In this document: in pieces, positions 1 through 53,471 of the stretch
How positions within the stretch are numbered: the stretch's first letter is position 1
Layout: every line of letters starts with the position of its first letter
From: a virus
Lineage: Duplodnaviria > Caudoviricetes
Strand: one strand, 5' to 3'
Virus record (IMG/VR): IMGVR_UViG_3300009169_000028
Span: 1-53,471 of that record
Length of the DNA: 53,471 nucleotides
Notes under the pieces: generated by a model
The model's input: only the letters and a program-made list of their open reading frames with translations
Told to the model about the DNA's origin: nothing
The model's database searches: none
Position numbers and translations under genes: made by a program

Positions 1-478
1 CAATCGCTCCGAGCTGCTGGGCGCCAATGGCCTTCCAGGTTTTTTTCTGGTCGCAGACGGCGAGCATGGCTTCGAGATTTTCTTGTGTGAGAGGGTCAAC
101 AGTTGGCTCGCCCGGGTCCGGCGGTTCGATGGCGCGCACGATGCTGGTTGTGAGAAAGCCTTCGTCAACCGCCCAGCGCCAGAGGGCGGAGAGGTCGGCA
201 TGGATGTTGAGGATGCTTTTGGGTGCGAGCTTGCAGGCCGGCCGGGGGGCAATTCCGCCCGGTATGGCGATGTAGTCCTCTCGGAGCCAGACGAAGAAGT
301 CGATGAGTTGAGTGCGGGTGATGTCGGCGATAGCTGGGTCCGGCGTTTCTTTGTCGACCAGGTAGGTGTGCAGTTTGGCGAAGCTGGTGCGGTAGTTGCG
401 CAGGGTGTAGGGGCTGCGGCCGGCAGCGATCTGGTAGTGGATGAAGCCGGCGATGGCTTGTCTGAGGGTGATGTTCAT
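1..478 (-). CDS. int: Phage integrase (tyrosine recombinase), N-terminal part, runs off the window start
   Basis: Not in the ORF track. Read manually: AAGGAG RBS, ATG at 478, MNITLRQAIAGFIHYQIAAGRSPYTLRNYRTSF...SILNIHADLSALWRWAVDEG...DPLTQENLEAMLAVCDQKKTWK. SAM-like core-binding domain, collinear with the integrase at the window end. Confidence 0.85.
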   Translation of the reverse strand, partial: MNITLRQAIAGFIHYQIAAGRSPYTLRNYRTSFAKLHTYLVDKETPDPAIADITRTQLIDFFVWLREDYIAIPGGIAPRPACKLAPKSILNIHADLSALWRWAVDEGFLTTSIVRAIEPPDPGEPTVDPLTQENLEAMLAVCDQKKTWKAIGAQQLGAI

Positions 479-507
479 CCGTGCTGTCTCCTTGTCGGTG
501 GGCGCTT

Positions 508-527
508 CCGATAATGAGGTCTTTCGG
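508..527 (-). repeat. Degenerate copy of the dispersed dif-like motif upstream of the integrase
   Basis: + strand CCGATAA-TGAGGT-CTTTCGG; one arm matches consensus, the other is variant. Confidence 0.4.
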
Positions 528-651
528 TTCCGAGTATCGGCGGAAGCGTTTTTTTTGACCCGACAGGGAGAATCAAGGTATGATATGTGCGGTCACCGGG
601 GAATGGTGTGTGACCGCACGGGTATGATTTGGGGGATCCGTGTGGATAAGA

Positions 652-698
652 TGGGCGGGGAGGGACTCGAACCCACGACCTCACGGATGTGAACCGTG
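652..698 (-). mobile_element. attP core: 3' half of tRNA-Val(CAC)
   Basis: Reverse complement reads CACGG-TTCACAT-CCGTG (anticodon arm, CAC), AGGTC, GTGGG-TTCGAGT-CCCTC (T arm), CCCGCCCA. No D arm or 5' acceptor strand. Adjacent to the integrase. Confidence 0.8.
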
Positions 699-826
699 GG
701 GACACGTGGGGGTGGGATCTGTGCGCACGGGTGGGCGGATGGGGTAGCCGTGCGTTCATGGTCTCTGTGGAGTCCGTGCGGGCAGTTTGAGGTTAATCTG
801 TCGGGTGTTGGGTTGGTAAGGTGCTT

Positions 827-846
827 CCGAGTAGTTGGGTTATGGG
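827..846 (+). repeat. Dispersed dif-like site 1
   Basis: CCGAGTA-GTTGGG-TTATGGG. Confidence 0.8.
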
Positions 847-855
847 TAGTGAATC

Positions 856-881
856 GGGCGCCGTGAGGCGCCCTTTTCTTT
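856..881 (+). terminator. Intrinsic terminator-like hairpin
   Basis: GGGCGCC-GTGA-GGCGCCC followed by TTTTCTTT. Confidence 0.65.
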
Positions 882-904
882 GTTGTCCGGATAGCGATCC
901 GTTG

Positions 905-1348
905 CTACAAGATGCCCATCCTACTCAACGCAATGGTGGTGAGCACTGACAAGATGAGCGTTACCACTGCCCAAATCAGCTTTGAACGTAGGCTATTACC
1001 AGAACCAAGATCGTCTGTGAGATCTGCCAACCATCTGCCTAGCGGCGACTTTTTAGCATAATCAACATAGTCCTGCGCCCGTTTGGTGATGAACACCTGT
1101 AGGTCATTCCGTGGGCCCACTTCCGCGACTTCAAGATAACCTTTCCGTGCAAGTCCTCGATAGAAGACGTCTTCGCTTGGGACGCCTTTGAGAGTGAACG
1201 CGCCGTTTTCAGCATCCAGACCCAGCATGTCTGAAATGCCCGACGCAACTGCAAGGATGTAGGTGGAGCATCCGTTCTCGCGCCCAGCAGTCACCAATCG
1301 CACCAAAAATTCGCTCTGCTTTGGTGTCAGGTCATCGAATTTACCCAT
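905..1348 (-). CDS. Hypothetical protein with C-terminal transmembrane helix
   Basis: Start MGKFDDLTPKQ after GGAGG; hydrophobic C-terminus LIWAVVTLILSVLTTIAL. Confidence 0.65.
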   Translation of the reverse strand: MGKFDDLTPKQSEFLVRLVTAGRENGCSTYILAVASGISDMLGLDAENGAFTLKGVPSEDVFYRGLARKGYLEVAEVGPRNDLQVFITKRAQDYVDYAKKSPLGRWLADLTDDLGSGNSLRSKLIWAVVTLILSVLTTIALSRMGIL

Positions 1349-1395
1349 TCGCCCTCCAAGCTTGAGCTGCAGGACGCGGAATAGGACATGGCGGT

Positions 1396-3054
1396 TCAGT
1401 CGAATAGGGACGCGGTCTGCGCCGTTTGCTCGCCTGCTTTCGGCGCGCGTTTGAAGGTCGTGGCGCTGGCCGGCATATCCACCTGTGCGCCGGCGAGGAG
1501 CTGCTTCACGGTGAGGATCTGGATGCGGCGGTGACGCGTGCCCCAACCTGGTGAGTCGTAGTAGCCTTCTTTCACGGCTGCCAGCTCCATTTCTTTGGTC
1601 GCCGGCTCCAATGTAATGAACACGCCGATGGCTGCATTCTCAGCCTTCACCGTGCCCACCAGGTCCCGGATCTGGGCGGAGCTGACGTGTCCACTCTTGA
1701 CCTGGACGACGACGCGTTTGCCCTTATGGGTGGCGTCGTCGATGAAGGTGACGGCGCCATCCACCCCCCGATCGCTTCCCTTCTTGCCTGTCTTGCTGCC
1801 CTCATCGCCGCCGAGGGGCTTGGCTTTGATCAGCGAGAGCACCCACCACTGGAACTGGTAGCGATCGTCGGCCGCCAGTTGCTTCGCGCCGGCCAGGTCT
1901 TCGGGCTCGCCGATCACATAGTAGTCCAGGTTGCCGAAGCTGTCTTTGAGTCGGTATTTCAGGAGTGCGATGCTCAGGTGCGTGATGTCAATGCCGATCC
2001 AGCGCCGGTCCAGCTTCTGCGCTGCCGCGATCGCGGTGCCGCAGCCGCAGAAAGGATCCAGGACTACGTCGCCCGGGTTGGAGCTCGCTTGGATGATGCG
2101 TTCCAGGAGGGCAATGGGTTTTTGAGTGGGATAGCCGAGACGCTCTTGAGCCTGCGAGTTGATCGGATTGATGTCAGTCCACACGTTGCCCAACAGTGTC
2201 CCTGCCATTTCGTCCAGGTATCTTTTCAGACGCGGCCGCTTGGACGTATCACTGGGATACCAAATGCGGCCCTCCGCGTCCAACTTCGCCATTGTCTCTT
2301 TCGAGTAGCGCCACCCATTCGGCGGTGAGGCGTGTCCTTTCCATTCGTACATCATATTCGGTCGGGGGTTGGGGCTGGTCATGTTGTCCAAAGTGTACAG
2401 CCGCCCATCCGCATCAGCAGAGCGATACTTGGACTTGAGATGTTCCTCTGAGTGTGGTGCGTAAATCGGATTCCATGTGAAGTTGCCGGCTTTGGAGTAG
2501 AAGAAAATGCTGTCACTGACATTGCTCCAAGTCTTGCTATCGCTATGAACATTCGTGCGTTTCCAGACGACTTCGGTTCGAAAATTCTGCGGTCCGAAGA
2601 TAGTATCCATCACGATTTTTAGGTAATGGCTCGCCGTTGGGTCGCAGTGTAGGTATAGGCTCCCGGTCGGCTTCAGCACCCGATGCAACTCTACGAGCCG
2701 GGCGGCCATCATCACGAGGTAGGCCATCATTTGATTCTCGCCGATGGTGGCGCGCAACGCCTCGATCATCCGCCCCACTCGCCCATTGATGTCCGTGACT
2801 AGCTCGTCATACAACGCCTCGGCCGAGTCCCCCCAGTGCCAGGTGTCGTCAAAGGCGACTATCTGTGACTGGGCATCCTTGCCGCCCTCATCCTTGAAGA
2901 GCACGTTGTAGCTGCGGTTCGAGTTGAACGGCGGATCAAGGTAGATCAGGTCAACGCTTTCATTGGGGATGTGTTCCCGCAGGATGGGCAGGTTGTCGCC
3001 GTAGAACAGGGTGTTCGTCGTGAGTAGTTTAGATGTCATGAGTTCAGAGCCCAT
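1396..3054 (-). CDS. N4/N6 DNA methyltransferase (beta class) with C-terminal Mrr-like endonuclease domain
   Basis: LFYGDNL, DLIYLDPPF, YPTQKP, VLDPFCGCGT motifs; C-terminal DRGVDG...VQVKSG; exact start uncertain (3039/3054). Confidence 0.9.
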   Translation of the reverse strand: MGSELMTSKLLTTNTLFYGDNLPILREHIPNESVDLIYLDPPFNSNRSYNVLFKDEGGKDAQSQIVAFDDTWHWGDSAEALYDELVTDINGRVGRMIEALRATIGENQMMAYLVMMAARLVELHRVLKPTGSLYLHCDPTASHYLKIVMDTIFGPQNFRTEVVWKRTNVHSDSKTWSNVSDSIFFYSKAGNFTWNPIYAPHSEEHLKSKYRSADADGRLYTLDNMTSPNPRPNMMYEWKGHASPPNGWRYSKETMAKLDAEGRIWYPSDTSKRPRLKRYLDEMAGTLLGNVWTDINPINSQAQERLGYPTQKPIALLERIIQASSNPGDVVLDPFCGCGTAIAAAQKLDRRWIGIDITHLSIALLKYRLKDSFGNLDYYVIGEPEDLAGAKQLAADDRYQFQWWVLSLIKAKPLGGDEGSKTGKKGSDRGVDGAVTFIDDATHKGKRVVVQVKSGHVSSAQIRDLVGTVKAENAAIGVFITLEPATKEMELAAVKEGYYDSPGWGTRHRRIQILTVKQLLAGAQVDMPASATTFKRAPKAGEQTAQTASLFD

Positions 3055-3068
3055 CACCGCAGTTGCTG

Positions 3069-3088
3069 CCGAGTACATGAGTTATAGG
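3069..3088 (+). repeat. Dispersed dif-like site 2
   Basis: CCGAGTA-CATGAG-TTATAGG. Confidence 0.8.
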
Positions 3089-3096
3089 TAACGATT

Positions 3097-3120
3097 AGGT
3101 CGCCGTGAGGCGGCCTTTTT
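3097..3120 (+). terminator. Intrinsic terminator-like hairpin related to 856..881
   Basis: AGGTCGCC-GTGA-GGCGGCCT followed by TTTT. Confidence 0.6.
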
Positions 3121-3126
3121 GTTGGA

Positions 3127-4170
3127 TCATTCCCGCCATTCGCAGGCTAAGCCATCACTGTCCCGGTCGAGACCATGGATGTCCTGGCCAGTGATCTCTT
3201 TGCAACGGAGGTAACACGCCTGCGCATCCCAGTCAGTGAGGTCGTCGCAGTTGAGGGTGTTGCCAGAGCAATCGCACGTCGAGGCGCTGGCTGCTGGTTT
3301 GCCACGCACCGGCACGGCCGCGGCCGGGGTGGGTTGGCTGACGGTGACGATGGGGACGGCGGCCGGCGGGTTGGAGACGAGGAAGGCGGCGATCCAGGCG
3401 CCGCCGGCGAGCTGATACCAGTCGCTGGCCTGATTGCGGCCCACGATGTCGAGGCCCTGGCCGACTGCGGCGCTGCCGGTCTTGGGGTAGTTGGTGCCAG
3501 GTCCGGAGCGCAGGTTGGCGGCGGTTTTGACGGTGGCGCCTTTCGGCGAGCTCGAGGTCTCAGCGGGAGCCGATGCTGCGGGTGTGCCGGCGGTGATCTG
3601 ATTGATCAGAGTTGTGGCGCGCTGAACGGCGGCATTGCCCTTGCTCAATTCCTCGATGGCCTGGTTGAGCTTTGCGCTGCTAAGCTCGTCTACGCCGGCG
3701 GCGTATAGGTCGCAGGTGTTCTCAAAGTAGCCGGCGGCGGTGAGCATTTCGGAGTGCACGGCAGCGTAGCGCGGGGGCGCGGCAAGATCACGGATGTTCT
3801 GGCAGGCGATCTTGATGGCCGCCAGGTGGGTGGCAGCCTTAATCTTCCAGGCATCGTCAAGGATCAATGACGGGTTGTCGCCGACGGCGCCGGAATCGTC
3901 GCTGATGTCAGATAGGGCTTGGCCCAGGTTTGTGCTGATCTCTCCCATGCTGAGCAGGTAGGCGGACTCTGCGGCAGAGACTCCCTCGGTAGGCTGTGAC
4001 TTTGGGGGGGCGAAAGTCGCACTGGCGACGGCCGTCTTTTGCACCGGGGGCAGATCGGTCGAGGTGGGCGGCGCGGTGGTGCGGGTGGCGGAACTGCCAC
4101 TGCCGCATGCGACGATGGCCAGAAACAGCACACACATAGCGATAATGACGGGAACGGTCTTCGTTGACAT
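3127..4170 (-). CDS. Lipoprotein with bacterial SH3 domain and Excalibur Ca-binding domain
   Basis: Lipobox LAIVAC; ANLRSGPGTNY...IVGRN..DWYQL (SH3b); CDC..NC...LDRDSDGLACE (Excalibur). Confidence 0.8.
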   Translation of the reverse strand: MSTKTVPVIIAMCVLFLAIVACGSGSSATRTTAPPTSTDLPPVQKTAVASATFAPPKSQPTEGVSAAESAYLLSMGEISTNLGQALSDISDDSGAVGDNPSLILDDAWKIKAATHLAAIKIACQNIRDLAAPPRYAAVHSEMLTAAGYFENTCDLYAAGVDELSSAKLNQAIEELSKGNAAVQRATTLINQITAGTPAASAPAETSSSPKGATVKTAANLRSGPGTNYPKTGSAAVGQGLDIVGRNQASDWYQLAGGAWIAAFLVSNPPAAVPIVTVSQPTPAAAVPVRGKPAASASTCDCSGNTLNCDDLTDWDAQACYLRCKEITGQDIHGLDRDSDGLACEWRE

Positions 4171-4301
4171 CCGCTCACTGCTCCAAACCCAACTTCCCGG
4201 GGTGGGCCCGGGGAAGCGATGCACCCCCCAATGAGTACGCCCGACCAGTGGGGGGACCGGCAAAGCCAAAGTTATTACGGATCGCCGCTCGGTGAGGTCA
4301 A

Positions 4302-4571
4302 TCAGTCGCCCAGCACGTGGGCGATGTAGTCTTCACGCGACATGGGACATTCGATGAGGAACTGCAACTGCCGTCGACTGACATTCAACTGGCGGGCGAT
4401 GCGGCTGGCCAAGCTGTCGTCAATCTCGGCATAGGAGCGGGACAGGAATGTGATGGCCACCCTCTGCCCCTCATGCCGGACGACGTATTGTGTATGCTTG
4501 CCGCCTTCGCTTACTTCGGCGGCCAGCTTACCACAAAGCATTTTGTCCAGCGCGACTACTTTGACGGGCAT
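4302..4571 (-). CDS. HicA-like toxin
   Basis: 89 aa; GGKH motif followed by beta strands and a helix (DDSLASRIARQL); downstream of a HicB-like gene. Confidence 0.6.
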   Translation of the reverse strand: MPVKVVALDKMLCGKLAAEVSEGGKHTQYVVRHEGQRVAITFLSRSYAEIDDSLASRIARQLNVSRRQLQFLIECPMSREDYIAHVLGD

Positions 4572-4954
4572 GGTATGATGAGCTGCTGCAGGGCTGCGAA
4601 TTGGCGTTGGAGCGGCCTAGCCAGTGATGCCGGGTCGCTGGCCAGTTCTTGATACACCATCACGAGGATTTCCGCCAGGTCGGCCAGGGCGCGCTGGGGC
4701 GAAGATCCCAAGCCGAACCAGAGATCTTCCCGCTCGGCAGTGGCGACGTAGGCGCCGGTTTCCGGCGACCAGGCGACATGAACCACCAACGGCCGCCGCA
4801 GTTTGAGATCGGCCGCGGGCAGTTGATCTAGTGGCAGGACGCCTTGACTGCCTATCATGAAAGTTGCCTCCAGTGGCGCGGCCCGTCCGACCATGACAGC
4901 GACGTGGCGGGTGGGCTGCGAGGCAGGATACCATCCGTAGGTCTGCGGGATCAT
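4556..4954 (-). CDS. HicB-like antitoxin
   Basis: GAYVAT...FGLGSSPQRALADLAEIL matches the HicB N-terminal fold pattern. Confidence 0.55.
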   Translation of the reverse strand: MIPQTYGWYPASQPTRHVAVMVGRAAPLEATFMIGSQGVLPLDQLPAADLKLRRPLVVHVAWSPETGAYVATAEREDLWFGLGSSPQRALADLAEILVMVYQELASDPASLARPLQRQFAALQQLIIPCPSK

Positions 4955-5268
4955 ACAGTGTCATCCGATCCGGTAAGACTATGCCCGGTAAGCTCAACGT
5001 ACTTGCGCATGGCCTCAGTTAGCGCGCGTACGAGGCCCGGCATGAGTGCGGCCGGCACCGAGACGCCGGCCGCCAGGCGAGCCCGCACCTCGGTGGGCGG
5101 TTCGTTGGCATCGCTGACGATCGGCGGCACGATTTGAAAGAACCGCAGATAGAGATTGTGCTCGTCATTCGTGATCCACACCGATTGGGCCAGCGGGAAG
5201 GCGCAGTCGCCATCCGGATCGAGCTTGAGAGCCACGCGCACTTGGCCGGGGCGCAGTTCATCGTCCAT
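4951..5268 (-). CDS. DUF3467-like protein
   Basis: AQSVWITNDEHNLYLRFFQIVPP...ARLAAGVSVPAALMPGLVRALTEAMRKY; translationally coupled to the HicB-like gene. Confidence 0.5.
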   Translation of the reverse strand: MDDELRPGQVRVALKLDPDGDCAFPLAQSVWITNDEHNLYLRFFQIVPPIVSDANEPPTEVRARLAAGVSVPAALMPGLVRALTEAMRKYVELTGHSLTGSDDTV

Positions 5269-5552
5269 AGTGTATACCCTCTTATCAATTGGTTGGTATC
5301 AGGCTGTGTATCGCAGGCAGGATCATGGCGCCCACGGCTGGCGTGAGCTTCCTTGCCTCCGCGGGTTGGGATAATCTTGGGGATACTACCCCTTGACGAC
5401 TGCGATATGTTCCTCTACAATTGGCGAACGCCCGTTCTATTGCATGAAGGCCAGACAGATGCCGAAGAAGAAACGCTACCCCAGCACCTTCGACCAGATC
5501 CGTCAGCTCCCGCCGGCGCAGCGCCGCTCGGTGTGGGCCGCGATGCGCGCAC

Positions 5553-5933
5553 TTATGCGGGCGTTGAGTTACGCCCCTCAATCGCCGCCAGAGTCATCTC
5601 CATCGCCCGCACCGTCAACGCCCGCTGACCCGCCTCCATCCCCCTGAGCCGGTCACTCCACGCGCGCACTTCCGGCAGTGGATCGCCCGCGCCCAGCTCC
5701 GGCGCCGGATCGTCCACCTCGCCGATCAGGTAGGCTACGGTTGTGCCAAGCGCGTGAGCGATGGCCTCCGCAACATCAAGCGTAGGCGAACCTTCACTTT
5801 TATTGTTGATGATTTCTGATAATGTGCTTGGCGATAAAGAAGGGCGAAACCGTTTAGCTTGAACGTGCAACTGTCCAAACGTCCAATTCTTCTTTTCTCG
5901 CAAGCAATCTACTCTGTCCCCCTGAATCCTCAT
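5553..5933 (-). CDS. XRE-family CI-like repressor
   Basis: LREKKNWT...LSPSTLSEIINN...PTLDVAEAIAHALGTTVAYLIG; divergent from a Cro-like gene. Confidence 0.85.
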   Translation of the reverse strand: MRIQGDRVDCLREKKNWTFGQLHVQAKRFRPSLSPSTLSEIINNKSEGSPTLDVAEAIAHALGTTVAYLIGEVDDPAPELGAGDPLPEVRAWSDRLRGMEAGQRALTVRAMEMTLAAIEGRNSTPA

Positions 5934-6130
5934 AGCTTCCTACTATATCGCAAATCGAACAACACACAATAGTTTTTCGTTTATTTCGTACCCCAACATA
6001 TCGAACAATCACACGATAGATCGTAAAATCTAACTCCGAATATGATGCAGATCATATTCGATTGTTTCGATAAATCGTATAGTACGAACAGGATTTACGA
6101 TTTATCGAAACAAGAGCAGGAGAGACACGC
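5934..6130. promoter_or_regulatory. Lysis/lysogeny switch region with operator repeats
   Basis: AT-rich divergent intergenic region; perfect 18-bp inverted repeat TTGTTTCGATAAATCGTA (6062..6079) / TACGATTTATCGAAACAA (6096..6113); additional TCGA/TCGT half-sites. Confidence 0.7.
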
Positions 6131-6343
6131 ATGACCGAACGGGAGCGCCTGGAACAGTTCATGGCCGAGAAGGGCTGGTCTTACAGCGACCTGGCCCACC
6201 GCCTCAAATGGTCGCCGACGTTCATCTTCGGCTTCCTCAGCGGCGCCTGGCCGGCGACGGAGCCGTTCCGCCAGCGGTTCGCCGAAGTCTTCGGCGCTGC
6301 AGCAGCGGCGCAGGTACTCGGTACTGAGGGGCAGCCCGCATGA
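6131..6343 (+). CDS. Cro-like HTH protein
   Basis: 70 aa, KGWSYSDLAHRLKWSPTFI; AGGAG RBS; first gene of the rightward operon. Confidence 0.75.
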   Translation: MTERERLEQFMAEKGWSYSDLAHRLKWSPTFIFGFLSGAWPATEPFRQRFAEVFGAAAAAQVLGTEGQPA

Positions 6344-6540
6344 ACGCTACCGACACCCCAAACATGACCTACACATTGCCCTTGGGTACGCATGTCACCC
6401 TCCATCCGGAACAGGCTGACGTGATCAGTGCTTTGCGAGCCGAGAATGCGACGTTGCGCCAGACGCTGATCGATGTGACCGGCCAGCGCGACGAGTTGCG
6501 CCAGCAGCTCGACCAGGCGCTGCGGGAGCGTGCCGCATGA
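6340..6540 (+). CDS. Small coiled-coil hypothetical protein
   Basis: ATGA overlaps on both sides; heptad pattern. Confidence 0.6.
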   Translation: MNATDTPNMTYTLPLGTHVTLHPEQADVISALRAENATLRQTLIDVTGQRDELRQQLDQALRERAA

Positions 6541-7037
6541 CCGCCTTTGCTGCAAGTGGCTGGGGCCTCCGCCGCTGGTTCCAGCTCTCCGGGTTCACCC
6601 GCTCGCGCGGGACGGATGCGTTCTGGTGTCGGGTGGAAAAGCGCCTCGACGCGGCGGCGTGCTGGCCGTGGAGCGGAGGGCAATCGGGTACGGGATACGG
6701 GTATCTGTATTGGCGGGGGCGCCGGCAGTATGCGCACCGGGTGGCGTGGGAGCTGGCCAACGGACAGCCGATTCCGCCGGGCATGTTGGTGCGCCATCAC
6801 TGCGACAACCCGCTGTGCTGCCGACCGAGTCATCTGGCGCTGGGACGGCATCGGGACAATATGCGGGACATGGCGCTACGCGGGCGGCGGGCCAGCTATC
6901 GGCTGTCGCCGGCTGCGGTGGTGATGATCCGCCAGAGCGATCGGCCATCGGCGCATTTGGCGGCGGAGTTGGGTGTGTCGCCGACGGCGATCCAGATGGT
7001 GCGGCGGCAGGAAGTCTATCGCAACGTGGAGGCATGA
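6537..7037 (+). CDS. HNH endonuclease with C-terminal HTH
   Basis: CWPWSG..YG....AHRVAWELANG.IPPGMLVRHHCDNPLCCRPSHL. Confidence 0.85.
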   Translation: MTAFAASGWGLRRWFQLSGFTRSRGTDAFWCRVEKRLDAAACWPWSGGQSGTGYGYLYWRGRRQYAHRVAWELANGQPIPPGMLVRHHCDNPLCCRPSHLALGRHRDNMRDMALRGRRASYRLSPAAVVMIRQSDRPSAHLAAELGVSPTAIQMVRRQEVYRNVEA

Positions 7038-7378
7038 TGAAGACACACATCGGGTCTGATCGGTGGGGGCGGCGTGAGCGCCTGATTGCGGTGATCATTA
7101 TCGGCTGCCTGATTTTGCTCGCCCTGGTGCTGACGGACCGGGCCGACGCCAGCCAGCTCGCGGGGAATAAGGGGGGCTGCGGGACCGGCAACATGATCAC
7201 GCTGTCATGCAATGTGTCGGACGCCGGACAGGGGTTCGTGTCCGGCAAGTGCGAGTATGGACACTGGTTCAGCCGGGTGAGCACGGCCAGGGTATTCACT
7301 ATTGGACAGGTCGTCACGGCCCGCGGCTGCGAGGGGCTGAATGGCGAGTTGTACGCACCTATCAGGATTTCGAAATGA
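7034..7378 (+). CDS. Secreted or membrane-anchored hypothetical protein
   Basis: Start MMKTHIG overlapping previous stop; hydrophobic N-terminal segment; Cys-containing domain. Confidence 0.55.
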   Translation: MMKTHIGSDRWGRRERLIAVIIIGCLILLALVLTDRADASQLAGNKGGCGTGNMITLSCNVSDAGQGFVSGKCEYGHWFSRVSTARVFTIGQVVTARGCEGLNGELYAPIRISK

Positions 7379-7731
7379 CACCCAGCAAACTGCAGGCTGT
7401 TGCTGCCGGAATGCGCACGAGTGTAGCCCAGCATGACACAGGCTGGACGGCCGCCACGCTGCCGGGCGGGCTGGAGCTGGTGCTCTCCCGCCAGGCCGGC
7501 GACACGTGGCGGCTGGCGCTGCGCCGGGAGCGGGTCTATCCGTCGGACACCGAGGCGAGCATTCTGGCTGAGGTGTTCGGCGTGCCGGAGGGACTCGAAA
7601 CCGCCCGGCGGCGCTCCTGGCTGGATACGCATCCGAAGAGCGCGCGGCAGGTGCGCTGGTGCGTGGTCGAGTTTGTCTGGCGCGAGGTTCCGGAGCACGC
7701 ACCGGCCGCGGTCGCGGCCACTGGGGTCTGA
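7375..7731 (+). CDS. Hypothetical protein
   Basis: ATGA-coupled start MTPSKLQ. Confidence 0.55.
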   Translation: MTPSKLQAVAAGMRTSVAQHDTGWTAATLPGGLELVLSRQAGDTWRLALRRERVYPSDTEASILAEVFGVPEGLETARRRSWLDTHPKSARQVRWCVVEFVWREVPEHAPAAVAATGV

Positions 7732-7949
7732 TCGTCCGGCGCGAGGCCGGACTGATGCCTGCACACACTAGGCTCGAATCGGGTGAAATGCTCACTAGCG
7801 GCGGGCAGGCTATCAGCCCGGGCTCGGACCGGGGGATCGGTGTTGTGGCGGTCTGCGGCACCTCCTAGCGGGGACGCTGGGGGGGATGGTCCCTTGCTGA
7901 CAGGATCGCATGAGTCGGCGCCAGGCGCCAGGAAGGGGAGGCAAGCGGG

Positions 7950-8294
7950 ATGGAACCGGGAATGGCTGTTCTGTTTCGGGTTTTGATCGCGCTGCCGGTG
8001 CTGAGCCTGGCGGCCGTGGGTTACAACTGGCTGATTGCGCATTACGGCAAGCACGGTTATCTGGACGGGTATATGGCGCTCGCCGTGGCGGTGGGGTGCG
8101 CGGGGGTGCTGCTGGTGGCACTGTGGGTCGTGTGGCCGCTGGGGCCGGCGGCTCGGCTGGCGGTGGCGATTATAGCCGGGCTGTTCGTGCCGGCGGGTGT
8201 GGTGATGATCATCGGTTCGATCGGGCGGCACGTGAAGGCCCGGGCGCAGGAGCGGAGCCGGATGGAAGCTGAGGCGCTGAGGTCGGTGCAGTGA
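7950..8294 (+). CDS. Membrane protein (3 TM)
   Basis: Three hydrophobic segments. Confidence 0.65.
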   Translation: MEPGMAVLFRVLIALPVLSLAAVGYNWLIAHYGKHGYLDGYMALAVAVGCAGVLLVALWVVWPLGPAARLAVAIIAGLFVPAGVVMIIGSIGRHVKARAQERSRMEAEALRSVQ

Positions 8295-8518
8295 GCACGG
8301 CGAAGCGGATCGGAGGCTATGTCTATCGACAAGAGGTGGCCCGGGTGCGCGCGGCGACGTCGTCGGCTCGGGGCTATGTGGAGCGCATTCTATCCGAGAA
8401 GCCAGGTCCGGCCTTGACAGCCTTGTACCTGGCGCATGTCGGCCTCGAGCTGGGGGTGATCAGCGAGGCGACTGCCGTTCTGGATGAGATCGGACGGGGA
8501 GCGGCGGCCTCGCAATGA
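8291..8518 (+). CDS. Hypothetical protein
   Basis: GTGA-coupled ORF, 75 aa. Confidence 0.5.
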   Translation: MSTAKRIGGYVYRQEVARVRAATSSARGYVERILSEKPGPALTALYLAHVGLELGVISEATAVLDEIGRGAAASQ

Positions 8519-8533
8519 CAGGGTGACCGGGTT

Positions 8534-8553
8534 CCTATAATGGGGATACCCGG
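8534..8553 (-). repeat. Dispersed dif-like site 3 (upstream of recombinase)
   Basis: + strand CCTATAA-TGGGGA-TACCCGG. Confidence 0.8.
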
Positions 8554-8573
8554 AAACAAGGGGGGGACTCATC

Positions 8574-9662
8574 ATGTATACCAGGCGGGAAACGGCAACG
8601 GTAGAGGATGTCGAGTTCCGGGTGGCGCCATCATCCGAATGGGAGGTCGTGGTGTCGGCCGGGGCGGAGGCGCCAGCCAGGGGACAGGGGGCAGGGGACA
8701 GGAGTCAGGGGACAGAGAATACGGCGCTCGTGCCGGCCGGCCTGGACATCGAGGGTATCCTGAATCTGTTCGATGAGTGGATGAAGCTGGACGTCGGCGA
8801 TGGCCGGGCGAGTCCGCTGACGCTGATCGCATATCGGAGCGATGTGCGGCAGCATCTCGTGTGGCTGGTGGAGCAGAGGAAGACGCCGGCGCAGGTGACG
8901 ACGTTCGACCTGAAGGCCTATAGAGCGCACCTGGTGGAGAGCTACCAGGTGTCAACCGTCGGGCGAAAGCTGGCCAGCATCCGGCGGTTTTATCAGATGG
9001 CGCAGGCGCACGGGATGCTGCCGGTGAATGCGAGCTACGGGCTGAAGAGTCCGGTCGATAAGACGGAGCAGAGCGAACGGATCAAGTATCTGACGCTGAT
9101 GTCGCTGAAGGCGTTGTTTGCGGCGACAGAGACGGCGAGCACGCCGGCGGCGCAGATCCGGGATAAGGCGATCATCGCGCTGATGGCCATCCACGGCCTC
9201 AGAGTGTGCGAGGTAAGCCGGCTGGACCTGACGGACGTGGATCTGGAGAAAGGCGAGGCCGGGGAGCTGGCCGCGCTGGGCAAGGGGGATAAGCGGCGGA
9301 GTGTGCTGTTGACGGATGACACCCGGCCGGCGTTGGAGAAGTGGTTGGCGGTGCGGCGGCTGATGCACGCCGACTCGCCGGCGCTCTTCCTGGCGCTGAG
9401 CGGGCCAGCGGAGCGGATTAGCACGCGCGGGCTGCGGGCGATGGTGGATCACTACCTGGTGAAGATCGGGGCCAAGAAGACGGGTGTTTCATGCCACGCG
9501 CTGCGGCACACGTATGCGACCCAGAGCCTGGCAGCCGGGGCGAGTCTGCTGGCGATCTCCGGGAGTATGGGACACAGCTCGGTGACGACGACGCAGGTCT
9601 ACGCTCAGATCGTGGACAAAGCCCGAAACAATCCGGCGAAGTTCTTAGTAGGGCTGTTATAG
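8574..9662 (+). CDS. XerC/XerD-like tyrosine recombinase (second, non-integrase recombinase)
   Basis: SAM-like domain (SPLTLIAYRSD, STVGRKLASIRRFY); catalytic RD..I.....HGLRVCE, GKGDKRR, HALRHT, GHSS, TTQVY. Confidence 0.92.
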   Translation: MYTRRETATVEDVEFRVAPSSEWEVVVSAGAEAPARGQGAGDRSQGTENTALVPAGLDIEGILNLFDEWMKLDVGDGRASPLTLIAYRSDVRQHLVWLVEQRKTPAQVTTFDLKAYRAHLVESYQVSTVGRKLASIRRFYQMAQAHGMLPVNASYGLKSPVDKTEQSERIKYLTLMSLKALFAATETASTPAAQIRDKAIIALMAIHGLRVCEVSRLDLTDVDLEKGEAGELAALGKGDKRRSVLLTDDTRPALEKWLAVRRLMHADSPALFLALSGPAERISTRGLRAMVDHYLVKIGAKKTGVSCHALRHTYATQSLAAGASLLAISGSMGHSSVTTTQVYAQIVDKARNNPAKFLVGLL

Positions 9663-9663
9663 G
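9644..9663 (+). repeat. Dispersed dif-like site 4 (overlaps recombinase stop codon)
   Basis: CTTAGTA-GGGCTG-TTATAGG. Confidence 0.7.
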
Positions 9664-9690
9664 TATTCTGCCGTCGAGGGTGATGCAAAT

Positions 9691-9975
9691 ATGAAAAGTA
9701 ATGAAATCGAGACCGCCGACGCTACGATTATCATTCAGTCGTGCGATAACGTTTCGGCGAATATCGGCGTTTTACACGGCGGAACAATAACCTATCGGCC
9801 TGTGGCCCTGCCATCCCTAAAACACGAATGGCACCGGGAACATTTGGCTTGCCTGGAACTGCCGATGGACAAGTTTGACGAAATCTTGCAGAGAAATAGG
9901 GCCGTGCTGCTGGAAACCATAGCCAGGCTAAACGTCCCAACAACGGATCCACCGTGCCGGCTGCGCCGGTGTTAG
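9691..9975 (+). CDS. Hypothetical protein
   Basis: 94-aa ORF, lower GC than flanks. Confidence 0.5.
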   Translation: MKSNEIETADATIIIQSCDNVSANIGVLHGGTITYRPVALPSLKHEWHREHLACLELPMDKFDEILQRNRAVLLETIARLNVPTTDPPCRLRRC

Positions 9976-9979
9976 ACGG

Positions 9980-10038
9980 AAAAAGGAACCGCCGACGGGA
10001 TCAGCGCCGGCGGGCCAGCGGGGGGGGACCTCGCTGGT
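9980..10038 (-). ncRNA. Candidate small antisense RNA with C-rich loop
   Basis: Extended -10 TGcTATAAT (10045..10053, minus), hairpin CCAGCG-AGGTCCCCCCC-CGCTGG, then a terminator hairpin and T-run. Confidence 0.4.
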
Positions 10039-10074
10039 GAGCTGATTATAGCATATCTCCACAGGGGGGGACAG

Positions 10075-10272
10075 ATGAGCGAAGAGCAGACAAGCTATCG
10101 GGTGTTCCGGCCGGAGCTGCCCCTGGCCGCCTGGGTGCGGGAGCAGCGGCAGCCGGTGGTCGTCCACCGCCAGGATCTGGCCGCGCTGCGGGAGGCTGGG
10201 GCGGCGAACGTGGTGGCGCTGCCGCATGGCGGGCCGCTGCGCGGCGAGGCGTGGGTCGAGGTGCGGGGATGA
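10075..10272 (+). CDS. Hypothetical protein
   Basis: G-rich RBS; 65 aa. Confidence 0.55.
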   Translation: MSEEQTSYRVFRPELPLAAWVREQRQPVVVHRQDLAALREAGAANVVALPHGGPLRGEAWVEVRG

Positions 10273-10658
10273 ACGATCAACCCAACAGCAGCGGCTCCAG
10301 CGCCGTCTGGGGCATCCTGGCCGGTATCGTGCTGATCATCGCCCTGATCGGCGGGAGCCTCTATCTGATCGGCGATCTGGGCGTGCAACGCGAGCGGGCA
10401 CGCGCTGAGCAGGAGAACGCCAGAGCGCAGGTCGAGACGGCGCGGGCTTATGCGCAGACGCAGATCGCCCAGGCTCAAGTCGAGATGGCACGGGCGCACG
10501 AAGAGGGATCGACAGAACGGATGCAGGTCTTCGCGCTGACGCTCAAGTCGCTGACCGCAGAAAACCAGATGACCATCACGCTGCTATCCGTGGGCGTGCT
10601 GATCCTCGGCATTCTGCAACTGGTCCAGACCCTCACCCGGCCGCGAGGTGGCGCATGA
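10269..10658 (+). CDS. Membrane protein with coiled coil
   Basis: TM - coiled coil - TM; ATGA coupling. Confidence 0.6.
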   Translation: MNDQPNSSGSSAVWGILAGIVLIIALIGGSLYLIGDLGVQRERARAEQENARAQVETARAYAQTQIAQAQVEMARAHEEGSTERMQVFALTLKSLTAENQMTITLLSVGVLILGILQLVQTLTRPRGGA

Positions 10659-10882
10659 CGACACAGAGACGCTACAGTCATTACACCTACACCATTACCA
10701 ACAAGGCCAGCATCGTGCTGCTGTGCGTTTTGCTGGTGGCTAGTGGATCGCTGTGGGTGCGCTACTGGGCCAGCATCCCGCCACCTATTGAGGATGCATT
10801 ACGGGTAGCCTGGTCTGTCTGGGCGCTGGCGTTTGTGATCCGACTGTTTGAGGCGCTGATCCGACGCTACGCAGTGAGGTAA
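10655..10882 (+). CDS. Small membrane protein
   Basis: Two hydrophobic segments. Confidence 0.55.
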   Translation: MTTQRRYSHYTYTITNKASIVLLCVLLVASGSLWVRYWASIPPPIEDALRVAWSVWALAFVIRLFEALIRRYAVR

Positions 10883-10884
10883 CC

Positions 10885-11571
10885 ATGAAGCAGTTCACTC
10901 AGACATTCGTGCCGCCGGCCCCAGCGCCGGCGCAAATGCCGGCACAGCAGCCACGGGAAGCGGCTTCGATCTGGATGAGCGGCGTCGTGGCGCCGTTCGT
11001 CCAGAACATCATCGGCGGGATCGGCGTGGCGGTCATTGCCGGCCTGATCGGTTTGGCGGTCGCGCCGGGCAATCCGGTGCTGGTAGGTAAGGCGGCCATG
11101 ATCGCCGGTGCGGTCGTGTTCGGCGGCTCCTGTGCGATCCGGGCGTTTCGGGATGAGATCGCGATGATTGTGGCGGCCTATGCCGATGGGCAGCGCGATG
11201 AAACGATCGAGGCGTTGCGGCGGGAGAACGGCCGGCTGCTGGCCGAGGTCGAGCGGCTGAAGGACGAGGGCATGGTGGCGCACGCCTGGGGAGCGCGCGA
11301 GGCGGCGGAGCGGCTGGTAACGAGCTATTTTGCCGCCGTGGCCGCCAACCAGGATGTGCGCGGCCATCTGGCCCGCGCCGAATCTATGCAGCGCGGTCTG
11401 AGCCGTGCTGCATGGGAGCAGGGCGTGCGATTCCTGCAGAATGCCGGCGTGCTCGATCGTGGCACGCTGCTGGCCGTCAGCGAGGAGGCGGCGTTAGCCG
11501 CCATCGCCCGGCACGCCGCCACGTCACGCGTCAGCGTGCGCGCCGCCAACGGCGACATGGCGAGATTGTAA
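10885..11571 (+). CDS. Membrane-anchored hypothetical protein
   Basis: GAGGT RBS; two TM then a coiled coil. Confidence 0.6.
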   Translation: MKQFTQTFVPPAPAPAQMPAQQPREAASIWMSGVVAPFVQNIIGGIGVAVIAGLIGLAVAPGNPVLVGKAAMIAGAVVFGGSCAIRAFRDEIAMIVAAYADGQRDETIEALRRENGRLLAEVERLKDEGMVAHAWGAREAAERLVTSYFAAVAANQDVRGHLARAESMQRGLSRAAWEQGVRFLQNAGVLDRGTLLAVSEEAALAAIARHAATSRVSVRAANGDMARL

Positions 11572-11672
11572 GTTATGTCGAATCATGACCGGGAAGTGGG
11601 ATCGGGATCATCCCAGCCCGGCAAAATGACCCCCTTCCCGCTCAGGCGGGGGAGGGGAGAGAGGAAGACGCA

Positions 11673-11936
11673 ATGAGCGGCATGGATCGCTACATTGATC
11701 TGGTTTACGGCGGTGTTACGCCGGATGCGCTCGACTACTACACCGGCCGCGCGCAGATGGCACACGCCGAACGGGATCGGCTGGCCATGCGAGCAGTTGA
11801 TGAGCAACTTGCTGCCGCGCGGCGTAAACAGGCGTGGGCCATCGGCGCACGGCGCCAGCTCGCCGAACTGTGGGCTGGGCTGACACCTGAAGAGCGCCAG
11901 GCCATCATACTGGAAGCGGAAACACTGTCACGATGA
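11673..11936 (+). CDS. Hypothetical protein
   Basis: RBS GAGGA; 87 aa. Confidence 0.55.
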   Translation: MSGMDRYIDLVYGGVTPDALDYYTGRAQMAHAERDRLAMRAVDEQLAAARRKQAWAIGARRQLAELWAGLTPEERQAIILEAETLSR

Positions 11937-11979
11937 ATAGTCATCACAAAGGGAAAAAAGGAAATAAAGGAACAAGCAC

Positions 11980-12354
11980 ATGAGCACCGAACTACTGACC
12001 CAACTCCAATCCCTGATCGCCGGCGCGGAGGCGAACCAGGTCGACGCCGACAAATGGCGCGCGTTGCTAGGCATGGTGGCTGATATGGGCTACGGCCCGC
12101 GTATCACGCCACAACAAATCGCCGATCTGCTGCCGAACGTACACGGCATAAACGAGATCGCCGGCTACTCCCAGGAGGTCGTCCCGGCGCAGCCGGCCGG
12201 CTCCAAAATGCCCAGACGCAAGCTCACACCCGAGGATGAGCACAATATCCGGATCCTGCAGGATCGGTTCTTCTCATCAGAGCAAATCGCCACAGAACTC
12301 GGGATCTCGCTTAAGGCCGTCGTCGCCTTCCTCGAACGTGTCGAGCGTGATTGA
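11980..12354 (+). CDS. HTH-containing protein
   Basis: C-terminal SSEQIATELGISLKAV. Confidence 0.6.
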   Translation: MSTELLTQLQSLIAGAEANQVDADKWRALLGMVADMGYGPRITPQQIADLLPNVHGINEIAGYSQEVVPAQPAGSKMPRRKLTPEDEHNIRILQDRFFSSEQIATELGISLKAVVAFLERVERD

Positions 12355-12679
12355 TTTTACCCACGCGCTGCGCCGGGCGGCGCAGCGCGTGCCGGGGCCG
12401 GTCGCCGAGCGCAGCCTGGCGCAGGCCAGGCCGATCCGACTCATGGCGGACTATCACGATGTGCCGCTGCCGGAGCCGATGGTGCGAGCCGGCCCGATGC
12501 GCCTCGGCGCCAGCGAGACCTGGTGTGCGCGCTGCGGGTGCGAAGGCTTTATGCCGGAATCGACATCCGGCAATCGCTCGGCGCAGAAGTCCACGGCTAC
12601 CTGCATCCGTTGTGGCAGCACGAAGCTGGTACCGGCCACGGCGGTGCTGCGACCGGATGAGTATTACGTGGCGCAGTAG
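12347..12679 (+). CDS. Zn-ribbon hypothetical protein
   Basis: CARCGC...CIRCGS; GTG start overlapping previous gene. Confidence 0.5.
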   Translation: MIDFTHALRRAAQRVPGPVAERSLAQARPIRLMADYHDVPLPEPMVRAGPMRLGASETWCARCGCEGFMPESTSGNRSAQKSTATCIRCGSTKLVPATAVLRPDEYYVAQ

Positions 12680-12692
12680 TTTGCGCGCAAAC
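12679..12692. promoter_or_regulatory. parS-like palindrome copy 1
   Basis: GTTTGCGCGCAAAC immediately upstream of the ParB gene. Confidence 0.5.
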
Positions 12693-12705
12693 ACTGAGGT
12701 GTGTG

Positions 12706-14589
12706 ATGGCCGATTCCCTGTTTCTGCTGGAGCAGATCGACGACAATCCGTTCCAGACCCGGCAAACCTATGACGACGCCGGGATTGCCGAGTTGGCGGC
12801 GGACATCTATGCCCGGGGCCTGCTGCAACCGCCCGTCGGCCGCCTGGTAGACGGCCGGGTCCAGCTCGCCTTCGGCCATCGCCGGCTGCGGGCCTACCGG
12901 CACATCCGCACGCAGATAGATGCGATGGGCTGGAGCGCGATGCCGGTCAACGTGCAGACGCTGAGCGATGAGCAGATGGCGCTGGCAGCGTGGAGCGAGA
13001 ACGCGCAGCGCAAGGACATCACGGCGATCGAGGAGGCGACTGCGATCAAGCGGATGATGGACGGCTTCGGCTGGAGCCAGAGCGACATGGGCAGCAAGCT
13101 GGGCGTGGATCGCTCGACGGTGGCCAATAAGCTGCGGCTGCTGCGCTTGCCGGAGGAGGTGCAGGCACGCATTGCCGGCCGGGAGCTGAGCGAGCGCCAG
13201 GCCGTGGCGCTGCTGCCGCTCTACGAGCTGCCGAAGCCGGCGCTGAACAACGCCGACAAGGCTTACACTTTTCCACGACCGAAGGATGTGATCGAGAACG
13301 CCGGCGCAAAATCATCGGACCGCATCCGGGAGGACGTAGATAGGATTCTGCAGAACGCGACGTGGCGGCTCGATGTGCCGTGGTCCAATCATCCGTTCGG
13401 CGGAAATGGATTGCATGATCCGGTATGCGATAGCTGTGCTAAGCGGATGCGTTTCGAGAAGACGTTCCGCTGCCCACATCAGACCTGCTATGAGCGCAAG
13501 ACGACGCTGTGGGCGGCGCTGCGGGTGGCGTGGGCCAGCACGGCGATGGAGATCCCGGCGGCGCCGGTGGAACTGAGTTACGGCGAGTATGCGACGCTGG
13601 CGAACGTGCCGCAGCCGGACAAGGTGATCGAGAAACGCTGCGAGAATTTGCGGCTGCGTTGGGTCGGGGACGACCGCCATACGGTGACCCGGCTGCGGGT
13701 GGCTGAGTATCCCGACGTGGAGGTCATCTGTCTGCATGGGGAGGATGGCCGGTGCAAGTGCGCCAGCGCAGCGAAGGCCGCGGCGACGAAGGCGGATCCG
13801 GACGTCCAGGAGCAGAAGGCGATCGAGAAGCGGATCCAGACGGAGATCATCGAGCCGGCGCGGGCGGCGGTGCTGGCTGGCCTGGAGAGCGGGCACCTGG
13901 GCGTGTGGCGGGATATGACCAGGGCGATAGTCTACAATCTGCGGCTGCCGGATGACGCCGATCTGGACGCGATCCGGGTGGCATTGGCGAAGGGATTGGC
14001 CGAAAGACAAATCTACTACGGGTCGGACAAGTCCAACCTCGGAGCGGTGAAACAGGCTTACGAGGCGCGCTTGAAGAACCTGGGGCTTGCCGTGCCGTGG
14101 GATGTGCCGCCGGAGGAGAGTCTGCGCCGGCGCTACGAGCGCATCCAGCGCTGGGCGATCAATCAGGAGTGGTGGAAGTGGGATTACGAGACGAACCTGG
14201 AGGCGATCGCCGGCAACCAGGTCAACCTGGCGGCGCTGGCCACGGAGGCGGCAGCGCTGGGTGAGGCGGCGGGTGAGCTGCCGCTGTTGATCGGCGCGCT
14301 GCAGGGGCAGTTGGCCGAGCTAGAGCCCGTGGCGCGGGAGATCAATGCGCGGAGGCAGGCGGGCGGGAATTGGTGGTGCCGTCACGAGATGCCGAGAGTC
14401 CTCTGCAATGATCTGCTGACATTGGAGCCGGGCAGTCTGCATTTCGAGAAGATCCTGGGCGAGGCCGAGGCGATCCACGTGCGGTATGCGCTGATTTTTG
14501 CCAACGGGCTGGAGCGGATCCAGGCGTTGTGTGATCGGCGGATGGCGCTGGAGCCGGAGCGGGCCGGCGAGGCGTTTCCGGTGCTGTGA
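12706..14589 (+). CDS. ParB/RepB/Spo0J-family protein with long C-terminal extension
   Basis: NPFQTR, GLLQPP, FGHRRLRA, ENAQRKDI, HTH SQSDMGSKLGVDRSTVANKLRLL. Confidence 0.88.
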   Translation: MADSLFLLEQIDDNPFQTRQTYDDAGIAELAADIYARGLLQPPVGRLVDGRVQLAFGHRRLRAYRHIRTQIDAMGWSAMPVNVQTLSDEQMALAAWSENAQRKDITAIEEATAIKRMMDGFGWSQSDMGSKLGVDRSTVANKLRLLRLPEEVQARIAGRELSERQAVALLPLYELPKPALNNADKAYTFPRPKDVIENAGAKSSDRIREDVDRILQNATWRLDVPWSNHPFGGNGLHDPVCDSCAKRMRFEKTFRCPHQTCYERKTTLWAALRVAWASTAMEIPAAPVELSYGEYATLANVPQPDKVIEKRCENLRLRWVGDDRHTVTRLRVAEYPDVEVICLHGEDGRCKCASAAKAAATKADPDVQEQKAIEKRIQTEIIEPARAAVLAGLESGHLGVWRDMTRAIVYNLRLPDDADLDAIRVALAKGLAERQIYYGSDKSNLGAVKQAYEARLKNLGLAVPWDVPPEESLRRRYERIQRWAINQEWWKWDYETNLEAIAGNQVNLAALATEAAALGEAAGELPLLIGALQGQLAELEPVAREINARRQAGGNWWCRHEMPRVLCNDLLTLEPGSLHFEKILGEAEAIHVRYALIFANGLERIQALCDRRMALEPERAGEAFPVL

Positions 14590-14599
14590 GGAAGATGAT

Positions 14600-14893
14600 A
14601 TGTGCAAACATCCGAACGTGAAACTAACGATCTCATGGACGATTGACATGACCACTGAGGGGCCGGAGGTGCTCGACAGCCAGGTCCAGAAGGCGAGCCT
14701 GAGAGCAGTGGTGAATTGTCCTGATTGTGGCCTCATGGGCAACACCTACACAACGATGGGCGAACCGGGCGTACAAAAGTCCTGGCAGGATCGGTGGCCA
14801 AAGTGGTTGAGCAACCGGGTGCGGCAGTTGGCGAACGGAAACGCTTCGCTGCGGCAAGCAGTGCAGAGGTGTATGCCGGGGTTGGTAGAGTAG
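14600..14893 (+). CDS. Hypothetical protein
   Basis: GAGGA RBS; MCKHP...CPDCG. Confidence 0.55.
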   Translation: MCKHPNVKLTISWTIDMTTEGPEVLDSQVQKASLRAVVNCPDCGLMGNTYTTMGEPGVQKSWQDRWPKWLSNRVRQLANGNASLRQAVQRCMPGLVE

Positions 14894-14895
14894 TG

Positions 14896-14915
14896 CCGAG
14901 TACGGCAGTTATAGG
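14896..14915 (+). repeat. Dispersed dif-like site 5
   Basis: CCGAGTA-CGGCAG-TTATAGG. Confidence 0.8.
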
Positions 14916-14958
14916 TAATGCGATTGCGGCGCGCTGGGGCGCCTGGTGGGGGGACATC

Positions 14959-16245
14959 GTGCAACTTAGCAGAACACGGCAGCTTCAACTGATCGTCAAT
15001 TTTTTCAACGGTGTGCCGGCCGACCGGCAGTATCATCCGACGGACTTCGACCGGGACCTCGCCGAGGCGTGGCGCGAGCTGATGGGCTGGGAGCAACCTG
15101 AGCCGGGCGATGCGGAGATGGTCAAGGAGATCCGGACCGAGCTGGCACAGAAGGTGTTTGCATCGCTGCGCAATGGACGCCAGGTGTGGGAGGAGATCGC
15201 CGGGGCGCTCGATGCGGAGCCGGCGCATTACAAGTCGTTGGCGGAGATGGCATTCGAGCCGATCACCTGGCTGTGGGAGAACTGGCTACCGGTGGGAATG
15301 ATCTCGATGCTGGCGGCCAGGCCGGGGACGGGTAAGAGCCTGGTGGCGCTGGATCTGTGCCGGCGGATCATCGCCGGCGAGGGGTGGCCGGACGGCTCGA
15401 CGCAGACCCGGCCGGGGGCCTCGTGCATCTATGTGGATGCCGAGAACGTGCCGGCGATCCTCAATAAGCGTTCGGTTGAGTGGGAGCGCTGGGGTATGGA
15501 TCGCCGGCGCATCTATCCGGTGATCCCGGAGCAGGACCATGACATCGTGAACCTGGGCGATGATCATTATCGGAATCTGTTGTGGGGGATGGCCTGCAAG
15601 CTGAAGCCGGCGCTGATCGTAATAGATTCGCTGCGGGACATTCTGCCGGCCGGCGAATCGGCGGTGGAAGATGTGCGCTCGACGCTGGCCTTCTTGAGCA
15701 ATCTGGCGGTGCAGAACTGCGCGGCGGTGCTGATCGTTCACCACCTCCGCAAGGGGCAGCAGTCCGGCCAACTGGCGCTGATGGACAGCATCGATCTCGA
15801 CCAGGTGAGCGGGTCCGGTTACATCGGCGGGCGGGCGCGGGTGATCATGGGGCTGACGAAGGTGCAGACGGGGCCGGATCCCGACAAGAACGGGCCGCGC
15901 AAGTTGGAGATCGTCAAGACGAACCTGGGTGAGTATCCCGCCGACCTGGGGATCACGTTCGAGCGGATGCCGCCGGACGGGTTGAAGCTGACCTGGACGG
16001 GGCAGGCTCCCAAGCGTTACCAGGAGCCAACGCTGCGGGATGGGGCGGTCGAGTGGCTGCTGGCCTTTCTGGAGGACGCCGGTGAGCCGGTGTCCCCGAA
16101 GGCGGTGGTCGAGGCGGCCGAGGCGGCCGGGTTCAGCCGGGCGACGATCTACCGGGCGCGTGAGGAGTTGGGCGGCCAGATCGCCAACTCGAAGGGCCGT
16201 CAGCACCCACAGAACGCCTGGACGTTGACGGTAGCGGAAGAATAG
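14959..16245 (+). CDS. AAA-family ATPase / RepA-like replicative helicase
   Basis: ITWLWENWLP, Walker A AARPGTGKS, Walker B LIVIDS, HHLRK, C-terminal winged helix; GTG start inferred. Confidence 0.82.
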   Translation: MQLSRTRQLQLIVNFFNGVPADRQYHPTDFDRDLAEAWRELMGWEQPEPGDAEMVKEIRTELAQKVFASLRNGRQVWEEIAGALDAEPAHYKSLAEMAFEPITWLWENWLPVGMISMLAARPGTGKSLVALDLCRRIIAGEGWPDGSTQTRPGASCIYVDAENVPAILNKRSVEWERWGMDRRRIYPVIPEQDHDIVNLGDDHYRNLLWGMACKLKPALIVIDSLRDILPAGESAVEDVRSTLAFLSNLAVQNCAAVLIVHHLRKGQQSGQLALMDSIDLDQVSGSGYIGGRARVIMGLTKVQTGPDPDKNGPRKLEIVKTNLGEYPADLGITFERMPPDGLKLTWTGQAPKRYQEPTLRDGAVEWLLAFLEDAGEPVSPKAVVEAAEAAGFSRATIYRAREELGGQIANSKGRQHPQNAWTLTVAEE

Positions 16246-16504
16246 AGCGGGCGGGCGCCTGGTGGCGTAACCTTAAGCCGTCGCAAGTATATCAAGAGAT
16301 CACTATTTTAACACCCCTACCCCCTGATATAGCTAGAGTGGGTGAGACGGTGATATCTCTGCGATAGTCGGGACAGTTCAACGGGAGGCAGCGATGCGAC
16401 GATGATAGCGATCTCCTATCTGGTGATTTTGATTCTGGCGGGCAGTCTGTTGTACATCGTGATCGCCGGGGTGGGGCCCGGTTTGCGAGAGGGAAGGAAG
16501 AAGG

Positions 16505-16846
16505 ATGAAACGTCTAAACCCGGGCATGATCAGCCACAGCCTGTCGCTGTGCGGGATGAATGCGTATCGTGCGGTCATCCTGGAGATGGCCGAGCAGATC
16601 AACGCGCTTCAGGAAGCAGTCGAGGATCTGCAAGGGCTGGTGAGCGCCGAGATCATGGGCGGCCTGGCCAAGCCCAGCGAATTGCGGGAGGTCGTGGCGG
16701 AGCTGGCCAGGGGACAGGAGTCAGGAGACAGGGGTCAGGGGAACGGGCGCCAGCCATCAAGCATCCCGGACGGAACGGTAACGGGTAGCTCCTGGCTTCC
16801 GGATGATTGGGTGAAACAGTACACTGCTGCGGTGGACGGCGAGTGA
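16505..16846 (+). CDS. Hypothetical protein
   Basis: RBS AGGA; coiled coil; contains heptamer-repeat-encoded RGQESGDRGQG. Confidence 0.55.
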   Translation: MKRLNPGMISHSLSLCGMNAYRAVILEMAEQINALQEAVEDLQGLVSAEIMGGLAKPSELREVVAELARGQESGDRGQGNGRQPSSIPDGTVTGSSWLPDDWVKQYTAAVDGE

Positions 16847-17079
16847 TGGCGCCGCTCCAGACGCATCGGGCACACTGCGGCGCCTGCAGCGGCCTGATGG
16901 TCCTGCAGAGAGATTATCGCACGATCAATCATCTCCTCTGCTGGATCTACTGGTACGTTTGCCAAACATGCGGAACTCAAACACCGCCATGCCTGACAAC
17001 TGCCGAAGCAGACAATGATGTGGTGTGGGTGCCGATGGCGGCGCCGAAGCGGACGGAGGGAGGGGGGCATGGGCAATAA
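16846..17079 (+). CDS. Zn-ribbon hypothetical protein
   Basis: CGAC...CQTC; TGATG coupling. Confidence 0.55.
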   Translation: MAPLQTHRAHCGACSGLMVLQRDYRTINHLLCWIYWYVCQTCGTQTPPCLTTAEADNDVVWVPMAAPKRTEGGGHGQ

Positions 17080-17329
17080 TCGTAATCACAGGGCGAAGCG
17101 GCTGTCGGCGGACGAGTTTATCCGCATTTGGCAGGCAGCCGAGACGGTAGAGCAGGTTGCCGAGGAGACGGGGGCGCACTACACGGCAGTCCTAAGCCGG
17201 GCCCGGCGCTACCGGGAGCGCGGGGTACAGCTTCGGGAGTTGCAACGGAGCGTGCGGCCGCATAACTATGGCAACGACTGGGATGCGCTGCGGGCGTTGG
17301 CGGTCGAGCTGCGACCCGGTTCCGAGTAG
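17069..17329 (+). CDS. Small HTH-like protein
   Basis: EFIRIWQAAETVEQVAEETG...SRARRYRERGVQL. Confidence 0.6.
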   Translation: MGNNRNHRAKRLSADEFIRIWQAAETVEQVAEETGAHYTAVLSRARRYRERGVQLRELQRSVRPHNYGNDWDALRALAVELRPGSE

Positions 17330-17341
17330 GAATCTTATAGG
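17322..17341 (+). repeat. Dispersed dif-like site 6
   Basis: CCGAGTA-GGAATC-TTATAGG. Confidence 0.8.
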
Positions 17342-17371
17342 AACCGCTTACGAAAAAGGGGGGAATCAACG

Positions 17372-17974
17372 ATGGAAACGGCTCTGAGCATCATTCAGGA
17401 TATGCGCCAGCCCGTTGTATCGCTCGTTACAGCGTTGGCGGAGGCGGGTGACCTGTCAGCGGACGAGTACCGGGCGATCTACGATCAGGTGGCCGCCGGC
17501 CGCTCGCTGCGCAATGTGGAGCTGGCGCTGCGGTCGGGGGTGACGTTCGGGTGGTGGGCGAAGTATGCGGCCGGGGAGAAGGTCCTCGACCGGGAGCGGA
17601 AAAACGAGCTGCGGACGTGGGCGGGGCTGCCGCTCCTCCCGCCGTCGGTGAGCGAGGCGGTAGCGGCGGGAGCGCATCCTGATGCGGCAGTGTACCAGGT
17701 GGGCGCGTCGCCAGCCAGCCGGGTGGTGCTGGTGGGTGCGGATGTGCCGGCGGTGAGTCTGCGGCTGAACGGCGCCTGCACGGTGGTGAGCGACGGCCCG
17801 GCCCTGGAAGCGCGCCAGCCTGCATGTACCGGGCGGTACAGCCGCAAGCCGGGCGGAACGATACATCTGACTAGGGGCACGTGGGAACGGCTGAATACGA
17901 GGCGTTTGCGTGCGGGGCAGTCGTGGGATGAGTTCCTGGCTGTGTTGGAGGAGAGCGATGGCCAGTCTGAATAA
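17372..17974 (+). CDS. Hypothetical DNA-binding protein
   Basis: G-rich RBS; C-terminal ribbon-helix-helix-like TIHLTRGTWERL...SWDEFL. Confidence 0.55.
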   Translation: METALSIIQDMRQPVVSLVTALAEAGDLSADEYRAIYDQVAAGRSLRNVELALRSGVTFGWWAKYAAGEKVLDRERKNELRTWAGLPLLPPSVSEAVAAGAHPDAAVYQVGASPASRVVLVGADVPAVSLRLNGACTVVSDGPALEARQPACTGRYSRKPGGTIHLTRGTWERLNTRRLRAGQSWDEFLAVLEESDGQSE

Positions 17975-18155
17975 TTTATCGGTCACCTTCGAGGTGGAGC
18001 CGATCGTCAAGCTGCTCTGCGAAGAGACCGAGTGCGAGCATAACCTGGTGAGCAAGCCTGGCGGATGGCTGGCCTGCAATCTGAAGCATGTCGTCATCGG
18101 GCAGGGGGGCGTGTGTGCGGACAGGGCGGTCAAGGTGGTCAAGAAGGAGGAATAA
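17958..18155 (+). CDS. Small Cys-rich protein
   Basis: GGAGGAG RBS; CEETECEHN...CNL...GVC. Confidence 0.55.
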   Translation: MASLNNLSVTFEVEPIVKLLCEETECEHNLVSKPGGWLACNLKHVVIGQGGVCADRAVKVVKKEE

Positions 18156-18520
18156 TGGTAAAGGTAGCCAGAACATATACCCCACAGGAACTTATTGAGG
18201 GGGGTGCACACATACGGACAAAGGCAAATGTGATGGACGGTGCGCGACCGATAAAGGTCACGCGAGAAGCAGATGGCCGGAATCTAGTGTCCCTGCCGTT
18301 GCCGGACAAACTGTGCATTTCGACATGGACGATCGGTTACGATGACGACTTTGTTGAAACCATCCTGACGTTCAGATTCGCTAACATGCAGGCTCGCTAT
18401 CGCGTGACCGGCGTGGACGATGGCGGCAGAACGCTGATCGGCGAGTTGATCCAGCAGAACGAGAAGCGCCTGGCGCCGTACATCCCGGTGGATCCGGAAA
18501 CGCAGGGCAAGCCATCCTAG
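18155..18520 (+). CDS. Hypothetical protein
   Basis: AAGGAGG RBS; TAATG coupling. Confidence 0.6.
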   Translation: MVKVARTYTPQELIEGGAHIRTKANVMDGARPIKVTREADGRNLVSLPLPDKLCISTWTIGYDDDFVETILTFRFANMQARYRVTGVDDGGRTLIGELIQQNEKRLAPYIPVDPETQGKPS

Positions 18521-18624
18521 TAGCATGTGTTTATGAGTTGCGTGAGAGCGGCTAGAAATGGGCGGCAGCGCGGGGCCGCCCTTGCGACAAGGATGATCTA
18601 GTGGGGGGGAGAGGGTGGGGCTAG

Positions 18625-18843
18625 ATGGCATCTGAGGCGACGGAGTACACGTCTTATCAACGGGGCGCTCTGGTGATGGCGGAATTGATGCGGGGACGGA
18701 TGCTGACGACGACGGAGGTGATGAAGTTGACGGGGATGAAGCGCAGCGGGGCGTTGAAGCTGCTTGGGCAGTTGTGCGGGCTGCGGGAGTGCGCGGTGTA
18801 TTTCGACGAGCGGTGCGCGACGTGGCGGATACTGAGGCGCTAG
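18625..18843 (+). CDS. Winged-helix protein, candidate late transcription regulator
   Basis: LTTTEVMKLTGMKRSGALKLL; last early gene before a candidate late promoter. Confidence 0.55.
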   Translation: MASEATEYTSYQRGALVMAELMRGRMLTTTEVMKLTGMKRSGALKLLGQLCGLRECAVYFDERCATWRILRR

Positions 18844-18866
18844 GCCAGAAAGGAGCTTTAGGGTAA

Positions 18867-18898
18867 CGCGCCGTGGGGGTGCAGTAGTACGGTATGAT
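18867..18898 (+). promoter_or_regulatory. Candidate late promoter 1
   Basis: CGCGCCG-N19-TATGAT. Confidence 0.4.
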
Positions 18899-18930
18899 AA
18901 GGCCAGGGTCCGAGACGGGGTCCTGGCTTT

Positions 18931-18946
18931 TGTTTGCGCGCAAACA
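18931..18946. promoter_or_regulatory. parS-like palindrome copy 2
   Basis: Perfect 16-bp TGTTTGCGCGCAAACA. Confidence 0.5.
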
Positions 18947-19076
18947 TGGCCGGAGAAAATAGAGTTCGTGTAACAAACAAATTGAGAAGATTCGCCACGG
19001 CTGCGACCCTGCGGGGTCGCAGCACAAGCCCAGAAGAACGGAACTTTTTCGGTACTTTTCTAGACAGGATGAAGCG

Positions 19077-19838
19077 ATGCTGAAACCCTATCAGGTGCCA
19101 CACGAGTGCGAGTCGGCGGAGATCGCTGAGAAGCTGGCGGCGTTGACGCCGCGGCAACGGCGGGCGTTGCGGTCATATGTGTGGCAGGTCGAGTTGGGCG
19201 AGAAGTCGTTGACGGCATGGCTGGCGTCACCGCTGTGCCCGCTGGCGCGCTCGACGTGGTATGAGTTGCGCGACCGTTGGGAGTTTCAGGCTGCGCTGGA
19301 GGCTTACAAGCGGGCGGGTCTGGAATGGCAGATGAGCCAGGAGCGGCGGTCGGTGGAGTCAGCGCAGCGGAAGCTGCGGCTGGCGACGAGCGGGGCAGCC
19401 GAGCGGTTGGTGGAGCAGACAAATGCTGATATTGGCAATCTGTTCAAAGTGGTGGAGCGGTGGACCGATGATCCGCTGCCAAGCCAGGAGATCATCGGGG
19501 AGGAGGAGCGGGAGGTCACGGACAAGAGTGGGAAGACGCAGATGGTGCGCTTCTACCTGGTGCGGCAGGCGGTGGTAGATCTTAATCGGCTGAAGGACCC
19601 CAGTTATTCGAGATTGGTGAGGAAGTTCTCTGATTCTCCGCGCTCAGGGATCAGTATCGAGTTGTACGATGCGCAGGCGGCAGTGGTCAAGGTCTTGGAA
19701 GCGCAGGGGGTGCTGCGCCAGTCGGCGTTGGGACTGAATGTGGATCTGGGCGGGTTGACGGACGAGCAGTTGGAGCGGATTGCGGCAGGCGAGGATCCGT
19801 TGCAGGTGTTGGCGGGACAACGGATGGGGAACGGGTAG
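19077..19838 (+). CDS. Terminase small subunit-like protein (copy A)
   Basis: SIELYDAQAA..K motif and C-terminal NVDLGGLTDEQLERIAAGEDP typical of TerS. Confidence 0.6.
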   Translation: MLKPYQVPHECESAEIAEKLAALTPRQRRALRSYVWQVELGEKSLTAWLASPLCPLARSTWYELRDRWEFQAALEAYKRAGLEWQMSQERRSVESAQRKLRLATSGAAERLVEQTNADIGNLFKVVERWTDDPLPSQEIIGEEEREVTDKSGKTQMVRFYLVRQAVVDLNRLKDPSYSRLVRKFSDSPRSGISIELYDAQAAVVKVLEAQGVLRQSALGLNVDLGGLTDEQLERIAAGEDPLQVLAGQRMGNG

Positions 19839-19876
19839 GGGCGGGGTTACCGGGCGGGGCGATCCCGACCCTACAT

Positions 19877-19896
19877 CCGAGTATGCTTATTATCGG
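19877..19896 (+). repeat. Dispersed dif-like site 7
   Basis: CCGAGTA-TGCTTA-TTATCGG, 2 bp from the TerL stop. Confidence 0.8.
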
Positions 19897-19898
19897 TA

Positions 19899-21347
19899 TC
19901 AGAAGCCAAGGTTGGCAGCGGTGGTGACGACGGGTTTGGCGGCGGAGACGCGGCTGGTGGGGATGGCAAGTTTGTTGAAGGCGCCGGAGGAGGCGTCCAC
20001 CTGGTCGTCATGGGCGCCTTCGGGGAAGCTGGCGATTTCGGCTAGATAGGCAGCATTCCAGTCGGCACGGACGAGCTTGACATTGCCGGCCTCGCATTGG
20101 GCGGAGAAGGCTTCGGCTCGAATGACTTTGTCGGTGGACGGACGTTCGGCGTGGACGATGTAGCCGGCAAGGGTCGTGCGGATGGAGTTTTCGGCGGATT
20201 CTTTGCCGCCGGAGCCTTGCTCCTGTTCGATCCAGACAGGGACGGACCGGCCGTCAAGCTCGGCGGTCTGGCGGATGATTTTCTCTCGTTCGAGTGCTGA
20301 CCATTGGCCCCGCACGACGTCCTCGATGATGTAGATTCCCTCTCTTGTTTTGGCGATCCTGACGCCGGCCGTGTAGTCGTTACGGCCGGCGGATCCCGCT
20401 TTATCCCAGAAGCGGACGCGGGCGACAGCGGAGACAGGGGCTGCGTGGATGATTTCGAACCAGGCGAGTTTGAACATGCCGCCTTCGGCCGGGAGGGGGC
20501 GCTGCTGATAGAGAGCGGTGAAGGCCCACGTGCCGAGGACGGTGCGAATCTTGGCCAGGTCTTCGGCGGTGAAGCGTTTGGGGCATAGGGATTCGCCCAG
20601 GGCACGACCGAGGGGATCGCCCGGTTCGGCCAGGGCCGGGAGGCTCAGGATTTCCCAGTTAGGACCGTCTTCGCTGGCCAGGATGCGGCCGGCGAGGTCA
20701 TCTTCGTGCCAACGGGTCATGATGAGGATCATCGAGCCTCCGGGCTCCAGGCGGGTGTAGAGGTCCTGGGTGTACCAGTCCCAGACGCGCTCACGGTAGG
20801 CCGGGCTGTTGGCTTCTTCCCGTGATTTGACGGGATCGTCGATGATGATGAGGTCGCCGCCCTGGCCAGTGATGCCGCCGCCGACGCCGACGGCGCGCAG
20901 GCCGCCGCCGCGCGTCGTCTCCCAGTCCTCGACGGCGGTGCGTTCCTGGCTGAGGCTGAAGCGTTGGAGGGCGATGCGGCGGGACTTGCGCGAGAACTTG
21001 TCGGCGAGGGTCTGATTGTAGGCGCCGACGATGACGCGCATGGCAGGGTCGCGCTCAAGCCGCCAGACGGGATAGCGAACGGTGGTGAGCTCACTCTTAC
21101 CATGGCGCGGTGGCATGAAGAGCATCAGTTTGCGGACGCGGCCGGCGGTGACCTGGTCGAGTTGGGCCTGGATCAGGCGCAGGTAGGGCCAGTCCCAGGT
21201 CCACCATGGGGTGATGATTGGGAGCCAGGCGTCAAACGAGAGCATCCCCTGCGTGGTTGCGTCCGCGTGTCGCCGGCGCAGCTCCAGCGCTGCCTCGGCC
21301 CGTAAGGAGAACGGTGAGCGGGTCTTCGCCCCGGCTGATGCGTTCAA
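19899..21347 (-). CDS. terL: Terminase large subunit
   Basis: MPPRHGKS (Walker A), IIIDDPVK (Walker B), MTRWHEDDLAG, LYQQRP, HDDQVDA nuclease motif; start uncertain. Confidence 0.92.
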   Translation of the reverse strand: MNASAGAKTRSPFSLRAEAALELRRRHADATTQGMLSFDAWLPIITPWWTWDWPYLRLIQAQLDQVTAGRVRKLMLFMPPRHGKSELTTVRYPVWRLERDPAMRVIVGAYNQTLADKFSRKSRRIALQRFSLSQERTAVEDWETTRGGGLRAVGVGGGITGQGGDLIIIDDPVKSREEANSPAYRERVWDWYTQDLYTRLEPGGSMILIMTRWHEDDLAGRILASEDGPNWEILSLPALAEPGDPLGRALGESLCPKRFTAEDLAKIRTVLGTWAFTALYQQRPLPAEGGMFKLAWFEIIHAAPVSAVARVRFWDKAGSAGRNDYTAGVRIAKTREGIYIIEDVVRGQWSALEREKIIRQTAELDGRSVPVWIEQEQGSGGKESAENSIRTTLAGYIVHAERPSTDKVIRAEAFSAQCEAGNVKLVRADWNAAYLAEIASFPEGAHDDQVDASSGAFNKLAIPTSRVSAAKPVVTTAANLGF

Positions 21348-21759
21348 GTTGTTCGTCCGTGCATTGAAGGAGGTCCAGGTTGAAGTTGTAGTCTTGCTGA
21401 GTTACCTTCGTGCCCTGCAGTTCGCCGATTTGTTTTTCGGCATCCAGCAGCACCCTCAGCCAGCGCGCGGATTTTGATTTGCTGAACTGATCCCACGCCT
21501 GCATTTTGATCTCGACCAGGTTGGCGATGCTTTGCGCCCGGCTGTCTACAATGGTTTTTTCCGCTTCTCTGCGCCACAGCTCCCGGACTCTCTGCATGTC
21601 TCGCTTGGCTGTGATCAGCGCATAGGGTGTCACATCCGAGTTCAGCGCAGCCTGGATGTCCAGCGATCCTGCCCCGCGCACCATCATGGCGGCTACCGAT
21701 TGCAGCCGTTTGAGGATCTCCGTGTCCTTGTCCCATGCCACACTTTTCTTGTTGCGCAT
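21232..21759 (-). CDS. Terminase small subunit-like protein (copy B)
   Basis: Directly upstream of terL; C-terminal NLDLLQCTDEQLERISRGEDP. Confidence 0.65.
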   Translation of the reverse strand: MRNKKSVAWDKDTEILKRLQSVAAMMVRGAGSLDIQAALNSDVTPYALITAKRDMQRVRELWRREAEKTIVDSRAQSIANLVEIKMQAWDQFSKSKSARWLRVLLDAEKQIGELQGTKVTQQDYNFNLDLLQCTDEQLERISRGEDPLTVLLTGRGSAGAAPATRGRNHAGDALV

Positions 21760-22526
21760 CAGCCTATAGTATCACCCTTCCCGTCTGCCAATGCTTTCAG
21801 CGCCAGCCTGGCCATCTCGGCGATGGCCGTCGGCACCGCAACGATATCCAGGTCCTCGCGCACCTTCTGCAGGGCATCTTTCCAGCCCTCGTAACTCTCG
21901 GCGTTCGCCAGGTAGATCTGGTCTACCTCCAGCTTGTTCATGATCGCGTCGACTGCGGCCTGGAAGTCGGTCGCCTGTGTGTTCAGGAAGAGCACCAGTA
22001 CCTGTTTGGCGTACCGTTGCAAGTCCACATCGACTGGCTTGAAGTGCACCGGTTTGGGGATGTCGTCGAAGATTCGGGGGTCTACGAACGCCTCGAAGCG
22101 CGCCTGGATGTCCGTGATTTGGCTCCAGACCCGTTTCACCAGCTCCGGGTCATCCTGGCCTGCGATCGTGTTGTGCGCTAACTGTTTTGCCCGCACCCGC
22201 GAGGGCGCCAGCTCCAGGTAGAGCAGGATCAGGATCAACTTGACCCCGGCCGCCCGCGCCGCCCGGATCCGATGATGGCCCGAGATGATCTGGATCACGC
22301 CTCCAGCTTGCACGCACAGCGGAACCGATTCCAGTGTGCCCGCTTCCTGGACGTTGCGCGTCAACTGTTCCATCATAGCTTGCGGCATGGAACGCGGATT
22401 CACATCCTGCTCGCGCAGCTCGTCCACTTCGACGTAGCGCAGTTCCAGGCCGGGAGGAAAAAGATGCTGGCTCAGTTCGGCCAGGGTCCTGTTCACCTCG
22501 TCTTTGTTGCGAACTTCTGAAGCCAT
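21759..22526 (-). CDS. ParB/Srx-like N-terminal domain protein
   Basis: QDVNPRSM, IISGHHRIRAA, QLAHNTIAGQDD. Confidence 0.75.
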   Translation of the reverse strand: MASEVRNKDEVNRTLAELSQHLFPPGLELRYVEVDELREQDVNPRSMPQAMMEQLTRNVQEAGTLESVPLCVQAGGVIQIISGHHRIRAARAAGVKLILILLYLELAPSRVRAKQLAHNTIAGQDDPELVKRVWSQITDIQARFEAFVDPRIFDDIPKPVHFKPVDVDLQRYAKQVLVLFLNTQATDFQAAVDAIMNKLEVDQIYLANAESYEGWKDALQKVREDLDIVAVPTAIAEMARLALKALADGKGDTIG

Positions 22527-23932
22527 AAAGCCAGCGTCTCCTCGCGCGTGCGTTGCACGATGTTTCCGTAGTACGTCAGCTTGAACGTTCCGTCCTTCTG
22601 AGCCGCGCGCTTTGCCATCTCCATCCCTGTACCGCGCGCGGTCTTGTTCTCCGGGTGGGGTGTCAGCATCGTGCTCTGGACCCGCCGCGGGAGACCGGTG
22701 AGATCGACGTGTTTTTCTCGGCTGAAGATATCGTTCCAGAACCACTCAGACAGCATACTCAGCAGTGTGAGCTTGTGCAGCCTTTCGTATCGTTCGTGTG
22801 GCACCGTAAAGGCGAACGTCAGGTTCGCCGGGATGTCGCCGATCTCGTCGTCTTTGCTGCCGTGTCCGCTGCGCATGTTTGCTGTTGTGAACGCGAGGAT
22901 TGCTGCGAGGCAGCCGTCCAACAGCAGACCTACGTATTTTTCAGACATGCTGCCTGGCAAGCGGTGGATGAAAAGGTCCTTGTAGTAGTCAGCGACGTCG
23001 CGTGGGATGACTCTCGCCTCGATCCGTGAATCCGGTTTCACCTCGCCCGTGAAGAGTTTGAATCTGGCCTCGCCCAGCGTGATCTTTGCCCGGCTTACCT
23101 GTGGCGGGATCGGGTTACGATTGGCGACGATCCAGTTGATCGCTGCGCTCTTACTGTTGCTGGGACGATCGGCAAAGACAGACTGCCACGGCTCGCCCCA
23201 CAATGGCGCCGGGTCCTCATTGGGCGTCGCGTAGTACATCAGCGTCAAGGCGGGACTTGCGCCGAGCACCTGCATCAGCCGAGCGTAGTCTTTCTCAGTG
23301 AACTGCGCGACCTTGGGCTCGTCCCAGTCGAAGATCCGTTCGATTCCTTTGAACATCCGGCCATACCCGCCCGTGTACCGAGGCGGATTCACCAGCAGCA
23401 GCGCCTTCGGATCGCCTCGATACTCGTCCAGGGTCAGCCACATATCGCGCGCTTCGTACCGCAGCCCGCGCAGCGCCTGCGCCATCTCGACGATCGCTTC
23501 CATCAGTTGCCCGATGTAGTTTTCCGCCTCCTGCATCAGCTCGCGCTGGACGTGCTGGAGGAAGATCGTCTGATTTTTGCGGTCGTATTGCAGCACCCGG
23601 ATCGCATACATCACCGCAGCCGCTTTGGCGATCGGGGCGCCGTCCACGTATTTCCGCACGAGCTCGCCGATCTCACCGGCCTCGGGCTTCAGATCAAGGC
23701 GCCAATCATTGCTCATGATGGCCATGCCGAGAGCCGTCGAGTATAGCGAAATGTCACCGCAGACGATCCGCTCCGTCGGCGCGCCCGCCTCACGCGCGAC
23801 GGCTGCCAGTGAGAATGAGCCGCAGCACGGCACCACCACCACCGAGGCCTTGCTGGCCATCACTACGCTGGCGGTGTAACCGCGTGTCGGTCCGCGCGGG
23901 ATGCCCCTAAACAGGATGTCTGGATTCGACAT
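22493..23932 (-). CDS. Putative DNA base-modification enzyme (adenine MTase-like fold plus second domain)
   Basis: VPCCGSFS (FxGxG-like), GDISLYS, NPPRY (NPPY-like); C-terminal ~170 aa of a separate domain. Confidence 0.55.
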   Translation of the reverse strand: MSNPDILFRGIPRGPTRGYTASVVMASKASVVVVPCCGSFSLAAVAREAGAPTERIVCGDISLYSTALGMAIMSNDWRLDLKPEAGEIGELVRKYVDGAPIAKAAAVMYAIRVLQYDRKNQTIFLQHVQRELMQEAENYIGQLMEAIVEMAQALRGLRYEARDMWLTLDEYRGDPKALLLVNPPRYTGGYGRMFKGIERIFDWDEPKVAQFTEKDYARLMQVLGASPALTLMYYATPNEDPAPLWGEPWQSVFADRPSNSKSAAINWIVANRNPIPPQVSRAKITLGEARFKLFTGEVKPDSRIEARVIPRDVADYYKDLFIHRLPGSMSEKYVGLLLDGCLAAILAFTTANMRSGHGSKDDEIGDIPANLTFAFTVPHERYERLHKLTLLSMLSEWFWNDIFSREKHVDLTGLPRRVQSTMLTPHPENKTARGTGMEMAKRAAQKDGTFKLTYYGNIVQRTREETLALWLQKFATKTR

Positions 23933-24055
23933 CGATCCTCCAGAACCGGGCAGGCTGATTTGAACAACCGTTTCCAGATTGAGCGTCTGGCGTCCTGACC
24001 GAGCCATGAGCCGGCTTGCGCCGACCCAGCACTAGACGATACCCGGACACAGCAA

Positions 24056-24087
24056 AATATACTATAGTCGCCCCACGATTCGGCGCG
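24056..24087 (-). promoter_or_regulatory. Candidate late promoter 2
   Basis: Minus strand CGCGCCG-N19-TATATT upstream of the inverted operon. Confidence 0.4.
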
Positions 24088-24367
24088 AGTTTCTGAATGT
24101 CTCCCGATTGTGCCGCTTGTTCACCCGCTGTCAGCAATTCCGGCCTGCGTACAGCCCCGCTAAGCAACGTAGTAACACCGCGCCATACTACCCTTCACCT
24201 GATCTACAATGCCCGCTTCCCCTTCGTATCGCCCCGTTTTTCACCTTAAGACATTGTGCAGTGCGAGATTCCTTTAACATTAACTCTCAAACGTCAGCAA
24301 TCATCGCACACTTGCCGTCCGCCTGCATTCTTGCAGAAACAAAACACAACCCGTTTTCAGTAACCTA

Positions 24368-24395
24368 TTGATTATATTATGCTGTCTGGTATAAT
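24368..24395 (+). promoter_or_regulatory. Sigma70-type promoter
   Basis: TTGATT-N16-TATAAT with extended -10 TGn. Confidence 0.6.
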
Positions 24396-24401
24396 AATAA
24401 T

Positions 24402-24697
24402 GTAGACATAAGAACTTTGACAACCGCATAGCCCTCCCGGAACCTACGGACAAATGCTGACAGTCGGGAAAATCGGGAAACCCGCCCTACACCGCAAGGA
24501 CAAGCGAACCTCCCCTCACTGAGTACCGACCCACAAACGCAAGAGACAACCCGAAAGGCGCAAGGTCCGGAACAAGAGGCAACAGTACGCGAAACGCCCC
24601 GGCGAAAAGCCGGACACCGCCCGACATCACCAGCGCGGCGGGAACATCGCCGGGGTGTCACCGGGAAAGCGGCCCGGTCTGAATGAGCGATTCATAT
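24402..24697 (+). ncRNA. Candidate structured leader or ncRNA upstream of radC
   Basis: About 300 nt with no + strand ORF in the track; many GCAA/GAAA-capped hairpins. Confidence 0.4.
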
Positions 24698-24717
24698 CCC
24701 ATAATCTGTCTACCCGG
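24698..24717 (-). repeat. Dispersed dif-like site 8
   Basis: + strand CCCATAA-TCTGTC-TACCCGG. Confidence 0.8.
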
Positions 24718-24731
24718 AAGGAGAACCCACC

Positions 24732-25418
24732 ATGAAGCCCAAACTCACCGCCAAGGAACTCTACTACAGCGATCGTTGCCAGAACTATGAGGCCCTCACG
24801 CCGGCCCAGCAAGCGGTCTTTCGAGGCAGCGTCACCTGGCGCGCCAGTCACGCCTACCTGGGCAGCGAGGAGGCCACGTACATCGAAGCCATCTGCAAGC
24901 GCATCGAGATGCCGGTCCCGTCCATGTTCTCCGCCGAAGAGACGGCTGAGCGCAATGCTCATCCGATGCTCCGCCAGATCATGGTCCCGATCTACAAGCT
25001 GCTGATGGTCAAGGATTCGTCAATCCGGGCCGCCGTCCCGAACAAGGTCAAGCAGCCGGCCGACATCTACAATCTGCTCACGGTCTACTCGCAGGGCTTG
25101 GATCGCGAGCACCTGATCGTCATCATGCTCGACACGAAGAATGCCGTCATCGGCATCAACACGGTGACGATCGGCAGCCTCAATTCCGCAGTCGTCTGTA
25201 TGCGAGAGGTCTTCAAGCCGGCGATCCTGGCCAACGCGGCCGCCATTATCGTCTCGCACAATCACCCGTCGGGTGACCCGACCCCATCCGCTGAGGACGT
25301 GGCAGTCACCCGCCAGATCGTGGATGCTGGGAAGCTGCTCAGCATCGACGTTCTCGATCACATCGTTTGCGGCGATGGGCGCTATGTCTCGCTCAAAGAG
25401 CGCGGGCTCGGATTCTAG
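24732..25418 (+). CDS. radC: RadC-family JAB-domain protein
   Basis: REHL...[33 protein letters not shown]. Confidence 0.9.
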
Positions 25419-25441
25419 CCTAGTAGGGGCAGGAGGATAAG

Positions 25442-25660
25442 ATGCCGCAAGATGAGTTGTTCGATACGACGGAGGCCTCGCCGCTGTTCGCCGGCATTCC
25501 GGTGCCGGCGACGCATGATGAGCGACCGGCTAGACATCCCAGCTTCAGCCAGCAGGCTCTGTTCTGCTTTCGGTGCCACACTCAGTCCATTCAATTGCTG
25601 CTGGCCCGCGACGGCCACCGCTACTGCGCTGCGTGCGCACAGACACTGCCGAGGAGATAA
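25442..25660 (+). CDS. Small Zn-finger hypothetical protein
   Basis: AGGAGG RBS; CFRC...CAAC. Confidence 0.55.
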   Translation: MPQDELFDTTEASPLFAGIPVPATHDERPARHPSFSQQALFCFRCHTQSIQLLLARDGHRYCAACAQTLPRR

Positions 25661-25663
25661 CCC

Positions 25664-26635
25664 ATGACCGAGATCATCTCCATTCCCGTTTCTCAGATCA
25701 TTCCAGGAGCCAATGACCGCAAGATCTTCGACCTGGCGAAGCTACAGGATTTGGCGGCCAGCATCGCCGAGCACGGCCTGGCGCAGCCGATCACCGTGCG
25801 TCCCATCGGCAACCGCTGCCCGGTCTGCGGCAGCATCCTGAGCGGTCAAGAGTTCCTCTGCTATGACCGTTCGCACAAGTCGTTCATCACATCCGAGACG
25901 ATCTACCAGATCGTCGCCGGCGAGCGCCGCTTCAGGGCGATCAGCGAGGTATTGAAGCTGGCGACGGCGCCGTGCATCGTCCGGGAGGACCTGGACGACG
26001 AGGCCGCCAGCGCCATCATGCTGGCGGAGAACACGGGGCGAGCCGATCTGAATCCCATTGAGGAGGCTAACGCCTACCAGGTCCGTAGCGATCGTTTCGG
26101 CTGGACACCGGAGCACATTGCGGAGGTGGCCGGGGTGAGTGTGGAGACGGTGAAGCAGCGCCTCTCACTGCTCCGGCTGATCCCGGATGCGCAGACCCTC
26201 GTGGCGCACGGTCATCTGCCTATCGGCCATGCGGCAGCGCTGGCCACCCTCGACAGCTACCGCCAGGTCATCGCGCTGCGCGTGTACCAGGAGAGCAAAC
26301 ACCTGCTGCCCCTGGCTGATTTCCGCTCCATCGTCTGCCGGCTGGAGGACGAACAGAACCAAGACGCTCTGTTTGATCTCGAAGCCTACTTCGTCGCCGT
26401 CGCCCAGCAATCCGACCAGCCCACGCGCGGCAAGGATGCGGCGGTGCGGGTACCCACCCGAGCCGATCTGCCGCCGGTCAGGTTGCTCCAGAAGAGCAAC
26501 GCCAGCACGATCATCGCAGAATACATCGCTGAGCTACAGCAGGCCGGCCACGACATCGAAGCCGCGACCATCGGCACGCTCTATGATGCATTGATCCGTG
26601 GGAACTTCATGCGCGTTCCGTTGACAGTCCGCTAA
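25664..26635 (+). CDS. ParB/RepB/Spo0J-family protein with Zn-ribbon insertion
   Basis: GLAQPITVR, CPVC insertion, IVAGERRFRA, ENTGRADLNPIEEA, HTH. Confidence 0.88.
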   Translation: MTEIISIPVSQIIPGANDRKIFDLAKLQDLAASIAEHGLAQPITVRPIGNRCPVCGSILSGQEFLCYDRSHKSFITSETIYQIVAGERRFRAISEVLKLATAPCIVREDLDDEAASAIMLAENTGRADLNPIEEANAYQVRSDRFGWTPEHIAEVAGVSVETVKQRLSLLRLIPDAQTLVAHGHLPIGHAAALATLDSYRQVIALRVYQESKHLLPLADFRSIVCRLEDEQNQDALFDLEAYFVAVAQQSDQPTRGKDAAVRVPTRADLPPVRLLQKSNASTIIAEYIAELQQAGHDIEAATIGTLYDALIRGNFMRVPLTVR

Positions 26636-26649
26636 CCGTGCGGTATAGT
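26621..26649 (+). promoter_or_regulatory. Sigma70-type promoter
   Basis: TTGACA-N17-TATAGT. Confidence 0.7.
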
Positions 26650-26673
26650 ATTTTCACAACAAGGAGCAATCTC

Positions 26674-27114
26674 ATGTCTGCCAAGCCCAAAATCTACACT
26701 ATCGGCTACAGCGGTCGCACTCCGAGCGAGCTACTGGAGATCGTAGAGCTCCTCGGCGCGCAACTTGTTGATGTACGCTACTCTCCCGCCTCCCGGCTGC
26801 CGCAGTGGTCCGGGCTGCGGCTTCGCCAGCTCTTCGGCGAGCGGTATACTCACCTGCGCCAGTTCGGCAACGTCAACTACAAGAACGGCGGACCGATCCA
26901 ACTCGTGGATTACGCGTCCGGCAAGGTCTATCTCGATGCACTGGAGCGCCCTGCCATCCTGATGTGCGTGTGCTCCAACCCGGCCATCTGCCATCGCACC
27001 ACTATCGCTAACTTGCTGCGGGCCGATGGCTTCGAGGTAGTGGAGTACCATGACGCCCGGCCGCCCAGTGATGCCATGGCCATAGCGCCCAACCCGCAAA
27101 TGGAGTTGTTTTGA
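26674..27114 (+). CDS. DUF488-family protein
   Basis: IYTIGYSGRT, LVDVRYSP.SR, LMC......CHR. Confidence 0.75.
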   Translation: MSAKPKIYTIGYSGRTPSELLEIVELLGAQLVDVRYSPASRLPQWSGLRLRQLFGERYTHLRQFGNVNYKNGGPIQLVDYASGKVYLDALERPAILMCVCSNPAICHRTTIANLLRADGFEVVEYHDARPPSDAMAIAPNPQMELF

Positions 27115-27305
27115 TGGAGCTGTTTTCGACGGCTGAGGCGGCTGCGTATCTCGGTGTCAAGCCGGAGACGGTCAAGTATCATGTGTACCAGGTGAAGGAC
27201 CTGGTCCCTGATAAGCTGGTTGGTAAGACCCTCGTGTTCACGCGGGAGACACTGGACGAGTTCATGACGCGCAAGCGGTCGGTTGGGAGGCCGGCGACGA
27301 AGTGA
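27114..27305 (+). CDS. Excisionase-like HTH protein
   Basis: LFSTAEAAAYLGV...VFTRETLDEF...GRP. Confidence 0.75.
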   Translation: MELFSTAEAAAYLGVKPETVKYHVYQVKDLVPDKLVGKTLVFTRETLDEFMTRKRSVGRPATK

Positions 27306-27315
27306 CCTGACCTCG

Positions 27316-27356
27316 CGTCCCCTCGCCTACACCGTGTAGGCGAGGGGACGTTTTTT
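27316..27356 (+). terminator. Intrinsic terminator
   Basis: 16-bp stem CGTCCCCTCGCCTACA / TGTAGGCGAGGGGACG followed by TTTTTT. Confidence 0.8.
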
Positions 27357-27434
27357 GTTTGGCGCCCTGCAGTCCCCGGCTGAGGATTGTAGGGCGCTTT
27401 TTTTGGTTTAACCGTGGGATGAGTTTGAAGATCA

Positions 27435-27466
27435 CGCGCTGTTAAGGCGGTGGGGTGTGATATTTT
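27435..27466 (+). promoter_or_regulatory. Candidate late promoter 3
   Basis: CGCGCTG-N19-TATTTT upstream of the head operon. Confidence 0.4.
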
Positions 27467-27481
27467 GGACGACAACAGGTT

Positions 27482-27501
27482 CCGATAAGAGGTGTACTCG
27501 G
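27482..27501 (-). repeat. Dispersed dif-like site 9
   Basis: + strand CCGATAA-GAGGTG-TACTCGG. Confidence 0.8.
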
Positions 27502-27518
27502 TGGTGGGGAGGGGTGGC

Positions 27519-27974
27519 ATGGCAGCTCCATTGTTCAGTGTGTTGAGTCAGGCGTTTAGCGAGGCGTTCACGCTGCTGGCGAGTGCGGCCAGGACGGTGA
27601 CAGTGGGGACGAATGGGGCGGCGGTGGCGGGGTTCGGGCGCTTCCGCCGTTTGATTTTGCTGCTGGATGTGACGGCGGCGGCGACGGATGCCGGGGATAC
27701 GCTCGATGTCTACGTGGACGGGTCGGTGGATAATCTGACCTGGTTCAACGTGGCGCATTTCACGCAGGTGGTGGGCAACGGCGGGGCGAAGAAGTTCGTT
27801 GCGGTGTTGGATGCCTCGAATCCGGGCACATCGGTGTTCGATGTGACGGCGGATGCGGCGGCGGGCGCGGTGCGGCCGGCCGCTTTTGCGTTGTATCTGC
27901 GGGCGCGCTGGGTGATCGTGGATGCGGACGGGGATGGCGGTTTCACGTTCAGCGTGACCGGCTATGGTCAGTAG
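27519..27974 (+). CDS. Putative virion structural protein (beta-rich)
   Basis: GGAGG RBS; LILLLDVTAA...TLDVYVDGS.D...WF...YLRARW...FTFSV. Confidence 0.6.
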   Translation: MAAPLFSVLSQAFSEAFTLLASAARTVTVGTNGAAVAGFGRFRRLILLLDVTAAATDAGDTLDVYVDGSVDNLTWFNVAHFTQVVGNGGAKKFVAVLDASNPGTSVFDVTADAAAGAVRPAAFALYLRARWVIVDADGDGGFTFSVTGYGQ

Positions 27975-27982
27975 GCGGGCGT

Positions 27983-28138
27983 GTGGAACGGGTGTGTCAG
28001 AAATGCGGGCGGGTGTATCGGGGGCTGGTGTGCCAGGCGTGCCATCCGAGGCGGAAGAAGGCGGAGGCTGAGGTCAAGTCGAAGGCTGAGGTCAAGGCTG
28101 AGACTGAGGCTGAGGTCAAGGCGAGTGAGGATGTGTGA
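27983..28138 (+). CDS. Small Zn-ribbon protein with AEVK repeats
   Basis: Manual read: VERVCQKCGRVYRGLVCQACHPRRKKAEAEVKSKAEVK...; stop overlaps capsid ATG. Confidence 0.45.
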   Translation: MERVCQKCGRVYRGLVCQACHPRRKKAEAEVKSKAEVKAETEAEVKASEDV

Positions 28139-30846
28139 TGAAGAAGCAAGTTGCAGTGAGCCGGCCGCTGGCGGAGGTGACGAAGGGATCGTTCGAGTAT
28201 GCGGCGGACGAGGTGGGGCGGGCGTTCCGGAATGAGTTTGGGGCGCCAGAGTCGCCGGGGATGGCGGAGTACTACCCAGTTGAAACGTTCTCGGATGCGC
28301 TGATCGTGTCCGAGTGGTCGAGCGACGAGGGACCGGACGAGTTCTATCGGGTGCCGTACACGAGGGACGCCGACGGGAAGATCGTCTTCGCAGTGCGGGA
28401 TGCGTGGGAGCCGGTGGAGCTGACGTATCAGGCGCGGACGGAAGACGAGGGTCAGGGGACAGGGGTCAGGGGTCAGGAGTCGGTGGAACGGGCGCCAGGC
28501 CAGCGCCGGCGGCTGGAGGAAAACGTGGGGCCGCGGGCGGAGCTGGCGGAAGGGGCTGCGGGCAATGGGGCGACGCGGCGGATTCGGATCGCCGGGCTGA
28601 TGCAGGCGGGAGTGATCAACGGGAACGGGCGGCGCTATCCTGCGCACGTGCTCGAGGCGGCGGTCGCGGAGTGGCGCGATCATCTGCGCGAGAGTGCCGG
28701 GCAGGGCCGTTTGAAGATACTGACGGGCGAGGTGGAACATCCGGGCGACAAGGGGAAGCGGGGCGCGCAGTTCCTGGAGACGGTGGTGCGGTGGACGAAT
28801 GTGACGTTCGACGGCGCTAACGTGGACGTGGCAGGCGAGTTGATCTTGACCACACGGGGACGGGATGTGGCGACGCTGATGGAGTCCGGCGTGCGGCCTG
28901 GCGGGTCCGTCAGGGGTTTCTACGAGGCGAAGGTGGTGCGGGAAGGCGACCGGTCGGTTGAGGATGTGGCGTGGTGCCAGATCACCGGGGCCGATCTGGT
29001 CGGGGATCCGTCGTTCGAGAATGCGGCGGATTTGTTGGAGAGCAGAGCCAGGGGACAGGGGTCAGGGGACAGGAGTCAGGAGTCAGGGGTCAGGAGTCAG
29101 GGGTCCGACCTGGACGAGAGCAATAGGGGAGATGACGAGATGGATGCTGAGACGCTGGCTGAGATGATCAAGGCGCATCCCGAGCTGTTCAAGGGGATCG
29201 TGGCCGAGAGCGTGAAGGAGATGACCGAGGCGCAGCGGGTGGATCTGGAGAAGCAGATCCGCACGGCGCTGGGGGTCGGGGAGTCGGCGGACCTGGTGCA
29301 GGCGCTGACCGAGGCGGCCGAGGCGAAGAAGCAGATGGCCGAGCAGGCCCGGGTGAAGGCGATCACTGAGGCGGTGACCGCGGCGACGAAGGACCTGCCC
29401 TACGGCAAGGCGCTGAACGAGATGTTCGCCGTCGAGCTGCGCGAGAGCGTGCAGGATGCGGGCGAGGTGGCGGCCAGGGCGGCCGGGCTGCGCAAGCGGT
29501 ACGATGCCATGAGGAGCGCCGCGATTCTGGGTGGCATGGGGCATGGCGTCCAGGTGCTGGGACCGGTGATCGAGTCTGAGGCCGGCGTGCCGGAGTTCGC
29601 CCGGGCGAGCCACGAGTTCACCGAGAGCATGATCGCCCGCGGCATCGCGACCCGGCGCAATCTGCGCGAGTCGACGAAGGTCAACGACGTGATGGCGCGG
29701 CGGGTGCTGGAGCGGTTCGACCAGGTCAACCGACTGCCGCTGATGCGCGAGGCGCAGCTCCAGGAGACCGAGCTGAGCACCGATCTGAACCTGCCGTACT
29801 CCGTGAGCCGGGCGATCCTGGCCGAGGTGTGGCCGTCCCTGATCGCCACCAGCATCTTCGATGTGGACGTGACCGATCAGTCCCCGACTCGCGTTTATTA
29901 CGAGGACTACGCGGACGTGAGCGGCAAGCACGTGGCGGTCACAGACGAGGCCGTGACGCTGGAGACGGGCGAGTGGGTGAGCTTCGCTCACAAGATGGTC
30001 CAGCCGGGCACGGTGGTGGTGCAGCTCGCGAACGACACGGGGACCTACGTCGAGGGCACGGACTACGTGATCGACTATCTCGACGGGGCGATCTGGGGGC
30101 TGGGCGCGAATATCGCGGACCATACGGCGCTCCATGTCGACTACCACTATGACTCGGTGCGCGAGGGCGAGAATACCGAGATTCAGCGTGGCAAGGCGAC
30201 GCTGGCCTACGGTACGCTCGACTGCAAGGCCAATCGGCTGGCGACCCAGATCACCAACGAGGCGATCGTGTTCTCCCGCTCGCAGATGGGGTGGGATGCG
30301 ACGGCCCGGACGCTGGCGATGCTGGTGGCTGAGCTGCGCCGGGAGATCGACGCGGCGCTGATGTTCAACGCGCTGGGGCAGGCGTTGAAGGTGGCCACCA
30401 ACTCCGGCGGCACCTGGACGGCGGCCACCGATCCGCTGATCGACCTGGTCAGCTACATCGGCATCGCCAAGGTCAAAGTGGAGAAGCGGTACTTCGAGCC
30501 GACCTTCGTGCTTGTCTCCTCGACGACCTCGGACACCCTGGGCAACTGGGACGGCTTCACCGCGGCGGGCAGCCGCGCCGATGTGGCGTTGAACGCCAAC
30601 GGCTACGTCGGGCGGGTCAAGGGTCTGCCGGTGTTCAAGAGCACCGAGTTCTCCGACGCGTACGCGTTGGTCGGCAACCGGCAGGTGGTGCACTACCGCA
30701 TCTACCAGCCGATGGCGCTGAAGGGGCCGTTCCCGTCCTACGGGACGAACCGGCTGCTGGTGGCGGCGGATCAGTGGTATGCCGAGCAGTACGACGGGGC
30801 GATCAGCCCGGTGGCGGGAAAGGCGAGTTACGCGAAGATTGCGTAG
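28138..30846 (+). CDS. Fused prohead protease - scaffold - major capsid protein
   Basis: INGNGRRYP, GEVEHP, SVRG, DLVGDPS (prohead protease); helical linker; C-terminal capsid-like domain (ELRREID, GRVKGLPVFKS). Confidence 0.8.
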   Translation: MKKQVAVSRPLAEVTKGSFEYAADEVGRAFRNEFGAPESPGMAEYYPVETFSDALIVSEWSSDEGPDEFYRVPYTRDADGKIVFAVRDAWEPVELTYQARTEDEGQGTGVRGQESVERAPGQRRRLEENVGPRAELAEGAAGNGATRRIRIAGLMQAGVINGNGRRYPAHVLEAAVAEWRDHLRESAGQGRLKILTGEVEHPGDKGKRGAQFLETVVRWTNVTFDGANVDVAGELILTTRGRDVATLMESGVRPGGSVRGFYEAKVVREGDRSVEDVAWCQITGADLVGDPSFENAADLLESRARGQGSGDRSQESGVRSQGSDLDESNRGDDEMDAETLAEMIKAHPELFKGIVAESVKEMTEAQRVDLEKQIRTALGVGESADLVQALTEAAEAKKQMAEQARVKAITEAVTAATKDLPYGKALNEMFAVELRESVQDAGEVAARAAGLRKRYDAMRSAAILGGMGHGVQVLGPVIESEAGVPEFARASHEFTESMIARGIATRRNLRESTKVNDVMARRVLERFDQVNRLPLMREAQLQETELSTDLNLPYSVSRAILAEVWPSLIATSIFDVDVTDQSPTRVYYEDYADVSGKHVAVTDEAVTLETGEWVSFAHKMVQPGTVVVQLANDTGTYVEGTDYVIDYLDGAIWGLGANIADHTALHVDYHYDSVREGENTEIQRGKATLAYGTLDCKANRLATQITNEAIVFSRSQMGWDATARTLAMLVAELRREIDAALMFNALGQALKVATNSGGTWTAATDPLIDLVSYIGIAKVKVEKRYFEPTFVLVSSTTSDTLGNWDGFTAAGSRADVALNANGYVGRVKGLPVFKSTEFSDAYALVGNRQVVHYRIYQPMALKGPFPSYGTNRLLVAADQWYAEQYDGAISPVAGKASYAKIA

Positions 30847-30915
30847 AGTTGTCAGTTGTCAGTTTTCAGTTGTCAGTCCGGGGGGCGTGACTGAAAACTG
30901 AAAACTGACAACTGA
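30847..30915. repeat. Heptamer tandem repeats arranged as an inverted repeat after the capsid gene
   Basis: (AGTTGTC/AGTTTTC)x4 ... (ACTGAAA/ACTGACA)x3. Confidence 0.75.
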
Positions 30916-30923
30916 AGACGTCT

Positions 30924-30943
30924 CCGAGTATCTTCGTTATGGG
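30924..30943 (+). repeat. Dispersed dif-like site 10
   Basis: CCGAGTA-TCTTCG-TTATGGG. Confidence 0.8.
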
Positions 30944-30960
30944 AAGCGTGGAGGGGTGAG

Positions 30961-32553
30961 ATGAATAGGCCAAGCAAGGGGCAGATGGGCTGGGGCATTG
31001 TGGTGGTGGTGATGGTGCTGGCCAGTCTGTTCTTCGGGGTGAAGTTGCCGATTCCGCCTGAGCCGGAGCCGGAGCCGGTGGTGGAGAGCGGGACGTCGCG
31101 TGCGCTGGCGGACAGGTACTTCGAGTCGCTGATCGTTGACAAAGAGCTGATCGTCAACGGGACGACGAATCTGACGGGCTCGGCGAGTTACGGGGCGAAT
31201 GCGGTGTTCGAGGGCGCGACGGCGGACGCTTACGAGACAACGCTGGCGATCACCGACCCGACGGCGGATCGGACGATCACGTTCCCGAACAGCTCGGGGA
31301 CGGTGACGTTGAATCCGCTGGGCGAGAGTACGGAGTTTGAGGGCGCCACGGCTAATGAGTTTGAGACCACGCTGGCGGTGACGGATCCGACGGCGGACCG
31401 GACGCTGACGCTGCCGGACGAGACGGCGGCGGTGATGGTGTCGAGCCTGACAACGAACGCGACGGATGCGGCTAACGCGGTGACCGGGGCCTCCAACGGG
31501 CTGGTGTTCGAGGGGTCGGGGGTAGACAACTTCGAAACTACGGTGTCGGCGACCAATGCCACGGCAGATCGCAGCGTAGTGCTGCCGGACGCCGGCGGGA
31601 CGCTGATGCTGTCGAGCCTGGCGACGAATGGGGCCGACGCGGCGAATGCGGTGACGGGGGCCTCCAATGGGCTGGTCTTCGAGGGCGCCACGGCGAATGA
31701 TTTCGAGGCGACGATCACGCCGACCGATCCGACGGCAGATCGCACGGTTACACTGCCGGATGCGTCCGGTACGGTGGCGCTGACGTCGCAGGCTGTGGAC
31801 ATGACGCTGACGGCCGATGCGACCGGCGGCAATGCGGGCGCCAAGACGGAGTACATCGGGTTGCCGCGCATCAAGCTGATCGGCGGCGGGCAGGGGACGA
31901 ATCCCGGCTCGCAGACGATCGCGCTGGTGGACGATACGCCGGATGGGGAGTTCGCGCCGGTGGACGCCAGCGTGACCGAGAGCCTGGAGGCGGTGTACTA
32001 CAAGCACGGCACCAAATCCTACGGGGCCGCCTGGGACGTGGGCGCGGTGGCGACGGATGGGTTTATCGACGCGAACCTGGGCGCGGGTGCGGCCTGGGAT
32101 GACATGGAATCGGTGGGTCTGCTCGTCTACTCGACGGCGACGTGGGCGGCCGGCGATCTGACGCTGGTGCTGACGGATGACGGCGGCGCGCGCACATACA
32201 ACATCCCGGCGTTGACGGCGGCGAATGTCTGGACGTGGCTAGAGGTAGACATCTCCGCCGGCGATCTCAGCGCGGTGTCGGATGTGGCGATCCTGATGTC
32301 AGCCCAGGGCGAGACGAACCTGGGCGCGTTCACGATGTACCTGGACATCGGCTATGTCTGGGATGCGGCTGATGAAGAGGCGCTCGGCGTGGCGATTCAG
32401 CAGGACGGCGTGCTCGGGGTGATCAATACGGAATCCGGGGCGCAGCTCGCCGAGTTGACCGACTACATCGTGCATTACGAATCCGGCGTCGATTTCCTCG
32501 TGTACATCACCGATCAATCGACGGCGGATATCGCAGTGCTGGCGGCGTACTAG
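30961..32553 (+). CDS. Repeat-rich fibre or decoration-like virion protein with N-terminal TM segment
   Basis: Four FEG.....(F/Y)E.T.......TADR....P repeats; N-terminal WGIVVVVMVLASLFFGV. Confidence 0.6.
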   Translation: MNRPSKGQMGWGIVVVVMVLASLFFGVKLPIPPEPEPEPVVESGTSRALADRYFESLIVDKELIVNGTTNLTGSASYGANAVFEGATADAYETTLAITDPTADRTITFPNSSGTVTLNPLGESTEFEGATANEFETTLAVTDPTADRTLTLPDETAAVMVSSLTTNATDAANAVTGASNGLVFEGSGVDNFETTVSATNATADRSVVLPDAGGTLMLSSLATNGADAANAVTGASNGLVFEGATANDFEATITPTDPTADRTVTLPDASGTVALTSQAVDMTLTADATGGNAGAKTEYIGLPRIKLIGGGQGTNPGSQTIALVDDTPDGEFAPVDASVTESLEAVYYKHGTKSYGAAWDVGAVATDGFIDANLGAGAAWDDMESVGLLVYSTATWAAGDLTLVLTDDGGARTYNIPALTAANVWTWLEVDISAGDLSAVSDVAILMSAQGETNLGAFTMYLDIGYVWDAADEEALGVAIQQDGVLGVINTESGAQLAELTDYIVHYESGVDFLVYITDQSTADIAVLAAY

Positions 32554-32768
32554 ACCAGGGTCGCAACACGAAGCGTAAGATTGCTTCGTCGGGTTGCGAA
32601 CCTCCTCGCAATGACAGGCTACAGGGCCAGTGCTGGGGCGGTGGGGTCCTCCTCTCCATCCGCCGGTTGCACCAGCACGGGAGATGTGGGAATCCGAAGG
32701 CCGGATGCGCAGGCCTGCTGGCCCTTTTTGAGACACGGAGACACGGGGACACGGGGACGGAGGTGAGT

Positions 32769-32969
32769 ATGCGGGTGGTGTTGACGCAGAAGCGGGTGGT
32801 GGGGCATGTGATGCGGTATCCTGGTGAAGTGGTCGAGATCCAGGAGACAGAGGACAGGGGTCAGGAGTCAGGAGTCAGGGACCAGGAATCAGGTGATACG
32901 GGGGTCTCCATGCCTATCGTGCCGGAAGCTGCGCCGCTCAAGTCTTCACGTCGGGGACGTAAGCTATGA
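32769..32969 (+). CDS. Small head-associated hypothetical protein
   Basis: GGAGG RBS; MRVVLT...YPGEVVEI; contains heptamer repeats. Confidence 0.5.
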   Translation: MRVVLTQKRVVGHVMRYPGEVVEIQETEDRGQESGVRDQESGDTGVSMPIVPEAAPLKSSRRGRKL

Positions 32970-33619
32970 GCACGGCGCTGACGACATTGTCGGCGCTGCT
33001 GACGACGGCGGTGCCGGCGCAGAACGGGGTGCCGTCGACGGCGCAGTATACGCAGTGCTGCAAGGACGCGGCGGCGGACTACGGGGAGCGGCGCCCGGTC
33101 AAGAAGGTGGCAACGATCGCTATCGTGTCGGGGACGGCGGCGTATGCGCTGCCGGCCGATTTTGTGCGCGAGATCCAATTTGATTCGCTGATGGGATCGG
33201 GCGAAACGCTGGTGACGGCGACCGGTCTGATTGCCATGGATGCGGACCTGGATGAGATCTATACGTTTGCGGGCGGTTACCTCACGATTTACCCCACTCC
33301 AAGTTATTCGCTCGACCGGGATCTCCTCTATGCGGCCGGGCACGTGCTCGATGTGAATAGCTCCTATCCCGACATGACCGCGGCGGATGCCCGGATCGTG
33401 CTGCTGAAAGCCCAGCAATTGGCGCTCGATCTGCAGGGGAATGTATCGGCCCAGAGCGGGTGGAAATACCAGATCGGCGACGAGATGGTGGACAAGAGCG
33501 GGCTGGCCGGGAAGTACCGGGATCAGGCGGCGTATCTGCAGAAACAGTACGAGGATGCGATCCTCAAAGCGGCCGGGTCAGTGTATGGGCAGCGCGGGTG
33601 GGTGTCGGCGACGCGGTAG
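32966..33619 (+). CDS. Head-tail adaptor-like protein
   Basis: Position; AYALPADF, LTIYPTP, YQIGDEMVDKS. Confidence 0.55.
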   Translation: MSTALTTLSALLTTAVPAQNGVPSTAQYTQCCKDAAADYGERRPVKKVATIAIVSGTAAYALPADFVREIQFDSLMGSGETLVTATGLIAMDADLDEIYTFAGGYLTIYPTPSYSLDRDLLYAAGHVLDVNSSYPDMTAADARIVLLKAQQLALDLQGNVSAQSGWKYQIGDEMVDKSGLAGKYRDQAAYLQKQYEDAILKAAGSVYGQRGWVSATR

Positions 33620-33621
33620 TT

Positions 33622-33641
33622 CCGAGTAGTGTGATTATAGG
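33622..33641 (+). repeat. Dispersed dif-like site 11
   Basis: CCGAGTA-GTGTGA-TTATAGG. Confidence 0.8.
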
Positions 33642-33717
33642 CAGGGATTGCTTCGGCCTCCCACTCCGCTCCGCTTCGGGGACAGGTGTGCGGGCCTCGC
33701 AATGACAGGTAAGAGAG

Positions 33718-34041
33718 ATGTTGAGCGCGGCGGACTGGACGCAGATGACGGCGGATTTGGCGGCGGTGCGCGGGGATAACCCGGTGAGCATCACGCTGCG
33801 CCGCGGGGCGACGACGGTGGCGGCGCAGACGGTGCGGGTGGCCAGGATTACTTCGGCGGCCGGGGCGGCCGGGGGGAATCGGTCGGAAGAGTACCGGGGA
33901 AGGGCAGTAATCCTGGGATCGACGACGCTGGACATTCAGGTGCAGGATCGGTTTACGATTGCGGGGGCGGTGTATCGGGTGACGATCGTGCGGCCGAACC
34001 GGCGCGCGGGGGTGATGGCTGAGGCGGAGATGGTGGAATGA
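33718..34041 (+). CDS. Head closure / stopper-like protein
   Basis: 107 aa; DIQVQDRFTIAGAVYRV. Confidence 0.6.
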   Translation: MLSAADWTQMTADLAAVRGDNPVSITLRRGATTVAAQTVRVARITSAAGAAGGNRSEEYRGRAVILGSTTLDIQVQDRFTIAGAVYRVTIVRPNRRAGVMAEAEMVE

Positions 34042-34087
34042 CGGGGACGGGGCGACACGGGGACCACGGGGACGGGGAGAGACGGGG

Positions 34088-34456
34088 ATGGCGAGGTCGG
34101 GGTTTACGTGGACGAAGCCGCCGAGTGCGGAGCTGATTCCGGGGGTGCTGGCCTACGGCGAGAAGGTCAAGGTGGCGATCCGGGCGGTGGCGGAGTACAT
34201 CGCGCAGAAGACGCAGGCGGAGATGCGCCAGTCGGCGCCGTGGGAGGACCGGACCGGGAACGCTAGGACAGGCCTGTTTAGCGTGGTGGATGAGGCAGCG
34301 GGCGACCTGGTGACGATCTGGCTGAGCCACGGGCATACGATGTATTACGGGGTGTTCCTCGAGCTGGCGCACGGGAAGAAGTATGCAATCATTATGCCGA
34401 CGATTGAGGCGAATCTGCCGGTGATCGAAGGGATGTTGAAGCGGGTGTTTGCGTGA
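34088..34456 (+). CDS. HK97 gp10-like neck protein
   Basis: APWEDRTGNAR, YGVFLELAHG.KYAIIMPT. Confidence 0.75.
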   Translation: MARSGFTWTKPPSAELIPGVLAYGEKVKVAIRAVAEYIAQKTQAEMRQSAPWEDRTGNARTGLFSVVDEAAGDLVTIWLSHGHTMYYGVFLELAHGKKYAIIMPTIEANLPVIEGMLKRVFA

Positions 34457-34531
34457 TCCTTCGACTGCGGGCCGCGGAGTGATGCGGCCCTCCGCTCAGG
34501 ATGACAGGCGATGCGTAGGGTAGGGTGAGCG

Positions 34532-35857
34532 ATGGGACTGATTGATCGGATCGCGGCGGTGTTCAGGCGAACGGAGGTGGCTCCTACGCGGACGACGAGC
34601 GCGGAGATGCCGCAGCCGGGCCGTGGGCCGCTGGAGCTGGCGGGCGAGTGGCGCGCGGCGAGCGATCGGAAGGCCATCGTGAAGGCGTGCCGGGAGATGT
34701 ACGCGAATGACCCGCGCGGCGAGGCGGTGATCACCACGTTGGGGCGCGATATCGTGCGCGGCGGGTTCGATGTCGAGGTTACGGCTCCTGCTGGCCAGGC
34801 CGAACGGGCGGAGCAGATTGCCGACGATTTGACGGTGCGGCTCGACCTGGCGCAGCGGCTCGACGACTGGGTGCGGCTGACGCTGCGGGACGGCGATTCG
34901 TTCCTCGAGCTGTCGGTGGACGACAGCCTCAATATCAGCCAGGTGACCCGGAAGCCGACGCTGGAGGTGCGGCGCTACTCGAACAGCCGGGATCAGTTCG
35001 ACGATCCCCGGCGGGCGTTCTGGCAGGGTGACGAGTGGGCGGTGGAGCCTCCGGGCGATGCGGTGTGGTTCGCGCAGTGGCAGATCATCCACGCCCGGTG
35101 GGCACACGACGAGGGGAGCCGCTACGGGCGGCCGCTGTTTGCGAGCGCGACGAAACCCTACAAGCGGATGAGCGAGGGGGAGACAGACATTGCGGTCAGG
35201 CGCAAGACGCGGGCAGGGATGAAGTATCTGCATCAGTTCCCGGCAGGCACCGACCGCACGGTCATCGAGGAGTACAAGCTGCTGAACCGGGATAGCATCG
35301 ACAATCCGCTGGCGGCGATTGCCGATTACTTCGGGACGGTGGACATCAAGGCGATCAGCGGGGATGCGCAGCTCGGGCAGATCGAGGACGTGATGCACCA
35401 CATCCGCACCTGGTGGCTGGCCTCGCCGGTGGCGATGAGCCTGTTGGGCTATGGCCAGGACCTGAACCGGGATGTGCTCGACAAGCAATCCGAGCAGTAC
35501 CAGATGGCGTTGATGGGTCTGACGGCGTTCCCGGAGATAGAGATCGTGAAACCGTTGCTCGAGCGGCAATGGCTGCTGCAGGGCATCCTGCCAGCGGGGC
35601 TGACCTACCGGATCAAGTGGCGCAATAAGCAGCTCATCACGGCGGCGACGGTTTCGCAGGCGACGGATGCGGCGCTGAAGCTGATGGCGCTCGGACGGCC
35701 GGATGTCGCGGCGCAGGTGCTGGCGTTGTTGTTGCCCGGGCTGGACATCGATCCTGCTGTGAGTCCTGAGCCGCCGGCCACGCGCCAGGCTCCGGGTCCG
35801 GAGACGCGGGCGCGGCCGGCCCGGATGGCGCAAGTCGCTGATGAGCTTGGGGTATAG
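34532..35857 (+). CDS. Portal protein
   Basis: 441 aa; RDGDSFLE, QIIHAR, RYGRPL, typical portal organisation; followed by minor head gene. Confidence 0.8.
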   Translation: MGLIDRIAAVFRRTEVAPTRTTSAEMPQPGRGPLELAGEWRAASDRKAIVKACREMYANDPRGEAVITTLGRDIVRGGFDVEVTAPAGQAERAEQIADDLTVRLDLAQRLDDWVRLTLRDGDSFLELSVDDSLNISQVTRKPTLEVRRYSNSRDQFDDPRRAFWQGDEWAVEPPGDAVWFAQWQIIHARWAHDEGSRYGRPLFASATKPYKRMSEGETDIAVRRKTRAGMKYLHQFPAGTDRTVIEEYKLLNRDSIDNPLAAIADYFGTVDIKAISGDAQLGQIEDVMHHIRTWWLASPVAMSLLGYGQDLNRDVLDKQSEQYQMALMGLTAFPEIEIVKPLLERQWLLQGILPAGLTYRIKWRNKQLITAATVSQATDAALKLMALGRPDVAAQVLALLLPGLDIDPAVSPEPPATRQAPGPETRARPARMAQVADELGV

Positions 35858-35859
35858 GC

Positions 35860-37035
35860 GTGGCTGAGCGGACGCTGGCGGATATTCCGGCATCGAAGGT
35901 GTGGCAGGCGCAGCAGGCGGCGCTGATGCGGTTGCAGCTCTACCTGGTGGTGCGGACGCATGAGGTGCTGAGAAGCGTGCTGGCGGATTGCCGGGACGCG
36001 CTGGAGAAGGCGTATCAGGGGGCGGGCGTCAGCGGTCAGGATGCCGGCGTGTGGGATGCGCTGAGCACGTACCTGGCGATCGAGGGGGTGACGAAGGCGT
36101 GGCGAAAGGGCTTCGACGAGTGGAAGTCGCTGTTTGAGGCGCTGCGCTGGGAGGCGGGGACGCTGCCGTTCGGGACGTTGGCGGTGTTGCATCGGGAGGC
36201 GTTCGCCGATCTCACGCAAAGTCGCAAAGTCGCAAAGGAATCATTGTCTCCTCTTCAGGAGGCCGGGTCCGGCGTGGTGTTTGAGCCGCAGTTGCAGGGG
36301 TTGCTCAACGCGGCGCGGGATCGGGTGTGGGGGGATGGGTTCAATCTGTCGCAGCGGATTTGGCGGTTGGACCAGGAGGGCCTGGAGGGGATCCGGCGGG
36401 TCGTGTACGAGGGCGTGGCGAAAGGGGATAGCGCCTGGAATGTGGCGAAGAAGCTGGAGCCGTTCCTGGGAGCGGGGCAGGATTGTCCACGGTGGGGCCG
36501 AAGCCGGTTGTCGAAGCTGACGAAATCGGACATTGCCGGCGGGGATCGAACGGCGCTGTACACGGGGGATGCGTGCGACGGACAGGGGGTGGCGTACAAC
36601 GCATTGCGCCTGGCCCGGAATGAGATCCAAATCGCGCATCACCGGATGACCGATGAGCTGATGAGCCGGGTGCCGTGGATCGAGAAGGAGCAGGTGCATC
36701 TGTCGCCGGCGCACCCGGAAGAGGACATCTGCGACGACGTGATCAGTAACGGGGAGAAGGGCGAAGGGATCTATCCTGCGGGAGAGATCCAGTTGCCGCT
36801 CCATCCTCAATGTCTTTGCTACAAGACGGCGCTGCAGATGAAGCCCGACGAGTTTGCCGATAAGCTGAACGGGTGGCTGAAGGGTGAGAGTTGGCCTGAG
36901 ATGGATGAGTACGGAGCGAGCCTGGGAACGGGGCGCAGCGGGATTGCGGACGTGAGCCTGGCGGTGGGGATCACACAGCGGATTCTGGTGTGGCTGTGGG
37001 GCAAGGCGGACGATCTGGACGCGGCGGTGGGGTGA
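35860..37035 (+). CDS. Minor head morphogenesis protein (SPP1 gp7 / Mu F-like)
   Basis: LSQRIW, ALRLARNE, DICD, LPLHPQCLC. Confidence 0.8.
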   Translation: MAERTLADIPASKVWQAQQAALMRLQLYLVVRTHEVLRSVLADCRDALEKAYQGAGVSGQDAGVWDALSTYLAIEGVTKAWRKGFDEWKSLFEALRWEAGTLPFGTLAVLHREAFADLTQSRKVAKESLSPLQEAGSGVVFEPQLQGLLNAARDRVWGDGFNLSQRIWRLDQEGLEGIRRVVYEGVAKGDSAWNVAKKLEPFLGAGQDCPRWGRSRLSKLTKSDIAGGDRTALYTGDACDGQGVAYNALRLARNEIQIAHHRMTDELMSRVPWIEKEQVHLSPAHPEEDICDDVISNGEKGEGIYPAGEIQLPLHPQCLCYKTALQMKPDEFADKLNGWLKGESWPEMDEYGASLGTGRSGIADVSLAVGITQRILVWLWGKADDLDAAVG

Positions 37036-37036
37036 T

Positions 37037-37050
37037 GTTTGCGCGCAAAC
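37037..37050. promoter_or_regulatory. parS-like palindrome copy 3
   Basis: (T)GTTTGCGCGCAAAC. Confidence 0.5.
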
Positions 37051-37072
37051 GGGCGCGACGGCGGGCAAACGT

Positions 37073-37092
37073 CCGAGTAGCGGCATTATGGG
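37073..37092 (+). repeat. Dispersed dif-like site 12
   Basis: CCGAGTA-GCGGCA-TTATGGG. Confidence 0.8.
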
Positions 37093-37109
37093 AATGGAGT
37101 CGGTGATGT

Positions 37110-37913
37110 ATGGGCGTGCTGGTGGTGGCTCCGAACCGGCCGGATTTGCCGAACGTAACGCAAGAAGCGGCGGCGGTGGTGAATGCGCTGGGCGGGCGCC
37201 TGCTGCAGGGGCCGGTGGCGGAACAGGATGTGCGCGACGCAGCCGCCGAGGGCGGCTTCGACGGGATCTGGTTCGCCACACATGCCGGGCTGACGCCGGA
37301 GGGGGAGGTGCGGGTGCAGCTCTCCTCGGAGCTGCTGAGCGAGGCGGCGGTGGTGGCGTATGTGGCGGCGTCGGGGGCGTCCTGGTGTTTTCTGAATACG
37401 TGCGGGTCCAACGTACTCGGGCTGCGCATCCTGGACGAGACGCCGGCGGATGTGATTTGCACGGTGAGCCCAAACCCGGACCCCACGGCGATGCGCACGG
37501 GCGTGCTGTTCGCCAGGCAGTTGGCGCTGTTGGGCGACCCACGGGCAGCCTATGAGCGGTCGAAACCGGGCGGGAATCGGCTTTACACGTACCTGGACAA
37601 CTACAGGCGGCGCGAGATGGCAGCGGTAAACAACAATCCAGCCGGCAATTTTGTGGGGTATCCGGCGTCAGACCGATTGCAGGCGACAATGGATGATATG
37701 CGGAAAGACATGGCAAAGGTCGGGGCAGACGTTGAGGTACTCAAATCACAGACGGCCCGGATCGAGACGCGCCAGCAGCGGATGGAGGACCGGCTCGATG
37801 AGATCGAGCGGGTTTTGCAGCCGGCGCCAACCTGGCAGACGTGGGCGATGTTGCTCTTCGGCTTGATCGCCTGTATCGGGATCGTGTTTTTGTTGATGCG
37901 CGCGGGGGGTTGA
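37110..37913 (+). CDS. CHAT (caspase-like) domain - coiled coil - TM protein
   Basis: LPNVTQEA, IWFATHAG (His), CFLNTCGS (Cys); coiled coil; C-terminal TM helix. Confidence 0.65.
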   Translation: MGVLVVAPNRPDLPNVTQEAAAVVNALGGRLLQGPVAEQDVRDAAAEGGFDGIWFATHAGLTPEGEVRVQLSSELLSEAAVVAYVAASGASWCFLNTCGSNVLGLRILDETPADVICTVSPNPDPTAMRTGVLFARQLALLGDPRAAYERSKPGGNRLYTYLDNYRRREMAAVNNNPAGNFVGYPASDRLQATMDDMRKDMAKVGADVEVLKSQTARIETRQQRMEDRLDEIERVLQPAPTWQTWAMLLFGLIACIGIVFLLMRAGG

Positions 37914-37916
37914 TCT

Positions 37917-38198
37917 ATGCCGATCGTTTACGCGCTGCTGTGCGGGATGCTGATCTACGTTGCGATCCTGGCGCTATTCGGGCGGCGGATGATCTGCAAT
38001 CGTTGGGCGCTGGCGGTGGGCAGCCTGTCGCTGGCGGTGTCGTTCGCGATGCTGGCGCTGAGCACGTCGGGGATCACCCGGCATGGGACACATACGCTGC
38101 TCACGCGGGCCGGTTTTATCGGGTACGGGGTGAGTCTGGCGGTGATCATCGGCTGGTATTGGCTGGCGGCCTGGCGGTCCAGGGGGCGCGCTGAGTGA
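37917..38198 (+). CDS. Small 3-TM membrane protein (holin-like)
   Basis: 93 aa, three hydrophobic helices, basic C-terminus. Confidence 0.6.
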   Translation: MPIVYALLCGMLIYVAILALFGRRMICNRWALAVGSLSLAVSFAMLALSTSGITRHGTHTLLTRAGFIGYGVSLAVIIGWYWLAAWRSRGRAE

Positions 38199-38201
38199 GT
38201 G

Positions 38202-38221
38202 CCGATAAGGGCGATACTGGG
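38202..38221 (-). repeat. Dispersed dif-like site 13
   Basis: + strand CCGATAA-GGGCGA-TACTGGG. Confidence 0.78.
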
Positions 38222-38223
38222 TA

Positions 38224-38649
38224 ATGAGAGACACGATTCGGGCTTATTTGGCGGCTGACACGACGTTGATGGCGATTCTCACCGGGGGGCTGTACGCAGG
38301 CGGAGAGATCAGCCGGCAGGATACGGCCGCGGCGTTCGATGCGAACAAGGAGATTTTGCCGTGCGGGTTGGTAGCCCTCGAGGCGCAGGTGCCGGGCGGG
38401 CCGTTCACGGCGAGCGGGATGACGAGCGAACGGCTGTTCTTCACAGTAACGTTTTGGCAGCGGAGTGGGTACACGTCCATCGATGCGGCGCTCGACGAGA
38501 CGTTCGTGCGGCTGCATGATTCGAAAATCGGGCAGGGGACGAAGCTGTGGACGGTGCGGCACGCGGAGGATTCGGCAGACCTGATGGATCCGGGGCTGCT
38601 GTGTCCGATGAAATACGGGCGGTACGAGATGATCCGGAGAAGGTCGTGA
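38224..38649 (+). CDS. Tail terminator / completion protein
   Basis: IRAYLAADTTLMAILTGGLY; size and position. Confidence 0.65.
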   Translation: MRDTIRAYLAADTTLMAILTGGLYAGGEISRQDTAAAFDANKEILPCGLVALEAQVPGGPFTASGMTSERLFFTVTFWQRSGYTSIDAALDETFVRLHDSKIGQGTKLWTVRHAEDSADLMDPGLLCPMKYGRYEMIRRRS

Positions 38650-39473
38650 TGTTGCGGTCGTGCATGTGTACGCAGGCGCAGTTGGAGTCTAGGATGTTCC
38701 AGGCGTGGGGAGCGCGCTTGGGGGAGCGGCCGCGACATTTGCACCGCAAGGTGTGGGAGTATTGCTACATCAGCCAGGCGCTCGACGAGCGGGGGTTGTT
38801 GGGGCCGGGGCGGCGAGGGTTGGGGTTTGCGGTGGGGCAGGAGCCGCTGCCGGCGATGTTCGTCAGCCTGGGCTGCAATGTCGTGGCGACGGATCTGGAC
38901 GCGACAGAAGCGGGCGCACAGGAGTGGGCGGCGCGGGGAATGCACGCCGATTCGTTGGAGTCGCTGAACGGCCGGGGGCTGTGCGAGCCGGCGCTGTTCC
39001 GGGAGCGGGCGAGTTTTCGTTGCCTGGATATGCGGGCGCTGCCGCCGGTGGCCGAGCTGGGCCGGTTCGATTTCATCTGGTCGGCGTGTGCGCTGGAGCA
39101 CCTAGGGACGCTGGAGCGTGGAGAGCACTTCATTTTCCAGTCACTCCGGTATCTGCGGCCGGGCGGGGTTGCGGTGCATACGACAGAGTACAACGTGGCG
39201 TCGAATACCTCGACGATCACGGCGGGGCAGAGCAATATCTTCCGGCGCCAGGACCTGGAGCGGATCGGGGCCGATCTGCGCTGGATGGGGTACGGGGTGG
39301 ACCTGGATTTTGCGGATGGGGATCGGCCCGGTGATGGGGTAGTGGATCCGTTTCCGTACACGGGTGAGGTGCATTTGAAGCTGCTGCTGGGCGGGTATGT
39401 GGCGACGTCGTTCGGGTTGATTATCGAAGCCCCTTCGACGAGCTCAGGGCGCGGGGATAAGGGGGGAGAGTGA
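38649..39473 (+). CDS. Class I SAM-dependent methyltransferase
   Basis: GLGFAVGQE, VVATD, FDFIWSACALEHLG, LRPGG. Confidence 0.8.
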   Translation: MLRSCMCTQAQLESRMFQAWGARLGERPRHLHRKVWEYCYISQALDERGLLGPGRRGLGFAVGQEPLPAMFVSLGCNVVATDLDATEAGAQEWAARGMHADSLESLNGRGLCEPALFRERASFRCLDMRALPPVAELGRFDFIWSACALEHLGTLERGEHFIFQSLRYLRPGGVAVHTTEYNVASNTSTITAGQSNIFRRQDLERIGADLRWMGYGVDLDFADGDRPGDGVVDPFPYTGEVHLKLLLGGYVATSFGLIIEAPSTSSGRGDKGGE

Positions 39474-40483
39474 CGAAGACGTTCATGGGGCATCAGATGC
39501 CGATGGATGGGTACGGCTACGGGACGATCAAGATCGCCGAGCAGCTCCGGCCGGCCGGGTGGGAGGTGATCGATATGTGCACGGCCCACGGCGCGTACGA
39601 TCTTGGGGATGGCCGGAGCTGGTGGTTGGATGGCCAGGTCGTAGCGCTGTGTATGCCGGACTGGCTGCCACGGATCGACGCGTCCGATGGGGTGATCGCG
39701 TACACGATGTTCGAGGCGACGAAGCTGCCGGCGGGCTGGGCAGCGGAGATCAACCGGTACGCCAGGGCGTTGATCGTGCCGTGCCAGTGGAATGTGGATG
39801 TGTTTCGGGAGAACGGGGTGACCGTGCCGATTCATGTGGCGAAGTGGGGGGTGGATGCGGAGGACTATCCCCTCTCACGCAAAGGCGCAAAGACGCAAAG
39901 GGGACCTTACACCTTCTTATGGAGCGGGACGCCCGATAGGCGGAAAGGGTACGATTTGGCGTACCGGTGTTTCTTCCAGGCGTTCGGGCATGATCCCGAT
40001 GTGCGGCTGGTGATGCACTTCCGGCGGCGGCCGCTGGGGTTGACGGGAGTGCGGGACCCGAACGTGAAGATCATCGAGGGGATGTTCGACCGGCCGGTGC
40101 TGCGCTCGATGCTGCGGCGGGCGGATGCGTATGTGTTTCCCTCGCGCGGCGAGGGGTGGGGATCGCCGCCACGCGAGGCGGCTGCGACCGGGCTGCCGGT
40201 GATCGCGACGAATTACGGCGGACTGGCAGATGAAATCGAGCACTGGGCGCTGCCGTTGCGGGTGGCGGGATTTTCGCCGGCGGATTATGGCTGCGCTGAG
40301 TGGGATGATCTCGGCGAGTGGGCGGAGCCGGATCCGGAGCATCTGATTGAGCTGATGCGCTGGTGCGTCGAACATCGGGACGAGGCGGCGGCCGGCGGGC
40401 GAGCGGCGGCCGAGTGGCTGCAGGCGAATGCCGGGTGGGAGCGGACGGCGCGGCGGGTGGCTGAGGTGGCGGCGGAGACCTGA
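39470..40483 (+). CDS. GT4-family (GT-B) glycosyltransferase
   Basis: RKGYD, YVFPSRGEGWGSPPREAAATGLPVIAT. Confidence 0.88.
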   Translation: MTKTFMGHQMPMDGYGYGTIKIAEQLRPAGWEVIDMCTAHGAYDLGDGRSWWLDGQVVALCMPDWLPRIDASDGVIAYTMFEATKLPAGWAAEINRYARALIVPCQWNVDVFRENGVTVPIHVAKWGVDAEDYPLSRKGAKTQRGPYTFLWSGTPDRRKGYDLAYRCFFQAFGHDPDVRLVMHFRRRPLGLTGVRDPNVKIIEGMFDRPVLRSMLRRADAYVFPSRGEGWGSPPREAAATGLPVIATNYGGLADEIEHWALPLRVAGFSPADYGCAEWDDLGEWAEPDPEHLIELMRWCVEHRDEAAAGGRAAAEWLQANAGWERTARRVAEVAAET

Positions 40484-40651
40484 CAGATTTGCGAAACCTG
40501 TCAGGTCTGGCCCAGCGGCGGCGGCGATTGTGGGGAGCCTACGGCCCCCGGTCGCGGCGGTGCGCTGTGGGATGTGGGTGATGAGAGTAGGGCGAGAGAT
40601 TGCTTTGGCGCTGCGGCGCCTCGCAATGACAGGACGATAGGAGATAGGGAG

Positions 40652-41188
40652 ATGGGTGAGATTGCGATGGCAGGGTACGGGCAGTATCCGTTCGGGATCC
40701 GGCAGATCATCATCGTCAACAGCGGCGGCACGAGCTACACGGCGCTGCCGGCGGCGCAGACGTTGAAATTCGGTGAGCGGATCGTGAGCGAGGAGCTGCA
40801 GGGCAACGATCAGGTCAGCGCCCTGGTGGCGATGACCGACGCGGTGGAGTGGGAGCTGGAGCACGGCGGGATCTCGCTGGAGGCGTATGCGCTGATGACC
40901 GGGCGCACCGTCACCGAGAGCGGGACGACGCCTTCCCAGATCAACACGCTGGCGGCCAGGGCCGGCGCCAATATGCCGTATTTCAAGATCTACGGCAAGG
41001 CGCTCGGCGAGGGTCTCGACGACATCCATGTCAAGCTCCCGAAGTGCAAGATCACGGACACCATTGAAGGCGAGTTCGCCAACGGTGGGTTCTTCGTGAC
41101 GAAGTGCAAGGGGATCGCGCTGGACAACGGGTCGAACCTGTTCGAGTTCGTGCAGAACGAGACGGCGGCGGCATTGCCGACGACGTGA
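40652..41188 (+). CDS. Major tail tube protein
   Basis: PFGIRQI, ELQGND, PYFKIYGK; precedes tail chaperone and tape measure. Confidence 0.75.
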   Translation: MGEIAMAGYGQYPFGIRQIIIVNSGGTSYTALPAAQTLKFGERIVSEELQGNDQVSALVAMTDAVEWELEHGGISLEAYALMTGRTVTESGTTPSQINTLAARAGANMPYFKIYGKALGEGLDDIHVKLPKCKITDTIEGEFANGGFFVTKCKGIALDNGSNLFEFVQNETAAALPTT

Positions 41189-41261
41189 GACTGGGACACG
41201 GAGACACGGAGACACAGGGACGGGGCGACACGGGGATCCCCGTCCCTAACAGGAGGATTTG

Positions 41262-41720
41262 ATGACGGATAAGAGACTGGCGCTGGCTGCGTGGCGCGCG
41301 GGGCGGACGGAGGAGGTGGCGCTGCCGTCGGGGTTGACGGTGACGGCGCGGCGGATCACGTTGGAGGATGTGATCATGTCCGGGGATATTCCGAAGCCGC
41401 TGCTGGGGATGATCGATACGTTGCGTTCTGAGGGGTCCATCGATGTGTCGAACATCGAGCGCATAATGGAGTTCATGCCGCTGATCAATCACACGGTGCG
41501 AATGGCGATCGTCGAGCCGCCGATGGCGGACATGGCCGATGACGAGCACATGAGCATCGAGGAGCTGCCGGCGGGGGATCGGTTGGCGCTGTTCTCGTGG
41601 CTGGTGCAGCCGGCGGCAAAGATTGCCCCCTTTCGTCCGGAACCGGGAGGAACTGTGGCTGCTGCACCAAGTGGCGCAGACGTACAGCAGCCGGCCAAGC
41701 GCGATCCTGTGCCTCTCTGA
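41262..41720 (+). CDS. Tail assembly chaperone (G)
   Basis: AGGAGG RBS; position between tail tube and tape measure genes. Confidence 0.7.
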   Translation: MTDKRLALAAWRAGRTEEVALPSGLTVTARRITLEDVIMSGDIPKPLLGMIDTLRSEGSIDVSNIERIMEFMPLINHTVRMAIVEPPMADMADDEHMSIEELPAGDRLALFSWLVQPAAKIAPFRPEPGGTVAAAPSGADVQQPAKRDPVPL

Positions 41721-41961
41721 TTCATGGCTGGCGTACGAGGTGGATGTGGCGGCGCTGCTGTTGGGGCGGCGGGTCGAGGCGCTGATAGCCGATGGGAAGA
41801 CGAGCGTGGCTGAGGCGCTGAGCAGACTGGAGCAGGAGTCAGGGGTCAGGGGACAGGGGTCAGGGGTCAGGGATCAGGGGGCGTGGGCGAATCAGAAGTG
41901 GCGAGATCCACGGCCGTATGTGTCGAAGAGGATGGAGATACCCGAAAGTGGGATCTGGTGA
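41623..41961 (+). CDS. Tail assembly chaperone frameshift extension (T)
   Basis: Overlaps G in the +1 frame with no convincing RBS or start; overlap begins at GCC CCC TTT CGT. Confidence 0.55.
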   Translation: MPPFVRNREELWLLHQVAQTYSSRPSAILCLSDSWLAYEVDVAALLLGRRVEALIADGKTSVAEALSRLEQESGVRGQGSGVRDQGAWANQKWRDPRPYVSKRMEIPESGIW

Positions 41962-41973
41962 CAAGCCTCTCCT

Positions 41974-41993
41974 CCGGGTAGAGCCATTATAGG
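41974..41993 (+). repeat. Dispersed dif-like site 14
   Basis: CCGGGTA-GAGCCA-TTATAGG. Confidence 0.8.
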
Positions 41994-42002
41994 AAGTGCT
42001 GG

Positions 42003-45000
42003 ATGGCGATCGAGCTAGGGTCGGCGGTCGGTAAAATCGAGATCGACAGCTCCGGTGTGACGGCTGGGATCGAGGCGGCTAAGAGGGGCCTGCAGGGCGC
42101 GCAGACGTCGCTGGCGTCCTTTGGCAGCTCGGCGAAGCAGGCGGGCGCGGGGCTGATGTCGATGGGCGCGCCGCTGGTGGCGTTCGGCGGGATCGCGGCG
42201 AAGGTGGCCGGCGATTTTGAGAGCCAGATGAACATCCTCTCCGTGGCGGCCCGAGGCGGGAGCACGAGCCTGGAGGACCTGCGCAACGTGGCGATCACGG
42301 CAGGCCAGGATGTACGACTGGTGGGGGTGAGCGCGGCGGATGTGGCCGGCGCCATGACCGGCTTCGCCAAAGCAGGACTCAACACGAACCAGATGCTCGG
42401 CGACATGCAGGGCTATCTCGCCGGGACGACGGAGATGGGCGGCGCGCTGAGGGCGGCGATTGATCTGGCCGCGGCCAGCGAGCTGGATCTGGGTCAGGCC
42501 TCTGACCTGGTGACGATCACCATGAACACGTTCGGGCTGAGCGCCGACCAGGTAGTGGGCGCGATGAGCAACTACGTGCAGGCGGCAGACGCCAGCGTGG
42601 CCAGCGTGAGTGATCTGCGGGATGCGATGATCAACATCGGGCCAACGGCCGCGTCGTTCGGTTTCAGCCTGGCGGATGTGAACACGGCGCTGGCGCTCCT
42701 CTCCACGCGCGGCATTCAGGGCGCAGAGGCCGGGACGGCGCTGAAGAGCATGCTGACCAACATCATGCGCGGGTCGAAGGAGAGCGAGCAGGCGCTCAAG
42801 GATCTGAATATCACGCTCTATGACGAGCAGGGCGCCATGCGGTCGCTGCCGGAGATCATCAGCCAACTCCAGTATGCGCTCAACGGGCTCACAGACGAGC
42901 AGCGGAACGCCTATATCCAGACGCTGGCCGGCACCTACGGCATGAAGGCGATGAACACGCTGCTGGCCGACGGCGAGGACGCCTGGAATAATATGGAGAG
43001 CTCGATTGCCGGTGCGGCGACGATGCAGCAGAGCGCGGCTGCGCAGACGAAGGGTTTCAATGCTGCGATGGAGAACCTGAAGTCGAGCATCGAGACGTTC
43101 ATGATTACGGCCGGGACGCCGCTGATCGAGAACGTGTTTACGCCACTGGTGAAGATCCTGACCGAGGTGATGGGCAAGCTGGCGAAGATGAACCCGAACT
43201 GGATCAAGTGGGCGGTGATCATCGGTGGGGTGATCACCGCGGTCGGCGGGTTCCTGATGATCGTGGGCCAGGCGGCGGCGGGGATCTCGGCCATCGCCGG
43301 GCTGGTCGGGCTGGCCGGGCCGCTCTTTGCTGGGTTGGGCGCGGCGGTGGCGGCTGCTGCGGCGGCGATCGGGGCGGCGCTGGCGCCGGTTCTGCTGATC
43401 GTGGCGGCCGTGGCGGCCGTGGCGGCGCTGTTGTACCTAGCCTGGAAGAATAACTTCCTGGGCATTCGTGATATTGTCGAGCAGCTTGGCTATGCGGTCG
43501 AAGCTGTTTTTGCATTCATCAAGGAATCGTTCGCAGCCATTGGTGCGTTTCTTCGAGGTGACATTTCTTTCGAACAACTTGTCGATAAGGTGAAGAGTGC
43601 CTTTGGAGATCTGCGAGACGCGCTTGATGAAATCCTGCCGAATATCAAAGCCACGATTGACAAACACTTCGGTCGCATACGTGATGCCGCCGGTAAAATC
43701 TGGGACAAGCTTATCGAATCGCTTGGCCCGCTTGGGCAATTCATCGATGGCATTCGTGTCGTTTTTGAAAACGTGTTTGGAGTAATCCAAGACGCTCTCG
43801 GCAGAATCGTCGAAACAATCGGCGCTTTTTGGAAGCTGATCACCGGCAAGCTCAGTTGGAAAGACTTCGTTGGCGAACTTGGCGGTATTTGGGACACGTT
43901 TGGCGACGTGATTGACGAGTCCTGGACAAACATCCTCGCCGTGATAACCCGTGCCTGGGAAGCGATCAAAGTCGTGATTCGCGCTGCAATCTCGGCAGTT
44001 GGCGGAATCATTTTGAATGGTATCGCTGAGTTCATCGCCCCGCTCGTGGGTGGAATGGACAACGCCAAGCGGATCGTGACTGAGGCGTGGGAGAATATCA
44101 AGACGTTCCTGGCTGGGGTGTGGGAGACGATCTCGACCTCGGCGGCAGCAGCGTGGGAGGCATTGAAGGGGATCATCCAGACGGCCATCGAGGCGCTGCG
44201 GACGGTGATCGCCGTGGTGCTGGCCGGGATCTCCGGCGATTGGGGCACGGCCTGGGAGGCGCTGAAGAGTGGCGTCGGCCGGGTGTTCGGGGAGATCGCC
44301 GAGACGGTGGGCCGGGTGGCGGAGACGATCCGCACGGGGCTGGCGGGTAAGTGGGAGAGCATCCGGGCCGGGGCGGCGGAGAAATGGGAGGCGGTCCGGG
44401 CGGGGGCTTCCGAGAAGTGGGAGTCGGTCTGGACGACGATCTCCGGCGTGGTCGGGCGGATCCGTGATTTCGTGGTGACGACCCTCGGCGAGCTGGTGAC
44501 GGCGGCGGCTGGCCTGTTCGGGAAGGTGTTGGATGCGATCGCCGGCAGGGGCGCGGGCGAGGGGGCCGGCGGCGCCGGGTTGGGCGGGCTGTTGAACGTG
44601 GAGCAACTCAGGCTCACGATTACGCAGGTGGTGACGGCGCTGCAGGGGATGCAGGCGCAGATCGGGTTGATCTGGGCGGGGATCCAGCTTAGCACGACGA
44701 CGGCGTGGACGGCGATCCAACTTTTCTTCACGACCTGGCTGCTGACGCAGCAACTCGCTTTCATGCTCTGGCTGCAGAATCTACAGCTCATGTTTGCTTT
44801 GGCTTGGGCGACGATGCTGGCGAATACGCTGGCGCAGTGGGAGGCGATGCGGGCCGGAGCGGTGGCCGCGGCCCAGGCGCTCTATGACCAGGTGACCGTT
44901 ATCCTGAATCAGTTGGTGAGCGACGCTTACGACGCCGGGGTGGCGTTCGGCGAGCAGGTGGCGGAAGGCATCTATGATTCGATTGGTGCGGCGGTCGCGG

Positions 45001-45368
45001 CAGCGCAAGCACTGGCGAATGCGGTGAACGCGGTGCTTCCGCACTCGGATGCGGAAGAGGGGCCGCTGAGCCACCTGACGGCTTCGGGGCGGTCGATCCC
45101 AGAGACGCTGGCGAAGGGAATGCTGGCGGGCGCGGGTGTGCTGATGCAAGCGATGAATGGGATGCTGGCCAAGCCGATGTTACCAGCGCCGGCATTTGCT
45201 GCAGCGGCTCCGTATCCGGCCTCCGCCAGCCCGGCAGCGGGCAATGGGCGCGGCCAGACGCAGGCGCAGGCAATCAATGTGACGATCAACAATCCGGTGG
45301 GGGAGCCAGTGGAGACGAGCATCGTGCGGCAGTTGCGGAATTTGCAGTATGTCGGGGTGCTGAGTTGA
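42003..45368 (+). CDS. Tape measure protein (TP901-type)
   Basis: 1121 aa; GIQGAEAGTALKSML; periodic Trp/Phe repeats; LPHSDAEEGPLS. Confidence 0.92.
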   Translation: MAIELGSAVGKIEIDSSGVTAGIEAAKRGLQGAQTSLASFGSSAKQAGAGLMSMGAPLVAFGGIAAKVAGDFESQMNILSVAARGGSTSLEDLRNVAITAGQDVRLVGVSAADVAGAMTGFAKAGLNTNQMLGDMQGYLAGTTEMGGALRAAIDLAAASELDLGQASDLVTITMNTFGLSADQVVGAMSNYVQAADASVASVSDLRDAMINIGPTAASFGFSLADVNTALALLSTRGIQGAEAGTALKSMLTNIMRGSKESEQALKDLNITLYDEQGAMRSLPEIISQLQYALNGLTDEQRNAYIQTLAGTYGMKAMNTLLADGEDAWNNMESSIAGAATMQQSAAAQTKGFNAAMENLKSSIETFMITAGTPLIENVFTPLVKILTEVMGKLAKMNPNWIKWAVIIGGVITAVGGFLMIVGQAAAGISAIAGLVGLAGPLFAGLGAAVAAAAAAIGAALAPVLLIVAAVAAVAALLYLAWKNNFLGIRDIVEQLGYAVEAVFAFIKESFAAIGAFLRGDISFEQLVDKVKSAFGDLRDALDEILPNIKATIDKHFGRIRDAAGKIWDKLIESLGPLGQFIDGIRVVFENVFGVIQDALGRIVETIGAFWKLITGKLSWKDFVGELGGIWDTFGDVIDESWTNILAVITRAWEAIKVVIRAAISAVGGIILNGIAEFIAPLVGGMDNAKRIVTEAWENIKTFLAGVWETISTSAAAAWEALKGIIQTAIEALRTVIAVVLAGISGDWGTAWEALKSGVGRVFGEIAETVGRVAETIRTGLAGKWESIRAGAAEKWEAVRAGASEKWESVWTTISGVVGRIRDFVVTTLGELVTAAAGLFGKVLDAIAGRGAGEGAGGAGLGGLLNVEQLRLTITQVVTALQGMQAQIGLIWAGIQLSTTTAWTAIQLFFTTWLLTQQLAFMLWLQNLQLMFALAWATMLANTLAQWEAMRAGAVAAAQALYDQVTVILNQLVSDAYDAGVAFGEQVAEGIYDSIGAAVAAAQALANAVNAVLPHSDAEEGPLSHLTASGRSIPETLAKGMLAGAGVLMQAMNGMLAKPMLPAPAFAAAAPYPASASPAAGNGRGQTQAQAINVTINNPVGEPVETSIVRQLRNLQYVGVLS

Positions 45369-45410
45369 GGGCGGGACGCGGGGACACGGCGACACGGGGA
45401 CACGGGGATT

Positions 45411-45430
45411 CCGGGTACGCACATTATAGG
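45411..45430 (+). repeat. Dispersed dif-like site 15
   Basis: CCGGGTA-CGCACA-TTATAGG. Confidence 0.8.
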
Positions 45431-45435
45431 AGCTG

Positions 45436-46227
45436 ATGGTGGCGCAGGCGTGGGAGTATGACGGGATCGATCTGACCCAGACGGGGTATAACGTGCGGTT
45501 GCTGGGGGCGCCGTTCGTCACGCCGGCGCGGCGCGGGGATAACGTGGTAATTCCAGGTAAGCCTGGGCGCTTTTACGTGTCGAAGCAGATCGATCAGCGG
45601 GTGCAAACGCTGGCGATGTGGGCGATCGACGAGCCAGTGGGGGGCGGAACGGAGTCCGAGGCGAACATGCTGGCTAACCTGGACGTGCTGCGGGGCTTGT
45701 TCGCCAGGGCTGGCCAGCACACACTGAAGCAGCAGTTCGGCTCGGCAGTGCGGACGGCGACGGTCGAGGTGGTAAACCAGGTGACGTTCGAGCCGAAGGT
45801 GGGGAACCTGGCGTATGTGTTCATGGTGGACTTCCTGATGGCCGATCCGCTGTGGTATGCGGAGTCGAAGACGACGGTCGGTCCGACGACGATCACAATG
45901 GCGTCGCAGAATATCACGGTGACGAACGCGGGGACGTATCAGAGCGAGAAGGCGATTTTCACGCTGGCGGGGCCGTTGAGCAATCCGAAGCTGACGATCG
46001 GCAGCGTCTGGGTGCAGTATACGGGAGCGATCGCCAGCGGGCAGAGCCTGGTGTTGACGTGCGAGACGTGGACGGCGCTGAAAGCCGGAGTGGATGTCAG
46101 TGGGGACATCACACACGAAGGGGCGCTGAGCTGGCTGCTGATCCCAGTCGGGGCGAATACGATGAATGTGGCAACGGGGACGACGGGCGGGAGCGTGAAG
46201 GTGGAGTTCTACGCGCCCTACGTGTGA
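45436..46227 (+). CDS. Distal tail protein (Dit)
   Basis: IPGKPG, FLMADPLWY, NAGT, IPVGANT; directly after the tape measure gene. Confidence 0.8.
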   Translation: MVAQAWEYDGIDLTQTGYNVRLLGAPFVTPARRGDNVVIPGKPGRFYVSKQIDQRVQTLAMWAIDEPVGGGTESEANMLANLDVLRGLFARAGQHTLKQQFGSAVRTATVEVVNQVTFEPKVGNLAYVFMVDFLMADPLWYAESKTTVGPTTITMASQNITVTNAGTYQSEKAIFTLAGPLSNPKLTIGSVWVQYTGAIASGQSLVLTCETWTALKAGVDVSGDITHEGALSWLLIPVGANTMNVATGTTGGSVKVEFYAPYV

Positions 46228-46268
46228 CACGGAGACGCGAGGACACGGAGACGCGGGGAGAGCGGATC

Positions 46269-47327
46269 ATGGCTAGATTGCTGACGGCGGGGTTTGAGAC
46301 GGGGTCGATCCAGGAGCTGAACGGCGCGACATATGGGGCCGTGGCCGTTAGCGCGGCTGGGGTTCGGACGGGGACATATAGCCTGAATTTGCCGGGTGGA
46401 TCGCTGCTGGGGGCGACGACCTACCAGGGGCATGTGTTTGACGCAACTGTGACCGAATTTTTCTTTCGCATCGCCTGGGAACTGGACGCGAGCGGGATAG
46501 CCGGGTATCCCTATGTGCAATTTGTGGACGAAAACGGTTCACCGCAACTGACGCTGCGCTTCAATGGTCCGACCCAGTCGTTTCGGCTCTATCGCGGCGG
46601 GATTGATTACAACACCCCAGGCAACAACGTGCTGCTGGCATCCGGAAACATTGTGCTGCGCGCAGGCATTTTGTATCTACTGGAAGGTACGGCCATTATC
46701 GACGATGCATCCGGGACGTTCCTGCTGAAAATCAATGCGGTGACTGACATCTCGTATAGCGGAGATACTAAAGCGACAGCGACGGCTGGGGTGCGCAGTC
46801 TGATGTTCCTCGGTCCGTGGGGCGGTGGCAATCTGTACATCGACGATATTGCATTCAACGACACGAGCGGATCGTTCGAGAACAGCTATCCTGGACTGGG
46901 CGGGATTTTCTTCTTGAAGGCCAACGGGGCGGGAGCGACGCAGGAATGGACGCCCAGTGCGCTTTTGGCTCACCATACGCTGGTAGATGATGTGCCGGCG
47001 AACACGACAGACTGGGTGCAGGGGGAGAATGCCGGGGATCTCGAGCTGTTTGACATCGAGGATACGCCAGACTATGTGACGGCGATCAATGTGGTGCAGC
47101 CGGCGTTCCAGGCAGCGGTGGCGGTGAGTGGGAGCAACGAGATCCGGGATGTGGTGTCGGATGGAACGGAGTATTCGGGCGATACGACCCACACGGTCAT
47201 TTCGATCGCACCGAGTTACGTGCTGTATCTGGGGAAGACGTACTACGAGCAGCCGGATGGGGTGAGCGGGGCGTTCGATGCGACGGCGTTGGATGCGCTG
47301 CAAATGGGGTTTGAGATTCCGGCGTGA
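46269..47327 (+). CDS. Minor tail protein (lectin-like beta domain)
   Basis: MARLLTAGFE, VRTGTYSL, YIDDI; tail-region position. Confidence 0.65.
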   Translation: MARLLTAGFETGSIQELNGATYGAVAVSAAGVRTGTYSLNLPGGSLLGATTYQGHVFDATVTEFFFRIAWELDASGIAGYPYVQFVDENGSPQLTLRFNGPTQSFRLYRGGIDYNTPGNNVLLASGNIVLRAGILYLLEGTAIIDDASGTFLLKINAVTDISYSGDTKATATAGVRSLMFLGPWGGGNLYIDDIAFNDTSGSFENSYPGLGGIFFLKANGAGATQEWTPSALLAHHTLVDDVPANTTDWVQGENAGDLELFDIEDTPDYVTAINVVQPAFQAAVAVSGSNEIRDVVSDGTEYSGDTTHTVISIAPSYVLYLGKTYYEQPDGVSGAFDATALDALQMGFEIPA

Positions 47328-47364
47328 CGCAGGAGACAGGGGACAGGGGTCAGGAGACAGAGTA

Positions 47365-47384
47365 CCTATAAGTTGAGTACTGGG
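47365..47384 (-). repeat. Dispersed dif-like site 16
   Basis: + strand CCTATAA-GTTGAG-TACTGGG. Confidence 0.78.
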
Positions 47385-47407
47385 AAATTAGGTAAGGAGA
47401 CAAGGAG

Positions 47408-47827
47408 ATGAGCGGGCAGCTTACGCAGTTCGGGGCAAATCGGGCGGTGCAGGCCGGAGTAGGTGAGACTGTGACGGCGACGGCGGCGATGTATCTGGCG
47501 CTGATCACGGCGCTGCCGGCCGGGCCGGATACGGCGACGCTGGCGGATTTCAGCGCCAATGAGCTAGCCACAGCGGGATACTCGCGGCAGGAGGTAGGCT
47601 GGAGCAGCCCGGCGGGCGATCCGAGCGCGATCGCTAACGACGCAGAGATCGTGTTCGGGCCGTTTACGGCAGATCCTGCCAGCGTGCAGTATCTGTTCCT
47701 GGCCGACACGTCCATTGGGACGAGCGGGAATGTGATGGCCTACTGGACGGCTGACGCGCCGCAGGATGCGGGCGACGGTGACAGCATCCGCATTGCGGCG
47801 GGCGATCTGACGATCAGCGTGGATTAG
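47408..47827 (+). CDS. Small tail fibre / baseplate-associated protein
   Basis: MYLALIT, GYSRQ, NDAEIVF, IAAGDLTISVD. Confidence 0.7.
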   Translation: MSGQLTQFGANRAVQAGVGETVTATAAMYLALITALPAGPDTATLADFSANELATAGYSRQEVGWSSPAGDPSAIANDAEIVFGPFTADPASVQYLFLADTSIGTSGNVMAYWTADAPQDAGDGDSIRIAAGDLTISVD

Positions 47828-47837
47828 GGGAGCCAGG

Positions 47838-49775
47838 ATGACAACCTACTATGTGCGTAAGACTGGTTCCGACGCTGCGAATGGACTCTCGGCTGGTACG
47901 GCTTGGCTAACCATAGACAAGGCGGCAAACACGGTCGCGGCTGGCGATACCGTATACATCGGCGCGGGAGTATACCGCGAACTGGTCACGATGGACACGG
48001 CAGGATCAGTCGGTAGCGTGATCTCTTACATCGGTGACATATCCGGAGAGCAGACTGGAGATGGCGGATTGGTCGTTATCTCTGCCCACGATAACGATCG
48101 TCAATCAGCTACTCGCGCTTCCTGTTTGGATGTAAACGGCAAAGAGTTCCTACTTTGGAAGCATATAGTCTTTGCCGGATGCACCACGGCGGGTGCACCT
48201 GTATTTAGTTCGGTAGGAACCAACACCGCGTATGAGGGCGTGATTTTTCGAGGTTGTTCAGCGGTATCTGATACGGTTCAGTACGCTTTTTCGTTGGATT
48301 TACACCAAGCCCCTACCCCTACCGGAGAGGGTTTGGTGATCGAGGACTGTGTAGCTTTTGGCGGAATCAAGCTAACGGCTGCAGACAATGCGACGGCTGA
48401 ACGCAACGCTAAAGTTAGAATTTCACGATCTCTGGTGCTGGCAACGCGGGGGCAGGTTGGGGTATATATCACCATCGATTCCCACAACGCTTCCGGTCCG
48501 TGTGGTGGTTTCACTGTTGAAAACTGAACGATTCTGGGGTCTGGACAAAATGGGGTTTACGGGCAAAACCTGGACAGTACCAATTACCCACTGACTGTGC
48601 GAGATTGTTACGTAGTGGGCTTTTTCTATGCGTTGGAGCGTAGCGGCGGGGCATCGGGCGGCATGATATCCGGGGGCGGAAATGTCTACAATACCAATAC
48701 CGTCTATTCGTCGGTTACCGGTAAAACGCAGGACTCTATAACCAATCTAACCCCGTTCTTGCTAGGCGGTATAGCTGATTTGCCGATGTACCATGCATTG
48801 GGGTGGTCTCCTTTCAAGCCGTGGGAACCCATTGTCATTTCTGGCATGTATTCCGCAGGGGCTGGTGAAAGTGAAGCTACTACTGCCCCTACTGTGCTTG
48901 ATCTGTATGGTAATTCCCCAAACCAGGGTCTGGGTATCTCGTTTGCCTTTTTCAACGCGTCAGATGATGCCGTGTCCGATCCGGATAGTAAATGGTCTAG
49001 CGATGCAAATGCTGTAGACGGCAATGCGGCGACGGCTGCTTGGACAACTACATCGGGATCTGCAGCAAGCAACTTTTTGACGGCAGGAGGAACCAACTTC
49101 CCAGACGTTGAAGCCGGTATTGTGCAGGTTCGTGCACGGGCGTACGGCGGCACGGACTATGAAGGCTCCTCAGCTACAGTTACAATCTATACAGATGGAT
49201 TCGCAGAGGCACTGGGTACGATCACAGTCACTGTGTTCGCTGGTTGGGCGCAGGGGTGGTCCGGCTGGACGACGCTTGCTACTCCTTCCGGTGGGTGGAC
49301 GGCGGCAAAAGTAGCGGCGCTGGAATTCAAAGCGTGGGAGGTTGCTTCTTCTGATACGTATTTAGCGAAGGTTCAGCTAGAAGTAACTACCCGCGGACGT
49401 GCATCTACTGGCGCAGTACAGCAGCGGGTAAGACCCGTGGCAGAAGCAACAATCACGCACGCTGGCGACACTTCGTTGGAGTTTGCGGGTCCGGGTTATC
49501 ATGACATGTTGGTTCCGGTGGATGCAACTAGCACTACGGTTTCCGTGTGGGTTTATCGGGATACTGACTATTCCGGGGATAACCCAATATTGGAGGTTCT
49601 GAACATTCCTGGTTATGCAGATCAATCGGACGCACAATCGGGGGGAGCAGGGGAGTGGGAGCAACTAAGCTGCACTATCGTGCCAACTGTTGCTGGTTGG
49701 TGTCGAGTAAGGTTGCGCAGCCGTGACACTAGCGGGGTGGGAAAGTGCTATTTTGATGATATAGCGGTGGCGTGA
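47838..49775 (+). pseudogene. Beta-helix tail spike / receptor-binding protein interrupted by one in-frame TGA (48525..48527)
   Basis: ORFs 47838..48527 and 48597..49775 share a frame with an open linker; N-terminus YYVRKTGSD.ANG....AWLTI.KA...AGDTVYIGAGVY is typical of beta-helix proteins. Confidence 0.65.
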
Positions 49776-52561
49776 TGGCGGATACGAGCGGTTTTGAATT
49801 CTGGCAGGCGGGAGAGCTGCCGCTATCAGGCGCCGGGGGCGCGGATAGCGGCGGTTTTGAATTCTGGCAGGCCGGTGAGCAACCGCCGGCATTCACAGCG
49901 CCGACGTCGATTCCGCCGTTGGAGTTCGCAGCGTCGGGAGCAAGCGCATCGGCCGGTACGCTGAGATTAACGATACATAGTCCATTTGCGGTTGGCGTTT
50001 CGACCTCATCTGGGTCGTTGCGGATGCGGATCGGGCGGCATTTTGCGGCGAGCGGGGCGTCTACCTCAGCCGGGTCGCTGCGGGCGACGGTGCTAGGCGT
50101 CGGGATGGCGCTGGTGACGCAGGCCGGGCTGCTGATCGACGTCGAGCGCACGGCGCCGATCAACGTGACGCAGTCAGGCGCGCTGCTGGATGCGATCCGC
50201 ACACCACCGATCAACGTGACGCAGGCGGGGGCCATCCTCGATGCCGAACGCACGCCGCCGATCCAGGTGACGCAGGCGGGCGTGATCGTCGATGTGAACA
50301 GCACAGCGCCGCTCCGGGTGACACAGGCCGGACTGATCATCGATGCCCGGTATCAGCGGCCGGAAAGCCTCCTCAACTGTTGGGAGTTCCACGTCCTCGA
50401 TCCCAACACGCACTATCTCACCTTCCTCGATGCCGCGTTCAGCAAGGCTTACATGGGCGCGCTGAGCGACTGCGGCGGCGGCGCGTTCACGATCCACCGG
50501 GACGATCCGAAGGCGACGACGGCGAACCTGGCCGTCGGCAACGTCGTGATGGTGCGCTATAAGAACGTGGACATCGGCGCCTGGGTGATGGAGAACTTCG
50601 AGGAGACGCTGGTCGACCAGGGCGAGGGGCCGGCTGAGGTAATTGTGGTGAGCGGCCGGGGGCTGCTGGGGTTCCTAGAGAAGGGGATCGTCTATCCGAG
50701 TGACCTGGCGGATGCGGGGACGGCCGAGCGGGCCTTCGATGGGGTCACAAAGGCGAGCATCTTCCTGGATCTATATAACGAGTATCTGCTGCGCGGGGGC
50801 GGCGAGCTGAACGTCGATTTCACGGCGGTGAACGATAGCCGGGCACTGCCGTGGACGGACTCGGCATACCTGAAATACAAAGCCGGGCAGACGTTGCTCG
50901 ATGTGGCGCGTAACCTGGCCGGCCAGGGGCTGGAGTTGACGGTGGATCCCGACCGCACGCTGCGGGCGTGGATCCAGGCCGGGACCGATCTGAGCGCGAC
51001 GGTCCACTTCCGGGAAGGTCAAAACCTGTTGAGCAGCCGGAAGAGCACCGAGGGAACGGGACTGGCGAACGTAGTACTGGGAGAGGGGCAAGGGATCTTT
51101 GTCGAGACCACGGACGCGACGAGCATTGCCAGCCATCACCGGCGGGAAACGTATCTGGCGGTGCGCAACACGGCGGACACCGGGCAGGTCGCGACCGCCA
51201 ACACGATCTTACTGAACGGATGGGCTGAGCCGCGCGCAGCGCTGACGCTCGAGGTGTTGGCCGATCCGTTCTACCCATTCTTCGACTACCAGATCGGCGA
51301 CGTGGTCCACATCGATGTGCCGGGGGAAATCGACGCCGATTACCGGGTGCTGGCGATCGCGATCAACGAGGGGCAGGGGCCGTGCGATCTGCGGGTGACG
51401 CTGTCGATCAACGATCTGGCGACGGAGTATCTGCAGCGGTTGCAGCGGGCGTTTGATGCGTCGTTGCAGAGTGTGAAGCCGGGGCCCGGGTCCAGTGGGT
51501 CGCTGGCCAGCAGCGGGACGGAGCCGGGGGTAGGGGCGAGCGGGACCGGGCTGGCGAACGGGGCGATCAAGAATAATCACATCGATTGGGGACTCGGGCC
51601 GAACCAGGTGGACGCGGCGGATGTGCCGATCACCGATACCGGTAATTACTATACTGGGAACCAGGTCGAAGCGGCGCTGCAGGAGATCGGGAGCAGTCTG
51701 GGGAGCCTGGGCGGGTCGAGCCATGCAGCGGTGACGCTGGGCACGGATGCGGATACACTGCTGGGGTTGACGGGGCAGCAGATCACGATCGACACGCAGG
51801 CGGCTAATCTGGTGCTGGCCGGGCCGACGACTGGGGCCGCGGCTGATCCGGCGTTCCGGGCGCTGGTGGAGGCGGATCTGCCGGCGACGGCGCTCTTGAC
51901 GGACGGCAGCCGGGACGGCGCGACGAGCGGCGCGCAGCAGTTTGTGTCAGGCAGCCGGCATGGGGACGATACGAATCATGCTGATTTCGATGGTACGGGG
52001 CATCTGACATTCGCCGGGACAGCCAGGCCGTGGCGGGATGAGTTAGGCGAGTTGCTGGGGAAAAAGCGGATTGGCGTACGTATCACTGAGGATCTGGCTG
52101 AGGGCACGCTGTTGTTTTCGGATAGCTGCCAGATCGCTGATGATTACGTCATCACGAATGTGCAGCTCAATCACGACAAAGATTTGACGGTCTCGATCTA
52201 TCCTCACTTGCACTGGTTCCAGGCATCGGCAAACGTGCCGAACTGGCTACTGCAGTACCGCTGGCAGGTCAACGGCGCGGCGAAGACGACGTCATGGACG
52301 CCGGTGAAGTCTACCGGGCTGGCGTTCGCGTATTCGGCTGGGACACTGCATCAGATTTCACTCTGGGCGGCGATCGCTGTGCCGGGTGGCTCGACGCTCT
52401 CTGATATTGTGCAGTTTCGTATCATGCGAGACACGGACAACGACTCCGGGCTGTTTGGGACACCGGGGACGGATCCATTGAGCGGAAATGCGAGTGCACT
52501 GATGTTCGATGTGCATTTCCAGATCAACAGCCTGGGCAGCACGGACGAGTACACAAAGTAG
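49775..52561 (+). CDS. Large minor tail protein (baseplate hub / Tal-like with fibre extension)
   Basis: Five VTQ(A/S)G repeats, hub-like central domain (ANVVLGEG, DYQIGDVV), C-terminal receptor-binding-like domain. Confidence 0.7.
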   Translation: MADTSGFEFWQAGELPLSGAGGADSGGFEFWQAGEQPPAFTAPTSIPPLEFAASGASASAGTLRLTIHSPFAVGVSTSSGSLRMRIGRHFAASGASTSAGSLRATVLGVGMALVTQAGLLIDVERTAPINVTQSGALLDAIRTPPINVTQAGAILDAERTPPIQVTQAGVIVDVNSTAPLRVTQAGLIIDARYQRPESLLNCWEFHVLDPNTHYLTFLDAAFSKAYMGALSDCGGGAFTIHRDDPKATTANLAVGNVVMVRYKNVDIGAWVMENFEETLVDQGEGPAEVIVVSGRGLLGFLEKGIVYPSDLADAGTAERAFDGVTKASIFLDLYNEYLLRGGGELNVDFTAVNDSRALPWTDSAYLKYKAGQTLLDVARNLAGQGLELTVDPDRTLRAWIQAGTDLSATVHFREGQNLLSSRKSTEGTGLANVVLGEGQGIFVETTDATSIASHHRRETYLAVRNTADTGQVATANTILLNGWAEPRAALTLEVLADPFYPFFDYQIGDVVHIDVPGEIDADYRVLAIAINEGQGPCDLRVTLSINDLATEYLQRLQRAFDASLQSVKPGPGSSGSLASSGTEPGVGASGTGLANGAIKNNHIDWGLGPNQVDAADVPITDTGNYYTGNQVEAALQEIGSSLGSLGGSSHAAVTLGTDADTLLGLTGQQITIDTQAANLVLAGPTTGAAADPAFRALVEADLPATALLTDGSRDGATSGAQQFVSGSRHGDDTNHADFDGTGHLTFAGTARPWRDELGELLGKKRIGVRITEDLAEGTLLFSDSCQIADDYVITNVQLNHDKDLTVSIYPHLHWFQASANVPNWLLQYRWQVNGAAKTTSWTPVKSTGLAFAYSAGTLHQISLWAAIAVPGGSTLSDIVQFRIMRDTDNDSGLFGTPGTDPLSGNASALMFDVHFQINSLGSTDEYTK

Positions 52562-52572
52562 GAGCGTGAGGG

Positions 52573-52648
52573 CGCCGGGTTGATTTTCGCCGCTGGAGGG
52601 TTGAGATCGCCGGGTTGATTTTCGCCGCTGGAGGGTTGAGATCGCCGG
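52573..52648 (+). repeat. 35-bp tandem direct repeat (2 copies plus 6 bp)
   Basis: CGCCGGGTTGATTTTCGCCGCTGGAGGGTTGAGAT x2. Confidence 0.85.
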
Positions 52649-52658
52649 CGCTCTCGCT

Positions 52659-52678
52659 CCGAGTACTCAACATAATTA
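52659..52678 (+). repeat. Degenerate dif-like site 17
   Basis: CCGAGTA-CTCAAC-ATAATTA; same core as site 16, second arm degenerate. Confidence 0.45.
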
Positions 52679-52741
52679 TAACATAATGTGTCAACTCCAT
52701 CACCCCCTTCCCCCTCGCCCGTCGTCGGGAGAGGGGGTTTT

Positions 52742-52755
52742 GTTTGCGCGCAAAC
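52742..52755. promoter_or_regulatory. parS-like palindrome copy 4
   Basis: (T)GTTTGCGCGCAAAC. Confidence 0.5.
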
Positions 52756-52759
52756 GCCA

Positions 52760-53471
52760 TTACAGCCGCCAGTTATCGACCGGCGAGGCTTTGGCGTGGG
52801 CGCGGGCGATGTCGGTCTGAGCAATGCGGGCGTAGCGGCGGACCATGGCCAGGTCGGAATGGCCGAGCAGAGCCTGGAGCGTGAACAGGTCGCCGCCGTT
52901 GCGCAGGTAGGTGATAGCAAAGGTGTGGCGAAAGCGGTGGGGGTAGACATCGGCGACGCCGGCGCGTTCGCCGATGCGGGCGAGCTGGAGGCCCAGGGCG
53001 CGGCGGTCCATCGGCCGCTGATCGTCTTTGGGACCGACGGTGATGAAGTAGTCTTCGGGCTTGGTCGGCAGACGCGGGGTTAGATAACGCCAAATAGCCT
53101 TGGCAGACCGCTTGCCGAACTGGACGTAGCGGTCCTTGTTACCTTTGCCGTGATGGATGGTGATGCGGTTGCGGGTCATGTCGATGTCGGCGATGTGAAG
53201 GTTGCAGAGTTCCGAGGCGCGCATACCGGTGTCGATGAGCAGGAGGAGGATGCAGCGGTCGCGATCGGCAATCGCTCCGAGCTGCTGGGCGCCAACGGCT
53301 TTCCAGGTTTTTTTCTGATCGCAGACGGCGAGCATGGCTTCAAGCTCCTCCTGGGTGAAGGGGTCCACGGTCGGCTCGCCCGGGTCCGGCGGCTCGATGG
53401 TGCGAACGATGTTGATTTCGAGAAAGCCTTCGTCGACCGCCCAGTGCCAGAGCGCGGAGAGGTCGGCATGG
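52760..53471 (-). CDS. int: Phage integrase catalytic domain, 5' end runs off the window
   Basis: RDR..ILLLIDTGMRASE, GKGNKDR, HRFRHTFA, LLGHS, VRRY. Confidence 0.9.
   Translation of the reverse strand, partial: HADLSALWHWAVDEGFLEINIVRTIEPPDPGEPTVDPFTQEELEAMLAVCDQKKTWKAVGAQQLGAIADRDRCILLLLIDTGMRASELCNLHIADIDMTRNRITIHHGKGNKDRYVQFGKRSAKAIWRYLTPRLPTKPEDYFITVGPKDDQRPMDRRALGLQLARIGERAGVADVYPHRFRHTFAITYLRNGGDLFTLQALLGHSDLAMVRRYARIAQTDIARAHAKASPVDNWRL

Follow-up and report, generated by a model that had tools for sequence, protein, structure and literature searches.

A dispersed array of 24-bp sites with unlike arms in uncultured phages, putatively bound by a phage-encoded pair of Xer-like recombinases

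Two recombinase genes and an array of intergenic sites

Judging from the sequence, the window (W; the whole stretch of 53,471 nt analysed here) encodes two paralogous Xer-like tyrosine recombinases, RecA and RecB, not one as in the original prediction (Table 1). The two proteins are 25-30% identical, and the catalytic residues R, K, HxxR, H, and Y are intact in both. RecA has an N-terminal extension of ~75 aa. RecB is split between the window ends, which share a 203-bp overlap of 88% identity. The Pfam Phage_integrase domain is recognised in both proteins (RecA, 3.5e-27; RecB, 1.3e-38). Their best NCBIfam matches, to XerC, XerD, and XerA, all fall short of the curated cut-offs (scores of 164 and 147 versus equivalog cut-offs of 335 and 330, respectively).

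The window contains 15 exact matches to CCSRGTA-N6-TTATVGG, 10 on the + strand and 5 on the - strand, versus 0 expected; 100 dinucleotide-preserving shuffles yield none. The repeat is therefore real. The full site spans 24 bp, TTCCSRGTA-N6-TTATVGGWA, in which two 9-bp arms surround a 6-bp spacer (9-6-9) and TT and WA precede and trail the conserved 20-mer. The spacing is fixed at 6, as GTA-N6-TTAT occurs 18 times in the window, the N5 form never, and the N7 form once. The left arm (..AGTA) deviates from the ..ATAA of Xer arms. A sixteenth copy had been proposed at 9644 (CTTAGTA...TTATAGG). It is doubtful as a site, because it carries two mismatches and is indistinguishable from chance at that tolerance, which yields 18 matches in the window versus 1.2 expected. 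In the orthologue of the related contig G001, the protein sequence KFLVGLL* is kept with four synonymous differences and the GTA is lost.

As originally noted, each of the 15 firm sites either falls between genes, with a neighbouring gene 0-76 nt away on one side, or overlaps a stop codon. Of 71 sites across the contigs, only 5 are deep inside called ORFs, which occupy 68% of bases (p=2e-27). Between co-directional genes, 33 sites are in sense and 17 in antisense orientation (n=50, p=0.03), and 17 further sites are in convergent or divergent gaps. Along the window the orientations read ++-++++--+++-++-. Hairpins adjoin the sites at 827, 3069, 30924, and 19877. The one after the 827 site is terminator-like (+ strand, 856-885), and a 59-bp repeat comprising site and hairpin is common to the 3069 copy and 819-877.

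The upstream region of RecB contains two isolated half-sites, one of each arm type, which are kept in G001. At the same position, contig G005 has two copies of TTCCGATAA, i.e. one arm type twice. A full or near-full site is found 344-361 nt upstream of RecB in W, G001, and G005 (3/3). A fragment resembling the 3' part of a tRNA gene adjoins RecB and is a candidate attP core. It is 100% identical in G001, where the surrounding region is ~76% identical, and is called as a tRNA by neither ARAGORN nor Rfam.

Table 1 Recombinase genes, sites, and related features in the window
Feature	Coordinates	Strand	Spacer	Match	Remarks
RecB-type recombinase, N-terminal part	1..478	-			ATG at 478
Two isolated half-sites, direct repeat	506..536	+			TTCCGATAA-N13-TTCCGAGTA; 28 nt upstream of RecB start codon
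tRNA-gene-like 3' fragment	653..698	-			by eye: anticodon-arm-like hairpin, loop UUCACAU, GGTTCGAGTCC box
Site	827..846	+	GTTGGG	exact	349 nt upstream of RecB start
Site	3069..3088	+	CATGAG	exact	
Site	8534..8553	-	TCCCCA	exact	20 nt upstream of RecA start codon
RecA-type Xer-like tyrosine recombinase	8574..9662	+			362 aa; R-K-H-R-H-Y all present
Doubtful site	9644..9663	+		2 mismatches	inside last codons of RecA
Site	14896..14915	+	CGGCAG	exact	
Site	17322..17341	+	GGAATC	exact	overlaps upstream gene's stop codon
Site	19877..19896	+	TGCTTA	exact	convergent gap before 3' end of minus-strand terminase gene
Site	24698..24717	-	GACAGA	exact	divergent gap, other end of minus-strand terminase block; 14 nt before RadC-like gene
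Site	27482..27501	-	CACCTC	exact	17 nt before gene 27519-27974
Site	30924..30943	+	TCTTCG	exact	between capsid-protease gene (with long hairpin) and gene 30961
Site	33622..33641	+	GTGTGA	exact	
Site	37073..37092	+	GCGGCA	exact	
Site	38202..38221	-	TCGCCC	exact	2 nt before gene 38224
Site	41974..41993	+	GAGCCA	exact	9 nt before tape-measure gene
Site	45411..45430	+	CGCACA	exact	5 nt before Dit-like gene; GG belongs to its ribosome-binding site
Site	47365..47384	-	CTCAAC	exact	
RecB-type Xer-like tyrosine recombinase, C-terminal part	52760..53471	-			runs off window end, resumes at 478..1; catalytic residues present

Arm pairing, spacers, and cassettes across contigs

The 12 array-bearing contigs (250,718 bp) contain 66 GTA-N6-TTAT sites, no symmetric pairing (ATAA-N6-TTAT, 0; GTA-N6-TAC, 0), and almost no other spacer length (N5, 0; N7, 1). 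A homodimer would not produce such exclusively mixed pairing (66:0:0). The pairing agrees with the tyrosine-recombinase geometry originally proposed, in which two unlike arms surround a 6-bp spacer. The 24-bp site is present in related and unrelated metagenomic phages, with 8 to 16 copies in each of a group of uncultured phages.

Orthologues of both recombinases are present in 5/5 array-bearing contigs that measure at least 29 kb (W, G001, G005, G010, and G013), so that the link between the sites and a phage Xer-like enzyme, now two paralogues, is stronger than first claimed. G005 was retrieved by the DNA motif alone, and its structural genes are unrelated to those of W. The two contigs share only both recombinases and a helicase, and W, G001, and G005 have only the two recombinase genes in common. 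Of the five contigs found via RecA homology, four bear canonical arrays, and the remaining one, a piece of 13 kb, contains two variant sites in gaps, one of them directly before RecA. A structural relative, Rctr41k, encodes only distant recombinases (23-34% identity) and lacks the motif. The smaller array-bearing pieces G002, G003, G006-G009, and L067 contain no recombinase gene and are therefore uninformative on co-occurrence either way.

Across contigs, the arms are invariant and the spacers drift. The homologues of the 27482 site have the spacers CACCTA in G001 and CACCGA in G003. The site at 14896 is identical in G001 despite non-aligning flanks, 30 nt at 17322 are identical between flanks that are unrelated, and the site matching 8534 has the same orientation; no site is found in G001 at the junction corresponding to 47365. 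The original prediction regarded the spacers as position-specific addresses. All 16 indeed differ in the window, but the probability of this is 0.97 for random hexamers, indicating that spacer uniqueness is evidence of nothing. Nor does each position keep its spacer: W and G001 agree at 44 of 60 spacer positions (73%), compared with 78% for the alignable backbone, which is close to neutral drift and indicates no selection for addresses. The site before g58 (38202) is inverted in G009, with the spacer TCGCCA, so collinear exchange there would be blocked. The post-capsid spacer (30924) follows the allele of the downstream gene, as in L207 and L253, and not the capsid allele; that crossover therefore falls left of the spacer. 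Taken together, these comparisons do not support conserved addresses.

Some indel cassettes are bounded by sites, which supports part of the proposed division of the phage into modules. The 827 and 3069 sites bound an MTase-Mrr cassette that is absent from G001, where a single site takes their place with a spacer one and two changes from those of W. The g56-57 cassette is bounded by the 37073 and 38202 sites; W, G001, and G009 share the spacer GCGGCA at the former junction, and the next cassette is different in all three. Two direct sites sharing one spacer, GTCAAC, flank a Prim-Pol/D5 gene in G011, and this site recurs in G012 in unrelated flanks. The proposed module holding a recombinase alone, however, rests on the doubtful copy at 9644. 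Mosaic breakpoints had also been expected at the sites. Scored by an objective rule, W/G001 homology breaks fall at 8/10 site junctions versus 15/26 other junctions (Fisher p=0.27), and no preference for sites is demonstrated. The original interpretation as a whole is partly supported.

Possible roles of the sites

We consider the 24-bp sites, with a probability of about 0.5, to be putative binding sites for the phage-encoded recombinase pair, at which gene cassettes could be crossed over. The pair probably docks or mediates crossover there. Each unlike arm would hold one enzyme, RecA-type or RecB-type, like XerC and XerD on dif, and strand exchange would occur at the sites. Sites within one genome would be mutually inert because their spacers differ. 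Same-spacer copies, in co-infecting relatives or fresh cassette insertions, could cross over, leading to gain, loss, or swap of the bounded cassettes. If the pair does bind, actual recombination is somewhat favoured over a regulatory or architectural role. Besides the drifting spacers, the post-capsid crossover, the inverted site before g58, and the breakpoint counts, several observations weigh against the recombinase pair: RecB, adjoining a tRNA-like fragment, may be an ordinary integrase needing no dispersed sites; G011, with two sites, has a RecB-like gene only; and the sites neither alternate in orientation as in pdif modules nor have ..ATAA in place of ..AGTA in the left arm.

The sites may instead be operators or roadblocks for a DNA-binding protein other than a recombinase, either a phage regulator evolving too quickly for detection or a host factor. 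They would then be similar to the stoperators of Cluster A mycobacteriophages, asymmetric sites in gaps throughout the genome that a two-domain monomer binds. Cassette borders would then meet sites merely through shared intergenic location and ordinary recombination at short conserved sequences. Such a role would fit the intergenic placement, the neutral spacers, the modest sense bias (33:17), the occurrence of either orientation at one junction (W versus G009, before g58), and the lack of a significant breakpoint excess. It would also fit the conservation of a site and the next gene's ribosome-binding region as a unit despite a differing gene body (27482/G5773 and 30924), and there is a precedent in an asymmetric stoperator that a monomer recognises (PMC9283540). 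We nevertheless regard it as rather unlikely. The cI/cro-like switch region (5934-6130) has other repeats and lacks the motif, G001 and G005 both lack a homologue of the cI-like protein, and the only DNA-binding proteins common to W, G001, and G005 are the two recombinases. Orientation is mixed, with 17/50 sites antisense and 17 more in convergent or divergent gaps, and a host factor would leave the 5/5 co-occurrence with the recombinase pair unexplained.

Alternatively, the sites could be true pdif-like mimics of host dif, used by host XerC/XerD, with RecB integrating at a tRNA gene and RecA resolving multimers. If a common host supplied the enzymes, arrays would be expected in phages whose structural genes are unrelated, as in G005, G006, and G007. 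In addition, pdif sites have the same 6-bp spacer length and the same TTAT at the start of one arm (PMC13141974), and the tRNA-like fragment suggests an ordinary att site of RecB's own. Yet ATAA is missing from the left arm, both phage recombinases are present in all five large contigs, and half-sites lie upstream of RecB. No prophage relative is found in the genome collection, which leaves no host dif for comparison. We regard the use of host enzymes as distinctly improbable.

Promoters, terminators, or RNA-level signals are hardly probable: the sites do occupy positions expected of promoters, after hairpins and before ribosome-binding sites, and the other strand of one arm reads as TATAA-like hexamers (one flagged at 19877), but 17/50 sites between co-directional genes are antisense, some end 2-9 nt before a start codon or include a ribosome-binding site and so must be transcribed, the 6-bp gap suits no -35/-10 geometry, the last -10 position has no conserved T, the arms are non-complementary and form no hairpin, and Rfam gives no match.

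Comparison with known systems

Chromosomal dif is a single site per chromosome at which XerC/XerD resolve chromosome dimers, whereas these phages have 8-16 sites each and no sign of FtsK control. The phage proteins score best against XerC, XerD, and XerA models but far below the equivalog cut-offs, and their role differs. The likeness lies in a pair of paralogous tyrosine recombinases together with an asymmetric site whose central region measures 6 bp (PMC2731167).

Three phage systems also resemble the array in part. Stoperators of Cluster A mycobacteriophages are likewise well conserved asymmetric sites that recur in the short gaps between genes throughout the genome of a temperate phage; they are described as 13 bp long, sharing their motif with the early-promoter operator and read by the immunity repressor (PMC9283540, PMC6550527). 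By contrast, the present site consists of two parts around a free spacer, the switch region lacks it, and array bearers do not have the repressor-like gene in common. PeSLs of T4-type phages, described as promoter-plus-terminator units acting through homologous recombination, are also short conserved intergenic motifs bordering inserted, deleted, or replaced genes (PMC2839356, PMC4122927), and several of our sites adjoin hairpins; the present motif, however, lacks promoter geometry and is found in either orientation. Tyrovirus is a tailed phage that encodes several Xer-like recombinases and has a proposed 6-bp-spacer site next to one of these genes (the gp50 site), but this is a single proposed attP with perfect inverted arms (11-6-11), unlike the dispersed array with unlike arms (PMC9703825).

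The closest known system is the pdif modules of Acinetobacter. As described for Rep_3 plasmids, pdif sites are numerous per replicon, with unlike arms, a 6-bp spacer that differs between sites, and gene cassettes between them, as in the phages (PMC13141974). Recombination there requires identical or near-identical spacers, and exchange of single modules between replicons via same-spacer sites has already been proposed (PMC13141974), which is the idea of the original prediction. The systems differ in four respects: pdif plasmids use host XerC/XerD at sites near chromosomal dif (11-6-11), whereas the phage encodes its own pair; the phage site is conserved as 9-6-9 with one arm ending in GTA, where pdif has ATAA; pdif orientation is reported to alternate strictly (C and D modules), and the phage order does not; and recombination is experimentally shown for pdif (PMC13141974), whereas the phage array is known here from sequence. 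If the recombinase pair does act at the sites, the array would be a phage counterpart of the pdif/dif-module system in which the phage itself provides the enzymes.

Two-armed sites and other repeats in the window

The window comprises an entire IMG/VR viral contig (53,471 bp, G+C 63%) and belongs to a temperate tailed phage. Its first and last 203 bases repeat each other with 88% identity, which points to a mixed strain population assembled as a circularly permuted or terminally redundant contig; the IMG/VR entry describes it as linear and 63% complete. Genes for the portal, head-morphogenesis, major tail, tape measure and Dit proteins and for chaperones are present, together with one 903-aa gene in which an S77 prohead protease is fused to a Gp23-like major capsid protein. 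This fusion recurs in the phage Rctr41k and in many metagenomic relatives. Other genes encode a RadC-like protein, a helicase, an MTase-Mrr fusion and two ParB-like proteins. Rctr41k is the sole named relative (capsid identity, 42%); the deposited phages include no close relative, and two scans of the genome collection gave no prophage relative. Rfam and tRNA scans of the window give no match.

The exact site, CCSRGTA-N6-TTATVGG, occurs 15 times in the window, at positions already picked out in the original prediction, and in none of 100 shuffles. Other large contigs have 4-12 sites. The sixteenth predicted copy, 9644, needs two mismatches and is near chance: at this tolerance about one chance match is expected in the window, and three extra matches are seen. 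It falls in the last seven codons of the gene for RecA, a Xer-like tyrosine recombinase of 362 aa. In the orthologue of the related contig G001, the peptide is kept, four synonymous bases are changed, and the GTA is lost. Site 9644 is thus doubtful.

The gap between the arms is strictly 6 bases. Across 47 sites from 12 sources, the flanks of the 20-mer (TT before, W and A after) are informative, and the site is therefore a 24-bp element of 9-6-9 form, with symmetric outer TTCC/GGAA and unlike inner GTA and TTAT. In the same sites, A is never the first spacer base and T never occurs at position 18. The two inverted arms enclose a central region within the 6-8 bp of Xer/dif sites. Unlike Xer/dif sites with their inner ATAA/TTAT arms, the left arm here has AGTA or GGTA at its inner end, and ATAA-N6-TTAT gives 0 sites; the right arm begins with TTAT, matching the pdif table of PMC13141974. 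Within 250,718 bp, a GTA arm is paired with a TTAT arm in 66 sites and like arms are paired in none, a pattern expected of two different proteins, or of two domains, and not of a single homodimer.

Only 5 of 71 sites lie deep inside called ORFs, which hold 68% of the bases (12 contigs, 286,250 bp, p=2e-27), and at least two of the five stem from over-long ORF calls. Relative to transcription, 33 sites are sense, 17 antisense, 9 convergent and 8 divergent. The order in the window is + + - + + + + - - + + + - + + - (9644 included), and 10 of the 12 sites of G001 share one orientation.

Coordinates of genes, repeats and other features in the window
Feature	Coordinates	Strand	Remarks
End repeat	1-203; 53269-53471
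tRNA-like stretch	653-698		46 nt
T-loop box GGTTCGAGTCC	665-675
Left arm TTCCGAGTA	825-833
MTase-Mrr cassette	885-3064		Between sites 827 and 3069
cI-like gene	5553-5933	-	Divergent from cro-like gene
cI/cro-like switch region	5934-6130		AT-rich
24-nt palindrome	6037-6060
cro-like gene	6131-6343	+
RecA gene	8574-9662	+
ParB-like genes	12703-14589; 25664-26635
Protease-capsid fusion gene	28135-30846
Inverted pair of AGTTGTC arrays	30847-30916		Long hairpin
RecB gene	52760-53471 and 478-1	-	About 325 aa
Large terminase gene		-	In minus-strand gene block
G-rich heptamer arrays	8678-8715; 16708-16742; 29049-29105; 32841-32893; 41833-41880; 47330-47360; others	+	In genes and in gaps beside sites
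Octamer arrays, GGGACACG	41195-41233; 45373-45408
CCTCGCAATGACAGG, four copies	8508; 32604; 33695; 40619	+	Each just before a gene start
35-bp perfect tandem repeat	52573-52690		2.2 copies

The window holds several other repeats. Among the genes crossed by the G-rich heptamers (CAGGGGT/CAGGGGA/CAGGAGT) are the capsid-protease gene and RecA, the latter in its N-terminal linker; three relatives (L205, L253 and G003) have related arrays after the capsid gene. The heptamer and octamer arrays could form G-quadruplexes. The AGTTGTC hairpin follows the stop codon of the capsid-protease gene and precedes site 30924, and a different hairpin or repeat occupies this spot in each relative. Each copy of CCTCGCAATGACAGG has, 20-60 nt upstream, GATTGCTT, which can pair with GCAAT; together they make up a second intergenic element family, possibly of structured RNA. 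G001 holds a related ..GGAATGACGAGG element. It also holds three copies of a 33-bp perfect palindrome, AGACCTTTAGGGTCTGCGAGACCCTAAAGGTCT, beside its sites rc 2738, 16391 and 28909; the palindrome is apparently a G001-specific mobile hairpin element. The 35-bp tandem repeat follows the last late gene; beyond it lie a decayed site-like sequence, CCGAGTA-CTCAAC-ATAATTATAAC, with the spacer of site 47365, and then a terminator-like hairpin. The sole N7 site found, CCGAGTA-AGGAATC-TTATAGG, lies between unrelated flanks in the array-bearing contig G005 (L313, 29273-29293). It equals site 17322 of the window and G001 plus one extra base, and its right arm differs from those of the other G005 sites.

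Two Xer-like recombinases in array-bearing contigs

Capsid-gene homology yields G001 (48 kb, 12 sites), G002, G003 and several metagenome fragments. For more array bearers, we scanned IMG/VR with TTCCGNGTA-N6-TTATNGGAA; the control, the backwards pattern, gives 0 matches in every contig. Exact sites are present in G005 (44 kb, 8 sites, plus near-sites), G006 (11 kb, 6), G007 (7 kb, 4), G008 (7 kb, 3), G009 (15.5 kb, 4), G010 (36 kb, 6) and G013 (29 kb, 4); the single match in G014 may be chance. Searches with RecA alone or with a two-sequence alignment return only distant matches or G001, a scan with the exact 17322 site returns G001 only, and a 14-base consensus returns for the most part chance matches.

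The window shares no virion protein with G005, G006 or G007. No motif array is found at 77 loci of terminase relatives, and the motif is not found in Rctr41k or in most capsid relatives at 40-50% identity. Therefore, the motif is independent of the virion lineage. The terminase is a separate mosaic module.

By clustering the proteins of array-bearing contigs, we recognised a second tyrosine recombinase, RecB, whose gene leaves the right end of the window and re-enters at the left end. RecA and RecB are 25-30% identical, and both contain Phage_integrase and SAM-like domains, with R, K, HxxR, H and Y retained in each. Their best-scoring models are XerC, XerD and XerA, far under the curated cut-offs: RecA scores 164 against 335 (TIGR02224) and 149 against 330 (TIGR02225), and RecB of G001 scores 140 and 147, respectively. 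Therefore, both are Xer-like, rather than XerC or XerD.

Orthologues of both recombinases (43-86% identical) are present in the window, G001, G005, G010 and G013, that is, in five of five array-bearing contigs of at least 29 kb; smaller pieces contain neither gene and say nothing on this point. In tblastn comparisons of all ORFs of at least 30 aa, the window and G005 have in common only the two recombinases and the helicase, and the window, G001 and G005 only the two recombinases. Conversely, four of the five contigs found by RecA homology carry canonical arrays, and the fifth, a 13-kb piece, has a pair of variant sites in gaps, of which one immediately precedes RecA. Locus L331 hints at a variant of the right arm. 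The two recombinases of Rctr41k, which lacks the motif, are only distantly related to RecA and RecB. From site architecture and this co-occurrence, we infer, with a probability of about one half, that a phage-encoded XerC/XerD-like pair, RecA and RecB, docks at the 24-bp sites.

The region upstream of RecB has features of its own. In the window and G001, a direct repeat, TTCCGATAA-N13-TTCCGAGTA, with one half-site of each arm type, stands a short way before the start codon; G005 has two half-sites of one type. In each of the three, a complete or nearly complete site is found 344-361 nt upstream of RecB. By eye, the 3' portion of a tRNA gene can be read in a stretch between the half-sites and the full site, with a hairpin (loop UUCACAU) and the box GGTTCGAGTCC. 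This stretch matches G001 at 100% within surroundings of about 76% identity; at the matching place, another tRNA-like stretch is present in G005. ARAGORN and Rfam call no tRNA in this stretch, and Rfam gives only a sub-threshold sRNA match in 450-950. The region looks like an attP adjoining RecB, so RecB may be an ordinary integrase. The left arm TTCCGAGTA resembles the nearby T-loop box, from which it differs by one extra C; this likeness may be coincidence.

Spacers and cassette exchange

The original prediction regarded the spacers as unique addresses for position-specific module swapping between related phages. Sixteen differing spacers out of 16 are, however, expected by chance (P 0.97). 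In ten homologous pairs of the window and G001, 44 of the 60 spacer positions agree (73%), which does not exceed the backbone value (78% over the aligning 21 kb), and identical spacers, seen in three of ten or eleven pairs, are close to the neutral-descent expectation. Exact recurrence at non-homologous places is seen twice (TCGCCC and CACCTC), against about one by our rough estimate from 64 distinct spacers. The unique-address argument does not hold. Nor do mosaic breakpoints prove to be concentrated at sites. With a broken junction between the window and G001 defined as one flanking gene without a homologue, a gap difference >300 nt or an identity jump >25 points, breaks fall at 8 of the 10 junctions with a site and at 15 of the 26 without one (odds ratio 2.9, p=0.27). 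Some cassettes are bounded by sites (MTase, g56-57 and the Prim-Pol of contig G011); the breakpoint excess at sites is not significant.

Several observations favour module exchange. The MTase-Mrr cassette (G+C 0.59, lower than most of the genome) is missing from G001, which has one site in place of two; its spacer, GTTGAG, is one change from that of 827 (GTTGGG) and two from that of 3069 (CATGAG). Genes g56-57, between 37073 (+) and 38202 (-), are absent from both G001 and G009. The first-site spacer, GCGGCA, is the same in all three contigs, and the downstream content differs in all three. Three site pairs of the window and G001 (14896, 17322 and 37073) are identical, spacer included, between non-aligning flanks. 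Sites that face inward enclose minus-strand blocks in the window, G001 and G003. Other observations speak against addressed exchange. The spacer after the capsid gene tracks the downstream gene allele (window, L207 and L253 versus G001 and L205), whereas the capsid end pairs the window with G001; therefore, the crossover lies left of the spacer. In G009, the site before g58 has the opposite orientation and an almost identical spacer, and G001 lacks a counterpart of site 47365. The mixed orientation of the sites also counts against the idea.

Besides a 213-aa ORF, the MTase-Mrr cassette itself carries a gene that joins an N6/N4 methylase to an Mrr-type nuclease domain. A further point in favour of exchange comes from G011 (L319, 14440-17272), classed as a provirus (G+C 57%): two direct sites with the same spacer, GTCAAC, flank a Prim-Pol/D5 primase-helicase gene; the only recombinase, RecB-like (44%), is elsewhere in the contig. 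The same 26 nt as the G011 site occur in G012 between unrelated flanks.

A further step beyond docking would make the sites live crossover points. A temperate tailed phage lineage would carry an XerC/XerD-like heterodimer and a genome punctuated with 8-16 dif-like sites; two sites with the same spacer would undergo site-specific recombination, and cassettes would be excised, inserted and swapped between co-infecting phages. That the sites move cassettes in this way is a tentative proposal, and the complete scheme, a self-encoded heterodimer exchanging cassettes where spacers match, is likewise possible rather than probable.

Phage genomes are mosaics, whose joints are usually ascribed to rare illegitimate recombination or short shared sequences. 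To our knowledge, dedicated modular exchange by a recombinase and border sites is so far confined to plasmids that borrow the host Xer system. If the scheme is true, a recombinase pair and its own targets at gene-block borders in one phage would be a dedicated enzymatic mechanism for modular exchange and mosaicism, a phage-borne, self-encoded equivalent of plasmid dif modules. Even if the sites are regulatory, it would be new for a two-arm site, strictly hetero, to accompany two recombinase genes through unrelated virion backgrounds, and equally new would be recombinases, or a partner not yet known, acting genome-wide. We found no account of dif-like site arrays in tailed phages in the literature searched. 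With one 24-bp site and two proteins (325 and 362 aa), the system is small, defined and directly testable.

Alternative binders and known systems

The strongest rival is that the sites serve another protein as operators or roadblocks, in the manner of the stoperators of PMC9283540. Against it, the motif is missing from the switch region of the window, where other repeats occur, and the interval between 3069 and 8534 is free of sites and near-sites. The repeats there (TCGAACAA/TTGTTCGA-like) and the 24-nt palindrome are likely operators, unrelated to the 24-bp site.

The ParB-like proteins were considered because KorB/Noc-type proteins bind many sites. They carry little weight: KorB/Noc-type sites are contiguous palindromes, the ParB is only 43% identical in G001, and no homologue of it was found in G005. 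An immunity operator bound by the cI-like repressor is rejected, since the switch region lacks the motif and the cI-like gene is not common to array bearers. Promoters are rejected as well, because no known two-box geometry has a 6-bp gap and a third of sites are antisense; some sites hold a ribosome-binding site or end 2-9 nt before a start codon. An RNA hairpin is rejected because the arms are not complementary.

Among known systems, the PeSL cassettes of T4-type phages combine a promoter consensus with a stem-loop; here, hairpins adjoin 827, 3069 and 30924, and no sigma-70-type geometry fits the motif in positions 1-20000. Stoperators differ in that their motif recurs at the early lytic promoter operator, with no copy in the switch region here, and in that they keep one orientation to transcription. 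The pdif sites of Acinetobacter plasmids, as described in PMC13141974, have an 11-6-11 form, differing spacers that must match for recombination, and strict alternation of orientation (C and D modules), which the orders in the window and G001 do not follow. As with pdif, the window and its relatives have several sites per replicon, differing spacers and cassettes between them. On the preferred reading, as docking sites of a phage-encoded pair, they would be a phage variant of the Acinetobacter plasmid pdif/dif-module arrangement.

Follow-up and report, generated by a model that had tools for sequence, protein, structure and literature searches.

The DNA analysed here, referred to as the window, is a stretch of 53,471 nucleotides with termini that overlap by 203 nt at 88% identity, and it is the whole genome of a temperate siphovirus-like phage (W). 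It carries an integrase gene (Int), a second tyrosine recombinase gene (Rec) and dispersed copies of a short palindromic motif (Table 1). Comparison was made with the phage records G001–G008, G016–G018 and G022, and with the metagenome contig runs X2–X5, where the evidence consists of assembled contigs and stretches without contig cover carry no meaning. Int is distinct from Rec, as the sequence-only reading held, being a separate integrase with its own tRNA-like attP, whose core (with CACGG-N7-CCGTG) is kept in relatives. With this core of its own and about 12 residues before its core-binding domain, leaving little arm-binding room, Int is an unlikely binder of the motif.

The claim that Rec is an intact Xer-like recombinase is borne out, as R210, K237, H308-x-x-R311, H334 and Y343 are all there and are invariant among 38 aligned homologues. 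Pfam models for Phage_integrase (PF00589; 3.5e-27) and Phage_int_SAM_1 (PF02899; 1.7e-9) match, and on its catalytic set and N-terminal SAM-like core-binding domain the protein is a member of the tyrosine recombinase superfamily. NCBIfam scores are 164 bits for XerC (cut-off 335), 149 for XerD (330), 146 for XerA (220) and 109 for XerS (267), all below the family cut-offs; Rec is Xer-like but outside every named equivalog. Integron-integrase models give 70 bits (cut-off 265) and 30 bits (cut-off 435), and invertase models 42 and 33 bits (cut-offs 221–222). The best solved relatives are XerD (1a0p; 1.4e-23) and XerA (5hxy), and XerH (5jjv) matches at 3.7e-12. A structure model (mean pLDDT 64.7) predicts a helical core-binding domain at residues 59–145 and a catalytic domain at 165–350; residues 1–55 are modelled with low confidence, and an extra DNA-binding domain is neither supported nor opposed. 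A search for related loci with the single Rec protein returned relatives at no more than 37% identity, and among the matches listed in an alignment scan of metagenomes and genomes with Rec homologues, generic Xer genes reached at most 43%; a listing of 120 Rec homologues contains proteins at 55–90% identity.

Two oppositely oriented motif copies had been described as bracketing Rec, and this holds, with site 3 exactly 20 nt before the ATG and site 4 spanning the stop codon. Site 3 is conserved in G001, and the W–G001 homology block begins at 8528 and stops at 9663, just where an X4 contig diverges past site 4. The last Rec codons at site 4 read TTC TTA GTA GGG CTG TTA TAG; because this 3′ end uses rare TTA codons (24 of 1472 leucine codons, or 1.6%, across the called genes of W; GTA is also rare), site 4 is more than mere coding sequence. 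The spacers of sites 3 (TCCCCA) and 4 (GGGCTG) differ, and therefore the two are unlikely to recombine together. An invertible Rec cassette or shufflon was rejected on these differing spacers, on the same orientation of the gene in G001 and for want of any inverted form; the region 8508–9729 is collinear in a 1222-nt X2 contig, and no strand-changing joint is listed among the contigs. The two-site bracket is kept only in the closest relative, G001, and more distant homologues keep only the 3′ site. The variable segment 3′ of site 4 is missing in G001, and the X4 contig has 39 other letters instead (joint 9663 to 9981). Placement of Rec in the early operon, also proposed earlier, fits the rightward gene order, which runs from a cro-like gene at 6131 to Rec and on to ParB-like and helicase genes.

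Table 1. Positions of the genes, motif copies and variable segments in the window.
Feature	Position	Strand	Remarks
Int, 5′ part	2..478	-	3′ part at 52760-53470
Half-site pair	505..537	+	Two direct half-sites (CTTCCGATAA, GTTCCGAGTA), 22 nt apart, then T8 tract; just upstream of Int start
attP core of Int	650..697	.	tRNA-like; called from sequence; X2 and X3 contigs exit the phage at 697/698 into tRNA-like sequence
Motif copy	827..846	+	Then GC hairpin and T tract; left border of methylase cassette
Two-gene segment	886..3063	-	ORF without known function and N6/N4 methylase fused to Mrr-like nuclease (Pfam)
Motif copy	3069..3088	+	Then hairpin; right border of methylase cassette
Motif copy (site 3)	8534..8553	-	Full consensus (0 mismatches); upstream of Rec, left arm toward gene
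Rec	8574..9662	+	Xer-like tyrosine recombinase gene; 362 aa; Pfam, PHROGs and NCBIfam matches
Motif copy (site 4)	9644..9663	+	Degenerate (2 mismatches to core consensus); over last Rec codons and TAG (9660-9662)
Variable one-gene segment	9691..9975	+	94-aa ORF, no family match; directly 3′ of site 4
Motif copy	14896..14915	+	Spacer CGGCAG; upstream of AAA_25 helicase module
Motif copy	17322..17341	+	Spacer GGAATC; downstream border of replication module
Motif copy	19877..19896	+	Between convergent genes (ends of ORF 19077..19838 and terminase gene)
Motif copy	24698..24717	-	Divergent intergenic gap
Motif copy	27482..27501	-	Spacer CACCTC
Motif copy	30924..30943	+	3′ of protease-capsid gene and its hairpin
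Motif copy	33622..33641	+	G001 has 1.1-kb extra segment at same junction
Motif copy	37073..37092	+	Spacer GCGGCA; left border of variable module
Two-gene module	37093..38201	+	Between inverted sites 37073 (+) and 38202 (-)
Motif copy	38202..38221	-	2 mismatches; 2 nt before ATG at 38224
Motif copy	41974..41993	+	9 nt before tape-measure gene
Motif copy	45411..45430	+	5 nt before Dit-like gene; right arm overlaps ribosome-binding site
Motif copy	47365..47384	-	1 mismatch; 23 nt before ATG at 47408

A palindromic motif in the gaps between genes

The sequence CCGRGTA-N6-TTATRGG occurs in 16 copies in W at up to two mismatches, where 0.44 would be expected and 100 shuffles gave a maximum of 2. The full motif is a 24-bp imperfect palindrome, TTCCGAGTA-N6-TTATNGGAA, with 9-bp arms around a 6-bp spacer. 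The arms are symmetrical at seven of nine positions, and the symmetry continues into flanks that the search left unconstrained, with T at −1 and at 0 in 32 of 40 sites each and A at +21 in 29 and at +22 in 35 of the 40. Two inverted arms separated by a 6-bp spacer are the geometry of an Xer/dif-type site.

Eleven of the 16 sites lie entirely outside called genes, and their orientations along W run + + - + + + + - - + + + - + + -, so most neighbouring sites are direct, and only the Rec gene and the module at 37093–38201 are flanked by inverted sites. A short repeat in such places, often near ribosome-binding sites, could be a signal in transcription or in RNA: a promoter used by the phage, a hairpin for termination or processing, or a translation signal tied to start codons. 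Its right arm, GGAA/GGAG, overlaps the Shine–Dalgarno sequence at 41974 and 45411, and G005, and partly G007, carry related perfect palindromes with A and T tracts that resemble terminators. Against this stand a site-to-start distance that ranges from 2 to 76 nt, the use of both orientations and the inversion, between W and G018, of what is probably the orthologous site ahead of gene 38224 and its homologues. Compensatory changes are absent at arm positions 3/18, and the mismatches at positions 5–6/15–16 are conserved, for which reason a role as an RNA or DNA hairpin was rejected. The motif ends in TATAGG, as a T7-type polymerase promoter might, but this candidate was discarded too, given the two orientations and the lack of any phage RNA polymerase or sigma factor in W in Pfam and PHROGs scans. 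No sigma-70-type promoter was called at site 3 or site 4. Action in transcription or RNA is, in our judgement, hardly credible.

The arrangement near int invites another explanation. The half-site pair upstream of the integrase start (21–22 nt apart) is also found in G001, G003, G004 and G005 and is missing in G016, which is without Rec, and these half-sites look more like regulatory or architectural elements than crossover points; isolated half-sites in G005 form no clear pattern. Rec, or Rec together with Int, could bind the sites mainly as operators, roadblocks or architectural elements, controlling int through the half-sites and Rec itself through site 3, with the module junctions a by-product of conserved intergenic DNA and strand exchange confined to the Rec-adjacent site (to resolve dimers or as a second attachment function). 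The closeness of site 3 to the Rec start codon, its TATAAT on the + strand at 8536–8541 and the ten of 16 sites that precede a start codon by about 50 nt or less would all suit operators. Harder to reconcile with them are the two orientations before genes, the site in a convergent gap (19877) and those on the non-coding strand of leftward genes (827 and 3069), and no tyrosine recombinase is known to us to regulate genes across a whole genome. We consider this explanation unlikely.

The CI-like repressor gene (5553..5933) has no homologue in G001, though G001 has the motif, and its candidate operator is a palindrome at 6037–6060, between the CI-like and Cro-like genes, that is unrelated to the motif. 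Stoperator-type repressor sites were therefore rejected, the repressor not being common to the phages that share the motif and the operator palindrome being different.

Sites and recombinase genes across phages

At nine of 11 Rec-homologue loci examined, a site marks the 3′ end of the gene or of the two-gene operon to which it belongs. It overlaps the end of the Rec ORF in W, G001 and G005, lies 8 nt past the homologue in G007, within about 10 nt in L114, 63 nt past it in G004 and within about 88 nt in G008, and comes directly after the gene that follows the Rec homologue in G003 and G006; no site was found at the other two loci, L194 and L115. The only W-type full site in the 72 kb of G005 is the one at the Rec 3′ end, a retention of the Rec-adjacent copy alone that would also suit the operator reading. 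When the 67 ORFs of W were compared with six phage records, only Rec, two integrase pieces and one integrase-antisense ORF matched all six, Rec being present there by construction as the records were chosen by Rec homology (30–84% Rec identity).

Variation in the site parallels the Rec clades. W, G001, G003 and G004 share CCGAGTA/TTATNGG, and G007 and G008, whose Rec proteins are 73% identical, share CCGCKWA/TTAGCGG, a symmetrical change in both arms. A scan for G007-type sites found 32 stretches, roughly what chance would give with 15 fixed bases; seven of the 23 searched records had any recombinase match, and only in G434 did it lie within about 150 nt. The proposal that Rec is the cognate enzyme of the dispersed sites thus draws support from comparison, in the nine of 11 loci, the shared proteins and the clade-tracking variant, which make it plausible. 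A strict pairing of gene and motif, also implied earlier, does not hold throughout. G016 (92% complete; two sites) and G017 (89% complete; one site) have an integrase homologue and sites but no Rec, although no motif-rich record that holds the region lacks the gene.

These records bear on the possibility that the sites are read by a host Xer, by another host protein or by an unrecognised small phage protein, Rec being tied only to its adjacent copy. Well-formed sites in G016, G017 and G022, all without Rec, agree with such a reader, as does the spacer GTCAAC, which G016 and G022 share with otherwise no nucleotide similarity and no homology around the site, and the arms resemble the XerC-side arm of pdif sites. 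The shift of the site variant along with the Rec clade speaks against it, as does the finding that no other phage protein is common to all motif-bearing records compared. Among 401 genomes from the phylum to which the best cellular Rec match belongs, one had the motif (one match against four for the control), and the Thermoflexus MAG that encodes this best Rec match had no copy. A host-wide REP-like repeat was provisionally set aside on the same searches, which covered one phylum and the MAG. Reading by another protein seems decidedly improbable to us.

Module borders and spacers

Eight of the 16 sites lie within 45 nt of an edge of a W–G001 homology block, where random gene gaps would give 2.9 (P=0.00035), and independent metagenome contigs also break at sites (9663 to 9981 in X4; 877 to 3082 in X5). 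As in dif-module systems, several sites bound modules, here 16 sites with modules that vary between relatives. The methylase segment sits between two direct site-plus-hairpin copies, and G001 lacks the segment and has one site there. For the two ORFs of the 37093..38201 module, G001 gave no tblastn match, and other DNA replaces the module in G018. This variation at the sites lends indirect support to the suggestion that Rec is itself a one-gene cassette, which may be so. No recombination product between two sites was observed among the assembled contigs.

Spacers differ between junctions and recur at corresponding ones. GCGGCA is found in W, G001 and G018 with three different contents downstream, and in G001 this site stands directly before the homologue of gene 38224. 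Between sites of the same spacers, W has the AAA_25 helicase and G001 an unrelated Toprim primase-like gene, each preceded by CGGCAG, and in G016 a Prim-Pol/D5 gene is flanked by two same-spacer sites. The 24-bp site at 17322 (TTCCGAGTAGGAATCTTATAGGAA) recurs unchanged in G001, where the flanks show identities of 0.68 and 0.52, against a baseline for unrelated 60-mers of 0.55 on average and 0.68 at most. The spacer at 19877 matches that in G003 at five of six positions, and CACCTC at 27482 is the same in G003 and agrees at five of six in G001, with unalignable flanks. Between records, nine of 2233 pairs have identical spacers (null mean 1.27; maximum 6 in 300 shuffles). Several of them have unalignable flanks, a contrast of spacer and flank that is ascertainment-biased since unrelated-flank pairs were partly matched through their spacers. 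As regards the spacer behaviour of dif modules, identical spacers at syntenic junctions flank different modules in sequence comparison only. If the sites were operators, their spacers could drift, but identical ones are retained where the flanks cannot be aligned.

A candidate exchange system and its relatives

The sites are palindromic, conserved, linked to Rec across otherwise unrelated phages and coincident with module junctions. Our preferred explanation, held tentatively and at a little under an even chance, is that Rec may be the cognate enzyme of a phage-borne system resembling the dif modules of Acinetobacter. Rec would recognise the 24-bp palindrome with one monomer on each 9-bp arm and would cleave at the edges of the 6-bp spacer, a geometry taken as at dif, lox and pdif sites. 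The sites in short gaps would cut the genome into modules, the Rec gene being one of them. Because the sites of one genome differ in their spacers, deletions and inversions by Rec within that genome would not be expected. Reciprocal exchange could take place with a relative, co-infecting or resident, whose matching junction has the same spacer, and a pair of exchanges of this kind would replace one module by another, as has been suggested for the Acinetobacter modules. We infer binding of the sites by Rec, strand exchange and the use of spacers as addresses. The mostly direct, non-alternating order of neighbouring sites counts against this explanation.

A fuller version is self-encoded, address-coded exchange, in which Rec would work on some 16 intergenic sites, with the arms serving recognition and junction-specific spacers limiting crossover to the same junction. 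Relatives could in this way swap replication, structural and accessory modules with gene order intact. We hold this version to be doubtful. As an alternative to an enzyme, any conserved intergenic element would favour module borders and could promote homologous exchange.

In the excerpted account of the Acinetobacter plasmids, pdif sites have an 11-6-11 layout with arms such as ATTTCGGATAA / TTATGTTAAAT, and dif modules give way to others in related plasmids, with identical or near-identical spacers retained at the flanking sites (PMC13141974). W resembles these plasmids, as far as that account goes, in its many dif-like sites with 6-bp spacers bounding small gene modules, in having some modules between inverted sites (theirs include a module of essential backbone function) and in its arms, TTCGnATAA in Acinetobacter and TTCCGATAA in W (PMC13141974). 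Compared with the same excerpts, W differs in that the replicon is a phage whose recombinase is apparently self-encoded instead of a host XerC/XerD pair, and in that its arms are near-symmetric 9-mers, not distinct 11-bp XerC and XerD arms. The sites of W are also mostly direct, without alternation of C/D modules, and W is known from sequence alone.

In XerS/difSL, XerH/difH and the Cre/loxP system of phage P1, the recombinase gene adjoins its own palindromic site. W shares with them a single Xer- or Cre-like recombinase and a palindromic target beside its gene; unlike W with its 16 copies, each replicon in those systems has a single site, used for dimer resolution or circularisation. The attC sites of integrons are hairpins of 57–141 bp. 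Unlike integrons, W has sites that are 24-bp duplex palindromes, has no attI/Pc platform and has modules that include core phage genes, and with integron-integrase scores under the cut-off and 24-bp sites the Rec system is not an integron. What W has in common with phage integrons, on the portion of the source available, is a tyrosine recombinase with repeated sites bounding cassettes (PMC9892861). Cluster A stoperators and Cluster K SAS/ESAS elements, in the part of their description used here, are likewise short intergenic repeats kept in relatives even beside unrelated genes, with a function that is largely inferred (PMC3203893). According to the same extract, SAS are 13-bp, non-palindromic, 3–7 bp from starts and in one orientation, and stoperators are 13-bp asymmetric repressor sites, (PMC3203893), unlike the 24-bp palindromes of W, which occur in both orientations and at variable distances from start codons. 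No description of a phage-encoded Xer-like recombinase with dispersed dif-like sites was found in the literature searched, whose coverage leaves subscription journals outside.

How phage genomes come to be mosaics with seams at gene boundaries has long been asked. The phenomenon is usually explained by illegitimate recombination and subsequent selection, or else by homologous recombination of a relaxed kind. If Rec is a regulator with 16 operators instead, a tyrosine recombinase would have taken on an unusual second role. If the exchange reading is true, a phage-encoded site-specific recombinase with sites at module borders would be a third, directed mechanism and would give the 'linker sequence' of the modular theory of phage evolution an enzymatic basis. 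It would also supply a set of orthogonal recombination sites that share their arms and differ in their spacers, and the dif-module principle, described so far for Acinetobacter plasmids that rely on host XerC/XerD, would extend to viruses with an enzyme of their own.

The recombinase and the dispersed sites

The Xer-like tyrosine recombinase of the window (Rec) may be the cognate enzyme of a dif-module-like exchange system borne by the phage, a reading that we favour tentatively and hold at slightly below even confidence. Its 362 amino acids give a Pfam Phage_integrase match at 3.5e-27 and a SAM-like core-binding domain, and the catalytic residues R210, K237, H308, R311, H334 and Y343 are present and unvarying across 38 homologues, which bears out the intact XerC/D-like gene of the sequence-only reading. 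The closest named families are XerC, XerD and XerA, all with scores far under the curated cut-offs, and the best structurally solved relatives are XerD and XerA.

The dispersed dif-like motif CCGRGTA-N6-TTATRGG also proved real: if up to 2 mismatches are allowed, the window has 16 copies where 0.44 would be expected. When 40 copies (at most 1 mismatch) from four phages were aligned, mirrored conservation was found outside the search pattern (T at -1 and 0, 32/40 each; A at +21, 29/40, and at +22, 35/40), and because these outer positions are conserved and mirror-symmetric, the site is an imperfect palindrome of 24 bp, TTCCGAGTA-N6-TTATNGGAA, with a variable 6-bp spacer and one constant asymmetry (left-arm GT versus the mirrored TA of the right arm); position 8 is A in none of the 40 copies and position 13 is T in just two. 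The arm-spacer-arm layout is that of dif, lox and pdif sites, the last being described as 11-6-11, for example with the arms ATTTCGGATAA and TTATGTTAAAT (PMC13141974). A hairpin under base-pair selection was considered and rejected, with 3/18 varying uncompensated and 5-6/15-16 being conserved mismatches. In G001, the phage record closest to the window (loci L110-L112), a second dispersed palindrome, AGACCTTTAGGGTCTGCGAGACCCTAAAGGTCT, absent from the window, has pair counts of 12-18 and occupies several intergenic gaps, often adjoining dif-like sites (e.g., 2738, 16391 and 28909 on the reverse complement).

The window is 89% coding; 11 of the 16 copies lie entirely outside called genes and four just touch gene ends. 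That the sites are RNA, promoter or translation signals is very improbable, as they occur in both orientations and at 2 to 76 nt from gene starts, and a site that is probably orthologous in the window and in G018, a motif-rich fragment, points opposite ways in the two, on a reverse-complement spacer match of 5/6 that is only suggestive.

Rec had been described as a one-gene cassette bracketed by two sites. The motif scan confirmed that site 3, a perfect copy, ends 20 nt before the Rec ATG and that site 4, with 2 mismatches, spans the final codons and TAG stop in the opposite orientation. Site 4 reads TTC TTA GTA GGG CTG TTA TAG and encodes the conserved C-terminal peptide FLVGLL; because it uses rare TTA codons (24 of 1472 leucine codons in called genes of the window), it is more than a by-product of this peptide. 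The G001 Rec gene ends in different codons, yet with the same TTA TAG G finish. The bracket holds for the window and G001 and fails at other Rec loci, most of which keep the 3' site only; site 3 being confined to these two phages, the bracket is a lineage feature and the 3' site the conserved one. Within site 3, the + strand reads a perfect TATAAT (8536-8541, 32 nt 5' of the Rec ATG; TATAAG in G001), to which a simple promoter scan could assign no -35 hexamer.

Positions of the main features in the window, and placement of the site 3' of Rec in the window and compared records (G, phage or provirus records; L114, a metagenome contig)
Feature	Record	Position or placement	Basis
Integrase	Window	Spans window ends	Pfam/PHROGs
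Leftward block: lysin-like gene and CI-like repressor	Window	CI-like gene 5553..5933	Pfam/PHROGs
Rightward block: Rec, ParB-like protein, AAA_25 helicase	Window	Opened by Cro-like gene at 6131	Pfam/PHROGs
Terminase block	Window	Leftward	Pfam/PHROGs
Structural block, long	Window	Rightward	Pfam/PHROGs
Rec ORF	Window	8574..9662 (+)	Pfam
Site 3	Window	8534-8553 (-)	Motif scan
Site 4	Window	9644-9663 (+)	Motif scan
Tandem heptamer repeats	Window	8659-8744, 16689-16760, 28434-28505, 29030-29115, 32822-32907, 41814-41899, 47325-47382	
Rec 3' site	Window, G001, G005	Overlaps ORF end	
Rec 3' site	G007	8 nt past stop	
Rec 3' site	L114	Within ~10 nt	
Rec 3' site	G004	63 nt past stop	
Rec 3' site	G008	Within ~88 nt	
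Rec 3' site	G003, G006	Directly after next gene	

Linkage of recombinase and site

An IMG/VR pattern scan found one record with four exact copies, G001 (48 kb), which has 15 copies at 2 mismatches (controls 0); the two genomes are collinear, their Rec proteins share 84% identity, and in G001 too the gene stands between these two sites. Close homologues of Rec were aligned, and searching with this alignment brought up G003-G008 (Rec identity 58, 55, 40, 37, 32 and 32%). In G003 and G004 the motif occurs with TTATCGG (11 and 4 copies), G007 has CCGCKWA-N6-TTAGCGG, changed symmetrically in both arms (10 sites versus 0 in shuffles), and G006 holds 6 heterogeneous sites that share this layout. The 72 kb of G005 hold one full site of the window's type, the copy adjoining Rec, and its remaining palindromes resemble two-way terminators. 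Rec falls into two clades, one of the window, G001, G003 and G004 and the other of G007, G008 and, more loosely, G006, and the site variant tracks them. When 67 window ORFs were compared by tblastn with six Rec-bearing records, only Rec, both parts of the integrase and an ORF lying antisense to it were common to all, and G003-G007 had almost no other genes in common with the window; the presence of Rec follows from finding the records through it, which does not apply to the lack of other common genes.

A site stands at the 3' end of the Rec gene or its two-gene operon in 9 of the 11 Rec-homologue loci examined, the two without a site being L194 (a Thermoflexus MAG contig) and L115. This linkage and the clade-tracking variants point to Rec as the best candidate for the reader of the dispersed sites, and the proposed cognate relationship is to that extent supported. 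Against it, and against recombination, G016 (92% complete, 2 good sites) and G017 (89% complete, 1 good site) have an integrase homologue and no Rec; the motif-rich fragments G012, G015, G018 and G020 are just 7-27% complete and therefore their missing Rec says nothing. These Rec-less phages would suit a different binder, be it the Xer recombinases or some other protein of the host or a phage protein that escaped recognition; we consider such a binder improbable. Within the genomes scanned, a host-wide repeat is opposed by the motif's absence from the MAG of the best cellular Rec hit and by its presence in 1 of 401 genomes of that hit's phylum (1 hit, 4 control hits).

Rec is distinct from the tRNA-targeting integrase, as had been claimed. 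Contigs of two independent metagenome runs (X2, X3) exit the phage at 697/698 into tRNA-like sequence, an integrated prophage junction, and positions 650-697 resemble the 3' half of a tRNA and are kept beside int in relatives; a search of the whole window found no tRNA genes. Because of this exit and the conserved core next to int, the integrase has its own attP, with inverted CACGG/CCGTG arms unlike the motif. Between int and the attP core, a pair of half-sites, CTTCCGATAA and GTTCCGAGTA, stand in direct orientation at a distance of 22 nt and are followed by a T8 tract; this arrangement is kept in the window, G001, G003, G004 and G005 and absent from Rec-less G016. This conservation suggests that the motif-binding protein also acts at the int control region or the attP arm. 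The half-sites speak against recombination and for Rec binding that is mainly regulatory or architectural, an alternative that we regard as rather unlikely.

Genome layout and module borders

The window, a complete record of 53,471 nt, is a single contig whose ends overlap by 203 nt (1-203 and 53269-53471) at 88% identity within the integrase gene. This overlap makes it most likely that the assembly closes into a circle and derives from a phage population, probably with two strain variants joined at assembly; the right-end variant of positions 32-185 is present in contigs of runs X2-X4. Matches to Pfam (67 candidate ORFs scanned) and PHROGs (60) show that the genome is temperate and siphovirus-like. 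Between the CI-like and Cro-like genes lies a candidate immunity operator (6037-6060), a palindrome with 10-bp arms, CGAATATGAT-GCAG-ATCATATTCG, unrelated to the dispersed motif. A single 903-aa ORF (28135-30846) joins a prohead protease domain to a Gp23-like capsid domain and is followed at 30852-30915 by an inverted repeat with 27-nt arms made of CAGTTGT-type heptamers. Tandem heptamer repeats (GGGGACA/GGAGTCA type) occur at no fewer than seven loci, several within ORFs, among them the protease-capsid gene and the low-confidence N-terminal part of Rec; slippage or cross-joining at these repeats is seen in metagenome contigs (16741 to 16708, back 34; 8712 to 16708), and G003 has heptamers of GTGAAAC type directly after its sites. 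The window has three ParB-like genes (12703-14589, 21759-22745 and 25664-26635), G006 has one (6187-7002) immediately 3' of Rec and G022 a ParA-like gene (L336, 8479-9279) near a site; partition-type functions travel with the Rec/site system, and a plasmid-like prophage state is conceivable.

Homology blocks shared with G001 begin or end at sites; the Rec block (8528-9663), for example, runs from site 3 to site 4. The following ORF (9691..9975) is absent from G001, and in an X4 contig 39 different letters stand in its place, the break falling precisely behind 9663. Two site-plus-hairpin copies in direct orientation enclose a methylase/Mrr segment (886-3063); G001 has a single copy at this place and lacks the segment, as does a relative in run X5, where a contig connects 877 with 3082. 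This accessory stretch (905-3078, -) encodes an ORF of unknown kind and a protein in which an N6/N4 DNA methylase is fused with an Mrr-like nuclease domain, and it looks like a defence or anti-defence cassette. After the site at 37073 (spacer GCGGCA) the window has two genes and an inverted site, G001 proceeds straight to the next conserved gene and G018 has a different 2.3-kb insert. Between spacers CGGCAG and GGAATC, the AAA_25 helicase of the window stands against a Toprim primase-like gene in G001. In the G016 provirus (L334, 4440-7272), two direct sites with the spacer GTCAAC flank a lone 755-aa Prim-Pol/D5 primase-helicase gene, and G022 has the GTCAAC site once, in unrelated DNA. A homologue of window gene 33718..34041 occurs twice in G001 (reverse complement 16455.., 89% amino-acid identity; 25598.., 85.5% nucleotide identity), each with its own upstream site and a different spacer.

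Of the 16 sites, eight lie within 45 nt of an edge of a window-G001 block, where random gene gaps would give 2.9 (permutation, 20,000 draws over 60 gaps; P=0.00035). The sites behave as module junctions, and this, together with Rec as best candidate, gives the earlier interpretation partial support. However, any conserved intergenic DNA tends to mark module borders, whatever its function, site orientation is non-alternating, unlike dif modules, and no recombination events were seen in the run data, which are assembled contigs.

Identical spacers between records were found in 9 of 2233 pairs (71 sites, 18 records), whereas 300 column shuffles averaged 1.27 and reached 6 at most; shared descent accounts for part of this excess, since some of the 18 records are related. 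The window-G003 and G016-G022 matches occur without other nucleotide similarity, and window-G003 protein hits are sparse. Several identical-spacer pairs have 60-nt flanks 0.50-0.68 alike (unrelated-DNA mean 0.55, maximum 0.68) and sites within homologous DNA match at 2-5 of 6 spacer positions, a contrast that is biased because unrelated-flank pairs were recognised partly via their spacers, a bias that spares the excess itself.

Comparison with known systems

In single-recombinase Xer systems and Cre/loxP, the target site adjoins the recombinase gene, as in the window, but there is one site per replicon. Integron features were not found in Rec or the sites. Mycobacteriophage stoperators and SAS/ESAS share the dispersed intergenic pattern, but the window's sites differ in their palindrome, their orientation freedom and the lack of a shared repressor (PMC3203893). 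Our literature search found no description of a phage-encoded Rec/site system of this kind. The nearest described system is that of Acinetobacter plasmid dif modules, with multiple pdif sites and 6-bp spacers; the modules are replaced between plasmids, the spacers on either side remaining the same or almost so, and experiments have revealed inversions as well as deletions between pdif sites of equal spacer (PMC13141974). Compared with these, the window is a phage, apparently equipped with one Xer-like enzyme of its own; the two arms of the site are nearly symmetric, most sites are direct, and the modules concerned include core phage ones. A Rec that acts on the dispersed sites would extend the known dif-module-like kind to a phage with its own enzyme.
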